Part shown: positions 1 to 62,661 of the stretch, in pieces
Position numbering within the stretch: the stretch's first letter is position 1
How the letters are laid out: every line of letters begins with the position of its first letter
NCBI GenBank assembly: GCA_034432445.1
Contig: DAOUBX010000094.1
Location: 1-62,661, forward strand
Reading direction: 5' to 3'
Length of the DNA stretch: 62,661 nt
DNA from: Anaerolineales bacterium
GTDB lineage: Bacteria; Chloroflexota; Anaerolineae; JAAEKA01
Made by a program: the position numbers and the translations under genes
Notes under the pieces: model-generated
Told to the model about the DNA's origin: nothing
What the model saw: only the letters and a program-made list of their open reading frames with translations
Databases searched by the model: none

Positions 1-38
1 GCAAATCGCCTACAAATGCCCGGCACCTGAGCAGTTAC
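1..38. mobile_element. Terminus of a MITE-like element, truncated by the window edge
   Basis: Ends in CTGAGCAGTTAC (27-38). The reverse complement of 1-38 matches 20848-20885 at 37 of 38 nt. Confidence 0.8.
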
Positions 39-39
39 T

Positions 40-336
40 GTCGATCTTCAAAAGTGCGCATTAGACACAGAGAATCGTGAACTACTGAAACTGGATTGTG
101 AAACTGCCGTTGCATCGTTGATCGCTGGCAAGAGCACCACCATGACCTCGAAACTCATGCTCGCGTTTCAAAACTGCAAGCTGGAAACGGCCAAGACGAT
201 GGATTACGCCACCTTCAGCCAGCGCGTTGCGCTTGATGAAGATTTCCTGGATTGGCTCAACCAAGCGCATCCGCTGTGGGAAGCTGACGCCATTGAATGG
301 GCCGTGACCGATGAAGGGAGGAGTGCGGATGGATAG
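40..336 (+). pseudogene. Probable 3' remnant of a gene cut by the MITE (hypothetical protein)
   Basis: The frame of ORF 118..336 stays open back to the MITE end (VDLQKCALDTENRELLKLD...). The nearest upstream stop, TGA 28-30, lies inside the TIR. No SD-supported start. Confidence 0.4.
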
Positions 337-938
337 CCTTTCGGTCACGCCAAGGGGATTTCCTGGCCGATTACTACCGCTGTTTCTCAGGCCAAAGCAC
401 CCAGACCTTCCGCAAACTGTACGGGTACAAGAAGCTGCTGGCGTGGCAGGCGGCGGATGAGTTAGCGCTGGCGGTGCATGACATGGTGATCGAGTTTCCT
501 TTCACCTACGCCGATCTGCGCAGCCAGATGCTCAAGTCGGCCGGGTCAGCGCCGGACAACATCGCCGAGGGCTATTGCCGCAACGCCTTGGGCGACTACA
601 TCCGCTTCTGCGAGATCGCCCGCGGCTCCTTGGGAGAGCTGGGCAGCCAAATCCAGCGCTGCGAACGGTGGCGTCTGATTGAAGGCGAACCCTTGGCGCG
701 GCTTCTTGACCTTTACAGCGATGCCACGTATCATCTGGAACAGCTCATCAAGAGCCTGCGCGCCAAACGCCAAGAAGGCGCCTGGGACCGCAGCCTCGGC
801 GTCCGCGAAGCTCCGGTCTCCTACGACGTACACTCCCTTGATCTTCCATTCGAACTCCCGGAGGACTTCTCACATCCCGATGACCCTGGCGACGACCAAG
901 TTCCTCCCACTTCCTCCGAGTTCCCCCAGTTCCCCTAG
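329..938 (+). CDS. Four helix bundle protein (TIGR02436 / 23S rRNA IVS-type, Avd-like), with a frame discontinuity near the start
   Basis: YGYKKLLAWQAADELA (420-467), SQMLKSAGSAPDNIAEGY and IARGSLGELGSQ are family motifs. The SD GGAGGAG (317-323) and ATG329 are one base out of frame with the domain. Confidence 0.8.
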
Positions 939-953
939 TTCCTCCCAATTCCC
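899..953. repeat. Degenerate 9-10-bp tandem array (AGTTCCYCC)
   Basis: agttcctccc acttcctccg agttccccc agttcccct agttcctccc aattccc; spans TAG 936-938 and ends at the SD AGGAG. Confidence 0.85.
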
Positions 954-964
954 AGGAGCTTCCC

Positions 965-2164
965 ATGCCATCCATCTACACCCAAGCCGTCCACGCCGGC
1001 GAGCGGCAGCCTGCGCCGCGCGAAGTGTCCGTCACCACACCGATCTACCACGCCGTGGGCTATCTGGAGCCGTCGGCCGCGGCCATGGAGGCGGTGTTTG
1101 CCGGCGAGCAGGCCGGCTACGTCTACCGCCGCTACGAAAGCCCCACGGTGGACGCCTTCGAGCGCGCCGTGGCCACGCTGGAAGGGGGCGAGGCGGCCTT
1201 CGCCACCGCGTCGGGCATGGCCGCGGTGCACGCCGCGCTGCTGGCGGCCGGCGTGCGCAACGGCAGCGCCGTGGTCGCCGCCCAAGACTGCTACGGCGCC
1301 ACCTACAGCCTGCTCAGCACGCTGATGGCCGAGCAGGGCGTGGCCGTCCATTTCGTGGACGTGACCGACCTGGCCCAGGTGCAGGCCACGCTGGCCGAGC
1401 GCCGGCCGGCCGCGCTGCTGGTGGAGACCATCTCCAACCCGCTGCTGAAGCTGGCTGACATCGCCGCGCTGGCTGAGCTGGCCCACGCGGCCGGCGCGGC
1501 CCTGATCGTGGACAGCACCTTCGCCACGCCCTACCTGTGCCGGCCGCTGGCTCTGGGCGCGGATTATGTCGTGCACTCGGCCAGCAAGTACATCGGCGGC
1601 CACGGCGACGTGCTGGCCGGCGTGGTGGTAACGTCCAACGCCAACCGGCAGCGGCTGTTCATGCTGGAGAAGCTGATCGGCGCGGTATTGGCGCCGGAGG
1701 TGGCGTGGCTGGCCCTGCGCGGGCTGAAGACGCTGCCGCTGCGCATGGAGCGCCACTGCGCTAACGCCCTGGCCGTGGCCGCGTGGCTGGCCCAACACCC
1801 GGCCGTGGCGCGCGTGCACTACCCTGGCCTGCCCGGCCACCCGCAGCACGAGTTGGCGCAGCGCCTGCTGGGCGGCCGCGGCTTTGGCGGTATGGTCGCC
1901 TTCGAGCTGCGCGATAGGACGCAACCTGCCGCCTTCCGCTTCCTGGACGCGCTCAAACTGGTCCTCCCTGCCACCACCCTGGGGGACGTGTACTCGCTGG
2001 CCCTCTACCCCGTCATGGCCAGCCACCGCGCTGTGCCGCCGGCCGAGCGCGCCCGCCTAGGCATCACAGACGGCCTGCTGCGCCTGAGCATCGGCATCGA
2101 GGACGTGGCCGACATCATCGCCGACCTGGCGCAAGCGCTGGAGACGGTAACACGTGATCGGTGA
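965..2164 (+). CDS. PLP-dependent trans-sulfuration enzyme (cystathionine gamma-synthase / methionine gamma-lyase family)
   Basis: YRRYESPT, ASGMAA, VETISNP, HSASKYIGGHGD (PLP lysine), LLRLSIGIED. Confidence 0.92.
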   Translation: MPSIYTQAVHAGERQPAPREVSVTTPIYHAVGYLEPSAAAMEAVFAGEQAGYVYRRYESPTVDAFERAVATLEGGEAAFATASGMAAVHAALLAAGVRNGSAVVAAQDCYGATYSLLSTLMAEQGVAVHFVDVTDLAQVQATLAERRPAALLVETISNPLLKLADIAALAELAHAAGAALIVDSTFATPYLCRPLALGADYVVHSASKYIGGHGDVLAGVVVTSNANRQRLFMLEKLIGAVLAPEVAWLALRGLKTLPLRMERHCANALAVAAWLAQHPAVARVHYPGLPGHPQHELAQRLLGGRGFGGMVAFELRDRTQPAAFRFLDALKLVLPATTLGDVYSLALYPVMASHRAVPPAERARLGITDGLLRLSIGIEDVADIIADLAQALETVTRDR

Positions 2165-2240
2165 CCCGTGATCGGTGATCGGTAACCAGTCCGTTCACCG
2201 TTCACCGTTCACCGTTCACCGTTCACCGTCCCCGTTCACC
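2154..2240. repeat. Heptamer arrays in inverted arrangement (GTGATCG-like units, then GTTCACC x6)
   Basis: Five perfect GTTCACC at 2193-2227 plus one at 2234-2240, facing GTGATCG-like units at 2154-2188. Overlaps both convergent stop codons. Confidence 0.9.
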
Positions 2241-3514
2241 CTCCCCATGATCCACAAGATCAGCGCGGCGATGCCGGCCGCGATGCTGGTGGAGAGAATG
2301 GCCAGGTTGTAGTTGTCGCCGCCCCGGTCGATGAACCAGCCGTTGACCACCGGGCTGAGGATCGAGGCTAGGGTGGTGGTGGCGTAGAACAGGCCGACTG
2401 CGCTGGCCGCGTGGCCGGGGGTGGACATGCTGAGCAGCGCAGGTAGGGCGTTGCTGTTGACCAGCGCCCAGGCCACCCCGCCCAGCGGCATGATGGCCAG
2501 GGTCACCGACACCGAGCGCACCACGAAGGCCAACGACACCAGCACGGCTAGGCCCACCAGCCCAACTATCATCGTCCGCCGGCGGCCCAAGCGCTCTCCC
2601 ACCATGCCGGCCGGCACCGAAGCCAGGATGTACGACAGGAAGAACACCCCCAGGATCAGCAGCGCCGTGTCTTCCGGCAAGGCCAACACGTTGCGGCCAT
2701 AGAGGGTAAAGAAGGTCTCCACCGCGTTGATGCCAAAGGTGTAAAAGAGGATGGCCAACAGCAGCAGCGGCACCCCGCGCCAGTTGTCGGCCAGGACGTC
2801 TTGCAACATGCGCAGGGAATTGGTGGGGGGCGCTGCGCCGCCGTCGTCAGCCTGCACCGTGTAGCGCCGGCGCAGCCAGGGCATGGCCGCGCTCAGCAGC
2901 GCGGTGGTCGTCAGCAACAACAGCGCCGCCACTGCAAAAGGCCCGGCGCGGTTGATACGATAAAGCCAGCCCAGCCCCACCGTGGCGATCAGAATGCCCA
3001 CGCCGCCCAGCACGTTGATGATGCCGTTGGCGGTGCTGCGGCGGTCGACCGGCGTCAGGTCGGGCAGCAAGGCGAACAAGGGCACGCGGATGACCGCCAT
3101 GGCGGCCAGCATGATCATCACCACGCCGATGAAGCTGGCCAGCCCGTTGAAGTACCGACCCACCAGGGGGATCAGCGCAAATCCGGCTGCGGCAAACGGC
3201 GCCCCCACCACGATGAAAGGCAGCCGCTGGCCCCAGCGGCTGCGCAGCCGGTCGCTGCGCGCGCCGATCCACGGCTGAATGAGCAGCGCCAGCAGGTTGT
3301 CCAGCATCATCACGACGCCGATGGCTGCGGCGCGCAGGCCAAAGTCCACCTGCAAGAGCACCGGCACGTAGGCGCCGTACAGCGTCCACATGGTGGTGAT
3401 AGCCATGTAACTCAAGCCGATGAAGATGGCCGGCGCGTAGTAAGCCTGGATCGCTGCGATAGCTGCGCGCCCGTGGGCCAGGGGGGAGAATTGGCGGGTG
3501 GTGGTTGGGGACAT
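2216..3514 (-). CDS. MFS transporter (maltose/sucrose GPH-like subgroup)
   Basis: About 12 hydrophobic helices; GARSDRLRSRWGQRLPFI and GERLGRRR MFS loop motifs. Confidence 0.88.
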   Translation of the reverse strand: MSPTTTRQFSPLAHGRAAIAAIQAYYAPAIFIGLSYMAITTMWTLYGAYVPVLLQVDFGLRAAAIGVVMMLDNLLALLIQPWIGARSDRLRSRWGQRLPFIVVGAPFAAAGFALIPLVGRYFNGLASFIGVVMIMLAAMAVIRVPLFALLPDLTPVDRRSTANGIINVLGGVGILIATVGLGWLYRINRAGPFAVAALLLLTTTALLSAAMPWLRRRYTVQADDGGAAPPTNSLRMLQDVLADNWRGVPLLLLAILFYTFGINAVETFFTLYGRNVLALPEDTALLILGVFFLSYILASVPAGMVGERLGRRRTMIVGLVGLAVLVSLAFVVRSVSVTLAIMPLGGVAWALVNSNALPALLSMSTPGHAASAVGLFYATTTLASILSPVVNGWFIDRGGDNYNLAILSTSIAAGIAALILWIMGRVNGDGER

Positions 3515-3695
3515 GATCGGCTCGGCGCGAGTGTATCATGTTGCACGGCCCATGACAAAACCCCTCGCCCCCCACAACGATACGGCCCCGGGTGGACCAT
3601 CATTCGGTTGACATGCCATCGGCCTGTCAGCGGCGGCCCCCGGGGGACACCCGCGCCTGCGCCGTCGCAGGGGCCAGGGTCGAACCCACCGGCTT

Positions 3696-3735
3696 AAAAA
3701 CAGCGCCGGACGCCTCCGGAGGCGTCCGGCTTTTT
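3696..3735. terminator. Intrinsic terminator hairpin, probably ending the cytochrome operon
   Basis: GCCGGACGCC-TCCGGA-GGCGTCCGGC with A and T runs on its flanks. Confidence 0.6.
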
Positions 3736-3921
3736 GGCGCACCAACAAGCCCCGTTCACGGGGCGCCGTTTGCCAGCCGAGGGTCTTCAGCCCGCGGCGC
3801 TGGCCGCCGGCGCGCGCCTCACATGTGCAACTCGATTACCCGGCTGTTTTGTCGATCTCCAACCAGCGTAACACCCGTCCCGGCGTCGTGCATTCGGTTG
3901 GTAGCCGGACGCACCTACGTG

Positions 3922-5622
3922 CTACGCAGCCGGCGGATGCGGCGGTTCCTCCTCGCGATCGGCAACGGATGCGGCGGCCGGCGGCGCTTCCGACAACTCA
4001 GCCTGATCGGCTGGCGGGACAGCGGCTGGCTCAGCGGCCGGCGCGACGGCAGCAACCGCGGCCTGGGCCGAAGCGGCCGACGGCGCGGCCGGCGCGGCCG
4101 GTCGCTGTCGATACAGCCAGTAGCCGCCGCCGGCCAGGATGCCGATGGACACCAGCAGCACAAGGAACGGGTTCCAGGGGATACGGATGCCAAAGCCGCG
4201 CGCGGCCTCCAGGTTGCCCGACAACAACACCGGCGTCGGCAGCGGCTGCGCGGCCGGAATCACCACCTGCATCCGCAAAGGCTGACGCTGGCCGGCGCTG
4301 GCCGAGCTGATAGAAGTCAGCACGGCTACCTCCTGAGGCGTGTAGCCCAGGGCCGCAAAGTCGACGATGCCGTCCGGCACGTGACAATCCTGGCACGGAC
4401 GCGCGTTCTGCTTGCCCACCACGCCATGGCTGATCTGCAACGGAACGCTCAGCTCCTTGGGCTGCCATGCGCCGCTGTAGGTCATGCCCGATTCCTTGGC
4501 GCCGACCGCGATAGCCCGCTCCAGGTCGCCCTGGGTGTAGAACACGCCCAGCTTGAGCGGGATCGCCTGGCCGCTGCTAGCGTCCACCGGCGCCGTGGCC
4601 TGGAACAGCTTGAAGGGCTGCAGCTTAGACGTCAAATCCGAGCGGCTGCCGGGCCAGGGCTGACCAGACAGGGCCGGCTGGCCGTTGTACCACAGAAAGA
4701 TCGGCTGCACCGAGTTGGGCGGCCGCACGTCGTCCACCGGCGCGTAGAGCTCGGTCACCGGGTCGTAAGTGGGCGGCGCCGTCCAGTCGCGCTCGACCAG
4801 GCCGCCGGTACCCAGCACATGGCAGGTGCGGCAGTCCAGGCGGACGTGTTGGTTGTTGATCAAGGGGTCGGTGTGGGGCGCGGCGGTGTGGCAGGTCTCA
4901 CAGGTCAGCCGCTGATCGGGCAGGTCGCGGCTCCAGATATCCGGCGCAAAGCCCAGGATCTTGTGATTCTGCGCGGCGTGGCAGTCCACACAGGTCATGC
5001 CCGCGTCGGCATGGACATCGGCCTTGCTGGCCTCGCCGTGCTTATCCTCCACCGGTGCAAAGTCCACCCCGCGCTTGAGCATTGGTCCGCCGCCGACGTT
5101 GAGATGGCACAGCAGGCAGTTCTCGGTGGTGGGACGTTGGGCCAGGCGGGCCGTCAACACGCTGCGATCCTGCGTCAACGTCCAAACGCCGTTCTCGTCC
5201 TGAACGGGAAAGCGCAGACCGCTGTCGTAGACCGGCGAATGGCAGATCAGGCAGTCGATGCCGGCCTTGTCGGCCGCCGTCGCCTGCTCTGGCGCAACAG
5301 GCAGCGCGCCGCCGCCGACATGGCAGCGGCCGCAGCCGCCGGGGATGTTGAGCGCCTCGTTAAGCATGCCCAGCCAGTTGATGCGGGCAATGCTACCGGC
5401 CACCGGGCTGTAGTGATCCATCTTGCCCTCCCACGTGTAGTGGATGCTGTGGATCACCTCGTCGGTGACGTTGCCGTGGCACATTTCGCATGTGGCTGGG
5501 CCGTTGTACTCCTGGATGCTCTTATGCGGCTCTGGCGCCTGGGCGTGGACCAGTGTTGGCAACGCAAGCGCGGCCAGCAACAACGCCAACCCGACTGCCA
5601 GGCTTTTCAACCGAAGTATCAC
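3922..5622 (-). CDS. Octaheme c-type cytochrome (OTR / tetrathionate reductase-like fold) with a C-terminal membrane anchor
   Basis: 8 CxxCH (CEMCH, CGRCH, CLICH, CLLCH, CVDCH, CETCH, CRTCH, CQDCH). HYTW, WYNG, PFK and FAALGY segments in OTR-like order. Signal peptide and C-terminal TM. GTG5622 with SD GGAGG overlaps the upstream stop (GTGA). Confidence 0.85.
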   Translation of the reverse strand: MILRLKSLAVGLALLLAALALPTLVHAQAPEPHKSIQEYNGPATCEMCHGNVTDEVIHSIHYTWEGKMDHYSPVAGSIARINWLGMLNEALNIPGGCGRCHVGGGALPVAPEQATAADKAGIDCLICHSPVYDSGLRFPVQDENGVWTLTQDRSVLTARLAQRPTTENCLLCHLNVGGGPMLKRGVDFAPVEDKHGEASKADVHADAGMTCVDCHAAQNHKILGFAPDIWSRDLPDQRLTCETCHTAAPHTDPLINNQHVRLDCRTCHVLGTGGLVERDWTAPPTYDPVTELYAPVDDVRPPNSVQPIFLWYNGQPALSGQPWPGSRSDLTSKLQPFKLFQATAPVDASSGQAIPLKLGVFYTQGDLERAIAVGAKESGMTYSGAWQPKELSVPLQISHGVVGKQNARPCQDCHVPDGIVDFAALGYTPQEVAVLTSISSASAGQRQPLRMQVVIPAAQPLPTPVLLSGNLEAARGFGIRIPWNPFLVLLVSIGILAGGGYWLYRQRPAAPAAPSAASAQAAVAAVAPAAEPAAVPPADQAELSEAPPAAASVADREEEPPHPPAA

Positions 5623-6929
5623 TGTCCACCTCCTTCGGTCTGATGGCAGGTCAGGCACTGCGTCTCTTCGTACGATGTGTGACTGATCGGCATGGGACGC
5701 ATACCGCCCTCTATGGCATGACAGAGCTTACACTGCGCCCAGTCGCCAGCGATGGTGTGGGGGATTACCGGCATCACCATGGCCGGCGCGCCGTCGGTGG
5801 ACGTGGGCGGCGTCTCGCCCGCAGCATGGCACATGGTACACTGCGCGTTGGTGAACGCCTCGTGATTGGCCGGCGCCGGCCGCACTGCGCTGCTAGGAGC
5901 GTGACAGGTGAGGCACTGGCTGTAAGGTCCATCCAGCGGATGGGGCACAGGCCCGGGCCCGGATGGCCCGCCTGCCGGCGCTGTCTCAGGCGGCGCCGGC
6001 TCGCGCGGGCTGGAGGTCAGGGTAATCACGCGCAGCGGCGTGGGCAGAGGTGTTACCTCCAGCCGAATGGCGCGCGGCGTCGGCAGCGCCGGCTGATAGG
6101 CCTGCTGTTCCACCGCCGTGCGCGGCACCGTGGTGATGGCCGTGGTCTCGGCCGTCAGCCAGCGCCACGTGCCCAACACCGACACCAGCACAAAGAGAGT
6201 GGCCAGCGGCGCGTACAGCTTGAGCCGGCTGTAGCGCACCTCTGGCTTGGGCGGCCGCCAGACCTTGCCTTGACGAATTCTCTCGATCTCCTGAGGATGC
6301 TCTTCCTCCATCTGCTCTTCGGTCAGGTAGCCGGTAAACATGCTCTTGTTGAAGACCTTGACGTGGACGTAGTAGGCGTGCCAGATCAGGATCGACAAGA
6401 CGGCCAGCACCGCCTCCATGCCGTGAGCGATCTTGGCCGCGGGCACGATCTCGCCCGGCAGGTATTGCGTGACCAGCACCGGGTTCCACAGCACGTAGCC
6501 GGTGAGCGTCATCAGCACCGTGCCCCACACCACCGCCCAGTACTCGATCTTCTCGATGAAGTTGAAGCGGGGGAAGCGAGGCTTCTGGCGGCTGAGGCCG
6601 AGGTTATACTTGACGGCTGCGAAGAAGTCGGTCACGTCGCCCAACGTCGGCAGCATGCTCATCGACTTGCGCTGCACGTAGACGCGGTAGCCCACTTGCA
6701 CCGCGTGGGCAATGGAGGTCAAGATCAAGATGACCGCGAACGTGTGGTGGATAACCCGCGTTTGCTCGATGCCTCCCAGGGCGCGAATCACGGCCACCGA
6801 GATGCCCAAGTCGGCGTACTTCTGCACCAGGCCTGTGATGGCCAGCATCGTGAAGGAGACCAAGAGCAGCAGGTGCAGCACCCGGTCGCTGACCAGGAAA
6901 CGCAGATAGCGTTGCGTGTTCTCGCTCAT
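5619..6929 (-). CDS. Cytochrome b (FdnI/CbcL-type) fused to a C-terminal tetraheme c domain
   Basis: RVLHLLL, RVIHH, IEYWAVVWG and AHGMEA...WHAYYVH b-heme histidines. 4 CxxCH (CLTCH, CTMCH, CKLCH, CLTCH) after a Pro-rich linker. Confidence 0.88.
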   Translation of the reverse strand: MSENTQRYLRFLVSDRVLHLLLLVSFTMLAITGLVQKYADLGISVAVIRALGGIEQTRVIHHTFAVILILTSIAHAVQVGYRVYVQRKSMSMLPTLGDVTDFFAAVKYNLGLSRQKPRFPRFNFIEKIEYWAVVWGTVLMTLTGYVLWNPVLVTQYLPGEIVPAAKIAHGMEAVLAVLSILIWHAYYVHVKVFNKSMFTGYLTEEQMEEEHPQEIERIRQGKVWRPPKPEVRYSRLKLYAPLATLFVLVSVLGTWRWLTAETTAITTVPRTAVEQQAYQPALPTPRAIRLEVTPLPTPLRVITLTSSPREPAPPETAPAGGPSGPGPVPHPLDGPYSQCLTCHAPSSAVRPAPANHEAFTNAQCTMCHAAGETPPTSTDGAPAMVMPVIPHTIAGDWAQCKLCHAIEGGMRPMPISHTSYEETQCLTCHQTEGGGQ

Positions 6930-8068
6930 GCTTGCACCTCCTCGCGGCGAGACCGCCGGTCTTTGATGTGCCGATAGGCGTCCAAGGCGATGTATACAAT
7001 GAAGAACCCGATCACCATGGGGATGAGGATGCGATAGAACCAGGTCACTGCAGTTACCAGCGGCGCAGTATCGAAGTTAGGCGCGTAATGGCCTAGCCAG
7101 CTCGCCGCAAAGTTGACCGACGCGTCCGGGTGGCACTCCTGGCAGCGCGGCAGGATGTTCGCCTGGATCAGCTCGCTGTCGCGCGTGGCAGGGGCGATGT
7201 CGTGCACGCCATGGCAATCGGTACAGACAGCCTTGTTGGTTGGCTGGTCAGGATGGGTCTTCTCGAACAACATCACCGTGGTGCCGTGGAAATCGGCCAC
7301 ATAGGTGTCGAACACCTCGGTAGAGATGCCGTACTTAGCCATCAACTCCTTGTCGGCGTGGCAACTCCCACACATCTCCGGCGATTGCAGCCGAAAGGCC
7401 AACGTGCGCGGATCGGTAGCCGTGTGCGCCGGGTGACAGGTGATGCACGTTGGCACGTCGGGGTTGCCCGTGCGCAGCGCCTCGCCGTGCACGCTGTCGG
7501 CAAACTGGCTGTGGATGGCGCTGTGGCACTGGGCGCAGATCTCGGCTGAGGCCGTCGCCGGCAGCTCGGGATGCTTCGCCTGGCTGATGGGCTGGACATT
7601 GTGGCTGCCGTGACAGTCAGCGCAGACAGCGGCCTCGCGCACGCCCCCAGCCTGTAGCTGAGCATGGATGCTGTCCACCTCCTGCATGGCCTGATCGGTG
7701 TGGCAGTTGGCGCAACTGTGGCTGTAGTGCAGTTGCAAGTCACGGTGATTGGCTGCCGGCGGAGTTCCATGCGGATAGCCGGTGACGTCGGAGTGACAGT
7801 CCTGACAACGCAGCGCCGCGTGCATCGAGCCCGCCAGCTCAACGCCGTCCATCGTCACAGGCAGCGCCTCGCCAGAGGGAAACGTCAGGTACAGACCCTC
7901 TTGTTGGTGACAGGTGAGGCATGCAACGTTGTCGGGGTTGGCAGCCCCAGGAAATACTTGCGGGGCTTGGGCGTTGGTTGGCCGCCACAGCAGCGCAATG
8001 CCGGCCAGTGCCAGCAACAGAGCGATCCAAAAGCCGCTTGTCAGCCACACATGATTGCGTTCGGTCAT
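6926..8068 (-). CDS. Nonaheme c-type cytochrome with a C-terminal membrane helix
   Basis: 9 CxxCH, an N-terminal signal/TM and a C-terminal TM. ATG8068 follows SD GGAG; the stop overlaps the next ATG (ATGA). Confidence 0.88.
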   Translation of the reverse strand: MTERNHVWLTSGFWIALLLALAGIALLWRPTNAQAPQVFPGAANPDNVACLTCHQQEGLYLTFPSGEALPVTMDGVELAGSMHAALRCQDCHSDVTGYPHGTPPAANHRDLQLHYSHSCANCHTDQAMQEVDSIHAQLQAGGVREAAVCADCHGSHNVQPISQAKHPELPATASAEICAQCHSAIHSQFADSVHGEALRTGNPDVPTCITCHPAHTATDPRTLAFRLQSPEMCGSCHADKELMAKYGISTEVFDTYVADFHGTTVMLFEKTHPDQPTNKAVCTDCHGVHDIAPATRDSELIQANILPRCQECHPDASVNFAASWLGHYAPNFDTAPLVTAVTWFYRILIPMVIGFFIVYIALDAYRHIKDRRSRREEVQA

Positions 8069-8166
8069 CGATCGATCTCCAGGAGCCCGTTGGTGCTTAT
8101 CAAGCGAATTGATCGCACAGATCACACATTGTCCGTGCTCGGCCCAGCGGTGGCACATGCGAAGCC

Positions 8167-8208
8167 ATCATAACAGGATTCAAGGGAAAGACCTATGACG
8201 TAGATCAT
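8167..8208 (-). promoter_or_regulatory. Cytochrome operon promoter: extended -10 plus a Crp/Fnr-like box
   Basis: TGTTATGAT (8175-8167) and ATGAC-GTAG-ATCAT (8195-8208), centred about -41.5 from the predicted start. Confidence 0.5.
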
Positions 8209-8278
8209 GTTTCATGACCAAAATTTGCTCCTGAGCAAAACTCGTTTTTCCACCAAACGCAGCGCCATGCAAGAAAAC

Positions 8279-8307
8279 TTGACGCAGAGTTAGGATAGTG
8301 TTATAAC
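8279..8307 (+). promoter_or_regulatory. Sigma70 promoter
   Basis: TTGACG-N17-TATAAC with TGn extension. Confidence 0.75.
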
Positions 8308-8349
8308 CTGTGACATCTTCGTAGTTTCTCGCAGAATTTCACCAGAACC

Positions 8350-8898
8350 ATGAGCTCCACGCAACGTCACCGCTTCATCTTGGACACTCTTGCCAACCAG
8401 GGATCGGCACGCATCGATGAGCTGGCCGAAGCGCTCAACGTGTCGACCATGACCGTACATCGTGATCTAGACCAGCTGGCGCGCGCGGGTCAACTGCGCA
8501 AGGTGCGAGGCGGCGCAACACTCGTCACCGACGCGATGGCGCCGGATGATCGCTGCCTGGCCTGTTACAAGCCGCTCGATGCGCGCACCCAGGTGACACT
8601 GCACTGGGCCGATGGCACACAGCGCCGCGCCTGTTGCCCACATTGCGGCCTAATGGTTGTGGGTCGAGGGACTGAACGCATTGTTGGCGTGCTGGCGACC
8701 GATTTTCTCTTCGGCCGCAGCATCAACGCGCGCGCTGCCACCTACCTGGCAGCACCCGCCATCGCCGTTTGCTGTACCCCCACCGTGCTGGCCTTCGAAG
8801 ACGCGCACTATGCCCAACGCTTCCAGGCCGGCTTCGGCGGTGAGCTATTCGACCTGAACGGGGCGATAGCCTTTGTCCGCACATCTATGCACCTTTGA
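8350..8898 (+). CDS. ycnK: Copper-sensing DeoR-HTH / NosL-like regulator (YcnK-like)
   Basis: DeoR HTH (VSTMTVHRDLDQL) followed by CLAC, CCPHC, CCTP and RFQAGFGG, the layout of Bacillus YcnK. Confidence 0.78.
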   Translation: MSSTQRHRFILDTLANQGSARIDELAEALNVSTMTVHRDLDQLARAGQLRKVRGGATLVTDAMAPDDRCLACYKPLDARTQVTLHWADGTQRRACCPHCGLMVVGRGTERIVGVLATDFLFGRSINARAATYLAAPAIAVCCTPTVLAFEDAHYAQRFQAGFGGELFDLNGAIAFVRTSMHL

Positions 8899-8912
8899 AA
8901 GGAGACTTGTTT

Positions 8913-9437
8913 ATGCACGTTCGCGACCTTCGCCGTGCGCGGTTCACTGCGCTTTTGGCAGCCTTGCTAGCCCTACTCCTGGTGGCGGCAGCCTGCACCC
9001 AGGCGCCGGCTGCTCCGGTTAGCCAGTCGGGGCTGAGCGCCCAAAACGTCTGGGCTAGGGCGGCTAAGATGATGGGCAGCATGCCCATGGAGGGCGACAC
9101 CCAGCAAATGCAACACGGCGGCGCCAACAGCGCCGTCTACATGGTGCTGGCCAACAAGGGCGCAGCAGCCGATCGCCTGGTCGCTGCGCAGGCTGATGTG
9201 GCTAAGAGCGTCGAGATCCACGAAACCAAAATGGAAGGGGACATGATGCGCATGCAGCCGGTCGAAGGCGGCATCGAAGTCCCAGCCGGCGGCCAGGTCG
9301 AGCTCAAGCCCGGCGGCTACCACGTCATGCTGATCGGTCTGACGCGCGACCTCAACCCCGGCGACAAGTTCCCCGTAACCTTGCAGTTCGCCAGCGGCGC
9401 CACACTGCAAGTAGAGGCTGAGGTGCGCCAGCCCTGA
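8913..9437 (+). CDS. Copper chaperone PCu(A)C lipoprotein
   Basis: Lipobox-like LVAAAC; HETKMEGDMMRM...GGYHVML copper motif; SD AAGGAG. Confidence 0.9.
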   Translation: MHVRDLRRARFTALLAALLALLLVAAACTQAPAAPVSQSGLSAQNVWARAAKMMGSMPMEGDTQQMQHGGANSAVYMVLANKGAAADRLVAAQADVAKSVEIHETKMEGDMMRMQPVEGGIEVPAGGQVELKPGGYHVMLIGLTRDLNPGDKFPVTLQFASGATLQVEAEVRQP

Positions 9438-9440
9438 GGC

Positions 9441-9468
9441 TTGACATCTCGTTCCAACGCGCTATACT
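9441..9468 (+). promoter_or_regulatory. Sigma70 promoter
   Basis: TTGACA-N16-TATACT. Confidence 0.6.
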
Positions 9469-9538
9469 CGTTTCAACCGTTTGATTGTGCGGGCGGCCTT
9501 GCCAGGCCGCTCGCCTCTTTTATCCCGGCCAACTCGCG

Positions 9539-10378
9539 ATGAAGCTTGCTGTACTCGCTGATATACACGCCAACCTGCCTGCGCTGCACGCCGTGCTGGA
9601 GAGCATCGACGCCTGGGGCCCTGACATGGTCGTCGTAGCCGGCGACATCGTCAACCGCGGCCCGCGACCGGCCGAGTGTCTGCGCATCATCCAGGAGCGG
9701 CAGCAGCAGGCCGGCTGGCTCACAGTGGTGGGCAACCACGAGGAGTACGTGCTGCACCAAGCCAGTCCCCAGGCTGCCCGCAGCGGCCCGCAATTCCACA
9801 TCTTCCAAAGCTCTTACTGGACTTATAGACAGCTCAACGGCGATCTATCGGCGCTGGAGGCGATGCCCTTCCAGCAAAGCCTGACCGCCCCCGACGGCAG
9901 CGAAGTGCGCATCGCCCACGCCTCGATGCGCGGCACGCGCGACGGCATCTTCCCTGAGACGCCTGATGACGTGCTACGGCTGCAGGTGGGCCGGCCCTAC
10001 ACGCCGCTCTTCGTCGTTGGGCACACCCACTGGCCGCTGATTCGGCACCTGGACGGCACGCTGGTGGTCAACGCGGGCGCGGTAGGCATGCCTTTCGACG
10101 GCGACCCGCGCGCCAGCTATGCTCAGTTGACGTGGCGGCAGGGTCAGTGGCATGCTGAGATCATCAGACTCGACTACGACCGCCGCCAAACCGAGCAGGA
10201 TTATGTGAACACCGGCTTCTTGGAACACGGCGGCGCGCTAGCGCGCTTGATGCTTGTGGAGCTGCAAAAAGCGCGGTCGCAGCTCTACCAATGGGCGCTG
10301 ACCTACGAAGCGCCGGTGCTGGCCGGCCAGCTAACCATCGAGGAAGCGGTGGATCGTTTTCTTGCCAACTGCGCCTGA
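9539..10378 (+). CDS. Metallophosphoesterase (YfcE-like)
   Basis: ADIHAN, AGDIV, VGNHE, IAHAS, VGHTH, NAGAVG. Confidence 0.88.
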   Translation: MKLAVLADIHANLPALHAVLESIDAWGPDMVVVAGDIVNRGPRPAECLRIIQERQQQAGWLTVVGNHEEYVLHQASPQAARSGPQFHIFQSSYWTYRQLNGDLSALEAMPFQQSLTAPDGSEVRIAHASMRGTRDGIFPETPDDVLRLQVGRPYTPLFVVGHTHWPLIRHLDGTLVVNAGAVGMPFDGDPRASYAQLTWRQGQWHAEIIRLDYDRRQTEQDYVNTGFLEHGGALARLMLVELQKARSQLYQWALTYEAPVLAGQLTIEEAVDRFLANCA

Positions 10379-10434
10379 AACGGCTGCGCTTCCCCTGACG
10401 CCCTACAGCCTCCCTTGTGGCGAAGAGACTCCCG

Positions 10435-10821
10435 ATGGACGACGACGCTCCCCACCTAGCTCCGTACAGCCGCCACATCTTCATCTGCACAGGCGAATAC
10501 AGCGAACACTGTGATCCTGAACAGCAGGCCCGCCGCCTGGAGATCTATCTCAACAAACACCTCGGCGCGCTGGGAGACTACCTGAACCCTCAACGGGTCA
10601 AAGTCAGCCTGGCGCCCTGTCTGGGAGTGTGCATGCAAGGGCCGATTCTGGTGGTCTATCCTGAGGGCGTCTGGTATCATCACGTAGACGAAGCGCTGAT
10701 CGACCGCATTGTGGCAGAGCATCTGCGCGGCCAACAGCCGGTGGTCAGCCACGTCTTCCACGTCCTAGACCGCACGAGTGGACCGAAATCGCTGGACAAC
10801 GGTGGACAAGAGGCGGCCTAG
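10435..10821 (+). CDS. Thioredoxin-like [2Fe-2S] ferredoxin
   Basis: [13 protein letters not shown]...[21 protein letters not shown]. Confidence 0.88.
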
Positions 10822-10856
10822 CCCTGGGCATGACCCCGGTATGCGCCCAAACAGAC

Positions 10857-10890
10857 AAAAAAAGCCCCGCACGTGCGCGGGGCTCTTTTG
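10857..10890. terminator. Bidirectional intrinsic terminator
   Basis: A7-AGCCCCGC...GCGGGGCT-CTTTT between convergent genes. Confidence 0.8.
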
Positions 10891-10917
10891 TCAAGACGCT
10901 GGGCAACAGAGCAGCCG

Positions 10918-11622
10918 CTACGCCTCGTTCTCCGGGCGCCGCAAGATACGACGCGCCATCTCGGTGCTGCCCTTGCTGGCCTCTTTGGTCACCGAATAGG
11001 CCACATCAGCGCCGGCGTCGACGATCTCCTTTGTCCCCTCGACGGTGCCGGCAGCCGCGCCCTTTACACCGCCCAGCACTGCGCCCGTCATCGTCGTGGC
11101 GCCGCCGAGCACGCCAAACGCTGCGCCAGCCGTTGCGTCGAAGGCCTCCTGAACAAACTCCTTGGCCGAATCTTTGACCTGCTCAGCGCCTTGGGCCTGG
11201 TCTTCCAGCGCAATGGCAAAGCCTTCGGCCAGGCCGCCGGCCGCCTTGGCGGCGCTGTCCGCCAGGCCCTTAGCGGCATCAACGGCTGCCCCGCCTGTGA
11301 TCTGTGCCGCCAACAACAGGCCGCCGGCTGTGCCCTTGGCCCCGCCAAGCACGGCGCCAGCCGAGCGCGCCAGGCCTTGTACCGCATGGGTCGCAGCCTC
11401 GCCCAGAGCCTTTGCCAGAGGCTGCGTCGCCGATGTCGCTGCTTCCGCCGTTGCCAAAGCCTCGCTGGCCGCCATCTCAGCGGTGCTGCTCACCGTGGAC
11501 CGCGCGCCCTGCACGGTCATGTCGGTCAATTCCTTGGCTTTGCGCAGTCGTTCGACCATGACACCTTGTGGGCCGGTTGCTGCCTCGCCCTGGCCGGGGG
11601 TGGTAGTATCTTGTTCGCTCAT
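10918..11622 (-). CDS. Ala/Gly/Thr-rich amphipathic helical hypothetical protein
   Basis: SD-led ORF with its own promoter and a shared terminator; low-complexity helical repeats. Confidence 0.65.
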   Translation of the reverse strand: MSEQDTTTPGQGEAATGPQGVMVERLRKAKELTDMTVQGARSTVSSTAEMAASEALATAEAATSATQPLAKALGEAATHAVQGLARSAGAVLGGAKGTAGGLLLAAQITGGAAVDAAKGLADSAAKAAGGLAEGFAIALEDQAQGAEQVKDSAKEFVQEAFDATAGAAFGVLGGATTMTGAVLGGVKGAAAGTVEGTKEIVDAGADVAYSVTKEASKGSTEMARRILRRPENEA

Positions 11623-11779
11623 CAGATTACCTCCATGGGAGTAAATACACAGTCAAGCGATCCTGGCGCGGATCTGGTTGACCAAAGGAGCCGGCACAAC
11701 AGAGCTTATGGCCATGCCCTTACGCCAGACAACAACAGCCAGCGCCAATCCGTCTCTTTAGCGGTTTATGACGCACTGC

Positions 11780-11808
11780 ATTATAACCGATTGCTGCCCA
11801 ATTGCCAA
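11780..11808 (-). promoter_or_regulatory. Sigma70 promoter
   Basis: TTGGCA-N17-TATAAT on the minus strand. Confidence 0.65.
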
Positions 11809-11846
11809 GGTCGTGCGCGCCAGGAGGTTGCGCATGCGATTAGTCG

Positions 11847-12848
11847 TCAAGCTTCCTTGGCCACGCTCCTCAGCACCGTGCGTAACGCCACCTTGAACAG
11901 CACAGTGCGCGCGGGCTGCGGAGAGACTTCCCAACGCACCAGGCGGATCTGGCCATCAGCGATCTCGATGCCGGTGATGGACTTGTCGGCGTAGCAGCAG
12001 CAACCGCAGTTGAAATAGCATGGCTTTTTGCCCGGCAAGGTAGCGGCTCCACGCTTCTGCTCTTGCAGCCAAGCCGAGTCAATGGGCGGCGGAGCACCTC
12101 TGCGTCGCTGCTCTTCCACAGCTTGCTCCAGGCCAAGGCCCTCCCACACCGGATGGTGGGTGTGGCCGGCAATCAAGACCATGCCCGGCCGGCCAGCCGC
12201 GTAGGTGTACATCGCCATCTCGTGCGTCTGCCGCAATTCGAAGTCGTTACTGGGCGTGTTCGGCTGGATGTTGAACAGGCGCTGGATAGGACGCCAAAAA
12301 TAGCGCACCACCAGCGCCGAAATCGGCCCAAAGCGATCTGAGTCCAGCGTGCCCTGATGGCCATGAACCAGGAACAGCTCGCCCAACATCTCTCCCTGGT
12401 CATAAACTGCAATGCGCATGCCCTCATACACCGGTTGGTCGGCCAACCAAGGGACTAGATGCTTCTCTACTTGAGCGGAGTCGTACCACAGGTCGTCGTG
12501 GTTGCCGACGAAGCGGCGATAGCGCGTCGGGGTTGGCGCTGCTGCGAACTCCCGCTCCTTCGTCAGCACCTCGACATAGGCGCGGATCACCGGCGCAGGC
12601 CGGTTCTCCCACAGCTCCTCGGCATCGCCCAACAGCAGGAGCTCGAAATCATGTTGCCAGTAATAAGCCAAGGCCGCCAGGTAAGTCTGCTCGCACTGCC
12701 AAAAGTCATCGGCGCCATCGCGTTGGCCCTTGTGCAGGTCAGAGAAGACGATCAGCCGCAGCGCGTCGAGCTCACGTCCCTCCTGTGCGTCGGTATCGGC
12801 GTGAACCTGATCAAGGCGCCGGGCCACGGTTTCGTAATAGCCGGTCAT
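11847..12848 (-). CDS. Metallophosphoesterase (calcineurin-like)
   Basis: FSDLH, LLGDAEE, VGNHD, VHGHQ, AGHTH, FNCG. Confidence 0.85.
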   Translation of the reverse strand: MTGYYETVARRLDQVHADTDAQEGRELDALRLIVFSDLHKGQRDGADDFWQCEQTYLAALAYYWQHDFELLLLGDAEELWENRPAPVIRAYVEVLTKEREFAAAPTPTRYRRFVGNHDDLWYDSAQVEKHLVPWLADQPVYEGMRIAVYDQGEMLGELFLVHGHQGTLDSDRFGPISALVVRYFWRPIQRLFNIQPNTPSNDFELRQTHEMAMYTYAAGRPGMVLIAGHTHHPVWEGLGLEQAVEEQRRRGAPPPIDSAWLQEQKRGAATLPGKKPCYFNCGCCCYADKSITGIEIADGQIRLVRWEVSPQPARTVLFKVALRTVLRSVAKEA

Positions 12849-12933
12849 GGGAGTTCGCTCCTCGCCTAGCTTGCAACGGTGCTCTCGTCCCGCCGTTGCA
12901 GGTGAGCAGTGCCCTGGCAGGGCCGAGCAGCAG

Positions 12934-14046
12934 CTAATCGCCGTCAGCAGAGGCGGCTGTCACACCGAGCACCCGTCCGCGCTCATCCATTTGCAAAGTC
13001 CAGCGGCTGCCTGGCGTAAACTGCTGGAATTGCTGCAGGTTGGGTACCGCAAAGCGTATAGGGCCGTTGGCGGTCTGAAAGGTGACGATGTACTCTTCCT
13101 GACGACCGGACTCGCGCACCTGGTCGCCAACGGGCCGCTCGGGCCACGCGGGGCTGAGCCCGCTGCCCTCCAGTACTAGAGGGGCTGCGGTCTGCCAGCC
13201 CATCACCGTGTAGGAACAATAGTTCTCGAAGACCTGATATTGGCAATCCTGCACCACCTCCCCCACACCTGTGCCGGTGTCCACCACGTAAGGGGTGCCG
13301 CACACCTCGACGCTGTTGGGAACCGGTGCGTCGAACGTGCGGTAGACGCGCTGCTGGCAGGCGCCGACAGTGGCGCCGCTGGGAATGTCGGGCTGCCAGC
13401 CCTGTCGCTGCACCGGCAGCAGCGCCTGAACCAGGATGGCGCGCTTCCAGTAGGCGTCGCTCACCTGAGCGGGCACCTGTTGCACCGTTATGCCGCCTTG
13501 ATTGCTGCCTCGGTCGCCGCCGGAGAACAGGACAACGGCCAGGCATAGGATCAACACCAGAATGCCGGCCACAGCGACCAAGCCGATGGGGAACGGCCGC
13601 GGCGCCGGTTGCGCCTGTGGCGGCGGTGCGACCGGTTTGGCCAGGGGAGAGCCACACTGCGCGCAGCGCAGGGCAGTGGCCGGATTCTCTGCGCCGCAGA
13701 CAGCGCAGGTCACCGGCGGCGCTTGCTTCGTCGGCAGGGCGCCGACCACCTGGCCGGCCTGGCGCTTAGCGCCGGCCTTCAGCTCAGCGCCGCATTGCCG
13801 ACACTTCGCCGCTGTGGCCGGATTGCGGGTGCCACAGAAACCACAATGGATGTCGGGGCCGGCCTGCGCCTGGGCAATCTTGGCTTCGTCGGTCAGCAGC
13901 TCGGCCTGCACCGGTGGTTCGAAGACGACATCCTGAGGCTGCGCGGCCCCGCAACCGCTGCACTTCACCGCCGTGCCAGGGTTGCGAGCCCCGCAGTTGG
14001 GGCACCGCCACTCCAGCTCGACATAGCCGACTGTCTTCTTGGTCAT
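12934..14046 (-). CDS. Membrane protein with three double-zinc-ribbon units and an extracytoplasmic domain
   Basis: CPNC/CSGC, CGFC/CRQC and CAVC/CAQC pairs, one TM helix, and a Cys-containing C-terminal domain. Confidence 0.75.
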   Translation of the reverse strand: MTKKTVGYVELEWRCPNCGARNPGTAVKCSGCGAAQPQDVVFEPPVQAELLTDEAKIAQAQAGPDIHCGFCGTRNPATAAKCRQCGAELKAGAKRQAGQVVGALPTKQAPPVTCAVCGAENPATALRCAQCGSPLAKPVAPPPQAQPAPRPFPIGLVAVAGILVLILCLAVVLFSGGDRGSNQGGITVQQVPAQVSDAYWKRAILVQALLPVQRQGWQPDIPSGATVGACQQRVYRTFDAPVPNSVEVCGTPYVVDTGTGVGEVVQDCQYQVFENYCSYTVMGWQTAAPLVLEGSGLSPAWPERPVGDQVRESGRQEEYIVTFQTANGPIRFAVPNLQQFQQFTPGSRWTLQMDERGRVLGVTAASADGD

Positions 14047-14108
14047 GCTTTACCTCGGCCGCCCACTGGACATCGACGCAGTCGCAGACCTGTGCCGTCC
14101 ACCAGGCG

Positions 14109-14675
14109 TTACTGCGGCTTGTCGACGATTACCCAGGCGCTCAGCTCGCCATTTTGCTGCACACCGGCGCTGAACCCATGCGCGGACACCATGGCCGCAA
14201 TCTCGTCGACGGCGTAGAAACGACTACCCATCAATGCCGCCTTCTCAGCCCAGGCAATGAGCTTGACACGAAAAAAGGTGATGTCGGGTTCCTCGATCAC
14301 CAGCCGTCCGCCTGGCTTGAGCACACGTAGCAGCTCGCCAACCGCTTGGCGCTGGTCGGCAAAGTGATGCAGCGCATCCACTACCAACACGCGGTCAAAG
14401 TGGCCGCTGGGAAAAGGCAAGCGCTCCACATGCGCCTGTACCGGGCAGGCCACTCCTTTACCCTTGGCCTGCTCCAACATCGGCTCCGACAGATCACTGA
14501 TTACCAGCCGGCCGACCCAAGATCGCAACCCGGATGAGACCCGGCCCGTGCCCCCGCCGGCATCCAACAGCCAGCCGGCGGTGGGCAAGCGCAGCGCTGC
14601 TGCCAGGCGCTCAAGGGCCGGCGACGGGATCACCCGATCATAGAACGGCGCCACTAGGTCGAAGTGCAGGTTCAT
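14109..14675 (-). CDS. Class I SAM-dependent methyltransferase
   Basis: LLDAGGGTG, ERLPF, FDRV, LKPGGRLVI. Start placed at MNLHFD. Confidence 0.88.
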   Translation of the reverse strand: MNLHFDLVAPFYDRVIPSPALERLAAALRLPTAGWLLDAGGGTGRVSSGLRSWVGRLVISDLSEPMLEQAKGKGVACPVQAHVERLPFPSGHFDRVLVVDALHHFADQRQAVGELLRVLKPGGRLVIEEPDITFFRVKLIAWAEKAALMGSRFYAVDEIAAMVSAHGFSAGVQQNGELSAWVIVDKPQ

Positions 14676-14689
14676 GGCCGCTCCACCGC

Positions 14690-15742
14690 CTATTGGCCGG
14701 GAACGATGCGTGGAACCGGCTCCGGGCGAGGCAAGGTCTTCAAATAGCCGAAACCCACCAACTGCCGGTTCTCCTCGTCCCACAAGCGAAATTTAAGCGA
14801 TCGCAGGCTCGTGCGCAGAGTGATCGGTGGAACGTGAAACAACTCGTTCTCCTTGTACGCCTGCTCCAGCTTGTAGTTGGGGATCTTGGGGCTCAGATGG
14901 TGGATGTGGTGAAAGCCGATGTTGCCGGAGAACCATTGCAAGAGCTTGGGCAACTTGTAGAAGGAGCTACCTTTCAAGGCTGCGTCCACAAAGTCCCAGT
15001 CCTCATGCCGCACCCAGTAAACGCCTTCGAACTGGTGCTGCACGTAGAACAACCAGACGCCTGCCGATGTGCCCAGCAGCGCCACTGGGATCAAGATCAG
15101 CAAGAAGTCGCCTAGTCCGATGGTCAGCGCAGCAATCACGAAAACGATCAGCAGCGCCAGGTCCGTGTAGAGGATGCTGAGCAGCTCGCGCTTCGACTTC
15201 TCCTTGATGGGAATGCGTTGGCCCAAGATGAAGCTGAGCCACGCGCCGACCGTGAAGATGATCAGTGGGTTGCGGTAGATGCGGTAAGCAATGCGCTTGC
15301 CCTTGGGCGCTTCCAGGTATTCCTTGACCGTCATCGTCCACACGTCGCCAACATCGCGGCGGTCCAGATCGCCGGCCGTGGCGTGGTGAATGGCGTGGGC
15401 GTGGCGCCAGCGGTAGTAGGGAGTGAAGGTGATCACGCCCGTCATGGCGCCCACCAGGTCGTTGAGCTTGCGCGAGGCGAAAAAAGATTGGTGGCCGCAG
15501 TCGTGAAAGATGATGAACAGGCGCACCATGAAGCCGGCCGCCGGGATGGCCAGCAAGAGGGTCAGCCAGTAGGACACGTCCAGGCTGAAGTACATGAGGG
15601 TAAGCAGGCCGAAGTAGCCTGCTAGCGAGGAGGTCAGCTGCCATAGGCTGCGGCGCATGTCGGGAGTCTGATACTTGGCGACAATCTTGCGCCAGTTCTG
15701 GCGTGGACCGGCGACCTTGGGGCTTGGGGGGGTGGGGGTCAT
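14690..15742 (-). CDS. Membrane fatty acid desaturase (Bacillus Des-like)
   Basis: His boxes HDCGH, HAIHH and HHIHH. Confidence 0.92.
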   Translation of the reverse strand: MTPTPPSPKVAGPRQNWRKIVAKYQTPDMRRSLWQLTSSLAGYFGLLTLMYFSLDVSYWLTLLLAIPAAGFMVRLFIIFHDCGHQSFFASRKLNDLVGAMTGVITFTPYYRWRHAHAIHHATAGDLDRRDVGDVWTMTVKEYLEAPKGKRIAYRIYRNPLIIFTVGAWLSFILGQRIPIKEKSKRELLSILYTDLALLIVFVIAALTIGLGDFLLILIPVALLGTSAGVWLFYVQHQFEGVYWVRHEDWDFVDAALKGSSFYKLPKLLQWFSGNIGFHHIHHLSPKIPNYKLEQAYKENELFHVPPITLRTSLRSLKFRLWDEENRQLVGFGYLKTLPRPEPVPRIVPGQ

Positions 15743-15829
15743 AGGACACTCCTGTGGGGTGAAATTGATAAGACCTCTGCGGCTAAAACAAAACGATCCA
15801 AGGCCCAGCCGGCATTGACTATCATGCCG

Positions 15830-17719
15830 TCAGCCTCTGCGCCCAAACTCGCGCTCGAGTTGATCCGTGCTGAGAACCAGCATCGTCGGCCGGCCATGCG
15901 GACATGAGCCGGGAGTCTGGCAGGCTTCGAGCTGGCGCACCAGTTGGCGCATCTCGTCCAACGACAATACTTGCCCCCCCTTGATCGCGGCCCGCTTGCA
16001 GATCACCGCTACCAGCGCGGCTTCCCTGCTGTCACCCACCAGATCGCGGCCATCGGCGATGCCCTCCAGCGTCTCCTCCAGCGCACGGCGCGGATCAACG
16101 TGCGCGAAGATGGCCGGTATGGCCCGCACCAGCCACGTGTCATGGCCGAACAGCTCTAGGTCGAAGCCGGCTGCCATCAGCGCCTCGGCATACTCTGCCA
16201 GGAGACCGGCGTAGCTGCTGCCGGCCTCAAAAGCCAACGGCTCGAGCAACACCTGCCGGGCCACGCTGCCGCCAGCCTGCTGGCTGCGCATCAGCTCGAA
16301 CAAGATGCGTTCGTGCGCCGCGTGTTGATCCACCAGGTACATGCCCTCCGGCCCTTCGGCCACGATGTAGGTTGCACCCATTTGGCCGACCACGCGCAGC
16401 ATGGGAAAGGCAGGGGTAGTTTGGGTAATTGGTAAATTGGCGTCCGACTCAGCGCGGGCGACGGTCTGTGGCGCATGGTCGGTGGCGTCAGGTTGGGCAG
16501 CGGTTGCAACTGGATCGCTGCGCCACGGTGGCTCCGGCGGCCTGCCAGGATTGGTCATAGCCCACCGGTCCTGGCTGACTGCTAGCTGCTCACGCGGCAG
16601 CGCAAACGACGGCTGCATGGACTGGCCAGCGGCCAGCAGGGCATCGCGCCGCTCGGCCCAGCCCGGCACAGCCCAATTCAGCCCTGCGCTGCGCAGCTCT
16701 GGCACGGGTGCATGCGTTGACAGCATGGCGTGCAGAGCTTTCTGGACGGCGCGAAAGACGGCGCGCTCAGCACGGAAACGCACCTCGGCCTTAGCCGGAT
16801 GGACGTTGACGTCCACTTGCGCCGGGTCGAGCTCGATCATGATCACGGCCACGGGGAAACGGCCGACCATCAGACGATTGCGGTAGGCTTCTGTGATGGC
16901 AAAAACCAGGCTGCGGTCCTGGATGGAGCGGCGGTTGAGAAAGAGCAGAATGTGGTTGCGGTTAGAACGGCTGAGCGTTGGCAGGCCGGCATAGCCATGC
17001 ACGAGCGGCAAGGTAAGGTCGTCCATCGTCTGAGACGCGCCCTCCACGCCGACAGGCGCCATCTGGCGGACGACCTCCAGGCCGAAGACTTTGAGCAGCA
17101 CATCATACAGCCGACCGCTGCCGGTCGACTGAAAAAGCAGCCGACCATCCGAAACCAGGCTGAAGCGACGCTCCGGAAAGGCCATGGCGAAGCGCTGGAC
17201 AACATCGACGATGTGGCTGGCTTCGGTGGCCGGTTGGCGCAAGAATTTCAGCCGCGCCGGCACGTTGTAAAACAGGTGCTCCACCGTCACCGTAGTGCCC
17301 GGCGGTGCGCCTTTGGGCTCCTGTTGGATCAGATGACCGCCTTCGACCCGCAACTGGGTCCCGACCACCTCGGCCACATGGCGCGTCAACAGGGTTACTT
17401 GGGCCACGGAGGCAATAGAGGCGAGCGCTTCGCCACGAAAGCCCAACGTGCGGATGTGCTCTAGGTCGTCGGCGCTGGTCAGCTTGCTGGTAGCATGACG
17501 CTCGAAGGCTAGCGCTGCCTCGGCGGCCGGGATTCCCTGGCCGTTGTCGCTGACGCGCACCAACCGTCGGCCCCCTTCGCGTGTCTCCACGCGTATTTCG
17601 TCCGCGTTAGCATCCAGGCTGTTCTCGACCAGCTCCTTGACAACGGATGCCGGTCGTTCCACAACCTCGCCAGCAGCGATGCGGCTGGCGACCTCGGGGG
17701 GTAAGACGCGAATCGACAT
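15830..17719 (-). CDS. mutL: DNA mismatch repair endonuclease MutL
   Basis: IAAGEVVERP, KELVENSLDA, GFRGEAL, DVNVHPAK, DQHAAHERILFE, ACKRAIK-like ICKRAAIK, CPHGRP. Confidence 0.97.
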   Translation of the reverse strand: MSIRVLPPEVASRIAAGEVVERPASVVKELVENSLDANADEIRVETREGGRRLVRVSDNGQGIPAAEAALAFERHATSKLTSADDLEHIRTLGFRGEALASIASVAQVTLLTRHVAEVVGTQLRVEGGHLIQQEPKGAPPGTTVTVEHLFYNVPARLKFLRQPATEASHIVDVVQRFAMAFPERRFSLVSDGRLLFQSTGSGRLYDVLLKVFGLEVVRQMAPVGVEGASQTMDDLTLPLVHGYAGLPTLSRSNRNHILLFLNRRSIQDRSLVFAITEAYRNRLMVGRFPVAVIMIELDPAQVDVNVHPAKAEVRFRAERAVFRAVQKALHAMLSTHAPVPELRSAGLNWAVPGWAERRDALLAAGQSMQPSFALPREQLAVSQDRWAMTNPGRPPEPPWRSDPVATAAQPDATDHAPQTVARAESDANLPITQTTPAFPMLRVVGQMGATYIVAEGPEGMYLVDQHAAHERILFELMRSQQAGGSVARQVLLEPLAFEAGSSYAGLLAEYAEALMAAGFDLELFGHDTWLVRAIPAIFAHVDPRRALEETLEGIADGRDLVGDSREAALVAVICKRAAIKGGQVLSLDEMRQLVRQLEACQTPGSCPHGRPTMLVLSTDQLEREFGRRG

Positions 17720-17725
17720 ATCATG

Positions 17726-17734
17726 ATTATAGCA
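17726..17734 (-). promoter_or_regulatory. Extended -10 promoter, probably producing leaderless mutL mRNA
   Basis: TGCTATAAT ends 6 nt before ATG17719; no SD. Confidence 0.6.
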
Positions 17735-17869
17735 TAATGCGTGGAATATGGGTAGATTGCGCAATGGCTCCGGCGCACGACAGCCGTAGCGCCACGGTCA
17801 TGCCACCCCATGCTCCAAGCACATCAGCACATAAGTCAAACGCTCTATGACGCATCGCACCATAGAGTT

Positions 17870-17898
17870 TTGCAGAATCCCACCACCTGTTGTAAAAT
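17870..17898 (+). promoter_or_regulatory. Sigma70 promoter for the beta-oxidation operon
   Basis: TTGCAG-N17-TAAAAT. Confidence 0.55.
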
Positions 17899-18195
17899 CG
17901 AGCCGTGACGCGCTGCGGCATAAACAGCAACCTCTAATCGTCTTGGGTGGTGCGCCCTCCGTGAGCGTGCGAGGCACAGGACCGTGCTAAGATCATTGGT
18001 GATCCATCAGTCAAGCACCGTATTTCGCTCCCGACATTGGCCTGCCGAGTGTGGCGGTTGCGCGCCCCCCGGCAGGCCGTTTGCTACCCCCTTCCCCTTT
18101 GTCTGCACCAGGGCATCACGCTCTTCTCGCCCTCTTGCGCCGGCGTGGTTGGTACAACAACGTTGGCGATACTCACTAGCCAAGGAGCATAACCA

Positions 18196-19407
18196 ATGGA
18201 AGACATCGTCATTGTTGGAGGAGTTCGCACACCGACCGGCTCACACGGCGGGGCCTTGCGACCGAAGACGGCCGTAGACCTCGGCGTACTGGTCTTCAAG
18301 ACCATTATCGAGCGCACCGGCGTCGATCCCGCTTTGTTCGACGACGTGATCGTCGGCTGCGCCGGGCAGCCCTCCGAGGCCGCCAACATCGGCCACGTAG
18401 TCGGCCTGCTGGCGGGCGTGCCGCAGCACGTGCCGGGCTACACCGTGCACCGCAACTGCGCCAGCGGCCTAGAGGCCATTGTCAGCGCTTACCGGGCGAT
18501 CGCATCGGGGGAGGGCACGCTGTACTTGGTGGGCGGCACCGAAAGCATGAGCAACGCTCCCTACTTGGTCAAGGGCGCACGCTGGGGCCTGAAACTGCGC
18601 CACGGCGAGCTCACCGACGGTATTTGGGAGGCTCTGACCGACCCGGTTTGCGGGCTCATCATGGGCGCCACAGCTGAGAACCTGGCCGAACGTTACGAGA
18701 TCAGCCGGGAAGAACAGGACAAGTACGCAGTCGAAAGCCACAAGAAAGCCTTTCGCGCCCAGCGCATGGAGAAGTTCAAGGACGAGATCGTTCCGGTCGA
18801 GATCATCAAGAAGGTAGCGGGCCAAGAGGTGGCGCGCGAGGTGGTCACGCAGGACGAGGGCGTCAACCCGACGCTGACCGTTAGCAAGGCTGCGCTGTAC
18901 CCGACGGTGTTCAAGAAAAACGGCACGGTCACCCCGGCCAACGCCTGCCCGCTCAATGACGCTGCGGCTGCAGTGATCGTCACGACTGCTAAGCGCGCCG
19001 CTGAGCTAGGCTTGAAGCCACGCGCGCGCATTGTCAGCTATGCCTTCGTGGGGGTCGACCCGGCGTACATGGGCATCGGCCCGGCCTACGCCATGCCCAA
19101 AGCGCTGCACAAGGCCGGTCTGAGCCTGGATGACATCGGTGTGATCGAGCTCAACGAGGCCTTCGCTGCGCAGGTGCTGGCCTGCGCGATCGAGATGCAG
19201 CGCCAGGGGCACAACTGGGATTGGAAGAAAGTCAACCCCTTGGGCGGTGGCATCGCTTTGGGCCACCCCATCGGCGCCACCGTGGTCAAGCTCACGGTCA
19301 CCATGATGGGTGAGATGGAGCGCGAGAAGCACAAGTATGGCATGGTGACAATGTGCGTCGGCGGCGGCCAAGGCGGCGCGATGATTCTGGAAAACTTGAG
19401 CGTTTGA
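18196..19407 (+). CDS. Acetyl-CoA C-acyltransferase (thiolase)
   Basis: RNCASG, NEAFAA, GHPIGAT, MCVGGGQG. Confidence 0.95.
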   Translation: MEDIVIVGGVRTPTGSHGGALRPKTAVDLGVLVFKTIIERTGVDPALFDDVIVGCAGQPSEAANIGHVVGLLAGVPQHVPGYTVHRNCASGLEAIVSAYRAIASGEGTLYLVGGTESMSNAPYLVKGARWGLKLRHGELTDGIWEALTDPVCGLIMGATAENLAERYEISREEQDKYAVESHKKAFRAQRMEKFKDEIVPVEIIKKVAGQEVAREVVTQDEGVNPTLTVSKAALYPTVFKKNGTVTPANACPLNDAAAAVIVTTAKRAAELGLKPRARIVSYAFVGVDPAYMGIGPAYAMPKALHKAGLSLDDIGVIELNEAFAAQVLACAIEMQRQGHNWDWKKVNPLGGGIALGHPIGATVVKLTVTMMGEMEREKHKYGMVTMCVGGGQGGAMILENLSV

Positions 19408-19523
19408 CAGGTGGTGCGCAATTCGTCAATGTGGAACCTGACGCCAGGTGCACAGGTTTCACCGCACGCATTGCTCGTCACTCAACACGACTTATAGCCT
19501 AGTGCACACGAAAGAGGTTGACT

Positions 19524-20753
19524 ATGTACATTTTTAAGGCAGGCGTTGTCGGCGCCGGGTTCATGGGCGCCGAGATCGCCCAGGTCATCAGCTTCAGCGG
19601 CTTGCCGGTGGTGGTCAAGGACATCGACCCTGCCATGCTGCAGAAGGCCGAGGATCACATTCGCGCCATTTACCAGGGCCGCGTCGACAAGGGCAAGATG
19701 ACCGCGGGCGAGCTGCGCGACAAAATGGACTTGATCGAGTTCACCCTGGATTACGACTCATTCGCCGACGCTGACTTCATCATCGAGGCCGTGCCGGAGC
19801 GCATGGATTTGAAGGTCAAGGTCTTCCAAGAACTGGCCAAGGTGGCGCCGGAGACAGCCATCTTCGCCTCCAACACCTCGGCCCTTAGCATTTCGGAGAT
19901 GGGCTTCAAAGGCGGCCGGCCGGAGCGCACGATCGGCATGCACTTCTTCAGCCCGGCCCACGTGATGAAGCTGGTAGAGGTCATTCCCGGCCTGGACACA
20001 GCGCAAGATGTGATCGACGATACCGTACAGTTCACCGAAAGCTTGCGCAAGATCGCCGTCGTCGTCAAGGAGTGCCCCGGCTTCCTGGTCAACCGCCTGC
20101 TGGCGCCTTACTTAGGTGAGGCCATGATGGCGCTGCAAGAGGGCGCAGCCACAGCGAGCGAGATCGACGAGGCCATGGTCGACTTCGGCATGCCGATGGG
20201 GCCGTTCACCTTGCTCGATTTCATGGGCATCGACGTTAGCGCGCATGCCGGCGCGTACATGGCCAGCGAATACGGCCCACGCTTCGAGTCGCCCGAGATC
20301 CTCAAGCGCCTGGTAGCAGCCGGCCGCTACGGCGAGAAAACCGGCGCCGGCTTCTACGGCTATGGCGAGCAAACTGACGCCCCCGTCAAGCAGATGATCG
20401 CCGAGATCCAGGCCAGCGGCATTCCCAAGGGCCCCTTCACCGTCGAGCGCTTGATCTTCCCCATGATCAACGAAGCGGCCCTAATTGCGCAGGAGAACAT
20501 TGCCTCCATCCCCGACATCGACATGGCGATGATCGCCGGCACCGGCATGACCTACAAAGGCGAACGCATGGGCCCGCTGGCCATTGCCGACGAGTACGGC
20601 CTGGACGTGGTGCTGGCCGGCCTGGAGCAGATGCTGCATGAGCCGTGGGGCGGTGAGCGCTTCCGCCCCTCGCTGCTACTCAAGACCAAGGTGCGCGCCG
20701 GCCATCTCGGCAAGAAGACGGGCCGCGGGTTCCATGAGCACATGGCATGGTAG
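19524..20753 (+). CDS. 3-hydroxyacyl-CoA dehydrogenase (duplicated C-terminal domain)
   Basis: GVVGAGFMG, IEAVPE, SNTS, GMHFFSP, PMGP and MGPL, GKKTGRGF. Confidence 0.93.
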   Translation: MYIFKAGVVGAGFMGAEIAQVISFSGLPVVVKDIDPAMLQKAEDHIRAIYQGRVDKGKMTAGELRDKMDLIEFTLDYDSFADADFIIEAVPERMDLKVKVFQELAKVAPETAIFASNTSALSISEMGFKGGRPERTIGMHFFSPAHVMKLVEVIPGLDTAQDVIDDTVQFTESLRKIAVVVKECPGFLVNRLLAPYLGEAMMALQEGAATASEIDEAMVDFGMPMGPFTLLDFMGIDVSAHAGAYMASEYGPRFESPEILKRLVAAGRYGEKTGAGFYGYGEQTDAPVKQMIAEIQASGIPKGPFTVERLIFPMINEAALIAQENIASIPDIDMAMIAGTGMTYKGERMGPLAIADEYGLDVVLAGLEQMLHEPWGGERFRPSLLLKTKVRAGHLGKKTGRGFHEHMAW

Positions 20754-20847
20754 ATCGGTAATTGGTAGATCGGTTAAGTGGTAAATGGGTGGTCGCGCGA
20801 CCAACTGACCACTTGACCAATCTACCAACCTACCACTTTACCAATTC
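20749..20847. repeat. Octamer arrays in inverted arrangement (GGTAnATn / nACCAnTn)
   Basis: ggtagatc ggtaatt ggtagatc ggttaagt ggtaaatg ... gaccactt gaccaatc taccaacc taccactt taccaatt. The first unit contains TAG 20751-20753. Confidence 0.85.
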
Positions 20848-20958
20848 GTAACTGCTCAGGTGCCGGGTATTTGTAGGCGATTTGCGATCTAGGTTGGCTT
20901 CTCAGACACGTTTGCAAACCAGAATCCACATGCCCGGCACCTATGGCTGAGTAGTTAC
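20848..20958. mobile_element. 111-bp MITE
   Basis: TIRs GTAACTGCTCAG / CTGAGTAGTTAC and subterminal GTGCCGGG / CCCGGCAC, with a perfect 8-bp direct repeat ACCAATTC at 20840-20847 and 20959-20966. Confidence 0.85.
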
Positions 20959-20987
20959 ACCAATTCACTAATACAGGAGACATCCCC

Positions 20988-21776
20988 ATGGCAGAGTACC
21001 AGAACATCAAGTACGGCGTGCAGGATAAGATCGCCGTCATTGCCATTGACCATCCCCCGGCCAACGCCTTCAACCTGCGCACCCTGGACGAGCTAGAGGC
21101 AGCCTTTGACGAGGCCACGGCTGCGGCAGACGTCAAGGCGATCATCATCACCGGCGCCGGCCAGTTTGCCTTTGTGGCGGGCGCTGACATCAACGAGATC
21201 AAGGCGCTAGCCAGCGACTACGAGGCCATCAAGGGCTTCATGCTCAAGGGCCAGACTCTGTTCAGCAAGATCGAGGCCAGCAAGAAGCCGGTCATTGCCG
21301 CCGTCAACGCCGTGGCCCTGGGCGGCGGTTTGGAGCTCTGCCTGGCCTGCCATATCCGCGTGGCCGGCGACAAGGCGCGCTTCGGCCTGCCGGAAATCAA
21401 CCTGGGCATCATCCCCGGCTGGGGCGGCACGCAGCGCTTGCAGCGCGTGATCCCCAAGGGCAAGGCCATCGAGATGATCCTCACCGGCGACATCATCAAC
21501 GCTCAGGATGCCTATCGCATCGGGCTGGTGGAGAAGGTCGTGCCCGCCACGGCGGTGGTGAAGGAGGCCATGGGCCTGGCCAAGAAGCTCACCGAAAAGG
21601 GCGGCTTGGCCGTGGCAGCGGCGCTGGATGCTATCAACTTTGGCGCCGATGCACCGCTGGCCGAGGGCCTAGCCCGCGAGCTGGAAAACGTCTCGCGCCT
21701 CGCCCAGAGCAACGACGCGCGCGAGGGCGTCACCGCCTTCCTCGAAAAACGGCGGCCCAACTTTACCGATAGCTAG
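20988..21776 (+). CDS. Enoyl-CoA hydratase (crotonase)
   Basis: AGADINE, ALGGGLEL, PEINLGIIPGWGGTQRL, FLEKRRPNF. Confidence 0.95.
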   Translation: MAEYQNIKYGVQDKIAVIAIDHPPANAFNLRTLDELEAAFDEATAAADVKAIIITGAGQFAFVAGADINEIKALASDYEAIKGFMLKGQTLFSKIEASKKPVIAAVNAVALGGGLELCLACHIRVAGDKARFGLPEINLGIIPGWGGTQRLQRVIPKGKAIEMILTGDIINAQDAYRIGLVEKVVPATAVVKEAMGLAKKLTEKGGLAVAAALDAINFGADAPLAEGLARELENVSRLAQSNDAREGVTAFLEKRRPNFTDS

Positions 21777-21793
21777 AGGTGAGCTTGGCAAAC

Positions 21794-21864
21794 GGTGATC
21801 GGTGGGCAGCTGGCACTACCCACTTTCCACCGATCACCGACCACCGGTGACCGATCACCACCCC
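21794..21864. repeat. Heptamer array (GGTGATC / ACCGATC)
   Basis: ggtgatcggtg ... accgatc accgacc accggtg accgatc acc, ending at the SD AAGGAGG. Confidence 0.75.
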
Positions 21865-21876
21865 AAGGAGGCACAC

Positions 21877-23016
21877 ATGAATTTTGCCTTCACCGAAGAG
21901 CAAGAGATGTTTCGCGAGATGTTCGCCGGCTTCGTCGCCAAGGAAGTTGAGCCACAGGCGGAGCATATCGCTGAATACGAAGAAGTGCCCATGAGCTTGC
22001 TCAAGAAGGCCGCCATGCAGGGTTTCCTGGGCGCGCTGCTGCCGGAAGAGTACGGCGGCGCCGCGCTTGACCCGGTGAGCTACATCCTGCTGCTGGAAGA
22101 AGTCGCCAAGGCCTGCATGAGCACCGCCATGACCTTGCACATCCACAACAGCCTGGTTAGCCAAGCCATTCTGCTCTGGGGCACCGACGAGCAGAAAGAG
22201 CAATGGCTGCCAGCCATGGCTGAAGGCAGCGTCATCGGCGCCTGGGCCTTTGCTGAGCCCGATGCCATCTCGCTGCATTCCACGCAGACCAAGGCCACGG
22301 CCTACGACGATGGTTACACCCTGCATGGCACCAAAGCCTGGGTGTCGAACGCGGGCATCGCCGGGCTTTACGTGATCTTCGCCGTGGCACCCGAAGGGCC
22401 GACGGCCTTTCTGGTGCCGGCTGACGCCCAGGGGCTGAAGCTGGGCAACCGCGACAAAACCCTGGGCATGCGCGGGGTGCAGATCCATCCGGTCTATCTC
22501 AACGACGTGGTCGTTCCTGCCAGCGGCGTGTTGGGCGAGCCGGGCGGCGCACAGGCAGTGCTAGATGCCGTCACGGACTTCTCGCGCCTCTCTATGGCCG
22601 CGATTGCGCTGGGCGGCGCGCACCATGCCCTGGAGCTAGGCGTCAAGTTCGCCATTGACCGCAAACAGTTCGGCGTGGAAATCGCGCGCAAAGGCGCCAT
22701 TCAGGCCTATATCGCCGATTCGGCGCTGGAGGTAGAGACGCTACGCAGCCAGATCTACCGCTGCGCTTCGCTGGCCGAACAAGGCAAACTAGACCGGGAG
22801 GCGGCCGCAATCGCCAAGCTGTGGGCCAACCGCGTCGCCTATCAGGTCGGCAACCGCATGATCCAGACCCACGGCGGCTACGGCTACATCCTGGACTACG
22901 CCATCGGCCGCGTCTTCCGCGACTGCCGCACTGTCGAGGGCATCGAAGGGACCAACCGCTCGCAACAGACGGCTATCGCCCGCAGCGTGCTGGCGGCACA
23001 TGGGTTTGCAATGTGA
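21877..23016 (+). CDS. Acyl-CoA dehydrogenase (divergent copy)
   Basis: PEEYGG, KAWVSNAG, RKQFG, IQTHGGYGY, EGTN. The first FAD motif is degenerate (FAEPDAIS). Confidence 0.88.
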   Translation: MNFAFTEEQEMFREMFAGFVAKEVEPQAEHIAEYEEVPMSLLKKAAMQGFLGALLPEEYGGAALDPVSYILLLEEVAKACMSTAMTLHIHNSLVSQAILLWGTDEQKEQWLPAMAEGSVIGAWAFAEPDAISLHSTQTKATAYDDGYTLHGTKAWVSNAGIAGLYVIFAVAPEGPTAFLVPADAQGLKLGNRDKTLGMRGVQIHPVYLNDVVVPASGVLGEPGGAQAVLDAVTDFSRLSMAAIALGGAHHALELGVKFAIDRKQFGVEIARKGAIQAYIADSALEVETLRSQIYRCASLAEQGKLDREAAAIAKLWANRVAYQVGNRMIQTHGGYGYILDYAIGRVFRDCRTVEGIEGTNRSQQTAIARSVLAAHGFAM

Positions 23017-23100
23017 CGCGTAACGCGTAACGAAGTCATGGTGCGCCGTTCGCAGGCGAGCGGAGCTCGTCACAAAGGACTGGTTACGGGTTACGGTTCG
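23013..23100. repeat. Heptamer arrays in inverted arrangement (GTAACGC / GGTTACG)
   Basis: gtgacgc gtaacgc gtaacga ... ggttacg ggttacg. The first unit contains TGA 23014-23016. Confidence 0.7.
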
Positions 23101-23137
23101 TCTCGGCTTGGCACCCACCTGTAGGAAGGTAAACCAT

Positions 23138-24301
23138 ATGGACCTGACACTACCCAAAGAGTACGACCTGTTGCGCCAGATGATCCGGGATGTCATGGAG
23201 AACGAGTTTGCGCCGATCGCAGAAGAGGCCGACGAGAAAGCCGAGGTGCCCTTCGATGCACTCAAGGTCGCCGCTCAGGCCGGGCTGCTGGGCATTCCCT
23301 TTCCCCAGGAGTACGGCGGCAGCGGCGCAGGCGAGATGGGCTACGTGATCCTGATGGAAGAGATCAGCCGTGTGGACAGCGCCATGGCCACCGTGGTCGG
23401 CGCCCACATCGGCATCGCGGCCATGGCCATCTACGTAGACGGCTCGCACGCCCTGAAAGAGAAGTACCTTACGCCGTTGGCGCAAGGCACCAAGATCGGC
23501 GCCTTCTGCCTCACCGAGCCCGGTGCCGGCTCGGACGCCGCCAACATCAAGACGCGCGCCGTGCGAGCCAACGGCAAATGGGTCATCACCGGCAACAAGA
23601 TCTACATCAGCAACGGCCCCTTCGCCGACCTCTTTTCGGTCCTGGCGGTGACCAATCCGGCGCTCGGCGCGCGCGGTGGCGTAACGGCCTTTGTCGTCGA
23701 GAAGGAGATGGGACCCAAGGTGGGCGTGGTCGAGAAGAAGTTGGGCATTCGTGCCTCGGCCACCTCTGAGATCATCTTCGACGAGGTCGAAGTGCCGGCT
23801 GCCAACATCATCGGCCAAGAAGGCCTGGGGTTCGTCACCTTCATGAAAACGCTGGACCTGGGCCGGGTAACCGTCGGCGCAGCCTCGTTGGGCGGCGCAC
23901 AGAAGGCGCTGGAGATGGTGATCGACTACGCCCGGTTGGCGGAGAAGTACGGCATGCCGCTGGCGCACCAGCAGCAAGTGCAGTTCATGATCGCCGACAT
24001 GTACTCGTGGATCGAGATGCTGCGCGGGCTGGTCTATCGCACCGCCTGGCTGGTAGACAACAAACGCCCCTTCGCCCGCGAGGCTTACGTCTGCAAGCTG
24101 ATGGGCAGCGAGATCGCCAGTCGCACCGTCAGCTATGCTATGGAGATCCATGGCGCCCTCGGCCTCAGCCGCGATTACCCGCTGGAGCGCGCCTTCCGTG
24201 ACGCGCGCATCGCTGAGATCTTCGAGGGCACCAACGAAATTCAGCGCATCATCATCGCCCGCGACCTGCTCAAGGAAGTCGGCGTGCACATCGAGCCATA
24301 G
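23138..24301 (+). CDS. Acyl-CoA dehydrogenase (butyryl-CoA DH-like)
   Basis: FCLTEPGAGSDA, KIYISNG, KLGIRAS, IFEGTNEIQR. Confidence 0.93.
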   Translation: MDLTLPKEYDLLRQMIRDVMENEFAPIAEEADEKAEVPFDALKVAAQAGLLGIPFPQEYGGSGAGEMGYVILMEEISRVDSAMATVVGAHIGIAAMAIYVDGSHALKEKYLTPLAQGTKIGAFCLTEPGAGSDAANIKTRAVRANGKWVITGNKIYISNGPFADLFSVLAVTNPALGARGGVTAFVVEKEMGPKVGVVEKKLGIRASATSEIIFDEVEVPAANIIGQEGLGFVTFMKTLDLGRVTVGAASLGGAQKALEMVIDYARLAEKYGMPLAHQQQVQFMIADMYSWIEMLRGLVYRTAWLVDNKRPFAREAYVCKLMGSEIASRTVSYAMEIHGALGLSRDYPLERAFRDARIAEIFEGTNEIQRIIIARDLLKEVGVHIEP

Positions 24302-24315
24302 CGAAGGAGGCGTGC

Positions 24316-25098
24316 ATGCGTATCGTCGTTTGTATCAAACAGATCTTGGACCCCGCCACCATCAAGATCAGCCGCAGCCAGCAGGCCATTGATGAACGCG
24401 GGGCCAAGAAGATCATGAACCCACCCGACCGCTGGGCGCTGGATGCTGCGCTGCGTTTCAAGGAAGCCGACCCCTCCATTGAGGTCATCGCCATGTCCGT
24501 CGGCGAGCCGGAGGTGGAGGATGTGCTGCGCGAGGCTCTGGCGCTGGGCTGCGATCGAGCGATCCTGTTGAGCGACCCTTACATTGTCAAGGCGCGCACG
24601 GCCGGCCTGGCGCAGATAATCGCAGCTGCCATCAAACGCTTACACAATGTGCAAATGGTCATGACCGGTCACATGGCGCTGGACACGGGCAGCGGAACGC
24701 TGGGGCCGCGCGTGGCCATCGAGCTCGGCGGCTGGCCGGTCTTGATGAATGTCGACCAACTGCGCCTGGAAAATGGGCACGCCATTGGCTTGCAGGCGGC
24801 CGATGAGAAGTACTACCACTCCAGCTACCCGTTGCCGGTGGTGGCGACCATCCTCGAGACTCCACAACACCCACGCTATCCCCACGGCTCGGCCATCATC
24901 AACGCCTACAGGCAGAGGAGTGTGGAGGTGTGGAGCAGCATGGCGCTGGGCATTGACCCCACCAGCCTGCCTGCACCCACCACCAGCCGGCAGATGCGCA
25001 TTCCTCCGCCCCGCGAGCTTGGCGTCATCATCGAGGGATCGCCAGAGGAAGCGGCCCAGACCCTGGTCGCCGCGCTCAAGGCGCGTCGTATCATCTAG
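24316..25098 (+). CDS. etfB: Electron transfer flavoprotein beta subunit
   Basis: IVVCIKQILDP, MNPPDRWALDAALRFKE, ALALGCDRAILL, PRYP. Confidence 0.9.
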   Translation: MRIVVCIKQILDPATIKISRSQQAIDERGAKKIMNPPDRWALDAALRFKEADPSIEVIAMSVGEPEVEDVLREALALGCDRAILLSDPYIVKARTAGLAQIIAAAIKRLHNVQMVMTGHMALDTGSGTLGPRVAIELGGWPVLMNVDQLRLENGHAIGLQAADEKYYHSSYPLPVVATILETPQHPRYPHGSAIINAYRQRSVEVWSSMALGIDPTSLPAPTTSRQMRIPPPRELGVIIEGSPEEAAQTLVAALKARRII

Positions 25099-25116
25099 CC
25101 ACCCAGGAGAGAGTCT

Positions 25117-26136
25117 ATGGACCTGTCATTTCTAGAGCAATTGCTCGGCCCCACAGTCGAGGAAGAAGAGGGCTACCGCAACATCTGGGTGGTCGCAGTT
25201 GCATGGGATCCGTTTGTGCGGCCATGCGATCTGCAAGTGCTGGGCAAAGCGCGCAACCTGGCCGATAGCCTTGGCGCCTATGTGAATGCCTTGCTCATCG
25301 GCGAGGCCGCTTCAGAAGACCTGGCGCGCGAGTTGATCGCCTATGGCGCCGACATGGTGTGCTGGGGCGCCGGCTATCCGACCGGCACCAGCCTCATGGA
25401 GTTCGTCAACCAGCGCAAGCCGGAGATCTTGCTGTTTGCCGATGCCGCAGGTGGTCGCAAGATGGCGCCGCGGCTGGCACAGCGCCTCAAGACCGCCCTT
25501 GTCACCCACGCCGTCGATCTGTCGATCAATGCTGAAGAGCGCAGCTTGGTTGTGGCTGTCCCCATCTACCGCGGCGCCGCCTACCGCGTGGTGGAATGCA
25601 AGACCAAGCCCCAGATCGCCACGATCCAGCCTGGCATCTTCCCTGTGCCAGAGCGCAACGACTGGCGCAGCGGTGACATCGAGGAGGTTGAGCTGGTCTA
25701 CAAACCCCAGCCGCCGCTCATCCCCGTGGAACCGCCCAGCTACTACATCCCCCTGGAAAAAGCGGATATCATCATCGCCGGCGGCCGCGGCCTGCGCGAC
25801 GCCGGTTGGCATCTGGTGGAGGAGCTGGCAGCCGCCTTTGCTCGCAAGATGCCGCAGAAGGCCATTGCGGTGGCCGGCACACGCGGCGCAGTGGATGAAG
25901 GCTGGATCGAACCCAAGCACATGGTGGACATCACCGGCAAGGCGGTGGCGCCGGATCTCTACATCGCGTGCGGCGTGCGCGGCACCTTCCAGCACTTTGC
26001 CGCCAGCGAAAAAGCGCGTTGTATCGTGGCCATCAACCACAATCCCGATGCGCCGATCTTCAAACACGCCGACTTCGGCATCGTCGGCAAAGTCGAAGAG
26101 GTTATCCCGGCGCTGATCGCAGCGCTGGACAGCTAA
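25117..26136 (+). CDS. etfA: Electron transfer flavoprotein alpha subunit
   Basis: AGGRG, TRGAVDEGW, PDLYIACG, AINHNPDAPIFKHADFGIVG. Confidence 0.9.
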   Translation: MDLSFLEQLLGPTVEEEEGYRNIWVVAVAWDPFVRPCDLQVLGKARNLADSLGAYVNALLIGEAASEDLARELIAYGADMVCWGAGYPTGTSLMEFVNQRKPEILLFADAAGGRKMAPRLAQRLKTALVTHAVDLSINAEERSLVVAVPIYRGAAYRVVECKTKPQIATIQPGIFPVPERNDWRSGDIEEVELVYKPQPPLIPVEPPSYYIPLEKADIIIAGGRGLRDAGWHLVEELAAAFARKMPQKAIAVAGTRGAVDEGWIEPKHMVDITGKAVAPDLYIACGVRGTFQHFAASEKARCIVAINHNPDAPIFKHADFGIVGKVEEVIPALIAALDS

Positions 26137-26265
26137 TGCTGCGTCAACGGTGATTTGCGGAGTGTGCACGCCCAGATACGAAACTGACGTTTGGGGACGC
26201 CTACTCCTCAAATGAGCATGGATAGCGCACCAGAGTTTGGCACGTCCTTGCGCACGGCATCTCTG

Positions 26266-26306
26266 ACAAGGGATAAGCGGCCTCGGCCCTTATCCCTTGT
26301 TTCTTT
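26266..26306 (+). terminator. Intrinsic terminator of the beta-oxidation operon
   Basis: ACAAGGGATAAG...CTTATCCCTTGT followed by TTCTTT. Confidence 0.75.
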
Positions 26307-26308
26307 CC

Positions 26309-26337
26309 TTGTCAAACTCACCGCCGTGTGCTAAGAT
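26309..26337 (+). promoter_or_regulatory. Sigma70 promoter
   Basis: TTGTCA-N17-TAAGAT with TGn. Confidence 0.65.
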
Positions 26338-26522
26338 TGCGCCGACTAGTTTCAGGGCCGACTTGAGCGCCTACTGAGATACAGGTGCCGGGCCCTTGGA
26401 ACTGTGCTTGCGACAGCGGTTGCAGTGCCGACTCGGGCTGTCAATCAGTCGCCAGCGCCCGCCACTGGAGCGGCGCATCGGTCGCCAACCCTTGCAAACA
26501 GAAAAATCGGCACAGGACAGCT

Positions 26523-27332
26523 ATGAAAGTCTACATTTCCGTCGACATCGAAGGCGTTTCCGGAGTTGTGAATGCCGTGCAGGGCACGCCGGGTAATCCC
26601 GAGTACGAGTTAGCACGCAAGCTGATGACCGCCGAAGCCAACGCAGCCATCCTGGGTGTGCGCGCGGCCGGCGCTACCGAGGTGCTCGTCAACGACTCCC
26701 ACAACACCATGCGCAACTTACTTGTTGAAGACCTCGACCCTTGGGCCGATGTCGTGTATGGCTCGCCAAAACCGCTGAGCATGATGACAGGTCTGGACGA
26801 TAGCTTCGATGTTGCCTTGTTCATCGGCTACCACGCACGCGCCGGCACACCGAATGCGATCCTCGATCACACCTACAGCGCCGAGTGTGTCGCCCACGTC
26901 GAGCTGAACGGACGGCCCGTAGGCGAAATCGGCCTGAACGCCGCCCTAGCTGGCGTGTTCGGCGTGCCCGTTGGCTTGGTAACCGGCGATCAGGCCGCCA
27001 CCGCCGAAGCCACCGCCCTGCTCGGCCCTGACCTGCAAACCGTCACCGTCAAACACGCGGTTGGGCACCAAGCAGCGCGCTGCATCCACCCGGAAGAAGC
27101 CCAAAGCCTGATCCGCCAAGCGGCCGAGCAGGCCGTCAACACGACTGTCGCGCCGCTCAAGCTGGAAACGCCGGTGGTGTTGCGCCTGGAGATGCGGTCG
27201 AGCCTGATGGCCGATTATGCCATGTTGATCCCCGGCGCGCGCCGCCTGGATGGCTACACGGTCGAGTATGCCCACGACGACTACTTGACCGTGTTCAAGG
27301 TTTTCCGCGCCATGGTCAAGCTGGCATCGTAG
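26523..27332 (+). CDS. dppA: M55 family D-aminopeptidase
   Basis: YISVDIEGVSG, VNDSH, PKPLSMM, GYHARAG, LDHTYS, VTGD. Confidence 0.9.
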   Translation: MKVYISVDIEGVSGVVNAVQGTPGNPEYELARKLMTAEANAAILGVRAAGATEVLVNDSHNTMRNLLVEDLDPWADVVYGSPKPLSMMTGLDDSFDVALFIGYHARAGTPNAILDHTYSAECVAHVELNGRPVGEIGLNAALAGVFGVPVGLVTGDQAATAEATALLGPDLQTVTVKHAVGHQAARCIHPEEAQSLIRQAAEQAVNTTVAPLKLETPVVLRLEMRSSLMADYAMLIPGARRLDGYTVEYAHDDYLTVFKVFRAMVKLAS

Positions 27333-27350
27333 ATCGGCCCCTGACTTCTC

Positions 27351-28007
27351 ATGTGCATCCGCTACTTGCTCTTCGACCTCGATGATACTCTCTACCCGCG
27401 CCAGACAGGGGTCATGCAGACGATCGGCAACCGCATTCGCCAGTACATCGTCGATCATTACGGGTTGACTTGGGAGGAAGCGGCCGCGCTGGCGCGCAGC
27501 TATCACGACCGCTACGGCACCTCAATGCGCGGGTTGCTGCTCCACCACAACCTTGATGCGGACGATTTCTTGACCTATGTGCATGACTTCCCGCTGGACG
27601 GCCTGCTGGCGCCAGACCGCGCGCTGGACGCGATGCTGTCAGCCTTGCCCGGCGAGAAGGTGATCTTCACCAACGCCGACCGCGGGCATGCCGAGCGCGT
27701 GCTCGACAAGCTGCAGGTGCGCCATCACTTCAGACGCATCGTCGACGTGACGGCTGTAGGCTACATCAGCAAGCCCAATATCGAGGCTTACACCAATTGT
27801 CTGAGCCTTCTCCAGGCGCAAGCGCGCGAGTGCGTCCTCATCGACGACGCCCCACGCAACCTGGCAGCGGCAGGCCAACTGGGCATGACCACAGTGCTGG
27901 TTGCAGAAGACGCCCCCTCTGATCACGCCGCGGAGTATCAAATCCCCAACATCCTGAGCTTGCCCCCGGTGGTTGAGAGGATCTATCAGGATCGGGCGTG
28001 CGTCTGA
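27351..28007 (+). CDS. HAD-family pyrimidine 5'-nucleotidase-like hydrolase
   Basis: FDLDDTLYP, FTNA, SKPN, IDDAPRNL. Confidence 0.88.
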   Translation: MCIRYLLFDLDDTLYPRQTGVMQTIGNRIRQYIVDHYGLTWEEAAALARSYHDRYGTSMRGLLLHHNLDADDFLTYVHDFPLDGLLAPDRALDAMLSALPGEKVIFTNADRGHAERVLDKLQVRHHFRRIVDVTAVGYISKPNIEAYTNCLSLLQAQARECVLIDDAPRNLAAAGQLGMTTVLVAEDAPSDHAAEYQIPNILSLPPVVERIYQDRACV

Positions 28008-28029
28008 GGGAGGTCGACAAGAGATCGCC

Positions 28030-28392
28030 ATGCATGAGCTGGCCATTACCGAAAACATCCTCGACATAGCCATCAGGCAGGCGACACAGCACGGCGCACG
28101 CAGCTTGACCGCCATCACACTGGTGGTCGGCGACCTGACCGGCTACGTGCCCGACTCGATGCAGTTCTACTTCGATATTCTAAGCCAAGGCACGATTGCT
28201 GAGCACGCTGCGCTGCATATCAGGCGTGTGCCCATCCAGGTGCGCTGTCATGCTTGTCATGCGGAGTTCACCCCGGAGGTAGGCGTGTTGTGGGTCTGTC
28301 CGGTGTGTCAAGCGCTTGGCGGCGACGTGCTCAGCGGCAAGGAGTTGTTCATCGAGAGCATCGAGATCGATGAGCGCCTTGAGCACCCCTAG
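28030..28392 (+). CDS. hypA: Hydrogenase nickel metallochaperone HypA
   Basis: MHELAI start, CHAC...CPVC, GKELFIESIE. Confidence 0.93.
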   Translation: MHELAITENILDIAIRQATQHGARSLTAITLVVGDLTGYVPDSMQFYFDILSQGTIAEHAALHIRRVPIQVRCHACHAEFTPEVGVLWVCPVCQALGGDVLSGKELFIESIEIDERLEHP

Positions 28393-28416
28393 CCATGCCT
28401 CCGGAGCAAGCAAACG

Positions 28417-29073
28417 ATGACTCTCTCCATCCCTGTCGCCGAACGCGTCCTCTCGGCTAACGATCAAGCCGCCCTTGCCAACCGCGCCCTGTTCGATCAG
28501 CACGGCGTCAGCGTGGTCAACTTCATGGCGTCGCCGGGTGCGGGCAAGACCAGCCTAGTCCTGCGCAGCATCGAGGGGCTGCGCAGCCACCGCGTCGCCG
28601 TGATCGAAGGCGATCTCGCCTCACGTCTCGACGCCGATCTCGTGGCCGCGGCCGGCGCGCCCGCCGTCCAGATCAACACCAACGGCGGTTGTCACCTTGA
28701 CGCGCCGTTGGTGGCCGCAGTCCTCGATCAACTGCCCCTGGCCAAGATCGATCTGCTTTTCATCGAGAACGTGGGCAACTTGGTGTGTCCAACGAACTTC
28801 AGCCTAGGCGAACACTACCGCGTGCTGGTGGCGAGCGTGCCAGAGGGCGACAACAAGCCGCTGAAGTATCCCGGCAGTTTTCTCGCCATGGACGCAGTGG
28901 TGCTGAACAAGATCGACTTGTTGCCTTATGTCGATTTCGATCTCGCAACCTTCGAACGCGGGGTGCGGGCCGTGAACCCCGGTGTCCCCATCTTTCACCT
29001 TTCGTGTCGCACAGGGCAGGGCTTGCCGGCGTGGCTTGCTTGGTTGGCGGCCACGCGCCCCTCGGCCTCGTGA
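28417..29073 (+). CDS. hypB: Hydrogenase nickel incorporation GTPase HypB
   Basis: SPGAGKT, VIEGD, GGCHLDA, ENVGNLVCP, KPLKYP, NKIDLL. Confidence 0.95.
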   Translation: MTLSIPVAERVLSANDQAALANRALFDQHGVSVVNFMASPGAGKTSLVLRSIEGLRSHRVAVIEGDLASRLDADLVAAAGAPAVQINTNGGCHLDAPLVAAVLDQLPLAKIDLLFIENVGNLVCPTNFSLGEHYRVLVASVPEGDNKPLKYPGSFLAMDAVVLNKIDLLPYVDFDLATFERGVRAVNPGVPIFHLSCRTGQGLPAWLAWLAATRPSAS

Positions 29074-29273
29074 GGAACCACCAGGCGCAAAGCGTGGGCC
29101 CAATCATCTCACGCCAACGCCCTCCCTTTTCCCTATCCCCGTACCCGTGGTATAATGCCGCCGTCTCGCCGCCGCAATCGTTGCGCATGACCTCTGGTGC
29201 CGGCCCGTTGGCGGCCAGGGTGATGCACGGGGCAGCGAGCATAAACTCTAAGCAAAGGCAGGAAAGCAATCGC

Positions 29274-30338
<1,065 letters not shown>

Positions 30339-30434
30339 AAACGCTGCGCCTAGCAACTGGGTACATTGTTAAGCCGTTAAGCCCTGGAACGCGTGCCCGG
30401 TGACCGACCAGCCGGGCACGTGCTGTTTATCTCC

Positions 30435-31304
30435 ATGTTCACGAAGCCCGTCCATCGCTCCCGCGTGCGCTGGCTCCTCCTGGGCAGCGCTTTGCTCATC
30501 CTCGCTGCTGTGCTACTTAACACGCGCGCTGCAGCCCCGGCGCGCAGCGCCATCGCTCGGGTCGCTTTGCCCCTGCAAGCCGCGCTTAGCCAGTTAGGCA
30601 GCAGCGTGCGCAGCATGTTTGGCGCGGTTGGCGATGCGGCCACCCTGCGCGAGCGCAACGCCGAGCTAGAACACGCGCTAGCTGCCCTGACCATCGAGAA
30701 TCTGCGCCTGCGCGAGGTGGAGGCCGAGAACGCTCGGCTGCGCCAACTGCTCAACTTCGCCGAGACGCACTCCAGCTACAGTTACAAGGGCGGCCAGGTG
30801 GTTGGACGCGTGGTGAACAGAGAGCCCAGCAACCTCGTGCAATCCATCTTGATCGACCTAGGCAGCAAGAACGGCATCCAACCCGGCATGCCGGTGGTTA
30901 CCGAGCGCGGCCTTGTGGGGCGCATTACCGACGTCTACCCCAACGCGTCGCGGGTCTTGCTGATCACCGATAGCGATAGCAGCGTGAACGCCTTGTTGCA
31001 AAACACCCGCCTGCGTGGCCTGCTGCATGGGCGCGCTGCGACCGACGAAGGGGCCGTGCTGGATTACCTGCCGCCCGATCAGCCGGTCCCCATAGGCGAT
31101 ATCGTCCTGACCTCTGGCGAAGGCGGCCGCTTCCCGGCCGGCATTCCGATCGGTCAAGTGGTGGCGGTGGAACAGAACGACGTCGAAATGTTCCAGCGCG
31201 CCATTGTTCGCACCACCGTCGACTTCAACAGCCTGGAGACCGTCCTGGTGGTGACCAACTTTGTTCCAAGCATCAACCTGGCACAGCCGACGGTCACGCC
31301 CTAG
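30435..31304 (+). CDS. mreC: Rod shape-determining protein MreC
   Basis: TM helix, coiled coil (ENARLRQLL), GLVGRI, GDIVLTSG, FPAGIPIG; synteny. Confidence 0.92.
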   Translation: MFTKPVHRSRVRWLLLGSALLILAAVLLNTRAAAPARSAIARVALPLQAALSQLGSSVRSMFGAVGDAATLRERNAELEHALAALTIENLRLREVEAENARLRQLLNFAETHSSYSYKGGQVVGRVVNREPSNLVQSILIDLGSKNGIQPGMPVVTERGLVGRITDVYPNASRVLLITDSDSSVNALLQNTRLRGLLHGRAATDEGAVLDYLPPDQPVPIGDIVLTSGEGGRFPAGIPIGQVVAVEQNDVEMFQRAIVRTTVDFNSLETVLVVTNFVPSINLAQPTVTP

Positions 31305-31346
31305 CATCTGGGCCACGATCCTGACCGTCCCGGCAGCAATCAGCAC

Positions 31347-31850
31347 ATGAACTTGTATTTGCTACTGCTAGGCTTGGGCGCAGCCGCTCTGCTGCAAGTC
31401 TCCTTCTTGCCGAATTTGGCTGTCGGCGGTGTAACCCCCGACCTGATGCTAGTTCTCGTCGTGGGCTGGGCCGTGCTCTGGGACACCTCCTCTGCCATTG
31501 CCTGGGCAGCGATCGGTGGGCTGTGGCTGGATTTCCTCTCTGGCAGCCCCTTCGGCTTCTACACGGCCGGGTTGATAGTAGCCGCCTTGGTCGCAGGCTT
31601 GGGCGCAAGGATGTTCCACAGCGGCAACTTGCTGTTGCCGTTGGCCATGGTGACTCTGGCTACGCTGGCGCGCAGCCTGCTGCAAATCGCCCTCCTAGCA
31701 CTGACCGGACATCGGCTGCTGCCCTTGGACATCCTGGTGCGCATGCTCTCCCTTGAGATTGTCGCCAACGTCTTGATCATGGCGCTGATCTATCCGCTGT
31801 TGTCTGCTCTCAGTCGCGCCGTCGGCCGTGAGCGCCTGTCGTTGGAGTAA
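31347..31850 (+). CDS. mreD: Rod shape-determining protein MreD
   Basis: PDLMLV and GLWLDFLSG motifs; hydrophobic; synteny. Confidence 0.9.
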   Translation: MNLYLLLLGLGAAALLQVSFLPNLAVGGVTPDLMLVLVVGWAVLWDTSSAIAWAAIGGLWLDFLSGSPFGFYTAGLIVAALVAGLGARMFHSGNLLLPLAMVTLATLARSLLQIALLALTGHRLLPLDILVRMLSLEIVANVLIMALIYPLLSALSRAVGRERLSLE

Positions 31851-34031
31851 TTGTCTGTGCTCGATCGACCTCTGCCCCCCTCGCTGCGCTTGCTCCTGTT
31901 ACGCATCGTCACAGTCGTAGTGTTTGCTGCCATGGCCGTGCAGCTGTGGCGCATCCAGATCGTTCAGGGAGAGGCTTTGCGCGCGCGGGCCGATCAAAAC
32001 CGCTTTCGTCTCGTCGAAGTCAGAGGGCCGCGCGGTATCATGTATGACCGCAACGGCCGAATTCTCGTGCGCAATCGCCCCAGCTTCAGCATTGCGGCCA
32101 TTCCGGCCGACCTGCCCGACGAGGAAGATCGCATCCGCCAAGTGCTGGAAGAGCTGGACCGCATCCTCGACGAGGCGCAGGAGCCGGTCGGCCCGATTGA
32201 ACAAGGCGGCCAACCGGCGTCGCAAGCCAATGCAGGGACGAAACCGCTGCAGCCCGGCCTGGGTGGTCAGCCGCCGCTGCGCCGGCGCCTGACCGTGGAA
32301 CAAGCGCTAGCCGATATTGAAAATGGTTGGCGAGGTGGCGCCTATCGCCCGATCATCATCGCCAACCAGGTCGATCGCGAGATTGCCTTCGCTGTGGCAG
32401 AGCAGTCCTATCGCCTGCCCGGCATCTCACTGAGCATTGAGCCGGTGCGCGAGTACATCAGCAGTACCTTGACGTCGCACGTGTTGGGTTTCATGGGGCC
32501 TATCCCGCAGGAGTATGTCGACGCCTACCGAGCCGAGGGATACCAACCCAACGCCCAGGTGGGCCTGGCCGGGCTGGAGCGCACGTATGAGAAGGCGCTG
32601 CGCGGGCGTGATGGCCGGCGCAACATCGAGGTCGATGTGAACGGGCGCGAGGTGCGCACTGTCGGTGACATCTTCCCCAGCGCGCCCGGCAACAATCTCG
32701 TGTTGTCTCTCGACCTAGACTTGCAACGCCTAACCGACGAGGCGCTGCGCACAGGTATGCAAAAAGTCAAGGCCGATAGCGGCGTTGCCATCGCCATGGA
32801 TCCGCGCAACGGCGAGATTCTGGCCATGGTGAGCCTGCCCACCTATGACAACAACCTGTTTGCCAAAGGCATCACGCCGGCCGAGTACAATGCGTTGCTC
32901 GCGGACAAACGTCGGCCTTTGGTGAACCACGCCATCAGTGGCCTTTACCCCCCTGGCTCGACGTTCAAGATCGTCACAGCAACAGGAGCGCTGCAAGAGG
33001 GCATTATCGATGAACGTACGCGCTTGGGCGACAGCTTCGATGGCCGCGTGGACGGCACGATTTGGGTAGACAACCGTTTCTTTCCGGACAACCCGCGCTA
33101 TGCCCAGCCCTTCTACTGCTGGATTCACCAGTACGGCACCGGTCACTACATGATCAACGTGCGCGAAGCGCTGGCCGTCTCCTGTGATGTGTTCTTCTAC
33201 CAGGTCTCCGGCGGCTATCGCAAGACGTTCGAGGGTCTAGGCATCGACAAACTGGTCGAGTACACCGAGCTCTTTGGTTTCGGCGCCCCATCGGGCATCG
33301 ACTTGCCCGGCGAAAACCCCGGCCTGGTGCCCACTCCCCGCTGGAAACGTCTGACCTACGCCGAAACCTGGTCAGCGGGCGACACCTACAACATGTCCAT
33401 CGGCCAAGGTGCGCTGCTGGCCACCCCCTTGCAAGTGCTCAACTCCACAGCAGCCATTGCTAACGGCGGCCTGCTGTACCAGCCGCGGTTGGTGCGCAAA
33501 ATCGTCGACACAGAAGGCAACTTGGTCGAGGAGTTCGCGCCGGTGCTCCTCCGCGAGTTACCGGTCGATCCGGCGTACATCGATCAGGTACGCGAGGGGC
33601 TGTGGGGCGCGGTGAACTATCCTAACGGCACCGCCAAGGCCTTGAGCGTGCCGGGCGTGACCGTCGCCGGAAAGACCGGCACGGCCGAGTTCTGGGATCC
33701 TGAGCTGGGCTATACCCCCAAAGGCCGCTTGCCGACCCATGCTTGGTTCACAGCCTTTGCCCCCTATGAGGCGCCGGAGATTGCGTTGGTCGTCTTTGTC
33801 TACAACGGCGGGGAGGGCTCCAGCACAGCGCTGCCCATCGCACAGGACATCCTGCGCGGCTATTTCAGCTTGCAAGAGCAGCGTGCAGCTGCCGCGTCAG
33901 GTATGAGCGTAGAACCGCCAACGACGGACGTGGCGAACGACCAAACCCCAGAAGTCCCAAGCGGTGACCTCGGACAGCCGGCTGCGCCGCCTGAACAACC
34001 GCTGCCTTCGTCGGGCGAGGGAGGTGGCTGA
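31851..34031 (+). CDS. mrdA: Penicillin-binding protein 2
   Basis: PGSTFK (SxxK), SCD (SxN-like), KTG; synteny. The start may be GTG31857. Confidence 0.95.
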   Translation: MSVLDRPLPPSLRLLLLRIVTVVVFAAMAVQLWRIQIVQGEALRARADQNRFRLVEVRGPRGIMYDRNGRILVRNRPSFSIAAIPADLPDEEDRIRQVLEELDRILDEAQEPVGPIEQGGQPASQANAGTKPLQPGLGGQPPLRRRLTVEQALADIENGWRGGAYRPIIIANQVDREIAFAVAEQSYRLPGISLSIEPVREYISSTLTSHVLGFMGPIPQEYVDAYRAEGYQPNAQVGLAGLERTYEKALRGRDGRRNIEVDVNGREVRTVGDIFPSAPGNNLVLSLDLDLQRLTDEALRTGMQKVKADSGVAIAMDPRNGEILAMVSLPTYDNNLFAKGITPAEYNALLADKRRPLVNHAISGLYPPGSTFKIVTATGALQEGIIDERTRLGDSFDGRVDGTIWVDNRFFPDNPRYAQPFYCWIHQYGTGHYMINVREALAVSCDVFFYQVSGGYRKTFEGLGIDKLVEYTELFGFGAPSGIDLPGENPGLVPTPRWKRLTYAETWSAGDTYNMSIGQGALLATPLQVLNSTAAIANGGLLYQPRLVRKIVDTEGNLVEEFAPVLLRELPVDPAYIDQVREGLWGAVNYPNGTAKALSVPGVTVAGKTGTAEFWDPELGYTPKGRLPTHAWFTAFAPYEAPEIALVVFVYNGGEGSSTALPIAQDILRGYFSLQEQRAAAASGMSVEPPTTDVANDQTPEVPSGDLGQPAAPPEQPLPSSGEGGG

Positions 34032-35122
34032 TGCGCCTGAACCTGCGCCGTTTTGATTTTGTGCTGCTGTTAACTACCCTGGTCTTGATCGTATTTGGTG
34101 TGGCCATGGTCTACAGCGCCACACTCAACGTGCCGGGCTACGAGGACTACGCGTTGCGGCAGGGCATCTATGCCATCATCGGCTTCGTGTTGCTGCTGTT
34201 GGCGGCCGCCTTCGATTATCGCCTGCTCACGAGCCTGCAATGGCCCCTGTATGGCGTGATGCTGGCCGCCTTGGCGGCCGTGGCTGTCGCCGGACAGGTA
34301 CGCGGCGGTGCTTCCGGCTGGTTCGATGCCGGCATTGTTTTTGTCCAGCCCGCCGAGATTGCCAAGGTCCTGTTCATCTTAGCGTTTGCGCAGTATCTCA
34401 GCAGCCATCGCGAGCAGCTGAGCAAACCGCAGTGGGTTGTGTTGGCGCTGCTGCTGCTGCTCGTTCCCATGGCGCTGATCTACATGCAACCTGATCTGGG
34501 CACGGCCATTGTGCTGGGTGTGATCGGCGCGTTCATGCTCTTTGCCGCCGATTTGCCGTGGGGCTACATGCTGGCCGGCGTAGTCGGGATCGTGCTAGCT
34601 GCTCCGGTAGTCTGGGCCAACTTGCAGGGGTACATGCGCCAGCGCATCCTCATCTTCCTTGACCCGGCCAGCGACCCCGACGCCAGCTTCAACATTGCGC
34701 AGGCGCTGATCAGCATCGGCAACGGCGGCTGGCTGGGCAAGGGCTTTGCGCAGGGCAGCCAGAGCCAGCTGCACTTCTTGCGCATCCGCTACGCCGACTT
34801 CATCTACAGTGTGATCGCCGAAGAGCTGGGATTCGTCGGCGCTATCACGTTGATGATCCTACTGTTGGTCGTGTTGTGGCGCCTGTTTACCATCGCCGAT
34901 CAAGCACGCGACCACTTCGGTCGGCTGATCGTCGTGGGCGTCATTGCCCTGATCCTGTTCCAATCGGTAGTCAGTATCGGCATGAACCTGGGGCTATTGC
35001 CCGTTACGGGCATCACCCTGCCCTTCATCAGCTACGGCGGCAGCTCCCTCATCACGCTGATGATCGGCATTGGCCTGGCCGAGAGCGTGGCCATGCGCAA
35101 CCGCAAGATCGAGTTCGATTAG
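34031..35122 (+). CDS. rodA: SEDS peptidoglycan polymerase RodA
   Basis: QPAEIAK, QPDLGT, GGWLGKG, IAEELGFVG, GITLPFISYGGSS. Confidence 0.95.
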   Translation: MRLNLRRFDFVLLLTTLVLIVFGVAMVYSATLNVPGYEDYALRQGIYAIIGFVLLLLAAAFDYRLLTSLQWPLYGVMLAALAAVAVAGQVRGGASGWFDAGIVFVQPAEIAKVLFILAFAQYLSSHREQLSKPQWVVLALLLLLVPMALIYMQPDLGTAIVLGVIGAFMLFAADLPWGYMLAGVVGIVLAAPVVWANLQGYMRQRILIFLDPASDPDASFNIAQALISIGNGGWLGKGFAQGSQSQLHFLRIRYADFIYSVIAEELGFVGAITLMILLLVVLWRLFTIADQARDHFGRLIVVGVIALILFQSVVSIGMNLGLLPVTGITLPFISYGGSSLITLMIGIGLAESVAMRNRKIEFD

Positions 35123-35131
35123 CCGCGCTCT

Positions 35132-35160
35132 TTGACGCCTCGGTGGCCGTGTGGTATACT
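35132..35160 (+). promoter_or_regulatory. Sigma70 promoter of the serS leader
   Basis: TTGACG-N17-TATACT with TGn. Confidence 0.8.
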
Positions 35161-35207
35161 CGGTGCAGTTGCGCAGGTTCCCTGCGTCGGAGAAAGCCAT
35201 CATAGCG

Positions 35208-35466
35208 CAGCGACGTTGATGGAGCCGAGTAGGCTGGTGCGCCGATAGCAGAGAGTTGCCGGACGGTGCAAGGCAACCGGACCCCAGCTGAACAGCCCTC
35301 CTGAGTCCTTGGCCGGAACGGCATCCTTCCAAGTATGGTCGAGCGCTTGGCCCCCGTTAGCGGGCCTGGGTCAACCATGACCCCTGAGGCTGTGTCCGCG
35401 AGGGCGCGGCGAAACCAGGTGGCACCACGAGAGCGCCCCTCGTCCTGGTAGGCGGGGGGCGCTTTG
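35208..35466 (+). promoter_or_regulatory. T-box riboswitch
   Basis: AGUA (35227-35230), AGAGA and GGUGCAA stem-I motifs, T-box AGGTGGCACCACG (35417-35429), then an AGCGCCCC...GGGGCGCT-TTG terminator upstream of serS. Confidence 0.9.
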
Positions 35467-35548
35467 ATTCAGCGCCACAATGCCGGCGCATGACATGACA
35501 AGCACAACGAACCCTGCTTCACCGCAGAGCCATTTGGAGGCGACTGAC

Positions 35549-36829
35549 ATGCTCGACATCAAGTTCATCCGCGAGAATCCCGAATTTGTCAAACAGCAGA
35601 TGCAGGCGCTGCAAGACCCCAATGCGCCTGTCGACCGCACGCTGGCGCTCGACGAGGAGCGACGCAACTTGCTCATGCGTGTGGAAGAGCTGAAGGCGCA
35701 GCGCAACGCCGAGAGCAAGCGCATCGGCCAGCTCATGCGCGAGCAGAAGCTCGCCGAGGTCGAGACGTTGAAAGAGGCCATGGCCCGCGTCGGCGACGAG
35801 ATCAAAGCACTGGACGAGCGCCTGAAAGTGGTCGACGCAGAGCTGTTCGACGCCATGAGCCGTATCCCCAACCTGCCGCTGCCCAACGTGCCAGTGGGCA
35901 AAGACGACAGCGAGAACGTCGTCGTGCGCACGTGGGGTCAGCCGCGCGCCTTCGTCTTTGAGCCACTGCCGCATTGGGACCTGGGCGAGGCGCTAGACAT
36001 CATCGACTTCGAGCGCGGGGTTAAGCTCTCCGGCAGCCGCTTCTACGTGCTGAAAGGATTGGGTGCGCGGCTGCAACGCGCGCTGATCCAGTGGATGCTC
36101 GACGTGCACATCAACGAACACGGCTACACCGAGGTGTATCCTCCTTTCCTCGTGCGGGAGGCCTGTCTCTTCGGCACCGGCAACCTACCCAAGTTCGGCG
36201 AGAATCTCTACCGCGACATCGAGGACGACCTGTGGCTGATTCCAACGGCTGAGGTGCCGGTCACCAACCTCTACCGCGACGAGATCATCCCGCCGGGCAA
36301 GCTGCCGATCTACCACGTGGCCTACACGCCCTGCTTCCGCCGCGAGAAGATGTCGGCCGGCAAGGATGTGCGCGGCATCAAGCGCGGGCATCAGTTCGAC
36401 AAGGTGGAGATGGTCAAGTTCGTCGAACCAGAGCAAGGCGAAGCTGAGCTGGCCAAGCTGATCGCCGACGCCGAAGACATCTGCCGTCGGCTGGAAATCC
36501 CGTACCGTGTGGTGCAAATGTGCACCGGCGACCTGGCTTTCTCTGCAGCAGCCAAGTTCGACCTGGAAATGTGGGCTCCCGGCTGTCAGGAGTGGCTGGA
36601 GGTCAGCTCCTGTTCCTTGTTCACCGACTTCCAAGCGCGGCGCGCCAACATCCGCTACCGCCCCGCTGAAGGCGCCAAGCCCCGTTACGTCTACACCATC
36701 AACGGCTCCGGGCTGGCCCTGCCGCGCGTCGTCATCGCCATCTTGGAGAACTACCAACAGATCGATGGCAGTGTGGTCGTACCGGACGTGTTGCGGTCAT
36801 ACATGGGCGGCGTCGCCGTGATCAGGTAG
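35549..36829 (+). CDS. serS: Serine--tRNA ligase
   Basis: MLDIKFIRENP, LIPTAEVP, FRREK, GHQFDKVE, EVSSCS, TINGSGLA. Confidence 0.98.
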   Translation: MLDIKFIRENPEFVKQQMQALQDPNAPVDRTLALDEERRNLLMRVEELKAQRNAESKRIGQLMREQKLAEVETLKEAMARVGDEIKALDERLKVVDAELFDAMSRIPNLPLPNVPVGKDDSENVVVRTWGQPRAFVFEPLPHWDLGEALDIIDFERGVKLSGSRFYVLKGLGARLQRALIQWMLDVHINEHGYTEVYPPFLVREACLFGTGNLPKFGENLYRDIEDDLWLIPTAEVPVTNLYRDEIIPPGKLPIYHVAYTPCFRREKMSAGKDVRGIKRGHQFDKVEMVKFVEPEQGEAELAKLIADAEDICRRLEIPYRVVQMCTGDLAFSAAAKFDLEMWAPGCQEWLEVSSCSLFTDFQARRANIRYRPAEGAKPRYVYTINGSGLALPRVVIAILENYQQIDGSVVVPDVLRSYMGGVAVIR

Positions 36830-36839
36830 ACGTCTCATT

Positions 36840-38708
36840 ATGTCGATAGCCCCACCACCCAACCTGCGCGACATCGTCGAGCCAGTGCGTTCAGGCCGGC
36901 AGGTGCCTTGGCGGCGCCTCTTCGGTTATCTCAAGCCGCACAAGTGGCGCATGGTAGCAGCCATTGTTGGCCTGATGATCAGCAGCGTGGCGATGCTGGC
37001 CTTTCCCCTCTTCATTGGGCAAACCATCGCCGATGTCCTCGGCCAGGGCGACTACAACGCGCTGAACCGGTTTGTGGTCCTGATGGTGGGGTTGTTTCTG
37101 GTGATGGCCGTCGGCAGCTTCGTGCAGAGCTACTTCCTGGGCATTACCGGCGAGAGAATCGTCTACGAGCTGCGCACTTCCCTCTTTCAGCGCTTGATCA
37201 CCCTCTCGATGAGCTTCTACAGCCGGCACCGCGTGGGTGAGCTGATGTCGCGACTCTCCAACGACGTGACCCTGGTGCGCAACCTGCTGACCACCAGCAT
37301 CACAACCATCCTCAGCTCGCTGATCTCCGTGATCGGGTCTGTGGTGATCGTTTTCTCGCTCAACCCATCACTGACCCTGTTCATCCTGTTCCTGATGCCG
37401 CTGCTGATCGTCATCGCTTTTGCCTTTGGCCGGCCGCTCGAACGCATGTCGACGCGCGTGCAAGACGAGCTGGCCGGCGCCACGGTCACAGCCGAAGAAG
37501 GGCTGTCCGGCATTCGCGTGGTCAAGGGCTTCGGCCGCGAGGACTACGAATACCAGCGCTATCGCCGCGATTTAGGCAACAGTCTGCGGGCCGCCATCCG
37601 TATGACCGCGGCGCGGGCCGGCTTTGGCAGCTTGATGCTCTTCCTAGGGTTCGGCGCCATTGCTGCCATCCTGTGGTACGGTGGTCGACAGGTCATCGCC
37701 GGCGCCATGACCGTGGGCATGATCACCAGCTTCATCATCTACGGCTTGTTGATCGCGTCCGGGTTGGGCAGCCTGGCCGGTCTGTACGGCGAGTTCCGTG
37801 CTGCGCTGGGCGCGATCAAGCGCGTGTTTGAGATCCTCGACACCCAACCCACCGTGGTTGAGACGCCAAACGCCCGGCCATTGCCGCCCGTGCAAGGCCG
37901 CATCACCTTCGATAACGTGTCCTTCAGCTACGCCGACGAGAGCCGCGTGTTGCGCCATGTGTCGCTCGACATTGCGCCCGGCGAAATCGTGGCTTTGGTG
38001 GGGCCTAGCGGCGCCGGCAAGAGCACGCTGTGCAGCCTGGTCCCCCGCTTCTACGACCCTGACGAGGGCGTGGTAGCTATTGACGGTTATGACCTGCGCA
38101 CGGTGACCAAGTATAGCCTGCGTAGCCAGATCGGTCTGGTGCCGCAAGAGACGTTGCTCTTCGGCGGCACGGTCTACGAGAACATCCTCTATGGCCGGCT
38201 CGACGCCAGCGAGGAGGAAGTCATTGCAGCGGCCAAGGCGGCTTATGCGCACGAGTTCATTGTCGCTCTGCCACAGGGCTACCAGACGCGGGTCGGCGAA
38301 CGCGGCATGAACCTGAGCGGCGGCCAACGCCAACGCATCGCTATCGCGCGCGCCATCCTCAAGAACCCCCGCATTTTGTTGTTGGACGAGGCAACCAGCT
38401 CGCTGGACAACGAGTCGGAACGCTTCGTGCAAGCCGCGCTAGACCGGCTGATGGCCGACCGCACGACGATCATCATTGCCCACCGGCTAAGTACGATCCA
38501 GGCCGCGCACCGCGTTGTGGTGATGGATCATGGACAGGTTGTGGAGATCGGTACCCACGATGAGCTGCTGGCGGCGGGCGGGCTCTATGCCAAGCTCTAC
38601 CTGATGCAGTTCGCCGAAAGCGACAGGCCGCGCGAGATCATCGATGTGTGGCCGCCGGGCTACGAAGATCCCCCATCCTTTGTAGTAGCGGCTTCAGCCG
38701 CCCGTTAA
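36840..38708 (+). CDS. Type IV ABC exporter (MsbA-like TMD-NBD fusion)
   Basis: Six TM helices, [29 protein letters not shown]. Confidence 0.93.
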
Positions 38709-38727
38709 CGGCTAAAGCCGTCACTAC
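38682..38727. repeat. GTAG-family REP doublet
   Basis: GTAGTAGCGGCTTCAGCCG...CGGCTAAAGCCGTCACTAC inverted pair, each half with an internal palindrome. Confidence 0.75.
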
Positions 38728-38746
38728 GAAGAAGGAGTTGCGATGT

Positions 38747-40294
38747 ATGCGCCAACACCAACAACGCACCGTTGAGGGTTTTCTCTTCACCGACCAATAC
38801 CAGCTCACCATGTCCCAGCTCTATTTCCGCATGGGCCTGCACGAGCGCCAGGCGCAGTTCGACCACTTCTTCCGTCGCTATCCCAACTATGGCTCGCATC
38901 AGGCCGGCTACTGCATCAACGCTGGGCTGGAATGGCTGGTGGACTGGATGCGACAGGCCCACGTGACCGACGAGGACATCGACTACCTGCGCAGCCAGCG
39001 CGGCCCCGCAGGGCAACGCACCTTCAGCGATGACTTCCTTGCCTGGTTGCGACGCGCCGGCGGGTTCGACGGCATCACCCTGCACGCCATCCCCGAAGGC
39101 CGCGTGGTGCATCCCGACGTGCCGCTGACGGTCGTAGAGGGGCCTCTAGCCCTGGCGCAGATCCTGGAGACGCCGCTGCTCAACCTGCTGAACTACCAGA
39201 CGCTCATTGCCACCAAAGCAGCGCGCATTCGCGAGGTGGCTCGCAAGGGCACAGTGCTGGAGTTTGGCCTGCGTCGCGGGCCGGAGCGGGGGGCCAACGC
39301 CGGCGGCCGCGCGGCGCTGATCGGCGGCGCCGACTTCAGCTCCAACGTCGGGCTCTCCCACGTGCTGGATCTACCGCCGAAAGGCACCCACGCCCACAGC
39401 ATGGTGCAGGTGTTCATGGCCATGGGCGCCGGCGAGCTGGCCGCGTTCCGCGCCTATGCTGAAGTCTACCCCGACAACTGCCTCTTGCTGGTGGACACCG
39501 TAGACACCCTCGGCAGCGGCGTGCCCCACGCTATCACCGTCTTCGAGGAGTTGCGCCGGGCCGGCCACCGCCCCGTGGGCATCCGCCTGGACTCTGGCGA
39601 CCTGGCCTATCTCTCGATCCAGGCCGCGAAGATGCTGGACGAGGCCGGCTTCCCGGAAACAGTTATCGTGCTCAGCAACGAGCTGGACGAGTTGAACATT
39701 TGGCAGATCACCAGCCAGATCGCCGAGGAAGCCCTCCGTTACGGCGTCGACCCCGACCGGTTGATCCGCCGCCTGGTGTACGGCGTGGGCACCCGGTTGA
39801 TCACGTCAGCCGGCCAGGGCGCCCTAGACGGCGTGTACAAGCTGGTGGCGGTGGAGGTAGAAGGAGAGATGCAACCGGCCATCAAGATCTCCGAGTCTAT
39901 TGCCAAGACGCTGAACCCGGGGAACAAGCGGGTGTGGAGGCTCTACGACCGGCGCGGCCTGGCTACTGCCGACCTGCTGACCCTAGCCGACGAGGAACCT
40001 GCCCAGCAGCCAGAGCTCACGCTGCGTCACCCGGCGGACCACACCAAGTACCGCGTCCTGCGGCAGGAGGAGATAGCGCGCATCGAACCCCTGCTGGTGG
40101 AGGTACTGCGCGAGGGTCGGCTGGTGATCGATCTCCCTACACTGGCGGAAATGCGGCAGCGCCGTGCAACCGACGTAGAACACCTCGACCCGGGCGTGCG
40201 TCGCCTGGTGACGCCGCACATCTACCACGTCAGCCTGAGCCAGCGACTGTGGGACTTGAAACAGACGTTGATCAAACAAGCCAGGGGCAGTTAG
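38747..40294 (+). CDS. pncB: Nicotinate phosphoribosyltransferase
   Basis: [39 protein letters not shown]; SD GAAGGAG. Confidence 0.93.
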
Positions 40295-40336
40295 CCAGCG
40301 CAGCAGCAAACTGACATGGTGAGCGGCCTTGAGGAC

Positions 40337-40368
40337 AAAAGAAGAGGCGAGCCTGACAGGCTCGCCTC
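40337..40368 (-). terminator. SRP RNA terminator
   Basis: GAGGCGAGCCTG-A-CAGGCTCGCCTC with a minus-strand T-rich tail. Confidence 0.75.
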
Positions 40369-40377
40369 ATGATTCCT

Positions 40378-40647
40378 GGCCGTGCACCCCTCGTCGAACT
40401 GCGACCCCCGGCTTACCGAACCAGTAGGCTCCAGCCAGGCTACCCCGTGGCACCCACAGGTGACCGCTTATGGCTGCTACCTCCCGGTCCTGACCAGGTT
40501 CACGGGCCTGCGCCGCACAGGACCCAGCTCTCGACGCCACTTAGCCCGGCAGTCACAAAGATCGTCGAGCCCTTGGAGTGGGAATTCAGCCCCGCTATAG
40601 CGGATTGCGGGTACAAGGCACCGCTAGCGCCCCGCTTAGCACGACCA
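40378..40647 (-). ncRNA. ffs: Large (Alu-containing) signal recognition particle RNA
   Basis: Helix-8 motif TCAGGACCGGGAGGTAGCAGC. Complementary ends GGTCGTGC / GCACGGCC about 270 nt apart, with own promoter and terminator. Confidence 0.93.
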
Positions 40648-40652
40648 CCCTC

Positions 40653-40681
40653 ATTGTACCGCAGATAAGGAGGGGTGGCAA
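40653..40681 (-). promoter_or_regulatory. ffs promoter
   Basis: TTGCCA-N17-TACAAT. Confidence 0.8.
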
Positions 40682-40752
40682 GTTGGCTGCCGCGCGTTGT
40701 GCGCAGACTTGAATCAAAAAGTCGGCGTCCAACACGCCGACTTTCTGGACAC

Positions 40753-40842
40753 TGGCGGAGAGGGTGGGATTTGAACCCACGATCCCCGGAGGGATACGCG
40801 CTCTCCAGGCGCGCGCACTAGACCGGACTATGCGACCTCTCC
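40753..40842 (-). tRNA. tRNA-Ser(GGA)
   Basis: 90 nt; anticodon arm CGCGC-CTGGAGA-GCGCG, long variable arm, GGTTCAAATCC, encoded CCA. Confidence 0.97.
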
Positions 40843-40909
40843 ATGAACTACGAGGATTATACCATTACCGCTCAGGCGCCACCAAATCTGCCCTTGTCGT
40901 AACCGTTTG

Positions 40910-41160
40910 GTAACTGCTCAGCCCGGTGAACGGAACACCTGCACTTGCATCGCAGGTGCAAGTGTTCACCGCGTCTGACAGCACGACACCTGCGCCTGCG
41001 CCGACGAAGCCTTAAGAAGCGAAGCGCCTGGTGGGCCGCAGGCGAGGTGCAGGTGAGCGGCCACAGCCGCTGGGAACACGCTCCGCCAGGCTCTGCGGGG
41101 CCTTCGTACTGTCAGCCGGGGATTTCCAATCCTTGGATAGGGGTACGCCTGAGCAGTTAC
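40910..41160. mobile_element. 251-bp MITE of the same TIR family
   Basis: Perfect TIRs GTAACTGCTCAG / CTGAGCAGTTAC. Flanks ACCGTTTG and ACTGTTTG match at 7 of 8. Hairpin-rich interior. Confidence 0.78.
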
Positions 41161-41343
41161 ACTGTTTGAACATATGGCCGGGCACCTGAGTCCACGTTTG
41201 TAAGGGTGTTCGCAGAGCCGACTTCCGCTGCAGACCGGTCGTCAGTGTGCGGCACCTGCATAGGCCCTTTGTCAACGATGACTCGACCCAAGATTTTGAA
41301 ACAAGAGCGCCCCGGCAGGGTGCTTTCTGCCGGGGCGCCTGAT

Positions 41344-41433
41344 TGGCGGAGAGGGTGGGATTTGAACCCACGAGGGCGTAAACCCTACGCGTTTTCGAGA
41401 CGCGCGCACTCGGCCAAACTATGCGACCTCTCC
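41344..41433 (-). tRNA. tRNA-Ser(CGA)
   Basis: 90 nt; anticodon arm CGCGT-CTCGAAA-ACGCG, long variable arm, encoded CCA. Confidence 0.97.
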
Positions 41434-41445
41434 TTGTCTGAAGCC

Positions 41446-41474
41446 ATTATACATGACCACGATGTGACGGGCAA
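41446..41474 (-). promoter_or_regulatory. tRNA-Ser(CGA) promoter
   Basis: TTGCCC-N17-TATAAT. Confidence 0.75.
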
Positions 41475-41703
41475 ATCGCCGCGTTTCATCAGGCGCAGCG
41501 CCGGCTGGGCCGACGCAGCGAGCGACACGGCAAGTTGCCTGACCCACCAGCTTGCAGTGCGCATCGCGGCTCGCCGCTTGGCTCAGCGAAGCAAACATGA
41601 GCTAGATCATGTCGCAAAATGCCGCGCTGCGTTACAATGCATTACAGCGAAGTTGAGACGACGTGCGCCATGAGAGGCAAAAAAGCACCATTAAGGAGAA
41701 GCA

Positions 41704-43257
41704 ATGACAACAGCCTTACCAGAAATCACCGAATTGCGTCAGATGCGCGCCCGCGCCATCGCAGGTGGCGGACCCGACCGCAGCGAGCAGCAGCACGCCA
41801 AGGGCAAGCTCACAGCGCGCGAGCGTTTGGCCGCCTTGCTGGATGAAGGCAGTTTCCAAGAAATCGGCGCGCTGGCCACCCACAACATCACCGACTTCGA
41901 CATGGCCGACAAGAAATACCCGGGGGACGGCGTTGTGGCCGGCTTTGGCAAGATACGCGGCCGCAAGGTAGCCATCTATGCCCAGGACTTCACTGTGCTC
42001 GGCGGCTCTTTTTCCGAGGTGCAGTCGCACAAGATCTGCCGCATTATGGACGTCGCTCTGGAAAGCGGCATTCCGATCATCGGCCTGATCGACAGCGGCG
42101 GCGCGCGCATCCAGGAAGGGGTACGCAGCCTGGCCGCCTACGGCGAGCTCTTCACCCGCAACGTGTTGGCCTCGGGCGTCGTGCCGCAGATCTCGGTGAT
42201 TCTAGGGCCCAGTGCGGGCGGCGCCGTGTACTCACCGGCGCTCACCGACTTCGTGATCATGGTGCGCAAGATCAGCTACATGTTCATCACCGGGCCAGAC
42301 GTGATCAAAACCGTCACCGGCGAGGATGTCAGCTTTCGCGACCTGGGCGGCACGCTGGTGCACAACTCAAAGAGCGGTGTGGCACACCTGCTGGCGGACA
42401 GCGAACAGCAGGCCTTTCTGCAAGTCAAGCAGCTGCTCAGCTACCTACCGCCTAACAACGCCGAGGACCCGCGGCGCGTCGATCCCTACGACGACCCTTT
42501 GCGCATGGACGAGGAGCTGAACCAGATCGTGCCCGCCGACGATACCCAGCCCTACGACATGCACGAGGTCCTGCAACGCGTCATGGATCGCAACAGCTTC
42601 TTCGAGATTCAGCCCTATTTCGCGCGCAATGCCATCACCGGCTTCGCACGGCTAGACGGCTACGTGGTCGGCGTGGTGGCCAATCAGCCCAACTATCTGG
42701 CCGGCGTGCTTGATATCGACAGCAGCGACAAGATCGCGCGCTTCGTGCGCATCTGCGACGCCTACAACATCCCCATCGTTACCTTCGTCGACTGTCCTGG
42801 CTACCTACCAGGCGTGGACCAGGAACACCACGGCATCATCCGGCACGGCGCCAAGGTGATCTACGCCTACTGCGAGGCCACCGTGCCCAAGATCTCCATC
42901 GTCACCCGCAAAGCCATCGGCGGCGCCTACATCGCCATGAGCAGCAAGCAGATGCGCTCCGATCTGGCGTTTGCCTGGCCCACAGCCGAGATCGCCGTCA
43001 TGGGGCCTGACGGCGCGGCGAACGTCTTGTACCGTCGTGAGCTCAGTCAGGCGCAAGACCCTGAAGCGTTGCGCACGCAGATCGCCGAGGAGTACCGCCG
43101 CAAGTTCCTCAATCCTTACGTGGCCGCCGACGTCGGGCAAATCGACGAAGTCTTAGAACCGCGCGAGACGCGGCCGCGCCTGATTGCGGCGCTTGACATC
43201 TTGCGCGGCAAGGTTAGCTCCAACCCGGCGCGTAAACACGGCTTGATGCCGGTTTGA
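41704..43257 (+). CDS. Acyl-CoA carboxyltransferase (methylmalonyl-CoA decarboxylase alpha / PccB-like)
   Basis: DFTVLGGS, DSGGARIQEG, GPSAGGAVYSPA, DCPGYLPG, AVMGPDGA, KHGLMPV. Confidence 0.93.
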   Translation: MTTALPEITELRQMRARAIAGGGPDRSEQQHAKGKLTARERLAALLDEGSFQEIGALATHNITDFDMADKKYPGDGVVAGFGKIRGRKVAIYAQDFTVLGGSFSEVQSHKICRIMDVALESGIPIIGLIDSGGARIQEGVRSLAAYGELFTRNVLASGVVPQISVILGPSAGGAVYSPALTDFVIMVRKISYMFITGPDVIKTVTGEDVSFRDLGGTLVHNSKSGVAHLLADSEQQAFLQVKQLLSYLPPNNAEDPRRVDPYDDPLRMDEELNQIVPADDTQPYDMHEVLQRVMDRNSFFEIQPYFARNAITGFARLDGYVVGVVANQPNYLAGVLDIDSSDKIARFVRICDAYNIPIVTFVDCPGYLPGVDQEHHGIIRHGAKVIYAYCEATVPKISIVTRKAIGGAYIAMSSKQMRSDLAFAWPTAEIAVMGPDGAANVLYRRELSQAQDPEALRTQIAEEYRRKFLNPYVAADVGQIDEVLEPRETRPRLIAALDILRGKVSSNPARKHGLMPV

Positions 43258-43288
43258 CCGGGCTACCCTTGCTGCGGGAGAAACGCCG

Positions 43289-43651
43289 ATGAGCGACGAG
43301 TTTATCCAGGGTTTACAGATCACTGTTGTCGGCATGGGCTTGGTGTTCGGCGCGCTCGTCCTGCTGTGGGGATTGATGGCGCTGCTCACCCGACTGTCGC
43401 AGATCCGGCCTAGGCGAAGCCGACGGCAGCAGGCCGCCGCGGCCGAGACTGCGCCGGCCGCTGGCGCCCATGCGCCTACCCCGCAAGAAATCGCCGCCAT
43501 TGCCACCGCTCTCTGGCTGTTGCGCGCCGAGCATGAGGCAGAAGCTGCCCTGCGCTGGCGCTTGCCGCCTGTGTTGACGCGCTGGGTGGCCGTGGGCTAC
43601 AGCCGCACCCTCCGCTCCTGGCAACCGCGCCGCACCCCACGCGACGCATGA
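43289..43651 (+). CDS. OadG/MmdD-type decarboxylase gamma/delta subunit
   Basis: N-terminal TM (ITVVGMGLVFGALVLL), Ala/Pro linker, EIAAIATAL; synteny. Confidence 0.82.
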   Translation: MSDEFIQGLQITVVGMGLVFGALVLLWGLMALLTRLSQIRPRRSRRQQAAAAETAPAAGAHAPTPQEIAAIATALWLLRAEHEAEAALRWRLPPVLTRWVAVGYSRTLRSWQPRRTPRDA

Positions 43652-43702
43652 GCGCAGCTTGTGGACGAGCGTGAACGAAACTAGAACAGAATCGAGACCA
43701 CC

Positions 43703-44182
43703 ATGCGCAGTTTCCGCATCAACGTTGAAGGCCAATCCTTCCTGGTCGAGATCGACGACCCGCAACAGCGGCCGCTGTCCGTGCGGGTGAACGGCCGACC
43801 GTTCACGGTGGATGTAGAATGGCAGGGGGCAGAGGCCGAAGCCACCGTCTCGCCGGCCGTCCTGCCCACCTCTGCGCCGGTTGCAAGCCAGCCCGCGCCG
43901 CTGCGCCTGCCCGTTCAGCCGCCGCCACCGCCCATCAGCGAAGCCGAACAACAGACCCTCGCTGCGATTGAAGCTCCTATGCCCGGCACCATCGTCGAGG
44001 TGCGTGTCAAGCCCGGTGACAACGTGGTGCGCGGGGACGAGGTGTGCGTCCTGGAAGCGATGAAGATGCGCAACAGCATCAAATCTAGCCGCGCCGGCCA
44101 GATCGCTGAGGTATTGGTTGCCCCCGGCACCAAGGTCGCCTACGGTGATCCGCTCGTCCGCTTTGCCGACAACGCGACCTGA
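43703..44182 (+). CDS. Biotin carboxyl carrier subunit
   Basis: APMPG...LEAMKM biotinylation site after a Pro/Ala linker. Confidence 0.93.
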   Translation: MRSFRINVEGQSFLVEIDDPQQRPLSVRVNGRPFTVDVEWQGAEAEATVSPAVLPTSAPVASQPAPLRLPVQPPPPPISEAEQQTLAAIEAPMPGTIVEVRVKPGDNVVRGDEVCVLEAMKMRNSIKSSRAGQIAEVLVAPGTKVAYGDPLVRFADNAT

Positions 44183-44241
44183 CGTTATCCTGCTGCGGTT
44201 TCCCGCCACCTTGGCGTTGCTGGGAAGCCCGGACCAAGCCC

Positions 44242-45363
44242 ATGAACACAGATCTCATCTCCCTGCTTACCCAGGGTTTCCAGGCTTTGAGCGTTGGCAA
44301 CGTGGTAATGATGGCCGCCGGCGGCGTGTTGATCTTCCTTGCCATCGCCAAAAACTATGAACCGGTGTTGCTGATCCCTATCGGCGCCGCCGCCATTATC
44401 GCCAACATTCCCCTCACCGGCATGACGGAAGAAGATGGCCTCTTCGGCATCCTCTATGCAGCCGGCATCGCCACCGAGCTCTTCCCCCTGTTGATCTTCA
44501 TCGGCATCGGCGCCATGACCGACTTCGGGCCGCTGCTGGAAAACCCCAAGATGGTTCTGCTGGGCGCGGCCGGCCAGTTCGGCATCTTTGGTACCCTGCT
44601 GGTAGCCTTGGCGCTGGGCTTTACCCTGAACGAGGCCGCATCGATCGGCATCATCGGCGCTGTCGACGGACCGACATCGATCTACGTCTCTAGCCAGCTT
44701 GCGCCGCACCTGCTGGCGCCCATAGCCGTGGCTGCCTACAGCTATATGAGCCTGGTGCCGATCATCCAGCCGCCCATCATGCGCGCCATGACCACCCGCA
44801 AGGAGCGCCGAGTGCGCATGCCCTACACGGCGAGGCCCGTGAGCAAGCCGACGCGCATCCTGTTTCCGATCGCCGTCACGCTCGCCACCGGCCTGTTGGT
44901 GCCCATGGCCACGCCGCTGATCGGCATGCTGATGTTCGGCAATCTGCTGCGCGAGTCTGGGGTGGTGGAGCGGCTGGTGGACGCGGCCAGCAACGAGATC
45001 GCCAACGTCACCACGATCTTCCTCGGCCTTGCCATTGGCTCGACCATGGTAGCCGAAAGCTTCTTGCGGCTCGACACCCTGCTGATCTTGGTGCTGGGCA
45101 TTGTGGCGTTCGCCCTGGACACGGCGGCAGGCTTGCTGTTCGGCAAGTTTCTTTACCTGGTCACGCGCGGCAAGTTCAACCCGTTGATTGGAGCAGCCGG
45201 CATCTCCGCCTTCCCCATGGCAGCGCGGGTCGTGCAGCGCATTGGCCAGGAGGAGGACTTCGACAATTTCCTGCTGATGCACGCTATGGGTGCCAACACG
45301 GCAGGCCAGATCGCATCGGCGCTGGCCGGCGGCATTGTCCTGGCACTCTTGGCCGGCGGCTGA
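44242..45363 (+). CDS. Na+-translocating decarboxylase beta subunit (OadB/MmdB)
   Basis: YEPVLLIPIG, GAMTDFGPLL, IGIIGAVDGPTSI, AAYSYMSLVPIIQPP, ISAFPMAARV, HAMGANTAG. Confidence 0.95.
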   Translation: MNTDLISLLTQGFQALSVGNVVMMAAGGVLIFLAIAKNYEPVLLIPIGAAAIIANIPLTGMTEEDGLFGILYAAGIATELFPLLIFIGIGAMTDFGPLLENPKMVLLGAAGQFGIFGTLLVALALGFTLNEAASIGIIGAVDGPTSIYVSSQLAPHLLAPIAVAAYSYMSLVPIIQPPIMRAMTTRKERRVRMPYTARPVSKPTRILFPIAVTLATGLLVPMATPLIGMLMFGNLLRESGVVERLVDAASNEIANVTTIFLGLAIGSTMVAESFLRLDTLLILVLGIVAFALDTAAGLLFGKFLYLVTRGKFNPLIGAAGISAFPMAARVVQRIGQEEDFDNFLLMHAMGANTAGQIASALAGGIVLALLAGG

Positions 45364-45605
45364 CGGACCACGTCTCATCACGCTCTCAGCCGGTCGACCT
45401 TGCATCGAGCACGGGCGAGTCTGGCGCAATCGCCAGGGCCGTGGTAGAATGGCGCCAGCCAGGCAACCTCCAACATGACGACCGCCCAGCCGCCGGAGAG
45501 CACTCAGCGCGACGCCAGCGCCCGGCGTCTGGGTCAGAGCACTGAGGCTTATGCCGGCTGCTGTCATCTCCCTCTGACTGCGGTATCCGCGCAACGGTGC
45601 TTGCC

Positions 45606-46535
45606 ATGCCCACCATCGCTTCCTCTTTGCGCTCGCTCTCCATCAGCAGCTACATCGCTCCCATTCTCACACAGCCCAACCTGACAGCCAAGGTGGAGAC
45701 CGTGTTTGCCGAGGTGGTCAACCTGCTGGTGGAGCCGAGCGTCTACGTCGCACTGGTCAGCGAGCACATCGGCAACGGCCCTCTCAATGTTGTGGTCGAG
45801 CCGGCCGCGCTGCTGGCAGTCCTGCGGCCCGGCGACCAAATCACCGGCGATGGACATCGGCTGCAGCTGGGCCGCGGGTGGGAGCTGGACGTGGCTACCG
45901 CGACCGTTTGGGACACCTGCCCGTCCTACAACCAGCTCAGCCGGCGGCCCCAAGTCGTGCGTAGCAACCTAGAGCGCCTGCGCACAGGGCTGCCGCTCGA
46001 AGCGCCGCCGGCCAGTCTGGCGGCTGCACCTGCTTATCACACGCAAGGCGCCTTTGGCAGCCGACCGGCGATCGCGCTGGTACAATCGCAAGCGTGGGAG
46101 CTCACCGATGGCCTGCGCCGCGCCTACCGCACCGGCAACCTGCAATGGATCCGCGTCTTTGCCCGTCGCCTGGCCGGCCTTGGCCCTGGGTTGACGCCGG
46201 CCGGGGACGACTGGCTGGCCGGCTGGCTGGTCGGTTTGCGCGCCCGTCAGGCGCTCGACTTGGACGAGGATGAACCCTTGCTGGCCGTAGAGGCGGTAGG
46301 CGAAGCCGTAATCGCCGCAGCAGAGGGACACACCACCGACCTGAGCCTAGCTTTCCTACGCGCGGCGGCGGTCGGCGCCACCCCCCAGGCCTGGCACGAT
46401 CTGATCACCAGCCTGACCGACGCCGACCCGATGACGTTGCGCACGGCAACCGCTGAGGTGCTGCGCTTTGGCGCCACCTCGGGCGCCGACATGCTGGCGG
46501 GCTTTTTGGCCGCGCTGGCAGACGACACCGTTTAG
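45606..46535 (+). CDS. DUF2877 protein (YlbF/AllH/YahE-like)
   Basis: LAGLGPGLTPAGDDWLAG, TTDLS, FGATSGADMLAG. Confidence 0.88.
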   Translation: MPTIASSLRSLSISSYIAPILTQPNLTAKVETVFAEVVNLLVEPSVYVALVSEHIGNGPLNVVVEPAALLAVLRPGDQITGDGHRLQLGRGWELDVATATVWDTCPSYNQLSRRPQVVRSNLERLRTGLPLEAPPASLAAAPAYHTQGAFGSRPAIALVQSQAWELTDGLRRAYRTGNLQWIRVFARRLAGLGPGLTPAGDDWLAGWLVGLRARQALDLDEDEPLLAVEAVGEAVIAAAEGHTTDLSLAFLRAAAVGATPQAWHDLITSLTDADPMTLRTATAEVLRFGATSGADMLAGFLAALADDTV

Positions 46536-46546
46536 GAGACAGCTCC

Positions 46547-48127
46547 ATGCCAATCGCCACTCGCATCCTCCCGTCTGCCTACTTCGACTCGATCACACTG
46601 ATGCTGGCCGCCAAAGACCTGTTGGCCATGCCGGGGGTGCAAGACGCGGCCCTTGTGATGGGCACTCCGGCCAACCTGGGGCTGATGCGCGATGCCGGCT
46701 TGTTGACCGACGCCGCCGCAGAAGCCACGCCCAACGACTTGGTGGTCGCAGTGTTGGCCGCGGATGAAGCCACGGCTGCCGCCGCAGCGTCCGCCGTAGA
46801 CGCGATCTTGGCCAGCCACAAGCAGAGCCCAGCGGTTTCCGGCGGCCAACCAAGGCCTCGTTCGTTGCGCGCGGCGTTGCGCCAGGCGCCCGACGCCAAC
46901 CTGGCGATGATCTCCGTGGCCGGTCGCTACGCGGCGCGCGAGGCGCGGTGGGCGCTGGAACACGGTCTGCACGTCATGCTCTTTAGCGACAACGTCAGCC
47001 TGGAGGATGAAATCGCGCTCAAAGCTTTGGCAGAGCAACGCGGCCTGCTATGCATGGGGCCTGACGCCGGCACAGCGATCATCAACGGCATCGGTCTAGG
47101 CTTCGCCAACGCCGTACCGCGTGGGCCCATCGGCATCGTCAGCGCGGCCGGTACCGGCCTGCAGTCGGTCAGCAGCGACATCGCGCGGCGCGGCAGCGGC
47201 GTGAGCCAGGCCATCGGCACGGGCGGCCGCGACCTGAGCGAGGCCGTGGGCGGCCGAGCAATGCTTGCGGGCCTGCAAGCGCTGCAAGCCGACCCGCACA
47301 CCGCGGTCATCGTCCTGATCTCCAAACCGCCGGCCGACCCAGTGGCTCACAAGCTCCTGGCGCAGGTGCGGGCCAGCCAGAAGCCCACGGTGGTCTGTTT
47401 CTTGGGCGCCGACCCTGGCATGATCGAGCGCGCCGGCGCCATCCCCGCCAGCACCTTGGAACAGGCGGCGGCCATTGCCGTGGCCCTGGCGCAAGGCGGC
47501 GATTGGTGCGGCGCCATCGTGGCCTGCGATGAAGCCCCACTGGCCTACCTGCCGCCAGCGCAGGCGGAACAGGCGAAGCTTCAGCCTGGCCAGCGCTTCA
47601 TTCGTGGCCTCTTTGCAGGCGGCACGTTCTGCTACGAAGCGCAGCTCGTCGCTGAAGGGCTGCCTGACCCCGTCTACTCGAACGCGCCGATCACGAAGGC
47701 TGTGGCCAGCCACCAACCACCGCCGGACGCCGTCGTCCACGGCCAGCATGTGTTCCTCGACCTGGGCGCGGACGAGTACACGGTGGGCCGGTTGCATCCC
47801 ATGCTCGATCCCACGCTGCGCAACCGCATGATCCTTCAGGCCGCAGATGACCCCGAAGTCGCCGTGCTGCTGCTGGATGTTGTGCTCGGCTACGGCGCGC
47901 ACCCAGACCCGGCCGGAGAGGCGGCACAAGCGATACAAGCTGCGCGCGCCCGCGCCGCTGCTGCCGGCCGCTATCTGCCGGTGGTCACCTTCGTTTGCGG
48001 CACCGAGAACGATCCCCAACGGCTAAGCCAGCAGGAAGCTAAGCTCAAAGCAGCCGGCGCGCTGGTCACGGCCAGCAACGCGCAAGCGACGCGCGTGGCG
48101 TCGTTGATCCTGGCCGGCCATGCCTAA
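46547..48127 (+). CDS. fdrA: FdrA/AllF/YahF acyl-CoA synthetase-like protein
   Basis: YFDSITLM, MGTPAN, ISVAGRYA, MLFSDNV, MGPDAGT, GTGGRDL, GLFAGGTFC, GRLHPM, DVVLGYG. Confidence 0.92.
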   Translation: MPIATRILPSAYFDSITLMLAAKDLLAMPGVQDAALVMGTPANLGLMRDAGLLTDAAAEATPNDLVVAVLAADEATAAAAASAVDAILASHKQSPAVSGGQPRPRSLRAALRQAPDANLAMISVAGRYAAREARWALEHGLHVMLFSDNVSLEDEIALKALAEQRGLLCMGPDAGTAIINGIGLGFANAVPRGPIGIVSAAGTGLQSVSSDIARRGSGVSQAIGTGGRDLSEAVGGRAMLAGLQALQADPHTAVIVLISKPPADPVAHKLLAQVRASQKPTVVCFLGADPGMIERAGAIPASTLEQAAAIAVALAQGGDWCGAIVACDEAPLAYLPPAQAEQAKLQPGQRFIRGLFAGGTFCYEAQLVAEGLPDPVYSNAPITKAVASHQPPPDAVVHGQHVFLDLGADEYTVGRLHPMLDPTLRNRMILQAADDPEVAVLLLDVVLGYGAHPDPAGEAAQAIQAARARAAAAGRYLPVVTFVCGTENDPQRLSQQEAKLKAAGALVTASNAQATRVASLILAGHA

Positions 48128-48147
48128 TTGGCGAATGCACCCACCTC

Positions 48148-48957
48148 ATGACCTCACAGACCGCCTCGTCACCCCTCGACCGCAGCGCACTCGTCACGCT
48201 GCGACCCATCACTGCAGACAACCTGCGTGACGTGCTGCGCCTGCAAGTTGCGCCGGCGCAACAGCACTTTGTCGCGCCCAACGCTGTCTCCCTGGCCGAG
48301 GCGCACTTCAACCAATACGCCTGGTACCGCGCCATCTACGCCGACGAGACGCCTGTTGGCTTTGTCATGCTTTATGACAATCCCGTCAAGCCCGAGTACT
48401 TCCTCTGGCGGCTGATGGTCGACGCACGCTACCAGGGCAACGGCTTTGCCCGGCGGGCCGTGCAGTTGCTCATCGACTACGTGCGGACACGGCCCGGCGC
48501 AACCGAGCTGCTGGTCAGCCACGGCGAGGGGGAGGGCAACCCTGGTCCCTTCTACGTCTTCCTCGGCTTCACGTACACCGGCGACAAACTCGGCGACGAG
48601 TTAGTGATGCGTTTGCCGTTACAAACGGCTGCCCAGCCTCCGCCGCCAGCGCCGCAAGCCAAACCGCTGACGCACGTGGTGCTCTTCAAGCTCAAGGACC
48701 GCAGCCCACAAGCGGTGGCAAAGACTGCTGAGGTGCTGCGCAGCATGGAAGGCAAGATCGCGCCGCTGCACGCCCTCGAGATCGGCCTCAACGTCGTCCC
48801 CTCCCCGCGCGCTTACGATATCGCCTTGATCACCCGCTTTGCCAGCCTAGCCGACATGGAGCTCTATCAGGTGCACCCCATCCACCAGGGCGTGCTGGCC
48901 CACATGCGCGAGGTGATGGAGGCCGCCGTAGCGGTAGATTTCGAGAGTGACCACTAG
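48148..48957 (+). CDS. GNAT acetyltransferase (polyamine acetyltransferase-like) fused to a Dabb stress-responsive barrel
   Basis: RLMVDARYQGNGFAR acetyl-CoA motif, Pro linker, then HVVLFKLK...DIALITRF...YQVHPIHQ. Confidence 0.82.
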   Translation: MTSQTASSPLDRSALVTLRPITADNLRDVLRLQVAPAQQHFVAPNAVSLAEAHFNQYAWYRAIYADETPVGFVMLYDNPVKPEYFLWRLMVDARYQGNGFARRAVQLLIDYVRTRPGATELLVSHGEGEGNPGPFYVFLGFTYTGDKLGDELVMRLPLQTAAQPPPPAPQAKPLTHVVLFKLKDRSPQAVAKTAEVLRSMEGKIAPLHALEIGLNVVPSPRAYDIALITRFASLADMELYQVHPIHQGVLAHMREVMEAAVAVDFESDH

Positions 48958-48966
48958 AGACGCGAT

Positions 48967-49025
48967 CCGGTCACCCAACCACCGATCACCGGTTACCGAT
49001 GACTGCTCACCGATCACCGAACACC
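48967..49025. repeat. Heptamer array (ACCGATC-like x8)
   Basis: ccggtca cccaacc accgatc accggtt accgatg actgctc accgatc accgaac, ending at the SD AGGAG. Confidence 0.8.
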
Positions 49026-49037
49026 AGGAGCAACGAC

Positions 49038-50426
49038 ATGAGCAAGATCGCTGACCTGTTTGCCCAGCCGCTCAAACCGATAAACCTAGGTCTGGAGACC
49101 TTCGCCGAAAGCATGGCCAGCCAAGGCGCAGCGCCCGTTGTCGTCGATTGGCAGCCGCCGGTCGACGGTTATGTCGAGCTTGACACCTTGCAAGGCGTTG
49201 CTGTCGATGCGGCAAACGCTGAAGCGCTGCGACGCATCACCAGCGGCCGGCCGCTGCTGGTGGGCATGGGCGTGGCGCGTGAAGTCATCCCTGGTTTCCA
49301 CGACCGCTTGATCACGCACAGTGGCCCCCCGATCACCTGGGAGCGCATGAGCGGCCCCACACGCGGCGCGGTTGTCGGCGCGCTGATCTACGAAGGGCTG
49401 GCCATCACGCCTGAGGAGGCCGAGGCGCTGGCGGCCAGCGGCGAGATCGAGTTTGCGCCCTGCCACCATTTTCATGCCGTCGGCCCCATGGCCGGTATCA
49501 TCAGCCCTTCCATGCCGGTGTTCATCGTGCGCAACGAGACCTTCGGCAACCTGGCTTATGCTACACAAAACGAAGGCTTAGGCCGCGTGCTGCGCTACGG
49601 CGCCTACGGTCCCGAAGTGATCCAACGGCTGGAGTGGATGGAGCGGGTGCTCTATCCGGCGCTGCAGCGCGCGCTGGCTAAGTCGGGGCCGATCGACCTG
49701 CGTTCGCTGACCGCCCAAGCGCTGCACATGGGCGACGAGTGCCACAACCGCAACAAGGCCGGTACCTCGCTGTTCATCCGCGCCATCGGCCCCGCCCTCG
49801 TGGAGACCAGCGACGCAGCCACGGCCGCAGCGGTGCTGCGCTTCATCGACGGCAACGACCACTTCTACCTCAACCTCTCCATGCCGGCCATGAAGGCCAT
49901 GCTGGAGCCGGCCGAGAACATCCCCGGTTGCACGGTCGTCACGGTGATGGCGCGCAACGGCACCGACTGGGGCATCCGCGTTAGCGCCACCGGCGACCGC
50001 TGGTTTACTGCGCCGGCGCCCTACGTGCAGGGCCTGTGGCTGCCGGGCTATACGGCTGATGATGCTAACCCCGACATCGGCGACAGCGCCATCACCGAAA
50101 CGGGCGGCATCGGCGGCTTCGCCCTGGCTGCGGCGCCGGCCATCGTCCAGTTCGTCGGCGGCACGCCGCAGGACGCGTTGAACACCACCCTGACGATGTA
50201 CGACATCACGGTGGGCGAGCACAGCGCCTTCAGCATCCCGGCGCTGAACTTCCGCGGCACGCCGGTCGGGGTGGACGTGCGGCGGGTGATCGAGACGGGC
50301 ATCACCCCGCGCCTCAACACCGGCATTGCACACAAAACACCCGGCGTCGGTATGGTCGGCGCGGGCTTAGTCCAGGCACCGCTGGGCTGCTTCGAGCAAG
50401 CCTTTACGGCCCTGAAAGAACTGTAG
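49038..50426 (+). CDS. DUF1116 protein (YlbE/AllG/YahG-like)
   Basis: THSGPPITW, PCHHFHAVGPMAG, LHMGDECHNRN, MARNG, PDIGDSAITETGG, INTG-like LNTGIAH. Confidence 0.9.
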   Translation: MSKIADLFAQPLKPINLGLETFAESMASQGAAPVVVDWQPPVDGYVELDTLQGVAVDAANAEALRRITSGRPLLVGMGVAREVIPGFHDRLITHSGPPITWERMSGPTRGAVVGALIYEGLAITPEEAEALAASGEIEFAPCHHFHAVGPMAGIISPSMPVFIVRNETFGNLAYATQNEGLGRVLRYGAYGPEVIQRLEWMERVLYPALQRALAKSGPIDLRSLTAQALHMGDECHNRNKAGTSLFIRAIGPALVETSDAATAAAVLRFIDGNDHFYLNLSMPAMKAMLEPAENIPGCTVVTVMARNGTDWGIRVSATGDRWFTAPAPYVQGLWLPGYTADDANPDIGDSAITETGGIGGFALAAAPAIVQFVGGTPQDALNTTLTMYDITVGEHSAFSIPALNFRGTPVGVDVRRVIETGITPRLNTGIAHKTPGVGMVGAGLVQAPLGCFEQAFTALKEL

Positions 50427-50445
50427 AGCACCAAGGAGCACATAC

Positions 50446-50658
50446 ATGACATCTGTTCCCTACGATCCTGCGATCACCAACCATCTGCAGGTGGCGGCCG
50501 AGCTGATCGCCCTCAAAGGCGCCACAGAAGAGCGCGTAGCCTGGGCGCGCTTTCTCCTGAGCGAGCTGGAGCCCATGATGCCCAAAGCAGCCTACACCGA
50601 CCTACTCACCCAGTTGCAAGAGCTGATTGCGGGGCGGCTGGCCGACGGCGCCTGGTAA
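50446..50658 (+). CDS. Small helical hypothetical protein
   Basis: SD AAGGAG; 70-aa ORF inside the operon. Confidence 0.65.
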   Translation: MTSVPYDPAITNHLQVAAELIALKGATEERVAWARFLLSELEPMMPKAAYTDLLTQLQELIAGRLADGAW

Positions 50659-50733
50659 GCCGGTTGGTCACCCTCGCAGCGCCTCCTGTCGGAAAGATCC
50701 CTGACCACCGCCTCATCTTCGGAGACACGCCCC

Positions 50734-51600
50734 ATGAAGTTCATCGACCTGTCCATTCCCCTGGGCATCGGCACTCCCGCCTGGCCCACCTACGAACCGC
50801 TGCAAGTCAAGTACTTCAAACGCCTGGCGCCCAACGGCGCCAACGGCCAGCTCCTCACCCATTCCAACCATCTCGGCACCCACCTGGACGGTGAAATCCA
50901 CTTCTACACCCCCGGCAAGGACATCGCCAGCCTGACGCTCGATTTTCTCACCGGACCCGGCGTGATCGTGGACCTCTCCGATGTCGCCGGCGACTACGAC
51001 ATCTACACATCCGCCATGGTGGAGGAGCGCGTCGAGGTGCGCGAGGGTGACATCCTGATCATCCACACCGGCTATCATCACTTCGGCTGGGACCAGCCCA
51101 CGGCGGACGAGGTGGCCTACATGGTCAAGCACCCCGGCCCCGACCGCGAGTTTGCCGAGTGGTGCAAGGCCAAGCGCATCAAGTGGATCGGCGTGGACTG
51201 CGGCAGCGCCGACCACCCCATGAACACCATCATCCGCCAATGGATGCCGCGGCAGGCCAAGGAAGCGGATGCCCATTTCCAGGCCAAGTACGGCAAGTCG
51301 CTGGCCGAGGTGTTCACCGACGACAAGTATCAGCTCATGCACATCGAGATGTTCCCTTACGGCATTATCCATGCCGAGTGCGTGGGCGGGGACATCGATC
51401 TGCTGCTCAACCGGCGGGTGCACATCGGCTGCTTCCCCTGGCGGTTCGTGGACGGCGAGGCTAGCATTGCCCGTATCGTCGCTTATGTCGATGACGATGA
51501 GTACGAAGAGCTGATGGCGCGCAAAGCCGCCATGCCCAAGACCCGCTTCGGCGACGCCATTGGCCCCCTGCCGCCGTTAGCCAAGCGGACCAACATCTAG
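50734..51600 (+). CDS. Cyclase family metal-dependent amidohydrolase (kynurenine formamidase-like)
   Basis: HLGTHLDG, GDILIIHTG, IGVDCGSADH, HAECVGGD. Confidence 0.88.
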   Translation: MKFIDLSIPLGIGTPAWPTYEPLQVKYFKRLAPNGANGQLLTHSNHLGTHLDGEIHFYTPGKDIASLTLDFLTGPGVIVDLSDVAGDYDIYTSAMVEERVEVREGDILIIHTGYHHFGWDQPTADEVAYMVKHPGPDREFAEWCKAKRIKWIGVDCGSADHPMNTIIRQWMPRQAKEADAHFQAKYGKSLAEVFTDDKYQLMHIEMFPYGIIHAECVGGDIDLLLNRRVHIGCFPWRFVDGEASIARIVAYVDDDEYEELMARKAAMPKTRFGDAIGPLPPLAKRTNI

Positions 51601-51602
51601 CC

Positions 51603-52832
51603 GTGAAGGCCATCCGTTTCAACGCCACCATCCCGCGCTATGCGGCCGGGCTGGCCCTGGGCAAGGTGCGCCCTGCACTGCTCTGGAGCGGCCTTGCCTG
51701 CACGTCCATGGAGGACTTGCCGCCACCCCCCCTGCCTGGCCCCGATTGGGTGCGCATCCGCACCCGGCTGGGCGGCATCTGCGGCAGCGACCTGAGCGCC
51801 ATCCACCTGCACACCAGCCCCTACTATTCGGCTCTGGTCTCCTTCCCCTACACCCTCGGCCACGAAAACGTGGGCGTCATTGCGGAAGAAGGGCCGCAGG
51901 TGCAAGGCTGGCAGCCAGGAGAGCGGGTTGTGGTGGAGCCCTCGCTGTGGTGCGCGCCGCGCGGCTTTGCCGCCGACGACTGGTGCCAAGCTTGCCGACG
52001 CGGCGAGATCAATCGCTGCGAACGGATGCAGGAGGGACAGCTGGCGCCTGGCATGTTCATCGGCGCGTGTCGGGACACCGGCGGCAGTTGGAGCCCCTTC
52101 TTCGTGGCGCACCACACCCAGCTCTATCGCGTTCCCGCCACCCTCAGCGATGAAAACGCACTCATGGTGGAACCCTTCGCGTGCAGCCTGCACGCCGTGC
52201 TACAGCACCCGCCCAACGACGATGATACGGTGCTGGTCATCGGCAGCGGCACCATGGGCCTCGGCGTGATCGCAGCAATACGAGGGCTGGGCAGCAAAGC
52301 TACCGTGTTGGTTGCGGCCCGCTATCCCTTCCAGGCCGAGGCCGCTCGTCGTCTGGGCGCCACCGAGGTGCTGGGTCGTGACTTGACAGAGGAAGTAAAG
52401 CTGCGCACGGCGGCGGCCGTGCGCAGACCGATGATCGGCAAGCCGGTGGTGATCGGCGGCGTCGACCTCACCTACGAGTGTACCGGCAGCGATGCCGCGC
52501 TAGATGATGCGCTGCGGCTGACACGCGCCGGCGGCAAGGTGGTGTTGGTGGGCGTGCCCGGCGTTCCGAAGGGCCTGGATTGGACCCCCATCTTCGCACA
52601 GGAGCTTACCGTAGTAGCCGCTTACACCTACCACCACGCCGAGCAGTGGCAAGGGAAGCGCTGGCGCACCTTTGACCTGGCGCTCGATCTGATGGCACGC
52701 GGCACGGTGGACCTAGGTTGGCTGGTCACGCACCGTTTCCCCCTGGCAGACTACCGCCGCGCGCTGAACATGCTCGGACAAAAGGGCAACAGTGGCATCA
52801 TCAAGGCGGTGTTCGAGTTCCCACCGGATTAG
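51603..52832 (+). CDS. Zn-dependent medium-chain dehydrogenase (MDR)
   Basis: GICGSD, LGHE, four-Cys structural Zn lobe, GSGTMG. Confidence 0.9.
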   Translation: MKAIRFNATIPRYAAGLALGKVRPALLWSGLACTSMEDLPPPPLPGPDWVRIRTRLGGICGSDLSAIHLHTSPYYSALVSFPYTLGHENVGVIAEEGPQVQGWQPGERVVVEPSLWCAPRGFAADDWCQACRRGEINRCERMQEGQLAPGMFIGACRDTGGSWSPFFVAHHTQLYRVPATLSDENALMVEPFACSLHAVLQHPPNDDDTVLVIGSGTMGLGVIAAIRGLGSKATVLVAARYPFQAEAARRLGATEVLGRDLTEEVKLRTAAAVRRPMIGKPVVIGGVDLTYECTGSDAALDDALRLTRAGGKVVLVGVPGVPKGLDWTPIFAQELTVVAAYTYHHAEQWQGKRWRTFDLALDLMARGTVDLGWLVTHRFPLADYRRALNMLGQKGNSGIIKAVFEFPPD

Positions 52833-53847
52833 CTGGGCCGACCGGCAGTACGACGATCTCGAACAGCTTAGGCCACCATTTGCCCGTGACGAACAAGCGA
52901 CCGGTCGCGGCATCGTAGGCGATGCCGTTGAGCACATCCACCGGCTGGGCGCGATCCTCTGGCGGCAGCAGCCCGCTCAGATCGACCCAGCCGGTGACGC
53001 GTCCACTGGCCGGATCGATGCGCGCGATCAGGTCGGTCTGCCAGACGTTGGCCCACACCTCCCCCTCGATGTACTCCAACTCATTCAGACGCGTCACAAG
53101 CTGCCCGGCCTCGTCCACCACAGCGAGCCGCTCGCGCTCCTGCAAGGTGTCGGGGTCCAGGAAACGCAGCTGGTTGGTGCCGTCGCTCATGATGAGCTGC
53201 TGACCATCGGTCGTGAGCCCCCAGCCCTCCCCGACATAGCTCCACGTATCCAGCAACGTGAGCGTGCGCCGGTCATAGACGAAACCCACTTGCTCCTGCC
53301 AGCTTAGCTGGTAGATTTTGTCGCCTAGAATGGCGATGCCCTCACCGAAGACCTCGTCGGGCAGACGCACCCCTTGCAACACCTGCCCGGTTGTCGGGTC
53401 CACGATGCGCAAGGTGGACTGCCCACGCAGGCCGGTGCCCTCGTAGAACACGCCGTCAAGATAGACCAGCCCCTGGGTAAAGGCGCCGGGGTCGTGGGGA
53501 AAGGCGTTGACCACCTGGTACGTGTAGACAGGCACGGACGAAGCCAGACTGACAGATGTTGGGGCACTGGACACGGGCGTGGCCGTGGGTGCAGCCGTGG
53601 TAGAGGTGGGGATGGGCGAGGGCGAAGCCTGCGTAGGGAGGGGAAGTGGCGGCGTTCCGATCGTCACGAGCGTCTTGTCTGCCGCGGGAGTCGGCGGCGG
53701 CAGCGCAGGTGTTGAAGTCTCTCCCTGGCAGGCCGCTGCGATCAGACAAAGCAACGCCATAGGAATGGCCAGAAGAGCGCGACGCACTAGCGACGAGCGC
53801 CGAGGCACACCGCGAGGCAAAGCAGGACGGCGCACGGGCCAAGCCAC
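52801..53847 (-). CDS. Glutaminyl-peptide cyclotransferase lipoprotein (start uncertain)
   Basis: LIAAAC lipobox, Pro/Thr linker, AFTQGL, FGEGI, EGWGLT, LNELE, LNGIAYD, TGKWW. Confidence 0.88.
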   Translation of the reverse strand: MAWPVRRPALPRGVPRRSSLVRRALLAIPMALLCLIAAACQGETSTPALPPPTPAADKTLVTIGTPPLPLPTQASPSPIPTSTTAAPTATPVSSAPTSVSLASSVPVYTYQVVNAFPHDPGAFTQGLVYLDGVFYEGTGLRGQSTLRIVDPTTGQVLQGVRLPDEVFGEGIAILGDKIYQLSWQEQVGFVYDRRTLTLLDTWSYVGEGWGLTTDGQQLIMSDGTNQLRFLDPDTLQERERLAVVDEAGQLVTRLNELEYIEGEVWANVWQTDLIARIDPASGRVTGWVDLSGLLPPEDRAQPVDVLNGIAYDAATGRLFVTGKWWPKLFEIVVLPVGPANPVGTRTPP

Positions 53848-54379
53848 AAGATTACTCTCCTGGGGCGTGCACCCATGTGCTGTTCGATTTGCAATCAGTG
53901 AGGACATCGTGGGGAACTCCGTGGCAGCCTGGCCACACAGGGCGAACTCGGCCCGTTGAAAGTTCGGAGTCTCAGCTTCAGCCGGCGCTTGGCGCCACAC
54001 CCGGCTAGAGCCTAGTCGCCTGCCGCCTGAGAACCGCTAGTACATTTGCACCAGCCTCTGCTCGATGCGACGCCGGGCGCTGCTGGAAACGCCGAGCCGT
54101 TTGCCTTAGGGCGGCGACCTAAAGCGAGCGTCGCCATTATACTCCAGGATCAGCCGTCTACCGCAATGGGGCGATACGCTGCGGAATGTCACATGACCAT
54201 CGGTATGACCTTTGGCACTGTTCGACATGACCGGATCGGCTGTACACTTACAGCAGAAACGCACGAGAACTGACGAAGCAAGATGCGGGACATCGACACC
54301 CGCGAGATCGACAGGCGGCGCTGCGACGACACCCTTGGTCTCACCGCCGCCAGAACCTACAAGAACAAGGAGTGCTCCC

Positions 54380-54913
54380 ATGTCTTCTCAACCCCAATCC
54401 ACCAAAACCAACGCCCAGGAACCCATGCACACCCGTGACCGCCTGATTCTCGGTGTGATGCTGATCCTGATCGGCTTGATCACGTTTCTCAGCCAGATCA
54501 TCGATCTGCCGAGCATCGAATGGCTGATCCTACCCACTCTGGCGCTGATCTTCTTGGTCTGGGGCCTGATCGTCCGTGAAATCGGTCTGGTGATCCCCGG
54601 CGGCATCCTGGCCGGCGTAGCTTTGGGAATCTATCTGATTACCGGCCCGCTCGCCAAACAGCTCGAACAGGACCAAGGCGGTGTGTTCTTGATTGCCTTT
54701 TCCGCTGGCTGGGCCCTAATCTCGCTGCTCTCGCCGCTGACCAAGCAGCGCTTCCAGTGGTGGCCGCTTATTCCAGGAGGGATTATCGGCATGGTCGGCC
54801 TGGCGCTACTGCAAGGCGGCACAGCCCTCAGGCTCCTAGAAATCGCCGGCTATGCCTGGCCGCTGATCTTAGTCGGCGTTGGCGCATACTTGCTGCTCAA
54901 ACGCCGAGCCTGA
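54380..54913 (+). CDS. LiaF/DUF5668-like polytopic membrane protein
   Basis: SD AAGGAG; repeated WWPLIPG / WPLILVGVG helices. Confidence 0.65.
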   Translation: MSSQPQSTKTNAQEPMHTRDRLILGVMLILIGLITFLSQIIDLPSIEWLILPTLALIFLVWGLIVREIGLVIPGGILAGVALGIYLITGPLAKQLEQDQGGVFLIAFSAGWALISLLSPLTKQRFQWWPLIPGGIIGMVGLALLQGGTALRLLEIAGYAWPLILVGVGAYLLLKRRA

Positions 54914-55177
54914 GAGCTCTCTTCTTCCAAGGAATTGGTTGGAGATTAACAGTACAATTCGGCAACTACTTAGCCTCGACAGAATAGAACGCAGATAACG
55001 CAGACGAGCACGGACTCACGCAGATCGGATGGTCCCTAGCGGTCACTGCTGACCGGCCGGACACATGTCCACCGACATCGCCGAGATGACGAGATGATCG
55101 GTTGATCTTCAACCATTCACCGGGCTCCTCTGCAACAGGCCGCAGAGACAGGCGCGCTGTCTCTGCGGGCCTTGCGG

Positions 55178-55206
55178 TTGCGAGATACGCTGTCTTGCAG
55201 TATGAT
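55178..55206 (+). promoter_or_regulatory. Sigma70 promoter, probably leaderless kinase mRNA
   Basis: TTGCGA-N17-TATGAT, ending 6 nt before ATG55213; no SD. Confidence 0.6.
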
Positions 55207-55212
55207 TGCGTT

Positions 55213-56460
55213 ATGACCAACACCTCCCGCCCACGACGCACTCTCGATCCGCTGGCACTCAGCAGCTACGTGGTAGTATTTGCCGTGGGCATCCCCAGCA
55301 TGTGGAGCCTGTTTAGCCACCAGGAGCCCTATCGTTGGGCTGCCGCCGGCCTGCTGGCCACCTTCGCAGCGCTGAACTTCGTGCCAGACACGGCTTTCAA
55401 CAGCCTGAAAGTACGCCACGCGCACGCTTACATGGCCGTGATGTCGGCGCTGATCGTGGGCTTGGTGCTGCTGCCGCCGGGAACTCCCTGGTTTGTCGTC
55501 CTCTTCTTCGTCTTGAGCGCCGAGGCAATGCTGCGCTTTCGTGAGCAAAGCGGCTATGCCTGGGTGGGGGGCTTCAGCGCATTGACGGTGATCACCTTCC
55601 TGTGGACCGGGCGCGGCGAGCTGGGCATTCTGCTGTCTGCGCCCCTCTACATTGCCGGGTACTTCTTCTTTGCCGCTTTCGCCACCCAAACAGCGCATGC
55701 CGAAGCCGCGCGCGCCGAGAGTCAGCGCTTGTTGGAGGAGCTACAACAGGCCCATCAGGCGTTACAGGAATATGCCGCCCGCGTCGAAACGTTGGCTGTC
55801 GCCGAGGAACGCAACCGGCTAGCGCGCGAGATGCACGATACCCTAGGACATCGCCTCACGGTGGCGTCGGTACAGCTACAAGCAGCCGAACGACTGGCGC
55901 ACAGCGACCCCGACCGCACAGCGCACACCGTCAGCTTGGCTCGCGAACAAGTAAGCCAAGCGCTGGCGGAGCTGCGCCAGACGGTGGCCGTGCTGCGCTC
56001 ACCGCTGGAGATGGACATGCCCCTGGATGCGTCGCTGCGTCGTCTGGTTGCGGCTTTTCAGGAAGCGACCGGCATTCCCGTGCGCACCGACTTTGCTCCG
56101 CAGCTAGCTGCCTTGCCGCGGACGCATCAGCTAGCCATTTACCGCGGTGCCCAAGAAGCGCTCACCAACGTTCAGAAGCATGCGCATGCCACCGAGGTTC
56201 GGTTGACCGTGGTTCGGCTCGACCACGCAATCCAATTGCTGGTCGAGGACAACGGGATCGGAATAGCCAACGCTGCGCCGGCGCGAGGGTTCGGCCTGCG
56301 CGGGCTGCGTGAGCGAGCTGAGCAACTGGGCGGCGCCTTTGAGTTTGGACAGGGCGACCACGGCGGAAGCCGATTGTCGCTCTGCCTGCCGCTGGTGACC
56401 ACTGACGAAGCGAGCGCCCCGATACCCGGACTACGACAGGAGACGGCCGGCCATGACTGA
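55213..56460 (+). CDS. HisKA_3 (NarX/LiaS/DesK-type) sensor histidine kinase
   Basis: ERNRLAREMHDTLGH, QEALTNVQKHA, EDNGIG, GFGLRGLRERA; about five N-terminal TMs. Confidence 0.93.
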   Translation: MTNTSRPRRTLDPLALSSYVVVFAVGIPSMWSLFSHQEPYRWAAAGLLATFAALNFVPDTAFNSLKVRHAHAYMAVMSALIVGLVLLPPGTPWFVVLFFVLSAEAMLRFREQSGYAWVGGFSALTVITFLWTGRGELGILLSAPLYIAGYFFFAAFATQTAHAEAARAESQRLLEELQQAHQALQEYAARVETLAVAEERNRLAREMHDTLGHRLTVASVQLQAAERLAHSDPDRTAHTVSLAREQVSQALAELRQTVAVLRSPLEMDMPLDASLRRLVAAFQEATGIPVRTDFAPQLAALPRTHQLAIYRGAQEALTNVQKHAHATEVRLTVVRLDHAIQLLVEDNGIGIANAAPARGFGLRGLRERAEQLGGAFEFGQGDHGGSRLSLCLPLVTTDEASAPIPGLRQETAGHD

Positions 56461-57109
56461 GGATGTCAGCATCCTATTGGTAGACGATCAACGCCTGATG
56501 CGCGAAGGCCTGCGCACCTTGCTGGAGATGGAGCCGGGCATGCGAGTGGTTGGCGAGGCTGCCAATGGCCAGGAGGCGCTTGAACTGTACGCCAAGCTGG
56601 CGCCCGATGTCGTGCTCATGGACGTGCGCATGCCGGTGATGGACGGCGTGGAGGCCACGCGCCAACTGTTGGCCCGCTGGCCACAAGCTCGCATCGTGAT
56701 CCTGACCACCTTCGACGACGACGAGTACGTGTTCGATGCATTGCGGGCCGGCGCGCTGGGTTATCTGCTGAAGGATGTGTCGATCCAGGAGCTGGCCGAC
56801 GCCATTCGCGTCGTGATGGCTGGCGGGGTGCTCATCGAGCCCTCTGTGGCGCGCAAGGTGGTGGCCGAATTGGCCAGGCTGGGGCCAGTCCCGCACAAAG
56901 ACCCGTCGTCGCTGGTCGAGCCGCTGTCTGAGCGCGAGCAAGATATCTTGCGGCTGGTAGCGCGCGGCCTAACCAATCGCGAGATCGCCCAGCAACTTTT
57001 TCTGGCCGAAGGCACAGTCAAGAACTACGTGACCAACATCTTGGGCAAGATCGGCGCACGCGATCGCACCCAAGCAGCCGTGCGCGCGCGTGATCTAGGG
57101 CTGGCGTAA
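56453..57109 (+). CDS. NarL/LuxR family response regulator
   Basis: LVDD, LMDVRMP, LTTF, YLLKD, LSEREQDIL...TVKNYV. Confidence 0.95.
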   Translation: MTEDVSILLVDDQRLMREGLRTLLEMEPGMRVVGEAANGQEALELYAKLAPDVVLMDVRMPVMDGVEATRQLLARWPQARIVILTTFDDDEYVFDALRAGALGYLLKDVSIQELADAIRVVMAGGVLIEPSVARKVVAELARLGPVPHKDPSSLVEPLSEREQDILRLVARGLTNREIAQQLFLAEGTVKNYVTNILGKIGARDRTQAAVRARDLGLA

Positions 57110-57167
57110 TTCACGATTGGAAGGCTGACTGCAACAAAACGCGGGGGGCAAGCGTAAAGTGAATGCG

Positions 57168-58583
57168 ATGGACTACAAAGACTACTACGCCATCCTGGGC
57201 GTACCGCGCACAGCTGACGAACAGACGATCAAAAGCGCTTATCGTCGCTTGGCTCGCGTCTATCACCCGGACGTTAACAGCGACAAGGTGGCAGCCACCG
57301 AGAAGTTCAAAGAGATCAATGAGGCCTACACCGTGCTGTCGGACCCGGACAAGCGTCGGACCTACGACAGCTTCGACGCGCAGTACCAACGCTATCAGCG
57401 CCCGACCTATGGCCCAACCGAGCCGCCGCGCAGCACTGGTTACAGCCGGACCGAGCCGCAGCAGCCGAGCTCTGCCGGCGCAGGCCGACCTGGCTCTGGC
57501 GCAGCGGGCAACAGTCGCCAGCAGCAGCAACGAACCACGCGCACCATCTCGGAGGAGGAGTTCGAACAGATCTTCCGCGGGTTTTCGTGGGTCTTCGGCG
57601 CCGGCGCGGCCGGCGCCCACCCTAACTCCGGCGATTTCTCCGACTTCTTCGAGGCGCTCTTCGGCAACCGATGGGCGGGAGGCCAAGCAGGCGCCCGCAG
57701 CGCTGTGCGCGCCATGGCCGGTCAAGACATCGAAATGGAGCTGCCGGTCAGCCTGGAAGAAGCCTTTCGCGGGACAACACGCACCTTGCACTTCGACGAT
57801 GGCCGCCGCATCGAAGTCGATATCCCGCGCGGTGTTGACACCGGCACACGGCTGCGCATTCGCCAGCAGGGCGCCCGCGGCTTTTTCGGCCTGCGGGGTG
57901 ACCTCTATCTGACTGTCCGGGTGGGTAGCCACCCGCTGTTTACGCGTCGGGGGAACGACCTGCATGTGCGTGTGCGAGTCGATGCCGATGCCATTCAATC
58001 TACCGGCGAGGTTCAGATTCCCACCCTCGATCGGCCGGTCACGCTCAAACTAGCGCCGAACGCTGCCAGCAGCCACGTCTACCGCCTGCGTGGGTTAGGT
58101 ATGCCGATTCTGAGCCAACCCGGCCAGCGCGGCGACCTGCTGGCTGTTGTCGAGATCGTCGGTGCGCCGCCCGCGCAGCCGAAGCCGGCAGCAGCGCCTG
58201 TCAAACGGACAAGCCGCTGGGCGCGTTTGTGGGATAGACTGCGGCGCCTTGCAGGCTTCAGCTTGCTGGCCGTAGGCTTTTTCGGAGTCGTGGCACAGAT
58301 GGTGGTGGCCGAAGACGCAGGGTGGCTGTTGGCGGCAGCCTTGGCCACCGTGCTGCTGATGCAGGCTGTGGCCAAACGTTCGCTGGGGCTGACCATTGCG
58401 TCCTGGGTCGCCCTGCTGAGCAGCGCCTGGCTGTTCTTCCAGGCAGACATGAACCCTGCTGCGCTGCCGCAGCTTGCGTGGCCGCTGCTTCCCTTGGCTG
58501 CCGGCCTGCTGGCCTGGCCGCGTCGCTCAAAGGTTGCGACCAGCCGTAATCGTGCGAATCGCGCCAGCAGGCGAGCAACTTAG
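57168..58583 (+). CDS. CbpA-like J-domain protein with a C-terminal membrane extension
   Basis: DYYAILGV, YHPD, FSDFFEALFG, GDLY/GDLL C-terminal domain, then about four hydrophobic helices. Confidence 0.88.
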   Translation: MDYKDYYAILGVPRTADEQTIKSAYRRLARVYHPDVNSDKVAATEKFKEINEAYTVLSDPDKRRTYDSFDAQYQRYQRPTYGPTEPPRSTGYSRTEPQQPSSAGAGRPGSGAAGNSRQQQQRTTRTISEEEFEQIFRGFSWVFGAGAAGAHPNSGDFSDFFEALFGNRWAGGQAGARSAVRAMAGQDIEMELPVSLEEAFRGTTRTLHFDDGRRIEVDIPRGVDTGTRLRIRQQGARGFFGLRGDLYLTVRVGSHPLFTRRGNDLHVRVRVDADAIQSTGEVQIPTLDRPVTLKLAPNAASSHVYRLRGLGMPILSQPGQRGDLLAVVEIVGAPPAQPKPAAAPVKRTSRWARLWDRLRRLAGFSLLAVGFFGVVAQMVVAEDAGWLLAAALATVLLMQAVAKRSLGLTIASWVALLSSAWLFFQADMNPAALPQLAWPLLPLAAGLLAWPRRSKVATSRNRANRASRRAT

Positions 58584-58940
58584 TGCGGCGTGCAGGAGAT
58601 ACGCCACTTAACGGCAACAAGCGTCTGATAGCTGCGCAGCGCACAATCGATGAATGTCCCTGCCAATTTGCAGTTTTCGCTGTTATGGTTCATAATTCGG
58701 TATGTCCAGCCGTTTGGACGACTGGCTGCCTCAAACGCCGCAGGTTCCTCCACAGTTCTCCCGTGAGTTCTCAGCAGGCATCCGATGGGCGGTTTTGCAA
58801 GCAGCAAGGGGGCCCTTGTCCGAGATCTTACAAGGGCCAAGAACGACTGTCTGATTGGACAGTCGAGTTTCGGTGAGCACTTTAGGTGCACGCAGCTTTA
58901 GCAAGCGCTCTCTGGAAAGGGCGCAGGAGTGAGAACGATC

Positions 58941-59270
58941 ATGAGGATCTACTGTGGTAATCTGCCGTTCAGCGCAACCGAGGACGATGTCCGCAACATG
59001 TTCGAGGAATATGGGACCGTGCACGCGGTTGACCTGATGTACGACCGCGAGAGTGGCCGCCCGCGCGGCTTTGGTTTCGTCGACATGGACGACAGCGGCG
59101 CCCCGGCAGCCATTGAGGCGCTCGATGGCCTGATGTACGGCGGACGCAATCTACGCGTCAATGAGGCGCGGCCGCGCGAAGAGAATCGCGGCGGCGGTCG
59201 TCGCGAGGGCGAGGGCGGTTATCGCCGCGAGGGTGGTCGCCGTCCGAGCTCTGGGGGTCGACGCTATTAA
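58941..59270 (+). CDS. RRM RNA-binding protein with an RGG-like tail
   Basis: IYCGNL (RNP2), RGFGFV (RNP1), LRVNEARPR. Confidence 0.95.
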   Translation: MRIYCGNLPFSATEDDVRNMFEEYGTVHAVDLMYDRESGRPRGFGFVDMDDSGAPAAIEALDGLMYGGRNLRVNEARPREENRGGGRREGEGGYRREGGRRPSSGGRRY

Positions 59271-59312
59271 TCCGGCACCTGACTAGTCACAAGCAACTTC
59301 GCTGACACGGTG

Positions 59313-59342
59313 AAAGGCCCTGGCTTGTTCCAGGGCCTTTTC
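59313..59342 (+). terminator. Intrinsic terminator
   Basis: AAAGGCCCTGG...CCAGGGCCTTT followed by TTCCTTT. Confidence 0.75.
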
Positions 59343-59378
59343 CTTTGAGGCAAGTGCACCCATTGGGCCGTCGGCGAG

Positions 59379-59407
59379 TTGACGCTTCCTGCGTTGCGTG
59401 CTAGAAT
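59379..59407 (+). promoter_or_regulatory. Sigma70 promoter upstream of miaB
   Basis: TTGACG-N17-TAGAAT with TGn. Confidence 0.75.
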
Positions 59408-59542
59408 GACGCTTGCACCATAGTAAACCGTTGCCCCCTCGTACAAGGGATCGACAACGGAGGAGAGAATGGACGTCGCCTGGCGTCTGTGTTGGCGTTT
59501 CCTCCGTGACGAGACCGGGGCGACTCGACGGAGGTTATTTGT

Positions 59543-61015
59543 TTGTCCACACGCACTTACCACATCCATACCTTCGGCTGCCAAATGAACGTCGCCGACA
59601 GCGGCCACGTGGCTGCGCAGCTGGAAGCCCTCGGCTACCAGCCGGTTGACCGCGCCGAACAGGCTGATGTCGTCGTTATCAACACCTGTGTCGTGCGTCA
59701 AAGTGCCGAGGAGAAAGCCATCGGCAAGCTGGGCGCGCTCTTGCCGCTCAAACGGCGCAAGCCAAACACGGTGATCGGCCTGATGGGCTGTATGGTGGGG
59801 GTCAAACCAAGCCCGGCGTTGGCCGAGAGGTTCCCGTGGGTGGACGTGTTCATGCCTCCCTCGGAGCCTGGCCCCTTGGTGGGGTACTTGATGGAACAGG
59901 AGATTGCGCGCGCGGCGCGTTCGATTGACGAGGCTGAAGTGCTGGCGCGCCACGCCCTCCAGGACGAGGAGATCACGCAGCTGAACCGGGAAGAGATGCT
60001 GCACGTCGGTTATTCATACCGCTCTCTGCCGGGACGGGCAGGCTCAGTGCTCCAGTCGGTGCGTCATCTGACCTTGGATGGTCAAGCGCCTGTAGCCGCG
60101 CATGTGCCGATTGTGTACGGATGCTCGCACGCCTGCACGTTCTGCATCATTCCTTTCCGCCGCGGGGTCGAGCGCAGCCGGCCGTTGGCCGAAATCGTCG
60201 CCGAGGTGCGCGATCTCGTGGCGCAGGGTGTGCGCGAGGTGACGCTGTTGGGCCAGATCGTGGATCGTTACGGCTATGACTGGCCGGGGCAGCGGCCCGA
60301 TCTGGCGGATTTGCTGCACGCGGTGCACGAAATTGACGGTCTGTGGCGCATTCGCTTTCTCACGTCCCACCCCAACTACATGAGCGATCGCATCCTCCAC
60401 GCCGTGCGCGACTTGTCCAAGGTGTGCGAACACATCGAAGTGCCTATTCAAGCCGGCGACGATGAGGTGCTGGCTGCAATGCGCCGCGGCTACACGGCCG
60501 CTGACTACCGCCGGTTGGTGTACCACATCCGCGAGACCATTCCCAACGCGGCGATCCATACCGATATCATCGTAGGCTTTCCGGGCGAAAGCGATGCACA
60601 GTTCCAGCGCACCTACGACGTGCTGACCGAGCTTAAGCTGGACAAGGTACATTTGGCGCGCTATTCACCGCGACCCGGCACAGTCAGCGCCCGGCGCATG
60701 GTAGACGATGTGCCAGAAGCGGTCAAGGTCGAACGCCATCAGGCTTTAGAGCGCCTGCAAGCCAATGTGCAAGACGAGATCAACCGCCGCTTCTTGGGTC
60801 AGACAGTCGAGGTGCTGGTTGAGGATTTGCACAAGGGCAAATGGCGCGGCCGCACACGCCAGAACAAACTTGTCTTCTTCAGCCATCCAGAGGACTGGCG
60901 CGGCCGGCTGGCCGAGGTGCTCATCACGTGGGCCGGCCCTTACTCGATGCAAGGAAGACTGGCCGCAGATCGGCCAGGCGCGCGTGAGGTCATGGAGCTG
61001 CACGCGCTCGTCTAA
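59543..61015 (+). CDS. miaB: tRNA-i6A37 methylthiotransferase MiaB
   Basis: FGCQMN, NTCVVRQSAE, CSHACTFC radical-SAM motif, TDIIVGFPGE, YSPRPGT, TRAM domain; TTG start after GGAGG. Confidence 0.95.
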   Translation: MSTRTYHIHTFGCQMNVADSGHVAAQLEALGYQPVDRAEQADVVVINTCVVRQSAEEKAIGKLGALLPLKRRKPNTVIGLMGCMVGVKPSPALAERFPWVDVFMPPSEPGPLVGYLMEQEIARAARSIDEAEVLARHALQDEEITQLNREEMLHVGYSYRSLPGRAGSVLQSVRHLTLDGQAPVAAHVPIVYGCSHACTFCIIPFRRGVERSRPLAEIVAEVRDLVAQGVREVTLLGQIVDRYGYDWPGQRPDLADLLHAVHEIDGLWRIRFLTSHPNYMSDRILHAVRDLSKVCEHIEVPIQAGDDEVLAAMRRGYTAADYRRLVYHIRETIPNAAIHTDIIVGFPGESDAQFQRTYDVLTELKLDKVHLARYSPRPGTVSARRMVDDVPEAVKVERHQALERLQANVQDEINRRFLGQTVEVLVEDLHKGKWRGRTRQNKLVFFSHPEDWRGRLAEVLITWAGPYSMQGRLAADRPGAREVMELHALV

Positions 61016-61034
61016 CGCGCGGCGCCAGCACTGA

Positions 61035-61053
61035 CGACTGAAGTCGTCACTAC
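61035..61053 (-). repeat. Single GTAG-family REP
   Basis: The reverse complement GTAGTGACGACTTCAGTCG resembles the 38682-38727 halves. Confidence 0.65.
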
Positions 61054-61086
61054 GAAGGGGTGTTCGGCTGCCGGCGATAAACAAAC

Positions 61087-61119
61087 CAAGCGGGTGGTCC
61101 TCATCAGACCACCCGCTTG
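61087..61119. terminator. Hairpin between convergent genes
   Basis: CAAGCGGGTGGTC...GACCACCCGCTTG. Confidence 0.7.
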
Positions 61120-61179
61120 TCACTTCAGGCTCTCTGCCGGCTCACCGACCCACCAGGCCAGCTTGCCCGCAGCTCATCC

Positions 61180-62661
61180 TTACGGGATGCACAGCACCTG
61201 CCCGGCGCGCACGTAGTTCACGTTCGTGATCCCGTTCGCCCTCGCCACAGCGCTGACCGTCGTCCCATACCGCGCTGCGATGCTCGTCAGGTTCTCGCCT
61301 GCCGCTACCCGGTGCGTTGTCGTGCAGCTGCCGCTCACGCTCCCACCGCCCGGCAACGGCGGATCCTGGATATTCGTGAAGTTCACCACCGCCCCAGGAT
61401 AGTCCGCAGGCACCGGATACGGGAACTTCACGTTCACACACTTCGGCGTCACGTGGATCCAGTTGTCCCGATCCTCTTCACACACCTGGATCGTCGCACC
61501 CGGGAAGCCCATCCCCGCCGCCTTCAACTGATCCTCCGTGAACATGTACTCGCCCAGCGCATTCGTCACCGTCGAGGTCGTCACCTCCGTACCGACCAGC
61601 TTCGCCGTGATCTTCCAGCCCGCTAGCCCGACCAGATGCCCCTTGTACGGCGGTTCCCACGCCTTGAACAGCTTCTGCCCGCGGATCGTCAGCTTCCCGG
61701 TCACCTCTTCGTTCTCGAACAACACACGCGTCGTCTCACAGTCCATGTGCACCACCGTCTGCGGATTGGGGCTCACCGCCTTCCATCCCACCTGCAGGTG
61801 CTCTGTCACTGTGTACACCCCCGGCAGCAACCCCTCAAAGGTCGCCTTGCCCGACGCATCCGTCATCTTCGTCACCGGCGCCATCGCTCCGTCCGCCCGC
61901 GCCACCGTCACCTGCCAACCCGCCAACGGCCCCAGCCATACCAAACCACCGTTGGCGTCTCGGCCCAGGCCCGTCTTCTCTACCACGATCGTGCTCTTGC
62001 ACGGCGGCTGCAGGTTCTTGAACACCACCGGGTCCATCGCTCCCGGCGGCGCATACTGATCCAGCGTCAACTGCACTGTCGCCGGCGTGATCGGCTTCCA
62101 CCCCGCCTTCACCTTCTCCGAGATCGTCCAGTTGCCCGGCGTTACCGTGAACACCGCCGCTCCGCTCTCGTTCGTCTTCTTCGTCTGCGCCTTCACGAAC
62201 GGATCCTTGATCGGCGTGAACGTGATCTCCCAGTCCGCTCCTGGCCGTACCGTCCCGTCCAGCAGCTCTTCCCACTTGATCACCGTCACGTCGAACAACC
62301 GCCGAATCTTGAACACGATCCGATAGCAGTCCTTCGGATCCTTCTTCTCCGCCAGCGCCGTTTCACCCGTCGCCGCTACGCCGCCACGGTCCGCTTTCGG
62401 CACGATCCCGTCCCAGTCCGCCGGCAACTGTACCCTGAAGTCCCAATTGCCTACCGGCAGCTTCTCGAACTTGAAGTAGCCCTTGCTGTCCACCGGCACC
62501 GTGATCGTCGCACCACTGGCGTCCACTGCGTCCACCACCAACGGCGGCGTCGTTCGTGTCCCGTCCACTGCGATCTCCCGGTGGTTGATCACGTACCCGT
62601 CCACGCACACCACCGGCCCACTTGGCGGCGTCTCGCCACCGGCCATCACGCTGCCGCTCAG
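61180..62661 (-). CDS. Surface protein with tandem Cna-B/SdrD-B-like beta-sandwich modules and a C-terminal LysM domain (5'-partial)
   Basis: Repeated W-x-I/V-T...F...PG...E...W...FxN modules, then HRVAAGENLTSIAARYGTTVSAVARANGI...GQVLCIP. The frame is open to the window edge. Confidence 0.85.
   Translation of the reverse strand: MSGSVMAGGETPPSGPVVCVDGYVINHREIAVDGTRTTPPLVVDAVDASGATITVPVDSKGYFKFEKLPVGNWDFRVQLPADWDGIVPKADRGGVAATGETALAEKKDPKDCYRIVFKIRRLFDVTVIKWEELLDGTVRPGADWEITFTPIKDPFVKAQTKKTNESGAAVFTVTPGNWTISEKVKAGWKPITPATVQLTLDQYAPPGAMDPVVFKNLQPPCKSTIVVEKTGLGRDANGGLVWLGPLAGWQVTVARADGAMAPVTKMTDASGKATFEGLLPGVYTVTEHLQVGWKAVSPNPQTVVHMDCETTRVLFENEEVTGKLTIRGQKLFKAWEPPYKGHLVGLAGWKITAKLVGTEVTTSTVTNALGEYMFTEDQLKAAGMGFPGATIQVCEEDRDNWIHVTPKCVNVKFPYPVPADYPGAVVNFTNIQDPPLPGGGSVSGSCTTTHRVAAGENLTSIAARYGTTVSAVARANGITNVNYVRAGQVLCIP

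Follow-up and report, generated by a model that had tools for sequence, protein, structure and literature searches.

Miniature transposons with ends of the ISBst12 group (IS66 family) in an uncultured Anaerolineales genome

Introduction

The stretch of Anaerolineales DNA analysed here (62,661 bp, referred to as the window) carries short repeats bounded by GTAACT(A/G)CTCAG, which raises the question of whether these are mobile elements, which transposase family they belong to, and where their different interiors come from. The repeats are real miniature transposons (MITEs) without a transposase gene, an ordinary kind of mobile DNA that has seemingly not been described in this uncultured Chloroflexota lineage. 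In the reading that we favour, with a probability of roughly 0.85, they derive from, or mimic, single-ORF ISBst12-group (IS66) elements, being short, non-coding and amplified in uncultured Anaerolineae.

Results and discussion

Repeats in the window

The end motif GTAACTRCTCAG, with up to one mismatch allowed, was found five times in the window, every match being exact (27–38(-), 20848–20859(+), 20947–20958(-), 40910–40921(+) and 41149–41160(-)). The number expected by shuffling is 0.22 ± 0.52, and 0 of 100 shuffled sequences had five matches. The 62.7 kb thus contain three copies plus relics, as listed below.

1–38, minus strand: truncated copy of the ~111-bp MITE, with the terminus GTAACTGCTCAG at 27–38 and the remainder beyond the window start
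20840–20847, no strand: left 8-bp target-site duplication of the 111-bp MITE, ACCAATTC
20848–20958, plus strand: complete 111-bp MITE, left end GTAACTGCTCAGGTGCCGGG, right end GTAACTACTCAGCCATAGGTGCCGGG (reverse complement)
20959–20966, no strand: right target-site duplication of the 111-bp MITE, ACCAATTC
26371–26398, plus strand: decayed single MITE end, CTACTGAGATACAGGTGCCGGGCCCTTG, with the GTAA tip missing
40902–40909, no strand: left target-site duplication of the 251-bp element, ACCGTTTG
40910–41160, plus strand: 251-bp MITE belonging to another subfamily; its 12-nt ends GTAACTGCTCAG are perfect, and its interior pairs strongly with itself
41161–41168, no strand: right target-site duplication of the 251-bp element, ACTGTTTG, a 7/8 match to the left one
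41176–41192, plus strand: possible relic end of an older copy, GCCGGGCACCTGAGT, weak (score 25–27 against a shuffle maximum of 23–24)
41292–41299, no strand: uninterrupted site GATTTTGA, directly before which a 251-type element of strain L109 stops

Re-scanning the window returned the same coordinates and sequences for all copies as the original prediction, including the perfect duplication at each flank of the 111-bp copy and the differing flanks of the 251-bp copy. The edge copy is complementary to 20848–20885 at 37 of its 38 bases, and the two complete copies have only the terminal 12–13 nt in common, both as described before. The claim that the window lacks a transposase was borne out by tblastn, in which 14 ISBst12-group transposases used as queries gave 0 matches. 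Two features had been overlooked: the decayed end at 26371–26398, which is 22/28 identical to the CCATAG-type end (alignment score 31, shuffle maximum 26), and the weaker possible end at 41176–41192.

The 111-bp MITE adjoins a heptamer-repeat hairpin, at whose edge it has inserted into a non-coding spacer of a beta-oxidation gene cluster; 29 bp separate it from the start codon (20988) of the enoyl-CoA hydratase (ECH) gene downstream. Elements of the ~111-bp type have imperfect inverted repeats of ~30 nt, and the DNA fold of this copy has an energy of -22.7 kcal/mol (z -3.9 against shuffles). Neither promoter-like nor terminator-like sites were found in it.

Copies in other genomes, target duplications and empty sites

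The same ends were found at at least 23 loci from four Anaerolineae/Caldilineales MAGs, namely on at least 10 contigs of one Anaerolinea, at least 9 of another, at least 2 from Caldilineales and at least 2 from Anaerolineae. The search for further copies suggested with the original prediction was therefore successful. Many contigs of these short-read assemblies stop inside the repeat, and L001 begins inside the 20848 copy. The end pattern also matched in Porifericola (L016) and Lewinellaceae (L020), but within ordinary long ORFs, and these matches were discarded as chance. Viral contigs contained no instance of the MITE end pattern or of the pattern combining transposase and end, and the plasmid collection had no near match to this locus.

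Sixteen end pairs had their ends 60–300 bp apart, and 14 of them are flanked by 8-bp duplications with at most one mismatch (10 perfect, 4 with one mismatch), while a fifteenth has a perfect duplication at a 3-nt offset. The chance of such a duplication around a random end pair is ~4e-4. The surplus of 8-bp flanking duplications that had been anticipated is indeed a strong excess. The target duplications have ~45% G+C, compared with ~60% for the genomes.

Sites without the element, which had also been proposed as a check, were seen in both directions. The 111-bp element is missing from the orthologous loci L028, L029, L033 and L034, and the relatives without it in the orthologous 3HCDH-ECH spacer have ECH proteins 95%, 93% and 87% identical. 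L029 has one ACCAAGTTACTAAC, where the window has ACCAATTC, the MITE and then ACCAATTCACTAAT. Conversely, strain L109, which is 99.3% identical, carries a different 251-type copy (92% identical) 131 bp away. This insertion is known from its right junction, which places the right end at window position 41291/41292. Since the L109 copy stops directly before GATTTTGA, which is uninterrupted in the window, the window represents the unoccupied allele for that insertion. Differences in insertion site between strains this similar suggest recent activity, and the copies could therefore serve as strain markers. The species is present in the samples SRR7903765, SRR32105351 and SRR32105362.

The elements are 70–117 bp or 251 bp long without coding capacity, have terminal inverted repeats and a duplication of fixed length, are multicopy, and are present or absent at orthologous sites, all of which characterises MITEs. 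Taken with the lack of a transposase in the window, their size, ends, duplications and empty sites sustain the non-autonomous MITE family with 8-bp target duplications first proposed for them.

The ends and the ISBst12 group

A resemblance to IS66-type elements had been noted in the original prediction, which stopped short of assigning the family. The hint was correct and can be made firm: the family is now assignable because the terminal 12–14 nt are the same as the inverted repeats found in single-ORF ISBst12-group elements, and, as judged from sequence, the MITE ends are firmly those of this group. The GTAA ends with 8-bp (8–9) direct repeats by which IS66 elements are recognised are found in the window elements, and were confirmed on ISEc8, IS682 and five plasmid-borne single-ORF elements. 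The full-length elements with the same 12–14-nt ends and 8-bp duplications have one DDE_Tnp_IS66 transposase each.

Among the closest known elements are ISDge4 of Deinococcus geothermalis (per PMC12898284) and a near relative of it on plasmid pDrdI of D. wulumuqiensis, to whose ends GTAACTGCTCAG is identical. ISDge4 (IS66 family, ISBst12 group) has the ends GTGACTACTCAGCA and GTAACTGCTCAGCA and an 8-bp direct repeat, encodes a 449-aa transposase, and was observed to transpose, its donor copies remaining in place (PMC12898284). The 1454-bp pDrdI element has GTAACTGCTCAGCA at both ends and the duplication TAAAAATC. Both share with the window MITEs the terminal GTAACTGCTCAG(C/G), identical over 12–13 nt, the 8-bp target duplication and the short inverted repeats (~14 nt). 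They differ in coming from another phylum and in size and content, ISDge4 being 1469 bp long with a DDE_Tnp_IS66 gene, while the window elements of 111 and 251 bp are geneless.

The element of Geobacillus kaustophilus pHTA426, annotated as "IS66-like element ISGka4 family transposase" and belonging to the ISBst12 group, has the ends GTAACTATTCAGCC, found exactly in some Anaerolinea MITE copies, and the 8-bp duplication AACTCGTC. Unlike the MITEs, this element is autonomous and has one 485-aa transposase, which shares 34–40% identity with those of metagenomic elements with MITE-type ends. An element of Ca. Chlorohelix (Chloroflexota) has the duplication TAAGATTT. In Intrasporangium (L004), the C-terminus of a PF03050 transposase is directly followed by CCGGCACCTGAGTAGTTAC, which matches the MITE end at 20/20 positions. 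Protein searches seeded with this transposase fragment returned IS66-family fragments only, of which the few named ones were actinobacterial and none was labelled Anaerolineae. A metagenome scan for full-length elements gave 70 loci, including 1513-bp elements with both ends present and perfect 8-bp duplications, whose ~482-aa ORFs match DDE_Tnp_IS66 (E 4e-41 to 3e-46), zf-IS66 and DUF6444. No MITEs occur within these 70 loci, and beyond the termini the MITEs have no sequence in common with the full-length elements.

The classical IS66 elements ISEc8 and IS682 (E. coli O157 Sakai) also have GTAA tips and 8-bp duplications (GATTACGC and TCTTTCTC). Their ends, however, start with GTAAGCGT instead of GTAACTRCTCAG, and they contain three ORFs (tnpA, tnpB and tnpC), with TnpC only ~24% identical to the single-ORF transposases. 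A DDE_Tnp_IS66 (PF03050) ORF is absent from both the elements and the window, which makes the elements derivatives or dependants of the ISBst12 group and not insertion sequences.

Origin of the interiors

The original prediction had explained the different interiors by exchangeable hairpin cargo. As a mechanism this was not supported, since the ~111-bp copies can be aligned in full between genomes: those from the window and four MAGs are homologous end to end, and the 70–74-bp copies are deletion derivatives. The 251-bp element is a separate subfamily that has only its ~13-nt ends in common with the ~111-bp type, which is about as long as the full-length elements' own inverted repeats (14 nt).

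It is nevertheless conceivable, if unlikely, that these are modular MITEs in which fixed ~12-nt ends recombine with or capture unrelated hairpin sequences, so that interiors are swapped. This would account for the 111-bp and 251-bp elements being alike at their ends only and for both interiors folding better than shuffles, and would accommodate a third interior type in Anaerolinea sp. CH3 (L014:956, L024:2535) as well as a 48-nt match to part of the 251-bp interior (92% identity) found without a recognisable terminus in another Anaerolinea MAG (L006). Besides the end-to-end homology of the ~111-bp copies, it is opposed by the shortness of the ISBst12-group inverted repeats, as independent internal deletions of different full-length parents would give just this picture, and by the search for exchanges, in which no interior between different ends and no recombinant was found.

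A further and quite improbable reading is that ends of ~13 nt suffice for the transposase and that in Anaerolineae subfamilies arise repeatedly around unrelated strong folds, some of which are kept as RNA-level regulators. In that case the 251-bp module of the tRNA-Ser spacer, or the hairpin in front of the ECH gene, would be terminators, insulators or processing signals. Both complete copies lie in non-coding spacers, and no evidence for a host function of the elements was found.

The 251-bp element

The 251-bp MITE occupies the non-coding spacer between tRNA-Ser(GGA) (40753–40842, -) and tRNA-Ser(CGA) (41344–41433, -), and its fold reaches -70 kcal/mol (z -5.6 against shuffles). Such stability, the position between two tRNA genes and the imperfect duplication are what one might see in a structured RNA gene or regulatory region with two relic ends by chance, and not a transposon. 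We consider this very unlikely, given that the ends are perfect 12-nt inverted repeats flanked by a 7/8 duplication, that a diverged second copy has the same end at another site in the 99.3%-identical strain, and that Rfam gave no match to the element even at E<=1. Nesting of the 251-bp element in an older 74-bp copy was also considered and rejected, the end scores being only marginal.

Mobilisation and significance

For the favoured derivation from ISBst12-group elements, the two window subfamilies (~111 bp and 251 bp) both carry the GTAACT(A/G)CTCAG terminus. A transposase of the ISBst12 group, whether encoded at another place in the genome or present only in the past, would recognise the ~14-nt ends, cut there and join the element to a target opened with an 8-bp stagger, the repair of which would produce the target duplication. 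Partners with the same 12–20-nt ends exist in other phyla, and a related one in Chloroflexota. Among the Anaerolineae sequences examined, none was an autonomous element carrying the extended MITE ends (GTGCCGGGCACTTG), and the 14 ISBst12-group transposases detected no partner with corresponding ends, either in the window or across ~220 kb of loci from Anaerolineae. As Anaerolineae yielded no autonomous counterpart, mobilisation in trans by an ISBst12-group transposase is something that we infer. It also counts against the favoured reading that the 251-bp element shares only 12–13 nt and has a one-mismatch duplication, and that the partial interior match of L006 comes without a terminus.

Since IS families other than IS66 also make 8-bp duplications, the elements might belong to one of these (e.g. 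ISL3, IS1595, IS256 or IS6) with GTAA ends by coincidence, but this is extremely improbable in view of the 14-nt identity at the GTAACTACTCAGCC end of the 111-bp copy (20 nt with L004), the single position by which GTAACTACTCAGCC differs from the pHTA426 IRL GTAACTATTCAGCC, and the fact that such ends enclose only DDE_Tnp_IS66 genes among the full-length elements examined.

Correia elements, RUP, Nezha and MITEPsy1/2 resemble the window elements in being short, non-coding, multicopy, intergenic and hairpin-capable, with terminal inverted repeats and a target duplication of fixed length; they originate from other IS families. MITEPsy1, for instance, has been entered as "IS5?" (PMC3189936). Full-text searches of the literature turned up no MITE described from Anaerolineae or connected with the IS66/ISBst12 group.

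The elements leave the understanding of transposition unchanged, and their interest is modest. What they do offer is a name, and the probable transposase family, for a repeat at which assemblies of uncultured Anaerolineae break; these bacteria are abundant members of wastewater and digester communities. The GTAACTRYTCAG motif occurs as exact 12-mers in single-ORF IS66-family elements of at least three phyla (Deinococcota, Bacillota and Actinomycetota), with close variants in Cyanobacteriota and Chloroflexota, and being common to several phyla it is of use in annotating members of the ISBst12 group, which has been poorly studied, as well as their derivatives.

Terminal repeats and copies in the window

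The terminal 12-mer GTAACTRCTCAG has five matches in the window (27-38, minus strand; 20848, plus; 20947-20958, minus; 40910, plus; 41149-41160, minus), all of them exact in a search allowing at most one mismatch. The count expected from dinucleotide-preserving shuffles is 0.22, and five was reached in 0 of 100. The copies and decayed ends are as follows.

20848-20958: 111-bp element, ACCAATTC at either flank
40910-41160: 251-bp element, flanks ACCGTTTG and ACTGTTTG
1-38: edge copy, complementary to the 111-bp copy's left end at 37/38 positions
26371-26398: decayed MITE end
41176-41192: possible decayed end, weaker than that at 26371-26398

The original prediction had described the ends, the 8-bp flanks and the edge copy correctly; the two decayed ends are additional to it.

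Distribution of the family

Scanning of species-representative genomes with the pattern of the ~111-bp-type ends matched at least 26 stretches. Among the matches listed, one uncultured Anaerolinea MAG accounts for 10, Anaerolinea sp. CH3 for 9, and a Caldilineales MAG and another Anaerolineae MAG for two each, while 3 are singletons. Many of the matching contigs break inside the repeat, and Logan contigs from the organism of the window break there too. All pairs of ends lying 60-300 bp apart in the matching loci and the window were considered (16 pairs), and 14 are flanked by 8-bp duplications (10 perfect, 4 with one mismatch), while a fifteenth has a perfect 8-bp duplication displaced by 3 nt; the chance of such a duplication for a random pair is about 4 in 10,000. 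With copies in several MAGs, the proposed MITE family with 8-bp target duplications is borne out.

Relationship of the ends to the ISBst12 group

A full-text literature search with the 12-mer led to ISDge4 of Deinococcus geothermalis, which belongs to the ISBst12 group of the IS66 family, is 1469 bp long with a single 449-aa transposase, ends in GTGACTACTCAGCA and GTAACTGCTCAGCA, generates an 8-bp direct repeat, and has been seen to transpose with retention of the donor copies (PMC12898284). A local tblastn search seeded with IS66 TnpC proteins from E. coli Sakai matched one of the scan singletons, an Intrasporangium MAG (L004), where CCGGCACCTGAGTAGTTAC, identical to the MITE end at 20/20 positions, directly follows the C-terminus of a PF03050 transposase. 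In a metagenome scan, 70 loci combined this type of end with the conserved NNxAE motif in the appropriate spacing, and 6 of them contain elements within perfect 8-bp duplications: five elements of 1513 bp (duplications AAAATATA, GAAAAGTG, GATTTATC, GAAATTGC and CAACAGAA) plus a 1466-bp element (GAATAAAC). Those of 1513 bp carry GTAACTACTCAG at either end and one ORF of ~482 aa, with Pfam matches to DDE_Tnp_IS66 (E 4e-41 to 3e-46), zf-IS66 and DUF6444. Elements on annotated plasmids, with the ends checked on the sequence, are listed below.

Ends and duplications of elements on five annotated replicons
D. wulumuqiensis pDrdI (1454 bp): ends GTAACTGCTCAGCA on both sides; duplication TAAAAATC
G. 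kaustophilus pHTA426: ends GTAACTATTCAGCC and GTATCTATTCAGCC; duplication AACTCGTC
B. thuringiensis pLM4: ends GTAACTACTCAGCT; 8-bp duplication not intact (3/8 positions differ)
Acaryochloris marina: ends GTTACTGCCCAGGC; duplication CTTCATTC
Ca. Chlorohelix allophototropha (Chloroflexota): ends GTAACAAATCAGCC and GTAACAGTTCAGAC; duplication TAAGATTT

Transposases of the metagenomic elements show 34-40% identity to that of Geobacillus pHTA426, and only ~24% to the TnpC of E. coli IS682, an element ending in GTAAGCGT. Judged from this identity and from the ends in L004, the metagenomic elements and the plasmids, the MITE ends are those of the single-ORF ISBst12 group, and not of classical three-ORF IS66 elements. 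The stop codon of the transposase gene in full-length elements falls within the right inverted repeat (as in ...CCT GAG TAG followed by TTAC, in the compared loci L049:1655-3167, L046 and L004:440-473), so that the terminal motif is partly coding; this double role may be one reason why it is conserved across phyla.

Subfamilies and their probable origin

When aligned, the ~111-bp copies prove homologous from end to end, with GT(A/T)ACT(A/G)CTCAGG(T/C)GCCGGGCACTTG on the left, a core of ~50 nt, and on the right CAAGTGCCCGGCACCT, a variable 4-nt spacer (ATGG in the window) and CTGAG(T/C)AGTTAC. Copies of 70-74 bp are deletion derivatives of this type, and the 251-bp element has the ends alone in common with it. 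A third subfamily in Anaerolinea sp. CH3 (L024:2535-2634 and L014:956-1097) has the same 12-nt tip and the interior AGAAACCGGGTT...AACCCGGTTTC; in L024, a ~111-bp-type copy is nested within it. Near a contig end of another uncultured Anaerolinea sp. (L006:5960-6030), a 48-nt stretch is 92% identical to the 251-bp interior, including the hairpin CCAGGGATTGGAAATCCCTGG, with no recognisable GTAACTGCTCAG tip alongside; this stretch represents either a copy that has decayed or a separate instance of the interior module.

No transposase was found in the window, as had been noted, or in the Anaerolineae loci examined, and the similarity of the full-length elements compared to the MITEs extends no further than the terminal 17-20 nt. 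The MITEs were probably mobilised in trans: an ISBst12-group DDE transposase would recognise the ~14-nt ends and insert the element where the target is cut with an 8-bp stagger, and internal-deletion derivatives keeping the ends would then be amplified. Since the inverted repeats of the full-length elements are just ~14 nt, derivatives that arose independently from different parents would have only those bases in common, and this is the pattern that the 111-bp and 251-bp subfamilies show. The differing interiors, previously proposed to be exchangeable hairpin cargo, would be accounted for by separate internal-deletion derivatives, with no need for exchange. Both interiors fold more stably than shuffled sequences (z = -3.9 for the 111-bp and -5.6 for the 251-bp element). 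They yielded no match to an RNA family and no promoter or terminator, so that a host function is not indicated.

Literature searches found no MITE tied to the IS66/ISBst12 group or to Anaerolineae, which does not prove that none has been described. MITEs as a kind are well known, and IS66/ISBst12 elements are known too.

Mobility and genomic setting

The 111-bp copy lies in the spacer between 3-hydroxyacyl-CoA dehydrogenase and enoyl-CoA hydratase genes (gene content read from syntenic loci), 29 bp upstream of the hydratase ATG and at the edge of a heptamer-repeat hairpin. The orthologous spacers of relatives (hydratase 95%, 93% and 87% identical) keep the hairpin and lack the element; in one of these loci (L029), a single ACCAAGTTACTAAC occupies the position of ACCAATTC[element]ACCAATTCACTAAT in the window.

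Two tRNA genes flank the 251-bp copy, which interrupts neither the terminator of the upstream gene nor the region where the downstream gene is likely to have its promoter.

40380-40644, minus strand: large SRP RNA gene, adjoining the tRNA genes
40753-40842, minus strand: tRNA-Ser(GGA)
41344-41433, minus strand: tRNA-Ser(CGA)

A Logan contig from a different sample (L109), 99.3% identical to the window across 2.9 kb, starts with the final 53 nt of a 251-type element (49/53 identical to the window copy). This element, of which one junction is seen, adjoins window position 41292, a site 131 bp away from the window's own copy at which the window itself has no interruption. Two strains of one species carry different 251-type copies at different sites of the same spacer, which points to recent movement of this subfamily.

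The closest named relatives of a flanking protein are from Anaerolineae MAGs. An 82%-identical 51-nt repeat (D12) is nothing but the two tRNA-Ser genes themselves. Just downstream of these, 41704-45363 (annotated via the compared locus L108) contains carboxyltransferase, OAD gamma, biotin carrier and OAD beta genes, and looks like a Na+-translocating decarboxylase operon. Intergenic heptamer arrays are laid out as long hairpins with imperfect pairing, such as (TGGTAGA)n, a GC-rich centre and (TCTACCA)n, at 2145-2240, 20748-20845, 21828-21859 and 48967-49025, as well as at L014:920-955; two MITE ends adjoin such arrays. The array at 20748-20845 is present at the orthologous site in relatives, with fast-diverging sequence. 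A short tandem array with a period of 10 or 19 (AGTTCCTCCC) lies between ORFs at 899-953.

Follow-up and report, generated by a model that had tools for sequence, protein, structure and literature searches.

We analyzed a 62,661-nucleotide stretch of DNA from a bacterium recorded as Anaerolineales and assigned here to the Caldilineales (Chloroflexota, class Anaerolineae; contig DAOUBX010000094.1; hereafter, the window), in which one gene for a four-helix-bundle (4HB) protein and six short-repeat arrays are arranged as follows.

About 363-938, plus strand: 4HB gene (PF05635/TIGR02436), 170-aa Anaerolineae subfamily, assigned by profile scores.
899-953, plus strand: array 1, TRF period 10/19, AGTTCCTCCC x5.6; AGTTCCYCC(C), ~5.6 copies; single-armed.
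2154-2240, no strand given: array 2, at a convergent-gene junction; TRF 2154-2183, GTGATCG x4.3, and 2191-2240, CCGTTCA x7.3.
~20748-20847, plus strand: array 3, TRF 20748-20845, period 8/15/24; both arms belong to the TGGTAGAT / ATCTACCA family.
21794-21864, plus strand: array 4, at the ECH>ACAD1 junction; GGTGATC / GATCACC hairpin with extra 3' units; TRF 21828-21859, CACCGAT x4.6.
23013-23100, plus strand: array 5, at the ACAD1>ACAD2 junction; arms CGCGTAA x2 and GGTTACG x2 around a 49-nt loop; TRF 23016-23032 and 23082-23096 (ACGCGTA / GGTTACG), ~2 copies each.
48967-49025, plus strand: array 6, TRF CACCGAT x6.6; ~8 NNNNCAC heptamers (CGATCAC type); single-armed.

The six arrays are real, occurring far above chance and at gene junctions: TRF returned 6 array regions in the window (period 7, 8 or 10; at least 3 copies; score of at least 38), against a mean of 0.05 in 40 dinucleotide-preserving shuffles. 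A sequence-only reading had placed six arrays at junctions between a stop codon and a ribosome-binding site (RBS), four of them with the stop codon inside a repeat unit, three ending at the next SD, three sharing a heptamer, three lying in one beta-oxidation operon, and several able to fold into long periodic hairpins with facing arms; each of these descriptions was borne out. More specifically, the stops enclosed in a unit are TAG 936-938 (that of the 4HB gene, in array 1), TGA 2162-2164 (array 2), TAG 20751-20753 (array 3) and TGA 23014-23016 (in the first unit of array 5). Array 2 holds the stops of both its neighbors, the other being the minus-strand stop of an MFS gene (2216-2218), and the start of array 3 takes in the final codon and the stop of HADH. 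The 3' end of array 1 lies at AGGAG 955-959, the SD of a Cys/Met PLP enzyme gene; array 4 ends at the SD AAGGAGG (about 21866), and array 6, situated between a GNAT-Dabb gene and an AllG-like gene, ends at CAGGAG (about 49026). GGTGAWC / GWTCACC units are common to the arrays at 2154, 21794 and 48967, and the arrays at 20749, 21794 and 23013 lie within the operon thiolase-HADH-ECH-ACAD-ACAD-ETFb-ETFa. A separate 111-bp MITE-like insert (20848-20958), absent from all orthologues, follows array 3. At gathering thresholds, Rfam matched 0 of the arrays, and the window contains no rRNA. The type of junction was uninformative, as co-directional genes flank 70 of the 79 array regions and 81% of all junctions, and there was no clear depletion at divergent junctions (5 of the 79 versus 8.7 expected).

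Long hairpins were predicted for four of the six arrays, namely those at 2150, 20748, 21777 and 23011 (z = -5.8, -7.6, -4.2 and -3.1, respectively), with minimum free energies of -39 to -49 kcal/mol that 0 of 200 shuffles equaled. The array 3 hairpin, at the HADH>ECH junction, comprises 41 pairs around an empty loop, and that of array 2 is imperfect. No hairpin was predicted for the single-armed arrays at 899 and 48967 (z about 0; +0.2 for the latter).

The 4HB gene is recognizable by profile: positions 474-938 score 57.6 bits against Pfam (cut-off 33.8) and 65.5 bits against TIGR02436 (cut-off 24), and profile A1, built from an alignment of the window protein with 15 homologues, matches PDB 2gsc (XCC0516) with an E value of 6.5e-15. 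The frame is without the ATG of its orthologues, which in the same alignment corresponds to GCC/CTG in the window (LA-DYYRCF versus M-DYYRSF); its first canonical start is GTG 474, from which helix 1 is lost, and the hairpin and SD present upstream of the 4HB gene in L082-L084 are missing. The last ~13 codons of the frame are read from array 1. The unit of this array also lies 3' of the orthologous gene in L082 (~30 units) and in L083/L084, and it trails the 170-aa subfamily in other gene contexts. Array 1 appears to be the 3' arm of a 4HB cassette that retains its gene, at 363-938, in keeping with the earlier suggestion that one array trails a 4HB gene. PADLOC gave no defense-system match for either the 170-aa or the 151-aa subfamily.

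Comparison with relatives revealed a common architecture, consisting of two inverted runs of a 7-10-nt unit that extend from the stop codon to the next RBS. In 12 syntenic relatives, two-armed periodic hairpins occupy the same four beta-oxidation junctions (z down to -19.5), and in most of them the 5' end of the stem falls -3 to +3 nt from the stop. Such elements recur at corresponding junctions in one species after another; both unit and copy number turn over, and the arms stay complementary even though the units differ (TTGGTAGA, CGTAAYG, GGTGATC, AGACAAG, CAGTGAA, GGTGGAG). Hairpins orthologous to array 3 are found in L003-L012 (with the exception of L011) and L020; the junctions orthologous to that of array 4 carry hairpins built of other units; and the CGTAAY / RTTACG family of the array 5 junction is present in L004-L008 and L012. 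At the HADH>ECH junction of L026, L027 and L140-L143, a 151-aa 4HB gene is accompanied by the same unit as in array 3, and the window hairpin at that junction appears to be an empty counterpart of the gene-carrying form seen in other Anaerolineae.

An association of arrays with TIGR02436 genes, likewise put forward from the window sequence, was then evident at 26 non-redundant 4HB genes. An array of period 8-10 lies within 80 nt upstream in 18 of the 26, at or after the 3' end in 20, and on both sides in 16, relative to a background of 0.35 array regions per kb in the same loci; these loci were gathered by homology, and many are orthologues rather than independent events. The flanks of 21 of 34 4HB genes pair better than all 30 shuffles, a comparison in which only rank was used since the predicted duplex energies look inflated in absolute value. 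The gene sits in the loop of a flanking stem in L026, L027, L085, L091, L096, L115, L126, L136, L140, L144 and L150. Exceptions are 4HB genes with direct rather than inverted arrays (L082, L092-L094) or with an array on one side only. In the window itself, array 1 alone adjoins a 4HB gene, and the loops of arrays 2 to 5 are empty. An iterative HMM search of six-frame ORFs from all compared loci added only L026 and L027 to the 4HB genes already fetched. The family is very large, with 7,981 matches among the 8,000 candidates scored.

The repeat unit differs according to the protein subfamily. For the 170-aa subfamily, to which the window gene belongs, the unit is GGGAACT / AGTTCCC across no fewer than 6 gene contexts, and for the 151-aa subfamily it is TTGGTAGA / TCTACCAA across 3, among them HADH>ECH; the latter unit is that of the empty HADH>ECH hairpin in the window. 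More distant members have AGTCGCG / CGCGACT, GATACGT / GTTACTT or GGTTCTC / AGAACC, and a distant 4HB gene in L122 lies between arms of a heptamer similar to the CGTAAY / RTTACG family of array 5. In Xanthomonas, Dyella and Lysobacter, orthologues of XCC0516 are arranged as accB-[GGGAATC x4]-4HB-[xATTCCC x4]-accC. The link between 4HB gene and array is physical, and subfamily matches unit, in two phyla. Among the matches listed, no 4HB subfamily has GGTGAWC flanks, and the three window arrays built of that unit are without an identified 4HB partner. The arrays had also been proposed to be remnants of a mobile array/4HB cassette. As far as the cassette goes, this proposal is well supported by the 4HB genes found between inverted, subfamily-specific arms and by the empty version at HADH>ECH; its mobility is presumed, and most 4HB genes examined are syntenic and look vertically inherited.

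On balance, we favor the view that the arrays are arms of hairpin elements at cistron boundaries that resemble intervening sequences (IVS), are mostly gene-less, and probably stand to the 4HB gene as REPINs stand to RAYTs. Inside transcribed operons, such an element would fill the stretch, free of sequence constraint, that separates a stop codon from the following RBS; its full form would carry a PF05635 4HB gene (S23p/Avd-like) in the loop, and most copies, including 5 of the 6 in the window, would be gene-less or single-armed derivatives. Transcribed with the operon, the arms may pair into a long stem from which the insert is looped out, so that the stop of the upstream cistron and the RBS of the downstream one come to lie side by side; an insert between coupled cistrons could be tolerated because of this juxtaposition. 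By analogy with the 23S rRNA IVS, which contains the same gene, the stem may be a substrate of RNase III. The arrays would change by slippage and may be spread or homogenized in trans, and the cognate 4HB protein may recognize its own unit. We know of no catalytic or sequence-specific nucleic-acid activity of 4HB proteins.

The strongest competing explanation, though one we consider unlikely, is that the arrays are host cis-regulatory hairpins of a REP/BIME-like kind, independent of 4HB genes, that stabilize upstream cistrons, segment polycistronic mRNA or tune translation of the next gene. Their presence at the same four operon junctions in members of a family-level clade, with the two arms still complementary, their exact span from stop codon to SD, and their strong hairpin z-scores are all consistent with such a role. 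However, the arrays are absent from L011 and from the closest relative, L002, whose ECH>ACAD1 spacer measures just 10 nt; they are therefore dispensable. Array 2 has 3 fewer units in contigs of 98%-identical strains (L156-L158). A conserved host function is weakened by these absences and by this variation between strains; moreover, unit families have been replaced at the same junction, and 4HB genes in loops with subfamily-specific units would be left unexplained.

It is less probable still that the arrays are neutral filler, in which slippage generates long simple-sequence repeats (SSRs) in unconstrained sequence and 4HB genes are merely small genes in permissive junctions. Unit number does differ at the strain level, copy number spans a very broad range (2 to about 30 units; one junction, in L008, reaches 837 nt), and long heptameric SSRs are over-represented in some genomes according to Mrazek (2007), as cited in PMC4692102 and PMC4679880. 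Yet slippage alone gives neither two complementary arms nor complementarity maintained through a change of unit, and it does not explain the match of subfamily to unit in at least 10 gene contexts from two phyla. GGAAC clusters, in addition, occur almost exclusively beside 170-aa 4HB genes: only 2 GGAAC/GTTCC clusters were found in 497 kb fetched independently of 4HB, and one of them is array 1.

A role at the DNA level, as cruciform or G-quadruplex (G4) arrays or as sites bound by a nucleoid or replication protein, seems highly improbable. Long inverted arrays could extrude as cruciforms, and GGGAATC repeats of Xanthomonas and GGGGAYT repeats of Nostoc fold into G4 in vitro (Rehm et al., PMC4692102), but there is no GGG run in GTGATCG, TGGTAGAT, CGCGTAA or CACCGAT, and GGTGATC is likewise free of G-tracts; these window units therefore cannot form G4, and G4 repeats were rejected for these arrays. 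In addition, orientation tracks transcription, the stop-containing arm coming first and, at two junctions, G-skew changing from positive in arm 1 to negative in arm 2, and the array boundaries coincide with translation signals. Intrinsic terminators or attenuators, which would be expected at the convergent genes of array 2, and phase-variation (contingency) repeats, with which unit lengths that are not multiples of 3 would agree, are scarcely credible, since the stems are internal to a conserved operon, directly precede an SD and are followed by CCCAAGGAGG, CAGGAG or the like and then a start codon, with no U-tract, and since the arrays lie outside both coding frames and promoters.

The hairpin elements favored here would connect two bacterial features that have long gone unexplained, and tie both to the architecture of rRNA intervening sequences. 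Records of tandem heptamer arrays go back to 1990, when Mazel et al. reportedly described the STRR of cyanobacteria, and include long SSRs in many genomes; S23p/TIGR02436 proteins have been known for decades; to our knowledge, neither has an assigned function. We tentatively raise the broader possibility, which is rather doubtful at present, that each PF05635 pentamer binds its own 7-10-nt unit in a sequence-specific way and that these proteins form with the dispersed arrays a widespread, vertically persisting gene-plus-repeat system, akin to REPIN-RAYT, that would act on cistron-boundary transcripts and rRNA across Chloroflexota, Xanthomonadales and Coxiella/Leptospira, and probably also in cyanobacteria (STRR) and Bacteroidota. 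Were there such a system, S23p proteins and prokaryotic heptamer repeats would explain each other. Xanthomonas campestris, for which the protein structure has been solved (2GSC), is a tractable organism in which to study this link. The arrays also matter for annotation, as they lengthen or rewrite C-termini (the 4HB and MFS tails), create spurious ORFs and break short-read assemblies.

Several known systems share parts of this pattern. The Avd protein of diversity-generating retroelements (PDB 4DWL) is a pentameric four-helix bundle of homologous fold that acts with nucleic acid, and its homology to PF05635/2GSC has been noted (PMC10053308); these retroelements were rejected, given that no reverse-transcriptase Pfam family or template/variable repeat pair lies near any 4HB gene examined. 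CRISPR was rejected as well, the units being head-to-tail without spacers. The TAACTGA repeats of Beggiatoaceae, cyanobacteria and Bacteroidetes (MacGregor 2015, PMC4679880) are, like the window arrays, tandem heptamers at gene junctions, some of which take in the preceding stop codon and finish a few nucleotides short of the next start, and units with stops in all three frames are common to these, the STRR heptamers and the arrays described here. In contrast, TAACTGA repeats are almost always direct (1 inverted case of 170) and often without an SD, and no associated gene was reported.

In Xanthomonas, the GGGAATC heptamer occurs at ~185 loci per genome, of which 70-75 are inverted pairs; the repeats lie close to stop codons and 5' of ORFs and are mostly transcribed (Rehm et al. 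2015, PMC4692102). Like the Xanthomonas and Nostoc heptamers, the window arrays are dispersed and intergenic, with at least 3 tandem units of ~7 nt near a stop or start and often in inverted pairs, but their units differ and are without G4 capacity. The arms around the XCC0516 orthologues at accB-accC are this published genome-wide heptamer, a connection to XCC0516 that Rehm et al. (2015; PMC4692102) did not draw. We found no link between PF05635/S23p/XCC0516 and heptamer repeats in the searchable literature, a set outside which most subscription journals lie.

REPIN-RAYT systems (Bertels and Rainey 2011, PMC3116915; PMC3337134) similarly combine many hairpin-forming extragenic repeats with a single-copy gene flanked by them, and in both cases each gene family has its own class of repeat, passes mainly by vertical descent and persists over long periods. 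The RAYT, however, is a tyrosine (HUH) transposase of known chemistry, whereas the 4HB protein has no catalytic motif, and REPs are 20-40-bp palindromes rather than tandem arrays. The elements do not fit this class in the window and the loci compared, where the units are contiguous and tandem without a GTAG/CGTC tag and the flanked gene is PF05635 rather than a transposase.

The closest parallel is with the 23S rRNA IVS of Leptospira and Coxiella (PMC4990558). In the Coxiella IVS, which RNase III excises, the S23p ORF, probably not even translated, lies in the loop of a 28-bp stem of inverted repeats, and 2-3 tandem heptamers of variable number lie just upstream of it (Warrier et al. 2016, PMC4990558). 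The sites differ, since the IVS occupies helix 25 or 45 of 23S rRNA, whereas all copies of the present elements lie at mRNA intercistronic junctions between protein-coding genes; their arms are long tandem arrays, and most copies are without an ORF. Common to both are flanking inverted repeats that can form a stem, a 4HB ORF in its loop (here in relatives of the window), tandem heptamers whose number varies just 5' of that ORF, and insertion into a transcribed region without its destruction.

TRF recovered all six tandem arrays that the sequence-only reading had located in the window, and 6/6 lie at gene boundaries. Counting array regions whose period is 7, 8 or 10, with 3 or more copies and a score of 38 or higher, the window holds 6, compared with a mean of 0.05 in 40 dinucleotide-preserving shuffles. 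Gene-family searches agreed with the earlier naming of the flanking genes; gene calls here used a simple GC3 criterion.

Arrays, adjacent genes and other RNA features in the window
899-953: array 1, AGTTCCTCCC x5.6
2154-2183 and 2191-2240: array 2, GTGATCG x4.3 and CCGTTCA x7.3
20748-20845: array 3, period 8/15/24
21828-21859: array 4, CACCGAT x4.6
23016-23032 and 23082-23096: array 5, ACGCGTA and GGTTACG, about 2 copies each
48967-49025: array 6, CACCGAT x6.6
474-938: gene for the PF05635/TIGR02436 four-helix-bundle (4HB) protein
Other genes beside arrays: Cys/Met PLP enzyme; MFS transporter; thiolase-HADH-ECH-ACAD-ACAD-ETFbeta-ETFalpha operon; GNAT-Dabb protein; AllG-like protein
40380-40644, minus strand: bacterial large SRP RNA, 190 bits
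40753-40842 and 41344-41433, minus strand: two tRNA-Ser genes, anticodons GGA and CGA

As had been read from the sequence, four of the six arrays carry a stop codon inside a repeat unit (TAG 936-938; TGA 2162-2164; TAG 20751-20753; TGA 23014-23016), array 2 holding in addition a minus-strand stop at 2216-2218, and three of the six directly abut the next Shine-Dalgarno (SD) sequence. The two-armed hairpins claimed for several arrays were borne out by RNA folding at 2150, 20748, 21777 and 23011 (z-scores of -5.8, -7.6, -4.2 and -3.1, respectively; 0/200 shuffles fold as well), and the arrays at 899 and 48967 are single-armed. Minimal two-copy 8-mers at 30368-30383 (GTTAAGCC x2) and 55082-55097 (CGAGATGA x2), each preceding a putative start codon (the next one downstream) by ~5-10 nt, may represent emerging or degenerated arrays of this type.

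Scanning one genome per species with the enoyl-CoA hydratase (ECH) of the beta-oxidation operon assigns the window to Caldilineales (class Anaerolineae of the Chloroflexota). The top match was a Caldilineales MAG (L002, 94% amino-acid identity), 11 further relatives have ECH at 77-80% identity, and operon order is retained in 12/12. Comparing all intercistronic spacers, we found two-armed periodic hairpins in nearly all relatives at thiolase>HADH, HADH>ECH, ECH>ACAD1 and ACAD1>ACAD2, laid out as a first arm at or including the stop codon, a short loop, and a complementary second arm reaching the AGGAG of the next gene. Units vary by species and junction (TTGGTAGA/TCTACCAA, CGTAAYG/CRTTACG, GGTGATC/GATCACC, AGACAAG/CTTGTCT, CAGTGAA/TTCACTG, GGTGGAG/CTCCACC and GCAAGTT/GCAACGT) and number from 2 to >12 per arm; MFE z-scores go down to -19.5, and in most of these junctions the stem begins within -3 to +3 nt of the stop. 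Thus, structure and position recur, and sequence does not. More distant Anaerolineae (ECH 55-61% identity) also have period-7/8 arrays at these junctions, with still other units. Arrays are largely absent from the closest relative, L002 (ECH>ACAD1, 10 nt), and from another, L011, indicating that the elements are dispensable and turn over fast.

The ACAD2>ETFb and ETFb>ETFa junctions are tight (9-18 nt) in almost every genome. ETFb>ETFa is 14-18 nt in most relatives other than L020, which alone has a 135-nt TGATGAA/TTCATCA-type hairpin there (14146-14286, z -4.6), apparently a recent gain. The ACAD1>ACAD2 junction of relative L008 (4967-5809) is an 837-nt spacer of reiterated hairpin modules; these number ~10, each a GCGTAAT/ATTACGC hairpin whose loop (CCCGGAGTGTGTGC...) is conserved; they are entire hairpins duplicated in tandem at a higher level.

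Change is also visible between strains. In contigs of other samples, 98.0% identical to the window across 3.9 kb (including L156-L158), array 1 is identical, and array 2 has three fewer CCGTTCA units and one altered unit in the other arm, which is direct evidence that arrays change in a slippage-like way. Array 2 also supplies the final codons of the MFS transporter (2216-2240, minus strand), and so the transporter's C-terminal tail differs between strains.

The window 4HB frame is one of a tightly conserved subfamily in Anaerolineae, ~170-180 residues long (the 170-aa subfamily), which the alignment shows to share the tail WDRSLGV..Y...LPDDFP. Its final ~13 codons are translated array 1, and the orthologues' ATG is replaced (LA-DYYRCF versus M-DYYRSF). 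Orthologues in three loci (L082-L084) are syntenic (4HB > Cys/Met enzyme >< MFS > cytochromes), have the same AGTTCCYCC array 3' of the gene (~30 units in L082) and retain 5' of it a complete hairpin and SD lost in the window. Arrays of ~30 AGTTCCCCC units each flank the L082 gene in the same orientation (9694-9991 and 10536-10803), with a short GAGGAACTnn arm further upstream; a 231-aa minus-strand gene call over the upstream array is probably spurious. The 3' array is split by a small palindromic insert (TAGTAGACGATGGCGTAAGTTCG...CTTACGCCCGACTGTACTAG) both in L083 (8029-8150) and in L084 (3043-3200), the latter with an additional 45-nt internal duplication that L083 lacks.

The 4HB gene of a more distant genome (L085-L088) sits in the loop, with a GGGAACTnnn arm upstream and an nnnAGTTCC arm downstream. 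A metagenome scan with the 170-aa alignment gave 37 loci, covering six or more gene contexts: histidine kinase > 4HB > response regulator; 4HB then a conserved gene (L096, L099-L101, L103, L104); a second such context (L105-L107); aldo-keto reductase > 4HB > metallophosphoesterase; 4HB > Cys/Met enzyme; and others beyond these five. Nearly all show [GGGAACTnn(n)]n-SD-ORF-[nnAGTTCCC]n, the 3' arm often overlapping the final codons; in some cassettes (L082, L092-L094) the arrays are direct, not inverted. Among 26 non-redundant 4HB genes, from loci collected by homology and partly orthologous, an array lies within 80 nt upstream of 18, at or past the 3' end of 20, and on both sides of 16, the background being 0.35 array regions per kb (~0.035 per 100 nt). 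The two flanks pair better than 30/30 shuffles for 21/34 genes. In 497 kb of loci that were fetched without regard to 4HB, there are just two GGAAC/GTTCC clusters, array 1 being one of them.

Decisive for reading array 3 was a second 4HB subfamily of ~151 residues (1,413 matches; the 120 listed all at least 69% identical to the query), first detected by an HMM search across fetched loci in L026 and L027. There the gene fills HADH>ECH of the beta-oxidation operon, between a TGGTA(A/G)(G/A)TT arm starting just past the HADH stop and a (C/A)YTACCA arm ending at the ECH SD; these arms are of the unit family of array 3 (TGGTAGAT/ATCTACCA), at the orthologous junction, where the loop is empty in the window and its clade. 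In two more operon contexts (sulfotransferase > 4HB > GFO/MocA and OTCase > 4HB > carbamate kinase) and at HADH>ECH in other samples, the flanks are TTGGTAGA/TTGGGAAAC and TCTACCAA. Distant 4HB genes carry their own inverted units: AGTCGCG/CGCGACT (L121, L123), GATACGT and GTAACAC / GTTACTT and CGTGTTA, resembling array 5 (L122), and GGTTCTC/AGAACC (L125). Among the 4HB loci examined, we identified no 4HB partner for the window's three GGTGAWC arrays.

The window also holds copies of a MITE-like family whose terminal inverted repeats read GTAACTGCTCAG(GTGCCGGG). A 111-bp copy (20848-20958) lies inside HADH>ECH just past array 3, flanked by duplicated ACCAATTC and missing from 12/12 orthologous junctions; a 251-bp copy (40910-41160) lies between the tRNA-Ser genes, which share a 1.4-kb non-coding stretch with the SRP RNA; and the window edge truncates a copy at 1-38, just beyond which, at ~position 63, Logan contigs from related strains begin. 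A T-box leader (35207-35450, plus strand; Rfam RF00230, 87.3 bits, just below the gathering score of 93, E 8.7e-20) directly precedes seryl-tRNA synthetase (35480-36829).

One solved structure is matched by both Anaerolineae subfamilies: 2GSC, the S23p-type protein XCC0516 of Xanthomonas campestris. Its orthologues lie between accB and accC in X. campestris, a second Xanthomonas group (the protein cluster NCBI names 'MULTISPECIES: Xanthomonas'), Dyella and Lysobacter, in the order accB stop, ~4 GGGAATC-type heptamers, 4HB, ~4 xATTCCC heptamers, accC ATG.

The comparison shows an architecture in which a 7-10-nt unit is repeated in two inverted arms that span the stretch between stop codon and ribosome-binding site (RBS); it recurs at the same junctions with sequence turnover and is specifically associated with 4HB genes in two phyla. 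Each rival reading (a regulatory hairpin of the host that does not depend on 4HB, filler made by neutral slippage, structures at the DNA level, terminators, phase variation) is contradicted by at least one observation. The earlier idea of an array/4HB cassette gains support and is generalised. By analogy with intervening sequences, the arms of such an array would pair in the transcript, looping out the insert, gene-bearing or not, and setting the upstream stop beside the downstream RBS, so that a 100-800-nt insert could be tolerated between coupled cistrons; the stems may be RNase III substrates. Since the period is not divisible by three, the stop codons in first-arm units shut every reading frame immediately past the gene, and the arrays can therefore abut or overwrite C-termini.

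The intervening sequence of Coxiella 23S rRNA has terminal inverted repeats that form a 28-bp stem, and its loop contains an S23p ORF, with 2-3 tandem GACAGAT heptamers, strain-variable in number, just 5' of the ORF (Warrier et al., PMC4990558). TAACTGA repeats place a stop in every reading frame and lie directly against start codons (MacGregor, PMC4679880). The accB-accC heptamer is the dispersed Xanthomonas repeat of Rehm et al. (PMC4692102), who report GGGAATC at ~185 loci per genome, 70-75 as inverted pairs, and do not mention XCC0516; we found no published link between PF05635 genes and such repeats in the open-access literature. The subfamily-to-unit match of 4HB and the many gene-less copies per gene resemble REPIN-RAYT (PMC3116915) and suggest that the 4HB protein recognises its own unit, the least secure step. 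As intergenic heptamer arrays, the arrays themselves are of a known kind; what appears to be new is their link to S23p/Avd-like genes, the placing of the gene in the loop at mRNA junctions, and units that are specific to each subfamily.

Follow-up and report, generated by a model that had tools for sequence, protein, structure and literature searches.

The window analysed here, a stretch of 62,661 nucleotides (62.7 kb), contains an operon of three overlapping genes on its minus strand (8068..3922), and comes from an uncultured Anaerolineae-like bacterium. Gene A (6926..8068, minus strand) encodes a nonaheme c-type cytochrome of 380 amino acids with nine CxxCH motifs; gene B (5619..6929, minus strand) encodes a diheme cytochrome b of the FdnI/HydC type, 436 amino acids long, in which a PF01292 domain is joined to four CxxCH motifs; and gene C (3922..5622, minus strand) encodes an OTR-fold octaheme cytochrome of 566 amino acids, with eight CxxCH motifs and homology to 1sp3_A. 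Every cysteine in these proteins (18/18 in A, 8/8 in B and 16/16 in C) lies inside a CxxCH motif, while shuffled controls contained 0.005–0.06 motifs each and two at most. The three products hold 21 c-type hemes in total and about two b-type hemes, the latter being predicted from conserved histidines of B.

Direct reading of the sequence shows A ending and B beginning within an ATGA overlap (6926..6929, minus strand), with GGAGG 8 nt upstream, and B ending and C beginning within a GTGA overlap (5619..5622, minus strand), with AAGGAGGTG upstream; ribosome-binding sites of the GGAGG type are located 5–9 nt before the starts of B and C. The gene order, heme motifs and overlaps described in an earlier sequence-only reading of this DNA are hereby confirmed. 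A terminator-like hairpin (3705..3730, minus strand) follows about 190 nt past the stop of C, having an 11-bp stem with nine G-C pairs and a T-rich tail on both strands. The operon promoter presumably lies in the intergenic region between A and a divergent DeoR-type regulator (8069..8349), where a consensus scan of the minus strand found no sigma-70-like site. No multiheme genes besides A, B and C occur in the whole window, and genes for molybdopterin or FeS subunits are absent both from the window and from related loci; rnf genes are not present and no sigma-54/BccR regulator was seen here. The closest relatives belong to Chloroflexota/Anaerolineae, which are treated as monoderm in the literature (PMC5808234, PMC7399161). 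The Chloroflexota-like host is probably, as had been supposed, a monoderm, and has no periplasmic PpcA-type partners.

A is predicted to comprise an N-terminal signal or anchor, a heme domain of about 300 amino acids, a C-terminal transmembrane helix (residues 344–362) and a K/R-rich cytoplasmic tail. The C-terminal helix had been recognized before; to it must be added a hydrophobic N-terminal segment (residues 9–27). As a proline comes after the AQA site, this segment may stay uncleaved and serve as an anchor. Nine histidines outside the motifs are invariant across 25 homologs, which suggests that all hemes of A have bis-His ligation, and the protein is wire-like, with 4.2 kDa per heme. Cytochrome_C7 and Paired_CXXCH are its Pfam matches, the fold of its AF2 model (pLDDT 79) is only weakly matched to HAO-like proteins, and a profile match to OcwA (6I5B) is also weak (E 6e-8). 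H327, the last of the nine invariant histidines, stands just ahead of the helix and could serve a b heme instead.

B begins with a four-helix b domain and continues through a fifth helix and a Pro-rich linker into a tetraheme tail at its C-terminus, with CxxCH motifs at residues 339, 364, 400 and 425. Its b domain matches PF01292 (E 3e-12), TIGR01583 (E 2.4e-15) and 1kqf_C (E 4.6e-8); His19, His61, His169 and His184 are invariant in 23 homologs and are aligned to or beside His18, His57, His155 and His169 of FdnI, and H75 and H189 are likewise invariant. An assignment of B as the gamma subunit of formate dehydrogenase (FdnI, TIGR01583) was rejected, as the score of 57 bits falls short of the cutoff, 115.85, and neither FdnG nor FdnH is adjacent. 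Residues 1–255 (6165..6929, minus strand) form the membrane b-type domain with its five helices and putative quinol site, and a phmmer search with this region against 1.84 billion representatives returned 1,945 matches at E ≤ 0.001, including the C-terminal b domains of the fused nonaheme-b proteins P0371, P0418 and P0497. More than 1,491 homologs of B were found, for the most part in Chloroflexota. In the alignment, residues 330–436 (5622..5942, minus strand) resolve into two diheme repeats (IPHxxxG..CxxCH..PxPxxH..CxxCH), the number of which varies among homologs to give 0–10 hemes; each diheme module has two additional conserved histidines, consistent with bis-His ligation. A and the tail have 3.4–4.2 kDa per heme, a wire-like value that contrasts with the 6.2 kDa of C, and the K/R distribution in B predicts that the tail lies outside.

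The A-B pair is widely conserved. In 75 of 77 GTDB loci the gene immediately upstream of B is A-like, frequently with an overlap, and the cultured Anaerolinea thermolimosa and A. thermophila are among those that show this arrangement. In some genomes they are a single chain: P0371, a protein of 641 amino acids from an Anaerolineae MAG, has nine CxxCH motifs and six helices and is 48% identical both to A (E 6e-113) and to the b domain of B (E 2e-83), and P0418 has an additional four-heme tail. Such fused homologs measure 603–651 amino acids and share their layout with CbcL (GSU0274) of Geobacter sulfurreducens, a protein of 619 amino acids that combines nine hemes with six helices (PMC6295460, PMC9129911). 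CbcL and A-B have in common nine bis-His c hemes outside, a diheme b domain of the FdnI/HydC type, six transmembrane helices in total, the order c before b, and a lack of FeS, flavin or Mo subunits. CbcL is one chain, whereas A-B is split into 1+5 helices across two translationally coupled genes, with the break in the cytoplasmic loop past the first helix, and B adds the tetraheme tail beyond the last. Comparison with GSU0274 was made with OCR fragments only (PMC9129911 supplement), and these are colinear with residues 7–34 and 90–136 of B (z 3.6–6.3, a better alignment than to FdnI). A survey of 2018 did not find CbcL homologs in Chloroflexi (PMC6295460). Together, the shared architecture, the adjacency of the genes and the fusions support the earlier proposal of a split CbcL-like module.

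CbcBA of G. sulfurreducens is a second comparison, being also a C-terminally anchored multiheme c subunit encoded beside a diheme b gene, and fusions of cbcB and cbcA have been mentioned in Chloroflexi (bioRxiv 10.1101/2021.04.15.440034). However, CbcA has seven hemes against nine in A, and CbcB is PhsC-like, with four helices and three histidines plus one from CbcA, where B has five helices and the full FdnI-type histidine set. CbcB is reportedly without sequence homology to b domains of the CbcL type (bioRxiv 10.1101/2021.04.15.440034), and B is set apart from it by description rather than by direct sequence comparison.

C is predicted to have a signal peptide (VHA|QA), a C-terminal transmembrane helix (residues 486–504), which is kept in 13 of 13 subfamily members, and an Ala/Pro-rich, acidic cytoplasmic tail. 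It is homologous to OTR (SO4144, PDB 1SP3) over its full length (1sp3_A, phmmer E 2.6e-24), and 1sp3 is the sole PDB fold matched by its model in Foldseek (E 2.7e-23, TM 0.65); the eight CxxCH motifs are colinear and the mass per heme is alike, 6.2 kDa in C against a published 6.1 in OTR (PMC7096707). The family profiles divide, C scoring 50.7 bits with PF11783, above the gathering cutoff of 22.1, and 161 bits with TIGR04315, under the NCBIfam cutoff of 375. Both phmmer and MAFFT alignments replace OTR Lys56, the ligand of the catalytic second heme, with Ser77, near which the subfamily alignment has no conserved lysine, and the active-site Cys64 with Gly85; the Lys-ligand feature is as defined in the legend to Supplementary Fig. 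14 of bioRxiv 10.1101/2023.04.20.537704. C also differs from OTR in its membrane anchor and cytoplasmic tail, in a loop peculiar to its subfamily that carries a conserved His195, and in its genetic coupling to a bc module. C is thus a member of the octaheme tetrathionate reductase family, which the sequence-only reading did not recognise and which comes near to the tie with a known terminal reductase that would count against that reading; without the catalytic lysine and cysteine, however, C is not simply a known reductase either. Since it also has ten conserved histidines outside the motifs, enough for eight bis-His hemes, C may, like the OTR-related MmcA, conduct electrons without catalysing their transfer to a substrate. 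MmcA, a heptaheme protein of Methanosarcina, is likewise OTR-derived and membrane-associated, and conducts electrons in a cell that has no outer membrane; it lacks the second heme motif and belongs to an Rnf operon, however, whereas C keeps that motif (CGRCH at 97) and all eight, beside a module of quinol-oxidase type, and matches the MmcA model TIGR04314 weakly (E 3.9e-11), its 42 bits lying far under the cutoff, 250.

Behind A-B, C occurs in one subclade of Chloroflexota only, comprising 16 loci. A-B lies directly upstream of C in every trio locus that has upstream sequence, while two short contigs end too early to include A or A-B; no A-B occurs near OTR homologs of ≤44% identity. A-B, accordingly, is a conserved quinol:cytochrome hub and C a lineage-specific terminal module. 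Eight trio loci have, upstream and with a divergent LysR gene, a monoheme and a decaheme cytochrome together with a lipoprotein that contains four rhodanese domains, and this suggests that sulfur or selenium chemistry is at least as likely as mineral reduction. Rhodanese and decaheme are both absent from the window's own operon, and the orthologs behind the hint are 51–70% identical to the window's proteins. Weak matches to Geobacter ExtH/ExtM models were taken as a precedent for this reading, and octaheme and rhodanese clusters in the monoderm Dethiobacter have been tied to thiosulfate or sulfur respiration (PMC10376724). The Otr/SirA-like octahemes with rhodaneses of Dethiobacter, like OcwA/CwcA of Thermincola, represent cytochrome-only respiratory chains in monoderms, as here, although they show no close homology and have NapC/ImcH-like or unknown quinol oxidases in place of a CbcL-type bc module.

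Our preferred explanation, to which we give a probability of about 0.6, is that the three products form a single membrane-bound complex for respiratory electron transfer, in which a CbcL-type A-B module and the OTR-fold C deliver electrons to an external acceptor; we infer that the products assemble, which way electrons run, where the quinol site lies and what the acceptor is. A and B would constitute a two-gene form of a bc-type quinol:cytochrome c oxidoreductase of CbcL architecture. Topology prediction places the K/R-rich loops and tails in the cytoplasm and the heme domains of A, B and C outside, in agreement with the view that all three cytochromes are membrane-tethered and against a cytoplasmic position of the hemes. 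The FdnI-like diheme b domain of B would oxidise (mena)quinol, and FdnI and CbcL suggest by analogy that the site would face the cytoplasm; the two b hemes would then carry electrons across the membrane into extracytoplasmic, all-bis-His wires, namely the tetraheme tail of B and the nonaheme A, whose C-terminal helix would keep it next to B. C, tethered by its own helix, would be the terminal module, handing electrons to an acceptor on the membrane's outer face. The acceptor class that we prefer is a sulfur or selenium species (polysulfide, thiosulfate, tetrathionate or selenite), because C is of OTR ancestry and rhodanese lipoproteins are present in orthologous operons; Fe(III) minerals or shuttles are the main alternative.

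That alternative, in its full form, makes the operon a dedicated conduit for extracellular electron transfer (EET), carrying electrons from quinol through tethered hemes across the monoderm wall to Fe(III)/Mn(IV) minerals, electrodes, humics or partner cells, with C a non-catalytic relay or terminus. We consider it unlikely, albeit the strongest contender. The loss of the OTR catalytic residues from C and a histidine count that allows all-bis-His ligation are in its favour, as is the role of MmcA in EET (bioRxiv 10.1101/2023.04.20.537704); the tail of B, a variable string of diheme units with Pro/Thr/Ala-rich linkers, would suit wall spanning; large cytochromes of 10–32 hemes surround A-B in other Anaerolineae; and multiheme-rich Anaerolineales occur in anode communities, while Ardenticatena performs EET (PMC7399161, PMC5808234). 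Against this, A, B and C all stay anchored in the cytoplasmic membrane, and the window encodes no wall-spanning or surface cytochrome. The cultured Anaerolinea species that possess A-B are known as fermenters, which also counts against a conduit. Mineral reduction leaves the rhodanese link unexplained, yet ExtH of Geobacter indicates that the two can coexist. The quinol-to-surface pathway of the sequence-only reading, towards minerals or electrodes, stays a candidate; the extracytoplasmic rhodaneses in the operons of orthologous trios from sister lineages, which were not visible to that reading, point to sulfur or selenium chemistry.

Electron flow could also be reversed, from an extracytoplasmic donor (thiosulfate, sulfide/polysulfide or Fe(II)) to the quinone pool, as proposed for MtoC/MtrH in iron oxidisers. 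The b domain of FdnI, to which B is related through 1kqf, is physiologically quinone-reducing in Fdn-N, and rhodaneses act in thiosulfate oxidation too. [quoted passage not shown] Nevertheless, low-potential bis-His wires and the OTR fold are linked mostly with reduction, the operon has no linked terminal oxidase or nitrate reductase, and this purely inferential reading is improbable. Least credible of all is a role for C, supplied by A-B, in reducing or detoxifying nitrite, hydroxylamine or NO: nitrite and hydroxylamine are in vitro substrates that the Shewanella OTR can reduce (Atkinson et al. 2007, as cited in PMC8840924) and C weakly matches the NrfA, NrfB and NrfH models, but C lacks the Lys ligand, no NrfA-type catalytic Tyr/His/Arg triad was identified in it, none of the 16 trio loci has nitrogen-cycle genes nearby, and the rhodanese linkage indicates other chemistry.

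For the organism, the preferred reading means that A-B-C probably draws electrons of respiration out of the quinone pool and passes them to an acceptor beyond the cell membrane.

Three overlapping minus-strand genes encode the multiheme cytochromes of the window, and no other multiheme gene occurs in its 62.7 kb. Nine CxxCH motifs are found in the product of gene A (8068..6926, 380 aa), which also has an N-terminal hydrophobic segment and a C-terminal helix. In the product of gene B (6929..5619, 436 aa), five hydrophobic helices lead into a Pro-rich linker and then four CxxCH. The product of gene C (5622..3922, 566 aa) starts with a signal peptide, which ends VHA|QA, and bears eight CxxCH and a C-terminal helix, beyond which lies a 62-residue acidic tail rich in Ala and Pro. 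The motifs account for every cysteine of the three proteins, where shuffled versions of A, B and C contain 0.005–0.06 motifs per protein by chance. The A–B overlap is ATGA and the B–C overlap GTGA; upstream of each overlap lies a ribosome-binding site of the GGAGG type, and a strong hairpin with T tails lies 3' of C (3705–3730); a promoter scan of the coding strand upstream of A found no sigma-70-like promoter. The gene layout and heme counts of the sequence-only reading (9 + 4 + 8 CxxCH, with both overlaps) are therefore borne out, giving 21 c-type heme sites across the trio, to which two b-type hemes would be added by the membrane domain of B.

This b domain (residues 1 to ~220) matches the prokaryotic cytochrome b561/FdnI family (PF01292, E 3e-12) and the gamma subunit of E. 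coli formate dehydrogenase, FdnI (1kqf_C, E 4.6e-8). His19, His61 and His169 align exactly to the FdnI heme ligands His18, His57 and His155, while His184 is one residue off FdnI His169 in the alignment; all four are invariant among 23 B homologs. The usual database name, formate dehydrogenase gamma subunit, was rejected, given that scores are below cutoff (TIGR01583, E 2.4e-15, yet 57 bits against a cutoff of 116) and FdnGH genes are absent. Protein A is a low-complexity multiheme ‘wire’, matching Cytochrome_C7 and Paired_CXXCH, with weak matches to DmsE, NrfB and OcwA. Nine non-motif histidines are invariant among 25 A homologs, enough for nine bis-His hemes. A fold search with the model of A returned HAO-like matches only, and these were weak (best E 0.0096, TM ~0.3). 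The A profile matches a solved 278-aa ‘Cytochrome c’ (PDB 28pb_A, E 2e-5) that shares its motif spacing across six hemes. On the scale of PMC7096707, mass per heme is 3.4–4.2 kDa for A and the B tail.

The A-B pair is a conserved module. More than 1,491 B homologs were found at E ≤ 1e-5, the named ones belonging almost entirely to Anaerolineae, Caldilineales and other Chloroflexota. In a synteny sample of 80 loci from species-representative genomes, 77 had room upstream of B, and 75 of the 77 have an A-like gene immediately before it, often with an overlap; exactly nine hemes are encoded by 52 of these A-like genes. Anaerolinea thermolimosa, a cultured species, and an A. thermophila MAG are represented among the loci. 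[quoted passage not shown] With one helix from A and five from B, the window pair reproduces this layout in the same c-then-b order, but CbcL is one fused polypeptide whereas A and B are separate genes. Single-chain proteins of the A+B type were recovered by searching the b domain of B against 1.84 billion representatives. Of these, P0371 (641 aa), encoded in an Anaerolineae MAG, shares 48% identity with A across 363 residues (E 6e-113) and the same percentage with the b domain of B (E 2e-83); it has nine CxxCH and six helices past its signal peptide. A 780-aa protein, P0418, ends in a four-heme tail and has 13 c-type heme motifs in total, so that it is the window's A and B in one chain. Three others, P0497, P0461 and P0468, have nine hemes in 603–651 aa and are less closely related; P0468 comes from Candidatus Schekmanbacteria. 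Garbled fragments of Geobacter CbcL itself (GSU0274), read by OCR from a supplementary figure, align colinearly to B residues 7–34 and 90–136 (z 3.6–6.3) and match B better than they do FdnI, which is weak evidence. As a description of architecture, ‘split CbcL-like’ is thus right, on the strength of layout, synteny and natural fusions, and A-B is very probably homologous to CbcL; the pair falls short of strict membership, which would take a fused polypeptide with demonstrated orthology and function. Elsewhere, a complete Anaerolineales chromosome (L075) carries two nearly identical reduced pairs ~5 kb apart (3793–5333 and 8776–10304), each a four-heme A-like gene with a 243-aa B-like gene.

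The distribution of lysine and arginine places the N-terminus of B, its TM2–TM3 loop (8 K/R) and its TM4–TM5 loop (9 K/R) on the cytoplasmic side, together with the post-helix tails of A (6 K/R in 18 residues) and C (which starts RQR). The tetraheme tail of B would therefore lie outside, carried there by the fifth helix, and A and C would have extracytoplasmic heme domains, as c-type heme attachment requires. A cytoplasmic position of the hemes, which would contradict an outward conduit, is not what these counts predict. The Chloroflexi are regarded as monoderm (PMC5808234, PMC7399161).

Protein C is a full-length homolog of the Shewanella octaheme tetrathionate reductase, OTR (1SP3, phmmer E 2.6e-24), and its AlphaFold model (pLDDT 79.9) has 1SP3 as its sole PDB fold match (E 2.7e-23, TM 0.65). 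It exceeds the gathering score of PF11783 and scores 161 bits against TIGR04315, whose cutoff is 375; mass per heme, at 6.2 kDa, equals that of OTR. According to the legend of Supplementary Fig. 14 in bioRxiv 10.1101/2023.04.20.537704, the catalytic site of OTR comprises the second heme motif, a lysine ligand and a cysteine. The second motif is retained in C (CGRCH at 97), but two independent alignments replace OTR Lys56 and Cys64 with Ser77 and Gly85. Unlike OTR, C also has a C-terminal membrane anchor, conserved throughout its subfamily. Ten histidines outside the motifs are also conserved in the subfamily, among them His70 and His195, the latter in a subfamily-specific loop. Heme 2 of C may accordingly be either open and catalytic or six-coordinate.

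Association with A-B is specific to this subfamily. A C-like gene follows B in only 3/70 genome loci, but wherever upstream sequence exists for C homologs at ~50% identity or more, A-B lies directly upstream. The trio counts 16 distinct loci (the window, L091, L001, L082, L093, L095, L007, L008, L012, L081, L087–L090, L096 and L097); at two, L092 and L094, the contig ends within B or before it. Among ~70 metagenome loci with OTR-family genes at ≤44% identity to C, neither A-B nor a small cytochrome b was found nearby. At L089 (1–838), just upstream of the rhodanese operon described below, a second OTR-like protein of 432 aa has its own cytochrome b (207 aa) encoded after it, a simpler pairing in the same genome.

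The tail of B is built from a repeat, IPHxxxG..CxxCH..PxPxxH..CxxCH, whose two extra histidines are consistent with bis-His ligation and whose units are joined by Pro/Thr/Ala-rich linkers. Four hemes are present in the window; other loci have 0, 1, 2, 3, 6, 8 or 10. The repeat recurs at the C-termini of several NapC/NrfH-like cytochromes adjoining A-B elsewhere (L009 6319–7989, L021 9280–11199 and L040 9127–10740); it resembles a transferable heme module of the ‘beads-on-a-string’ kind. Where a decaheme gene (~370 aa) precedes A, the B tail has two hemes in 11/12 loci; at L081 the tail lacks hemes and the decaheme is fragmented. The two complete trio loci without a decaheme, the window and L091, have tails of four or six hemes, and in this small sample a longer tail may compensate for the absent decaheme.

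Eight trio loci (L007, L008, L081, L087, L088, L089, L090 and L096) carry a same-strand block upstream of A, consisting of a rhodanese lipoprotein, a small anchored monoheme (~110–136 aa) and the ~370-aa decaheme, with a divergent LysR regulator. The lipoprotein has four rhodanese domains, each with the active-site loop CYTG(Q/H)T, and weak matches to the Geobacter ExtH and ExtM models occur in the same context. Four further trio loci have the decaheme alone (the contig of L012 ends inside it). Rhodanese and decaheme genes are both missing from the window and from L091, its closest relative, and tblastn of rhodanese and decaheme gave no match in the window at E < 1e-6. Extracytoplasmic rhodaneses, among them Sud of Wolinella, accompany the reduction of polysulfide, thiosulfate and selenite in other systems. 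The octaheme and rhodanese clusters of Dethiobacter are another example (PMC10376724). This goes part of the way towards a link with a known terminal-reductase operon that would already explain the trio; no canonical reductase operon is linked to it.

The best-supported mechanism, to which we assign a probability of about 0.6, is that quinol would be oxidised at the b domain of B, electrons would cross the membrane via the two b hemes to A and/or the B tail, and C would hand them to an acceptor at the outer face. Analogy with FdnI and CbcL would put the quinol site on the cytoplasmic side, in which case oxidation would conserve little energy (bioRxiv 10.1101/2022.08.31.506072). The sequence-only reading proposed a candidate route from quinol to the cell surface. 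We tentatively favour a sulfur or selenium species as acceptor, at somewhat less than even odds. Transfer to Fe(III), electrodes or shuttles is rather doubtful; the rhodaneses of orthologous loci weaken a purely mineral reading. Operation of the trio in reverse, reducing quinone, is improbable, and nitrogen oxyanions are very improbable acceptors. More speculatively, A-B could be a general quinone-to-cytochrome hub of Anaerolineae with tail length tuned to reach partners across the wall, C could be catalytic with a non-Lys ligand at heme 2, and C with extracytoplasmic rhodaneses could constitute cytochrome-only sulfur or selenium respiration in monoderms, without molybdoenzyme or Dsr; as a whole this combination is unlikely.

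The best matches to A, B and C come from Anaerolineae MAGs, such as ‘Anaerolinea sp.’ (L001) at 70–80% identity, and identical proteins are present in Logan assemblies of SRR321053xx runs. The remainder of the window is housekeeping, including MreBC/PBP2/RodA and a large (Bacillus-type) SRP RNA (190 bits) beside two tRNA-Ser genes with GGA and CGA anticodons (40380–41433, minus strand). A plus-strand β-oxidation cluster (18196–26136: thiolase, 3-hydroxyacyl-CoA dehydrogenase, enoyl-CoA hydratase, two acyl-CoA dehydrogenases and ETF beta/alpha) is a plausible electron source for the quinone pool, not linked to the cytochrome operon. Divergent from that operon (8350–9437, plus strand), the gene of a DeoR-type HTH protein, whose C-terminal half is rich in Cys (CxxC...CCPHC), shares 4 nt with that of a PCu(A)C copper chaperone (PF04314, E 4e-39). 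Together they look like a unit that senses and handles copper; the pair was rejected as part of the system, not being conserved beside the trio at other loci.

Anaerolineae are abundant in sediments, digesters, anammox granules and anode biofilms. To our knowledge, no route from their quinone pool to multiheme cytochromes has been described. Anaerolineales are rich in multiheme cytochromes (PMC7399161); cbcB-cbcA fusions in Chloroflexi have been mentioned in passing (bioRxiv 10.1101/2021.04.15.440034). A dedicated survey in 2018 reported no CbcL homolog in the phylum (PMC6295460), and we found no description in the literature of the A-B module or of an anchored OTR subfamily in Chloroflexota. 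Nothing here is categorically new, the known themes of CbcL, CbcBA and OTR being extended into a different cell plan. A-B is a concrete and nearly universal candidate for the first step from quinone pool to cytochromes in Anaerolineae, and its presence in the cultured A. thermolimosa and A. thermophila makes that step testable. The C subfamily has kept the OTR fold without the known active-site residues, gained an anchor and become tied genetically to a bc module and, in sister lineages, to rhodaneses also; these traits offer a handle on sulfur or selenium as against mineral respiration by cytochromes alone.

Follow-up and report, generated by a model that had tools for sequence, protein, structure and literature searches.

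The window analysed here, a stretch of 62,661 nucleotides, belongs to an Anaerolineae (Chloroflexota) MAG of 96.7% completeness. Seven genes lie head to tail on the + strand between positions 45597 and 52832, separated by intergenic gaps of 11, 20, 41, 19, 75 and 2 nt. They encode an AllH/DUF2877 subunit (45597–46535; PF11392, E 7.8e-24), an FdrA/AllF-like subunit (46547–48127; NCBIfam NF004760, 503 bits against a cut-off of 433, with a further match to PF00549), a GNAT domain fused to a Dabb (alpha+beta barrel) domain (48148–48957; PF00583, 1.2e-11; PF07876, 9.5e-20), the long, YahG-like form of the AllG/DUF1116 subunit (48999–50426; PF06545, 2.3e-96), a 70-aa helical protein (50446–50658), a cyclase-family metal-dependent amidohydrolase (50734–51600; PF04199, 5.5e-33) and a Zn-dependent MDR dehydrogenase resembling polyol and threonine dehydrogenases (51603–52832; PF08240 and PF00107). 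ORF calls and family profiles confirm the seven families, single strand and short gaps reported in an earlier note on this DNA; the AllH ATG given there, at 45606, is in frame with the 45597 start. The bounds drawn in that note overlooked an operon directly upstream (41704–45363, + strand) for a Na+-translocating biotin decarboxylase, comprising a carboxyltransferase (alpha) subunit resembling methylmalonyl-CoA decarboxylase MmdA (41704–43257; PF01039, 4.2e-187), a gamma (membrane anchor) subunit (43289–43651; PF04277 OAD_gamma, 2.3e-12), a biotin carrier subunit (43703–44182; PF00364 Biotin_lipoyl, 3.2e-20) and a Na+-pumping carboxybiotin decarboxylase beta subunit (44242–45363; PF03977, 3.4e-154). 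A gap of 233 nt separates the beta subunit from AllH, which is the first gene of a second transcription unit.

Comparison with 80 related loci, 34 of them with full 10-kb flanks, and a phylogenetic profile of 151 genomes of the class (our own tallies) identified FdrA-AllG-cyclase as the core of the locus. The cyclase is adjacent in 57 of the 80 loci; where both occur (57 loci), fewer than 100 nt separate AllG from the cyclase in about half of the cases. The 34 fully flanked loci contain FdrA (34), cyclase (30), the large subunit of a Mo hydroxylase (26), u229 (22), AllH (21), a permease (15) and the decarboxylase (8). Across the 151 genomes, AllG was detected in 51 and the cyclase in 50, the two occurring together in 47 of the 54 genomes having either, and 32 of the 39 genomes with a single-cyclase orthologue also encode the Mo hydroxylase orthologue. 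As the core arrangement recurs in dozens of related genomes, it is not a product of chance. The consensus order is UraA-like permease, XDH-type Mo hydroxylase, (Na+-pumping methylmalonyl-CoA decarboxylase), FdrA, AllG, cyclase, u229, thiolase, DUF35 and AllH; some loci add a Bmp/PnrA nucleoside ABC transporter, a nucleoside phosphorylase or a family III CoA-transferase, and a second AllG clade is paired with a fused double cyclase. The complete locus occurs in an isolate, Longilinea arvoryzae KOME-1 (L080). No published account of this gene set was found in the literature. While the cluster had been described in the earlier note as rebuilt with a cyclase, the cyclase is instead the most conserved, ancestral partner of AllG.

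The remaining genes differ in their ties to this core. The GNAT-Dabb protein, an acyltransferase fusion that retains its acyl-CoA motif QGNGFA, recurs as an accessory specific to the clade, with the fusion lying between FdrA and AllG in two loci (L110/L111), between AllH and the cyclase in another (L112) and in an unrelated context in a fourth (L114). The 70-aa ORF has no family match and is absent from all 80 loci. It is nevertheless a real gene, conserved beside the cyclase within the genus, with an AAGGAG ribosome-binding site 7 nt 5' of its ATG and coding-like GC by codon position (0.68/0.44/0.76); in a genome of the same genus (G471), the cyclase is preceded by a homologue sharing 47% identity. 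The MDR dehydrogenase, with sorbitol and threonine dehydrogenases as its best PDB matches, is a conserved Anaerolineae gene that stays in synteny with the genes following it, which encode a glutaminyl cyclase, a kinase and a regulator. L116 and L117 have it but not the cluster, L115 has it next to a lone cyclase, and it is absent beside the cyclase of a family member (G509). Previously counted as part of the cluster, it is probably co-transcribed yet no member of the pathway, most likely a syntenic bystander. Five of the seven genes are members of a widespread, unstudied Anaerolineae gene set. It is extremely unlikely that the seven genes are unrelated blocks juxtaposed in the source genome with no single function: AllG and the cyclase do lie on separate contigs in G471 and in two genomes of the family (G434 and G509), and the MDR and 70-aa genes travel with the cyclase block rather than with AllG, but AllG and the cyclase are adjacent and co-occur throughout the class, and two distinct gene orders bring GNAT-Dabb together with AllH, FdrA, AllG and the cyclase.

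AllH, FdrA and AllG all pass their family models and share 35% (over a local stretch), 41% and 46% identity with E. coli AllH, AllF and AllG (YlbE), respectively. The AllH motifs GLGxGLTPxGDD and TSG are invariant in 27 orthologues, and its AF2 model (pLDDT 92) had no fold neighbour in the PDB. FdrA matches the E. coli FdrA structure 3DMY (292 bits); it is related to the succinyl-CoA synthetase alpha subunit and contains CoA-binding and CoA-ligase domains. AllG matches PDB 3CLQ (413 bits) and has 588 relatives in species genomes. Purified E. coli AllFGH transfers carbamoyl to and from phosphate, with kinetics determined with carbamoyl phosphate and oxamate (PMC11326118). These similarities, together with the carbamate kinases in the genome, could point to an ordinary oxamate carbamoyltransferase that ends allantoin or purine degradation by oxalurate phosphorolysis, as in E. 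coli. We consider this very unlikely, as nothing above cut-offs was found for allantoinase (AllB), AllC or AllD in the near-complete source genome, leaving no route to oxalurate. Moreover, the trio is as close to YahEFG as to AllFGH (FdrA, 43% to YahF; AllG, 47% to YahG), shares the YahEFG gene order and long AllG form, and has a tight partnership with the cyclase and Mo hydroxylase that has no role in the E. coli pathway.

The lack of allantoin genes and of a carbamate kinase in the cluster, remarked on in the earlier note, is confirmed, and for the allantoin genes it extends to the whole genome. The scenario named in that note as contradicting its reading, with allB, allC and allD encoded elsewhere, was thus not observed. 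The genome's only two carbamate kinases lie on other contigs, in an arginine-deiminase context (C171) and in a YgeW/YgeX/carbamate kinase/XdhD-type purine cluster (C17; cf. PMC12507026), both unrelated to the cluster, and the 80 loci have none within 10 kb, in contrast to E. coli allFGHK and yahEFGI. Of the 51 AllG-positive genomes, 48 have a carbamate kinase, but since 131 of all 151 genomes of the class have one, this has no discriminating value; two near-complete genomes contain AllG and a cyclase but no carbamate kinase.

The cyclase is 73–94% identical throughout the class. Its metal motif, H46-x-G-T-H50-x-D52-x3-H56, aligns to that of kynurenine formamidase, and invariance extends to many other His, Asp, Glu and Cys residues. 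The 16 significant fold matches comprise only kynurenine formamidases, isatin hydrolases and uncharacterised metal-dependent hydrolases/cyclases with this fold. The PF04199 family includes ring-opening amidohydrolases such as isatin hydrolase, and we propose the cyclase as the ring-opening enzyme. AtzD-family barbiturase was not found in the source genome. Another Chloroflexota family has a true AtzD/barbiturase-family gene beside a Mo hydroxylase and a 46% identical cyclase paralogue; since barbiturase and cyclase can thus coexist, the cyclase may have a different role.

Also overlooked previously was a permease and Mo hydroxylase module elsewhere in the source genome, on contig C44, with orthologues of the permease (82%) and Mo hydroxylase (77%) of the related loci. 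The three blocks of the system are unlinked in this genome, and the source cluster is a dispersed clade variant of the conserved locus. The most likely reading is an uncharacterised system for nucleobase catabolism, independent of oxygen and maintained across Anaerolineae, that is dispersed here in three blocks, two of them in the window. The permease scores best as a uracil permease (235 bits, versus 144 for xanthine permease), which, together with the nucleoside transporter or phosphorylase in some loci, favours a pyrimidine or nucleoside substrate. A system of the same architecture and logic (Mo hydroxylase, ring opening by the cyclase, splitting of an N-acyl/N-carbamoyl amide by AllHFG) acting on another heterocycle (a purine-derived ureide, orotate, hydantoin or pyridine), with the decarboxylase a mere neighbour, is somewhat unlikely. 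It would be consistent with a Mo hydroxylase that scores almost equally against xanthine dehydrogenase XdhA (538 bits) and 4-hydroxybenzoyl-CoA reductase (552 bits), with a permease below the curated cut-off of every NCS2 subfamily, and with the second AllG clade and its fused double cyclase, which suggest several substrates. However, the permease is clearly better as a uracil or RutG type than as a xanthine type, and for purines the genome already has the C17 cluster.

The decarboxylase bears on the same choice. Its beta subunit exceeds the family cut-off (TIGR01109, 476 bits versus 190.6) and is single-copy in the genome (one tblastn hit), while the alpha subunit falls below that of mmdA (TIGR01117, 765 bits versus 998.8). 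The alpha gene is directly upstream of FdrA or AllH in only 15 of the 80 loci, which suits a substrate other than a pyrimidine, whereas in several families the decarboxylase genes separate the Mo hydroxylase from FdrA, a position that a C3 dicarboxyl product would fit. The beta subunit occurs in 38 of 51 AllG-positive and 32 of 100 AllG-negative genomes; because it is single-copy, present in a third of AllG-negative genomes and so seldom adjacent, the decarboxylase may be a general fermentation enzyme.

With a probability of roughly 45%, judged from sequence comparisons, we propose that the system carries out anaerobic oxidative pyrimidine catabolism, with uracil or thymine as the likeliest substrate and with conservation of energy. 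The C44 permease would import the base, which the Mo hydroxylase would hydroxylate with water to barbiturate (5-methylbarbiturate from thymine), and the cyclase would open the ring to give ureidomalonate, that is, oxalurate plus one CH2. AllH-FdrA-AllG would then split this N-acylurea with phosphate into carbamoyl phosphate and malonamate, as E. coli AllFGH does with oxalurate, and one of the two genomic carbamate kinases would convert carbamoyl phosphate to ATP, NH3 and CO2. The C3 part would become malonyl-CoA (methylmalonyl-CoA from thymine), for which GNAT-Dabb is the candidate in this clade, in place of the u229-thiolase-DUF35 trio of other Anaerolineae, and the adjacent decarboxylase would decarboxylate the CoA ester to generate a sodium gradient. 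Conservation of the locus, co-occurrence of AllG, cyclase and Mo hydroxylase, and the retained metal motif and fold favour this pyrimidine reading; the missing carbamate kinase in the 80 loci, the permease scores and the unlinked blocks weaken it. The earlier note had proposed an uncharacterised pathway for another N-heterocycle or amide, with ring opening supplying the substrate of a carbamoyl or CoA transfer. In its general form this agrees with comparative genomics, which shows a nucleobase permease and an XDH-type Mo hydroxylase in related loci and, in some cases, nucleoside transport or phosphorylase genes; the anatomy given in the note (the rebuilt cluster, MDR and missed modules) needs correction.

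The transfer step may alternatively use CoA rather than phosphate, with FdrA-AllG(-AllH) acting in malonyl transfer from the acylurea or malonate, or as an ADP-forming acyl-CoA synthetase, urea or ammonia being released and the Na+ pump being the sole energy-conserving step. The ancestry and domains of FdrA, the unlinked carbamate kinases and the recurring CoA-dependent partners (decarboxylase, thiolase-DUF35, GNAT and family III CoA-transferase) are consistent with this. It is nonetheless unlikely, given the phosphate-dependent chemistry of the purified E. coli enzyme and the carbamate kinase in nearly all AllG-positive genomes; in addition, no urease was found in the source genome to recover urea nitrogen, so that released urea would be wasted.

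Among known systems, E. coli AllF-AllG-AllH with AllK (allFGHK; PMC11326118) encodes the same three families together, with the source FdrA above its NCBIfam cut-off and AllG and AllH above those of Pfam, and the reaction proposed here is of the same kind, phosphorolysis of an N-carbamoyl amide. The source system differs in having the order H-F-(GNAT)-G rather than F-G-H, no allECD nearby, and a cyclase-family hydrolase and a Mo hydroxylase as obligatory partners, and it would act on the C3 homologue of oxalurate. The uncharacterised paralogous set yahE-yahF-yahG-(yahH)-yahI-yahJ shares the order DUF2877, FdrA-like, DUF1116 and the long AllG (~472 aa), has full-length identities slightly above those to AllFGH and also includes a hydrolase (YahJ, an amidohydrolase). 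In contrast to the source cluster, it has a carbamate kinase-like gene, an amidohydrolase-superfamily enzyme instead of a cyclase-family one, and neither Mo hydroxylase nor decarboxylase. The PF04199 hydrolases kynurenine formamidase, isatin hydrolase and dihydrophloroglucinol cyclohydrolase share the fold and the N-terminal HxGTHxDxxxH metal motif of the cyclase, which is only 15–20% identical to solved members and ~80 residues longer than kynurenine formamidases. The decarboxylase has a carboxyltransferase, a small anchor, a biotin carrier and a membrane beta subunit, the same four as the Na+-translocating methylmalonyl-CoA decarboxylase (MmdABCD) of Veillonella and Propionigenium. Its alpha subunit scores below the mmdA cut-off, the candidate substrates are malonyl-, methylmalonyl- or another carboxy-acyl-CoA, and such an enzyme is not known to have been linked to a nucleobase cluster before. 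The classical oxidative pyrimidine pathway of Rhodococcus, Corynebacterium and Mycobacterium employs uracil/thymine dehydrogenase, barbiturase and ureidomalonase, and is also mentioned in PMC12507026; the pathway proposed here would share its intermediates, barbiturate and ureidomalonate, and a Mo-type dehydrogenase as the first enzyme. Whereas the classical barbiturase is of the AtzD family and ureidomalonase yields urea and malonate, the Anaerolineae system would use a cyclase-family hydrolase and a phosphorolytic AllFGH-type enzyme, followed by a Na+-pumping decarboxylase.

The seven-gene, head-to-tail cluster on the plus strand that an earlier note had read from the sequence was confirmed by ORF calls and by Pfam and NCBIfam searches. 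The genes encode AllH/DUF2877 (45597–46535; PF11392, 85 bits against a cut-off of 25), FdrA (46547–48127; NF004760, 503 bits against 433), a GNAT–Dabb fusion (48148–48957; PF00583 and PF07876), AllG/DUF1116 (48999–50426; PF06545, 322 bits against 27), a 70-aa ORF without a family in Pfam or NCBIfam (50446–50658), a cyclase-family protein (50734–51600; PF04199, 114.6 bits against 23.1) and a Zn-dependent MDR dehydrogenase (51603–52832; PF08240 and PF00107), with gaps of 11, 20, 41, 19, 75 and 2 nt between them. On its right the cluster is bounded by a convergent glutaminyl cyclase gene (52801–54000, minus strand), the 3′ end of which overlaps that of the MDR gene by 32 nt (52801–52832). The left border is formed by a bacterial large SRP RNA gene (40380–40644; 190 bits) and two tRNA genes (40756–40842 and 41347–41433), all on the minus strand and located between a nicotinate phosphoribosyltransferase gene and a decarboxylase operon. 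These three were the only real matches of an RNA-family search covering 40000–53500 and C44, another contig of the same genome; a riboswitch that would name the substrate was sought, but no riboswitch or other cis-regulatory family was matched in 40000–53500, and nothing credible was found on C44.

The decarboxylase operon, overlooked in the earlier note, is directly upstream of AllH on the same strand and is a complete Na+-translocating biotin decarboxylase of the Mmd/Oad/Gcd type, with all four subunit families encoded together: an MmdA-like carboxyltransferase (41704–43257; PF01039), the gamma subunit (43289–43651; PF04277), a biotin carrier (43703–44182; PF00364) and the beta subunit (44242–45363; PF03977; TIGR01109, 476 bits against a cut-off of 190.6). 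The carboxyltransferase scored 765 bits with TIGR01117 (mmdA), below the cut-off of 998.8, yet this was by far the top model. Two minus-strand ORFs (43313–44209 and 44185–45594) were rejected as artefacts: neither matched a family, and both run antisense to genes of the decarboxylase.

Species-representative genomes contain at least 588 relatives of AllG. The loci of the best 80 of these, almost all from Anaerolineae/Chloroflexota metagenome-assembled genomes but including the isolate Longilinea arvoryzae KOME-1, in which the locus is complete (L080), were compared by clustering their ORFs, annotating cluster representatives and recounting with tblastn and an AllH HMM. The consensus order is NCS2 permease, the FAD, FeS and MoCo subunits of an XDH-family hydroxylase (hereafter Mo hydroxylase), optionally the decarboxylase, FdrA, AllG, cyclase, a 229-aa protein without family (u229), a thiolase-like protein, DUF35 and AllH. 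Component counts were restricted to the 34 loci whose 10-kb flanks are complete; FdrA is universal in these (34/34), followed by the cyclase (30/34), the Mo hydroxylase large subunit (26/34), u229 (22/34), AllH (21/34), DUF35 (17/34), thiolase (16/34), permease (15/34) and decarboxylase (8/34). Among class genomes, a Mo hydroxylase orthologue is present in 32 of the 39 that have the single cyclase. Some loci carry further genes: a family III CoA-transferase is found a few kb downstream of AllG in three (L019, L022 and L056), adjoined in the first two by a PNP_UDP_1 nucleoside phosphorylase, and a Bmp/PnrA-type nucleoside ABC transporter is directly upstream of the decarboxylase in two others (L026 and L069). 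Full-text literature searches yielded the AllFGH paper (PMC11326118), later work building on it and a metagenomic application of allFGHK, and no description of this AllG–FdrA–cyclase cluster type. The window cluster is a dispersed clade variant of this undescribed, conserved system, which most likely catabolises a nucleobase. The earlier interpretation, an uncharacterised pathway in which opening of another N-heterocycle or amide feeds a CoA- or carbamoyl-transfer step, was right in spirit and wrong on composition.

The composition differs first in the cyclase, which had been taken as an addition to an AllFGH-like cluster and is instead a core partner of AllG, following it in 57 of the 80 loci, mostly at less than 100 nt. 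Of 151 genomes of the class, 51 have AllG and 50 have the cyclase; 47 have both, 7 only one and 97 neither. Identity across the class is 73–94% for the cyclase, 62–87% for AllG and mostly 46–81% for FdrA, and an alignment of the window cyclase with 30 orthologues gave an unusually high mean column identity of 83%. The N-terminal metal motif HxGTHxDxxxH (HxGTHxDxPxH in the family) appears as HLGTHLDGEIH (H46, H50, D52 and H56), aligns with HTGTHIDAPFH of the Bacillus anthracis kynurenine formamidase and is invariant in the 30 orthologues, as are many further His, Asp, Glu and Cys residues, among them H111, H115, H133, D155, D160, H161, H203, H213, E215, C216, D240 and E242. The structural model (pLDDT 72) returned 16 significant Foldseek matches, all in the PF04199 family with probability 1.00, and these comprise only kynurenine formamidases, isatin hydrolases and uncharacterised metal-dependent hydrolases of the same fold. 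Assignment as an arylformamidase (KynB equivalog) was not obtained, with TIGR03035 scoring 47 bits against a cut-off of 223. The class contains two paralogous modules, one of the window type with a long AllG and a single cyclase, the other with a short AllG and a fused double cyclase. In the latter, found in many Anaerolineae (e.g. G210:C1:497228–500185 and G478:C24:28121–31543 in genomes of the class), AllG lacks its first ~65 residues and is followed by a double cyclase of ~560–610 aa, and the module is often within 2–18 kb of the main cluster.

The MDR dehydrogenase, also previously counted as part of the cluster, was rejected as a pathway enzyme. This conserved Anaerolineae protein (~407 aa) occurs without the cluster (alone in L116 and L117, adjacent to a solitary cyclase in L115), does not accompany the cyclase of the relative genome G509, and keeps its synteny with glutaminyl cyclase, kinase, regulator and DnaJ genes independently of the cluster. 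Its start lies just 2 nt from the stop codon of the cyclase, yet this retained downstream synteny makes it a probable bystander. The 70-aa ORF was retained: its AAGGAG ribosome-binding site, coding-type GC pattern and codon bias, and a 47% homologue upstream of the cyclase in the same-genus genome G471, argue against a spurious call. AllH gave a confident AF2 model (pLDDT 92, pTM 0.91) of an N-terminal beta domain and a helical bundle, with the motifs GLGxGLTPxGDD, RTT and TSG invariant or nearly so. No PDB neighbour was found at E ≤ 0.001, and the idea of a ribokinase-like phosphate-binding protein, raised by GDDxLxG and TSGxD, was rejected on the grounds that so confident a model has no such neighbour.

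GNAT–Dabb proteins form a large family in Chloroflexota. The closest related loci (L110 and L111) encode one of 76% identity between FdrA and AllG, after the decarboxylase, another (L112; 64%) has the order AllH–GNAT/Dabb–DUF4058–cyclase, and a fourth (L114; 57%) places it in an unrelated context. The acyl-CoA motif Q/RxxGxG/A is intact in the window protein (YQGNGFA, residues 95–101; PF00583, 45 bits against a cut-off of 20.7). As u229, thiolase and DUF35 are found in none of the GNAT–Dabb loci, GNAT–Dabb may substitute for this trio, a suggestion based on gene content in one clade.

The dispersed layout is evident from the rest of the window's genome. C44 carries an operon of the orthologous permease (82%) and Mo hydroxylase (77%), with unrelated genes after it, and u229, thiolase and DUF35 are absent from the genome; ORFs of 229, 420 and 122 aa after the Mo hydroxylase, considered as candidates for them, encode a GNAT protein, a P450 and a protein without Pfam match, so that their sizes are coincidental. 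AllG and the cyclase are on separate contigs in genomes of the same genus and family; in G471, decarboxylase–AllH–FdrA–Dabb–AllG are on one contig and 70-aa ORF–cyclase–MDR–glutaminyl cyclase on another. The AllG and cyclase blocks are still adjacent in the window. In a close relative, FdrA and GNAT–Dabb are separated by an inserted PemK/RHH toxin–antitoxin pair on the opposite strand (L110:8171–8826 and L111:5093–5799), and more toxin–antitoxin and restriction genes are found downstream of AllG. These insertions and neighbouring genes suggest that the cluster was broken up through mobile-element activity. The window shows a system that is modular, dispersible over the genome and, in several families, linked to a Na+ pump, with CoA-dependent accessory genes that appear interchangeable.

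A five-step mechanism can be proposed in which a pyrimidine would be imported by the UraA-like permease (235 bits for the uracil permease model vs 144 for xanthine permease, both under the cut-off), oxidised by the Mo hydroxylase to barbiturate and ring-opened by the cyclase to ureidomalonate, the CH2 homologue of oxalurate; AllH–FdrA–AllG would cleave this to carbamoyl phosphate, on the model of the E. coli enzyme (PMC11326118), and the Na+ pump would decarboxylate the malonyl remainder as a CoA ester. We infer every one of these steps. A bolder reading is of a fifth, oxygen-independent pyrimidine degradation pathway that may be widespread in uncultured anaerobes and would conserve energy twice per uracil or thymine, with the cyclase acting as a non-homologous barbiturase and GNAT–Dabb replacing thiolase–DUF35–u229 for the CoA step in the window's clade; we consider it tentative, with a probability of roughly 0.3. 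The first gain would be substrate-level ATP, for which an AllFGH-type 'malonamate carbamoyltransferase' would deliver carbamoyl phosphate to carbamate kinase; the second would be a sodium-motive force from decarboxylation of the remaining (methyl)malonyl-CoA. The five-step mechanism is supported by the position of the decarboxylase between Mo hydroxylase and FdrA in several families and by its enrichment with AllG (beta subunit in 38 of 51 AllG-positive vs 32 of 100 AllG-negative class genomes), but the decarboxylase is single-copy and widely distributed, which weakens the proposal. Further support is drawn from the nucleoside transporter, phosphorylase and CoA-transferase genes of some loci and from the absence of urease from the window's genome.

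Carbamate kinase is a second weakness, since it is unlinked to the cluster, and another is that the proposed steps leave several conserved partners without a role. The earlier claim that carbamate kinase and allantoin genes are lacking holds at the cluster, and allantoinase, AllC and AllD do not reach their cut-offs in the genome (best 218 vs 358 bits, 29 vs 598 bits and no score, respectively), but two carbamate kinases are encoded elsewhere: the one on C171 neighbours arginine deiminase, and the one on C17 neighbours OTCase-like and PALP genes. None was found within the 80 related loci, and co-occurrence was dropped as a test of phosphorolysis, as carbamate kinase is near-universal in the class and does not discriminate. 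The C17 set (8.7–18 kb), comprising an OTCase-like carbamoyltransferase, carbamate kinase, a PALP enzyme, a fused FeS–MoCo hydroxylase and a GntR regulator, resembles the YgeW/YqeA/YgeX/XdhD cluster of the reductive uric acid pathway, published in 2025 (PMC12507026).

The classical oxidative pyrimidine pathway differs in its AtzD-family barbiturase (PF09663), which has no match in the window's genome. The family occurs in 9 of 401 genomes of the phylum, at loci without FdrA and AllG. In another Chloroflexota family (L104, L106 and L107), an AtzD/barbiturase-family gene adjoins a three-subunit Mo hydroxylase, a 46% cyclase paralogue, an amidohydrolase and an NCS2 permease. A barbiturase standing in for the cyclase in related clusters was rejected, as the AtzD loci have a cyclase paralogue and lack FdrA and AllG; these loci speak neither for nor against the cyclase as a barbiturase, and the coexistence of the two genes counts as a weakness of the pyrimidine mechanism.

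Anaerolineae are abundant in anoxic sediments, sludge and soils, habitats with a steady supply of carbon and nitrogen in the form of nucleobases, and an energy-yielding anaerobic route, if true, would change the reading of their fermentative niche. It would also assign genes to the uracil dehydrogenase step, to our knowledge long a sequence-orphan. Recognition of AllFGH as an enzyme dates from 2024 and is limited to oxalurate (PMC11326118); a second, far more widespread context would make the three-subunit family a general N-acylurea-splitting device and would give DUF1116, DUF2877 and the highly conserved cyclase-family enzyme a function.

The likeness to E. coli AllFGH lies in the presence together of all three subunit families (FdrA/AllF, DUF1116/AllG and DUF2877/AllH) over their cut-offs, although the E. 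coli operon includes the carbamate kinase AllK and the window cluster has none. FdrA matches the E. coli FdrA structure 3DMY, and a structural relative of AllG is 3CLQ, an uncharacterised structural-genomics entry. The window proteins share 41% (FdrA–AllF), 46% (AllG–YlbE) and 35% (AllH–YlbF, over a local stretch) identity with this set, and 43%, 47% and 23% with YahF, YahG and YahE, values to be read against the 38%, 45% and 25% between the All and Yah paralogues themselves. Judged by sequence, the trio belongs to the AllFGH family, and these identities do not single it out as an orthologue of the oxalurate enzyme. In E. coli, the C-terminal tail of AllF (residues 513–554) resembles the N-terminal extension of YahG (12–53; 28% over 42 residues, E 7e-4), and this segment may have changed subunits between the two paralogue sets; the window has the YahG-type arrangement. 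With the uncharacterised E. coli yahEFG, the window cluster shares both the H–F–G gene order and the long AllG.
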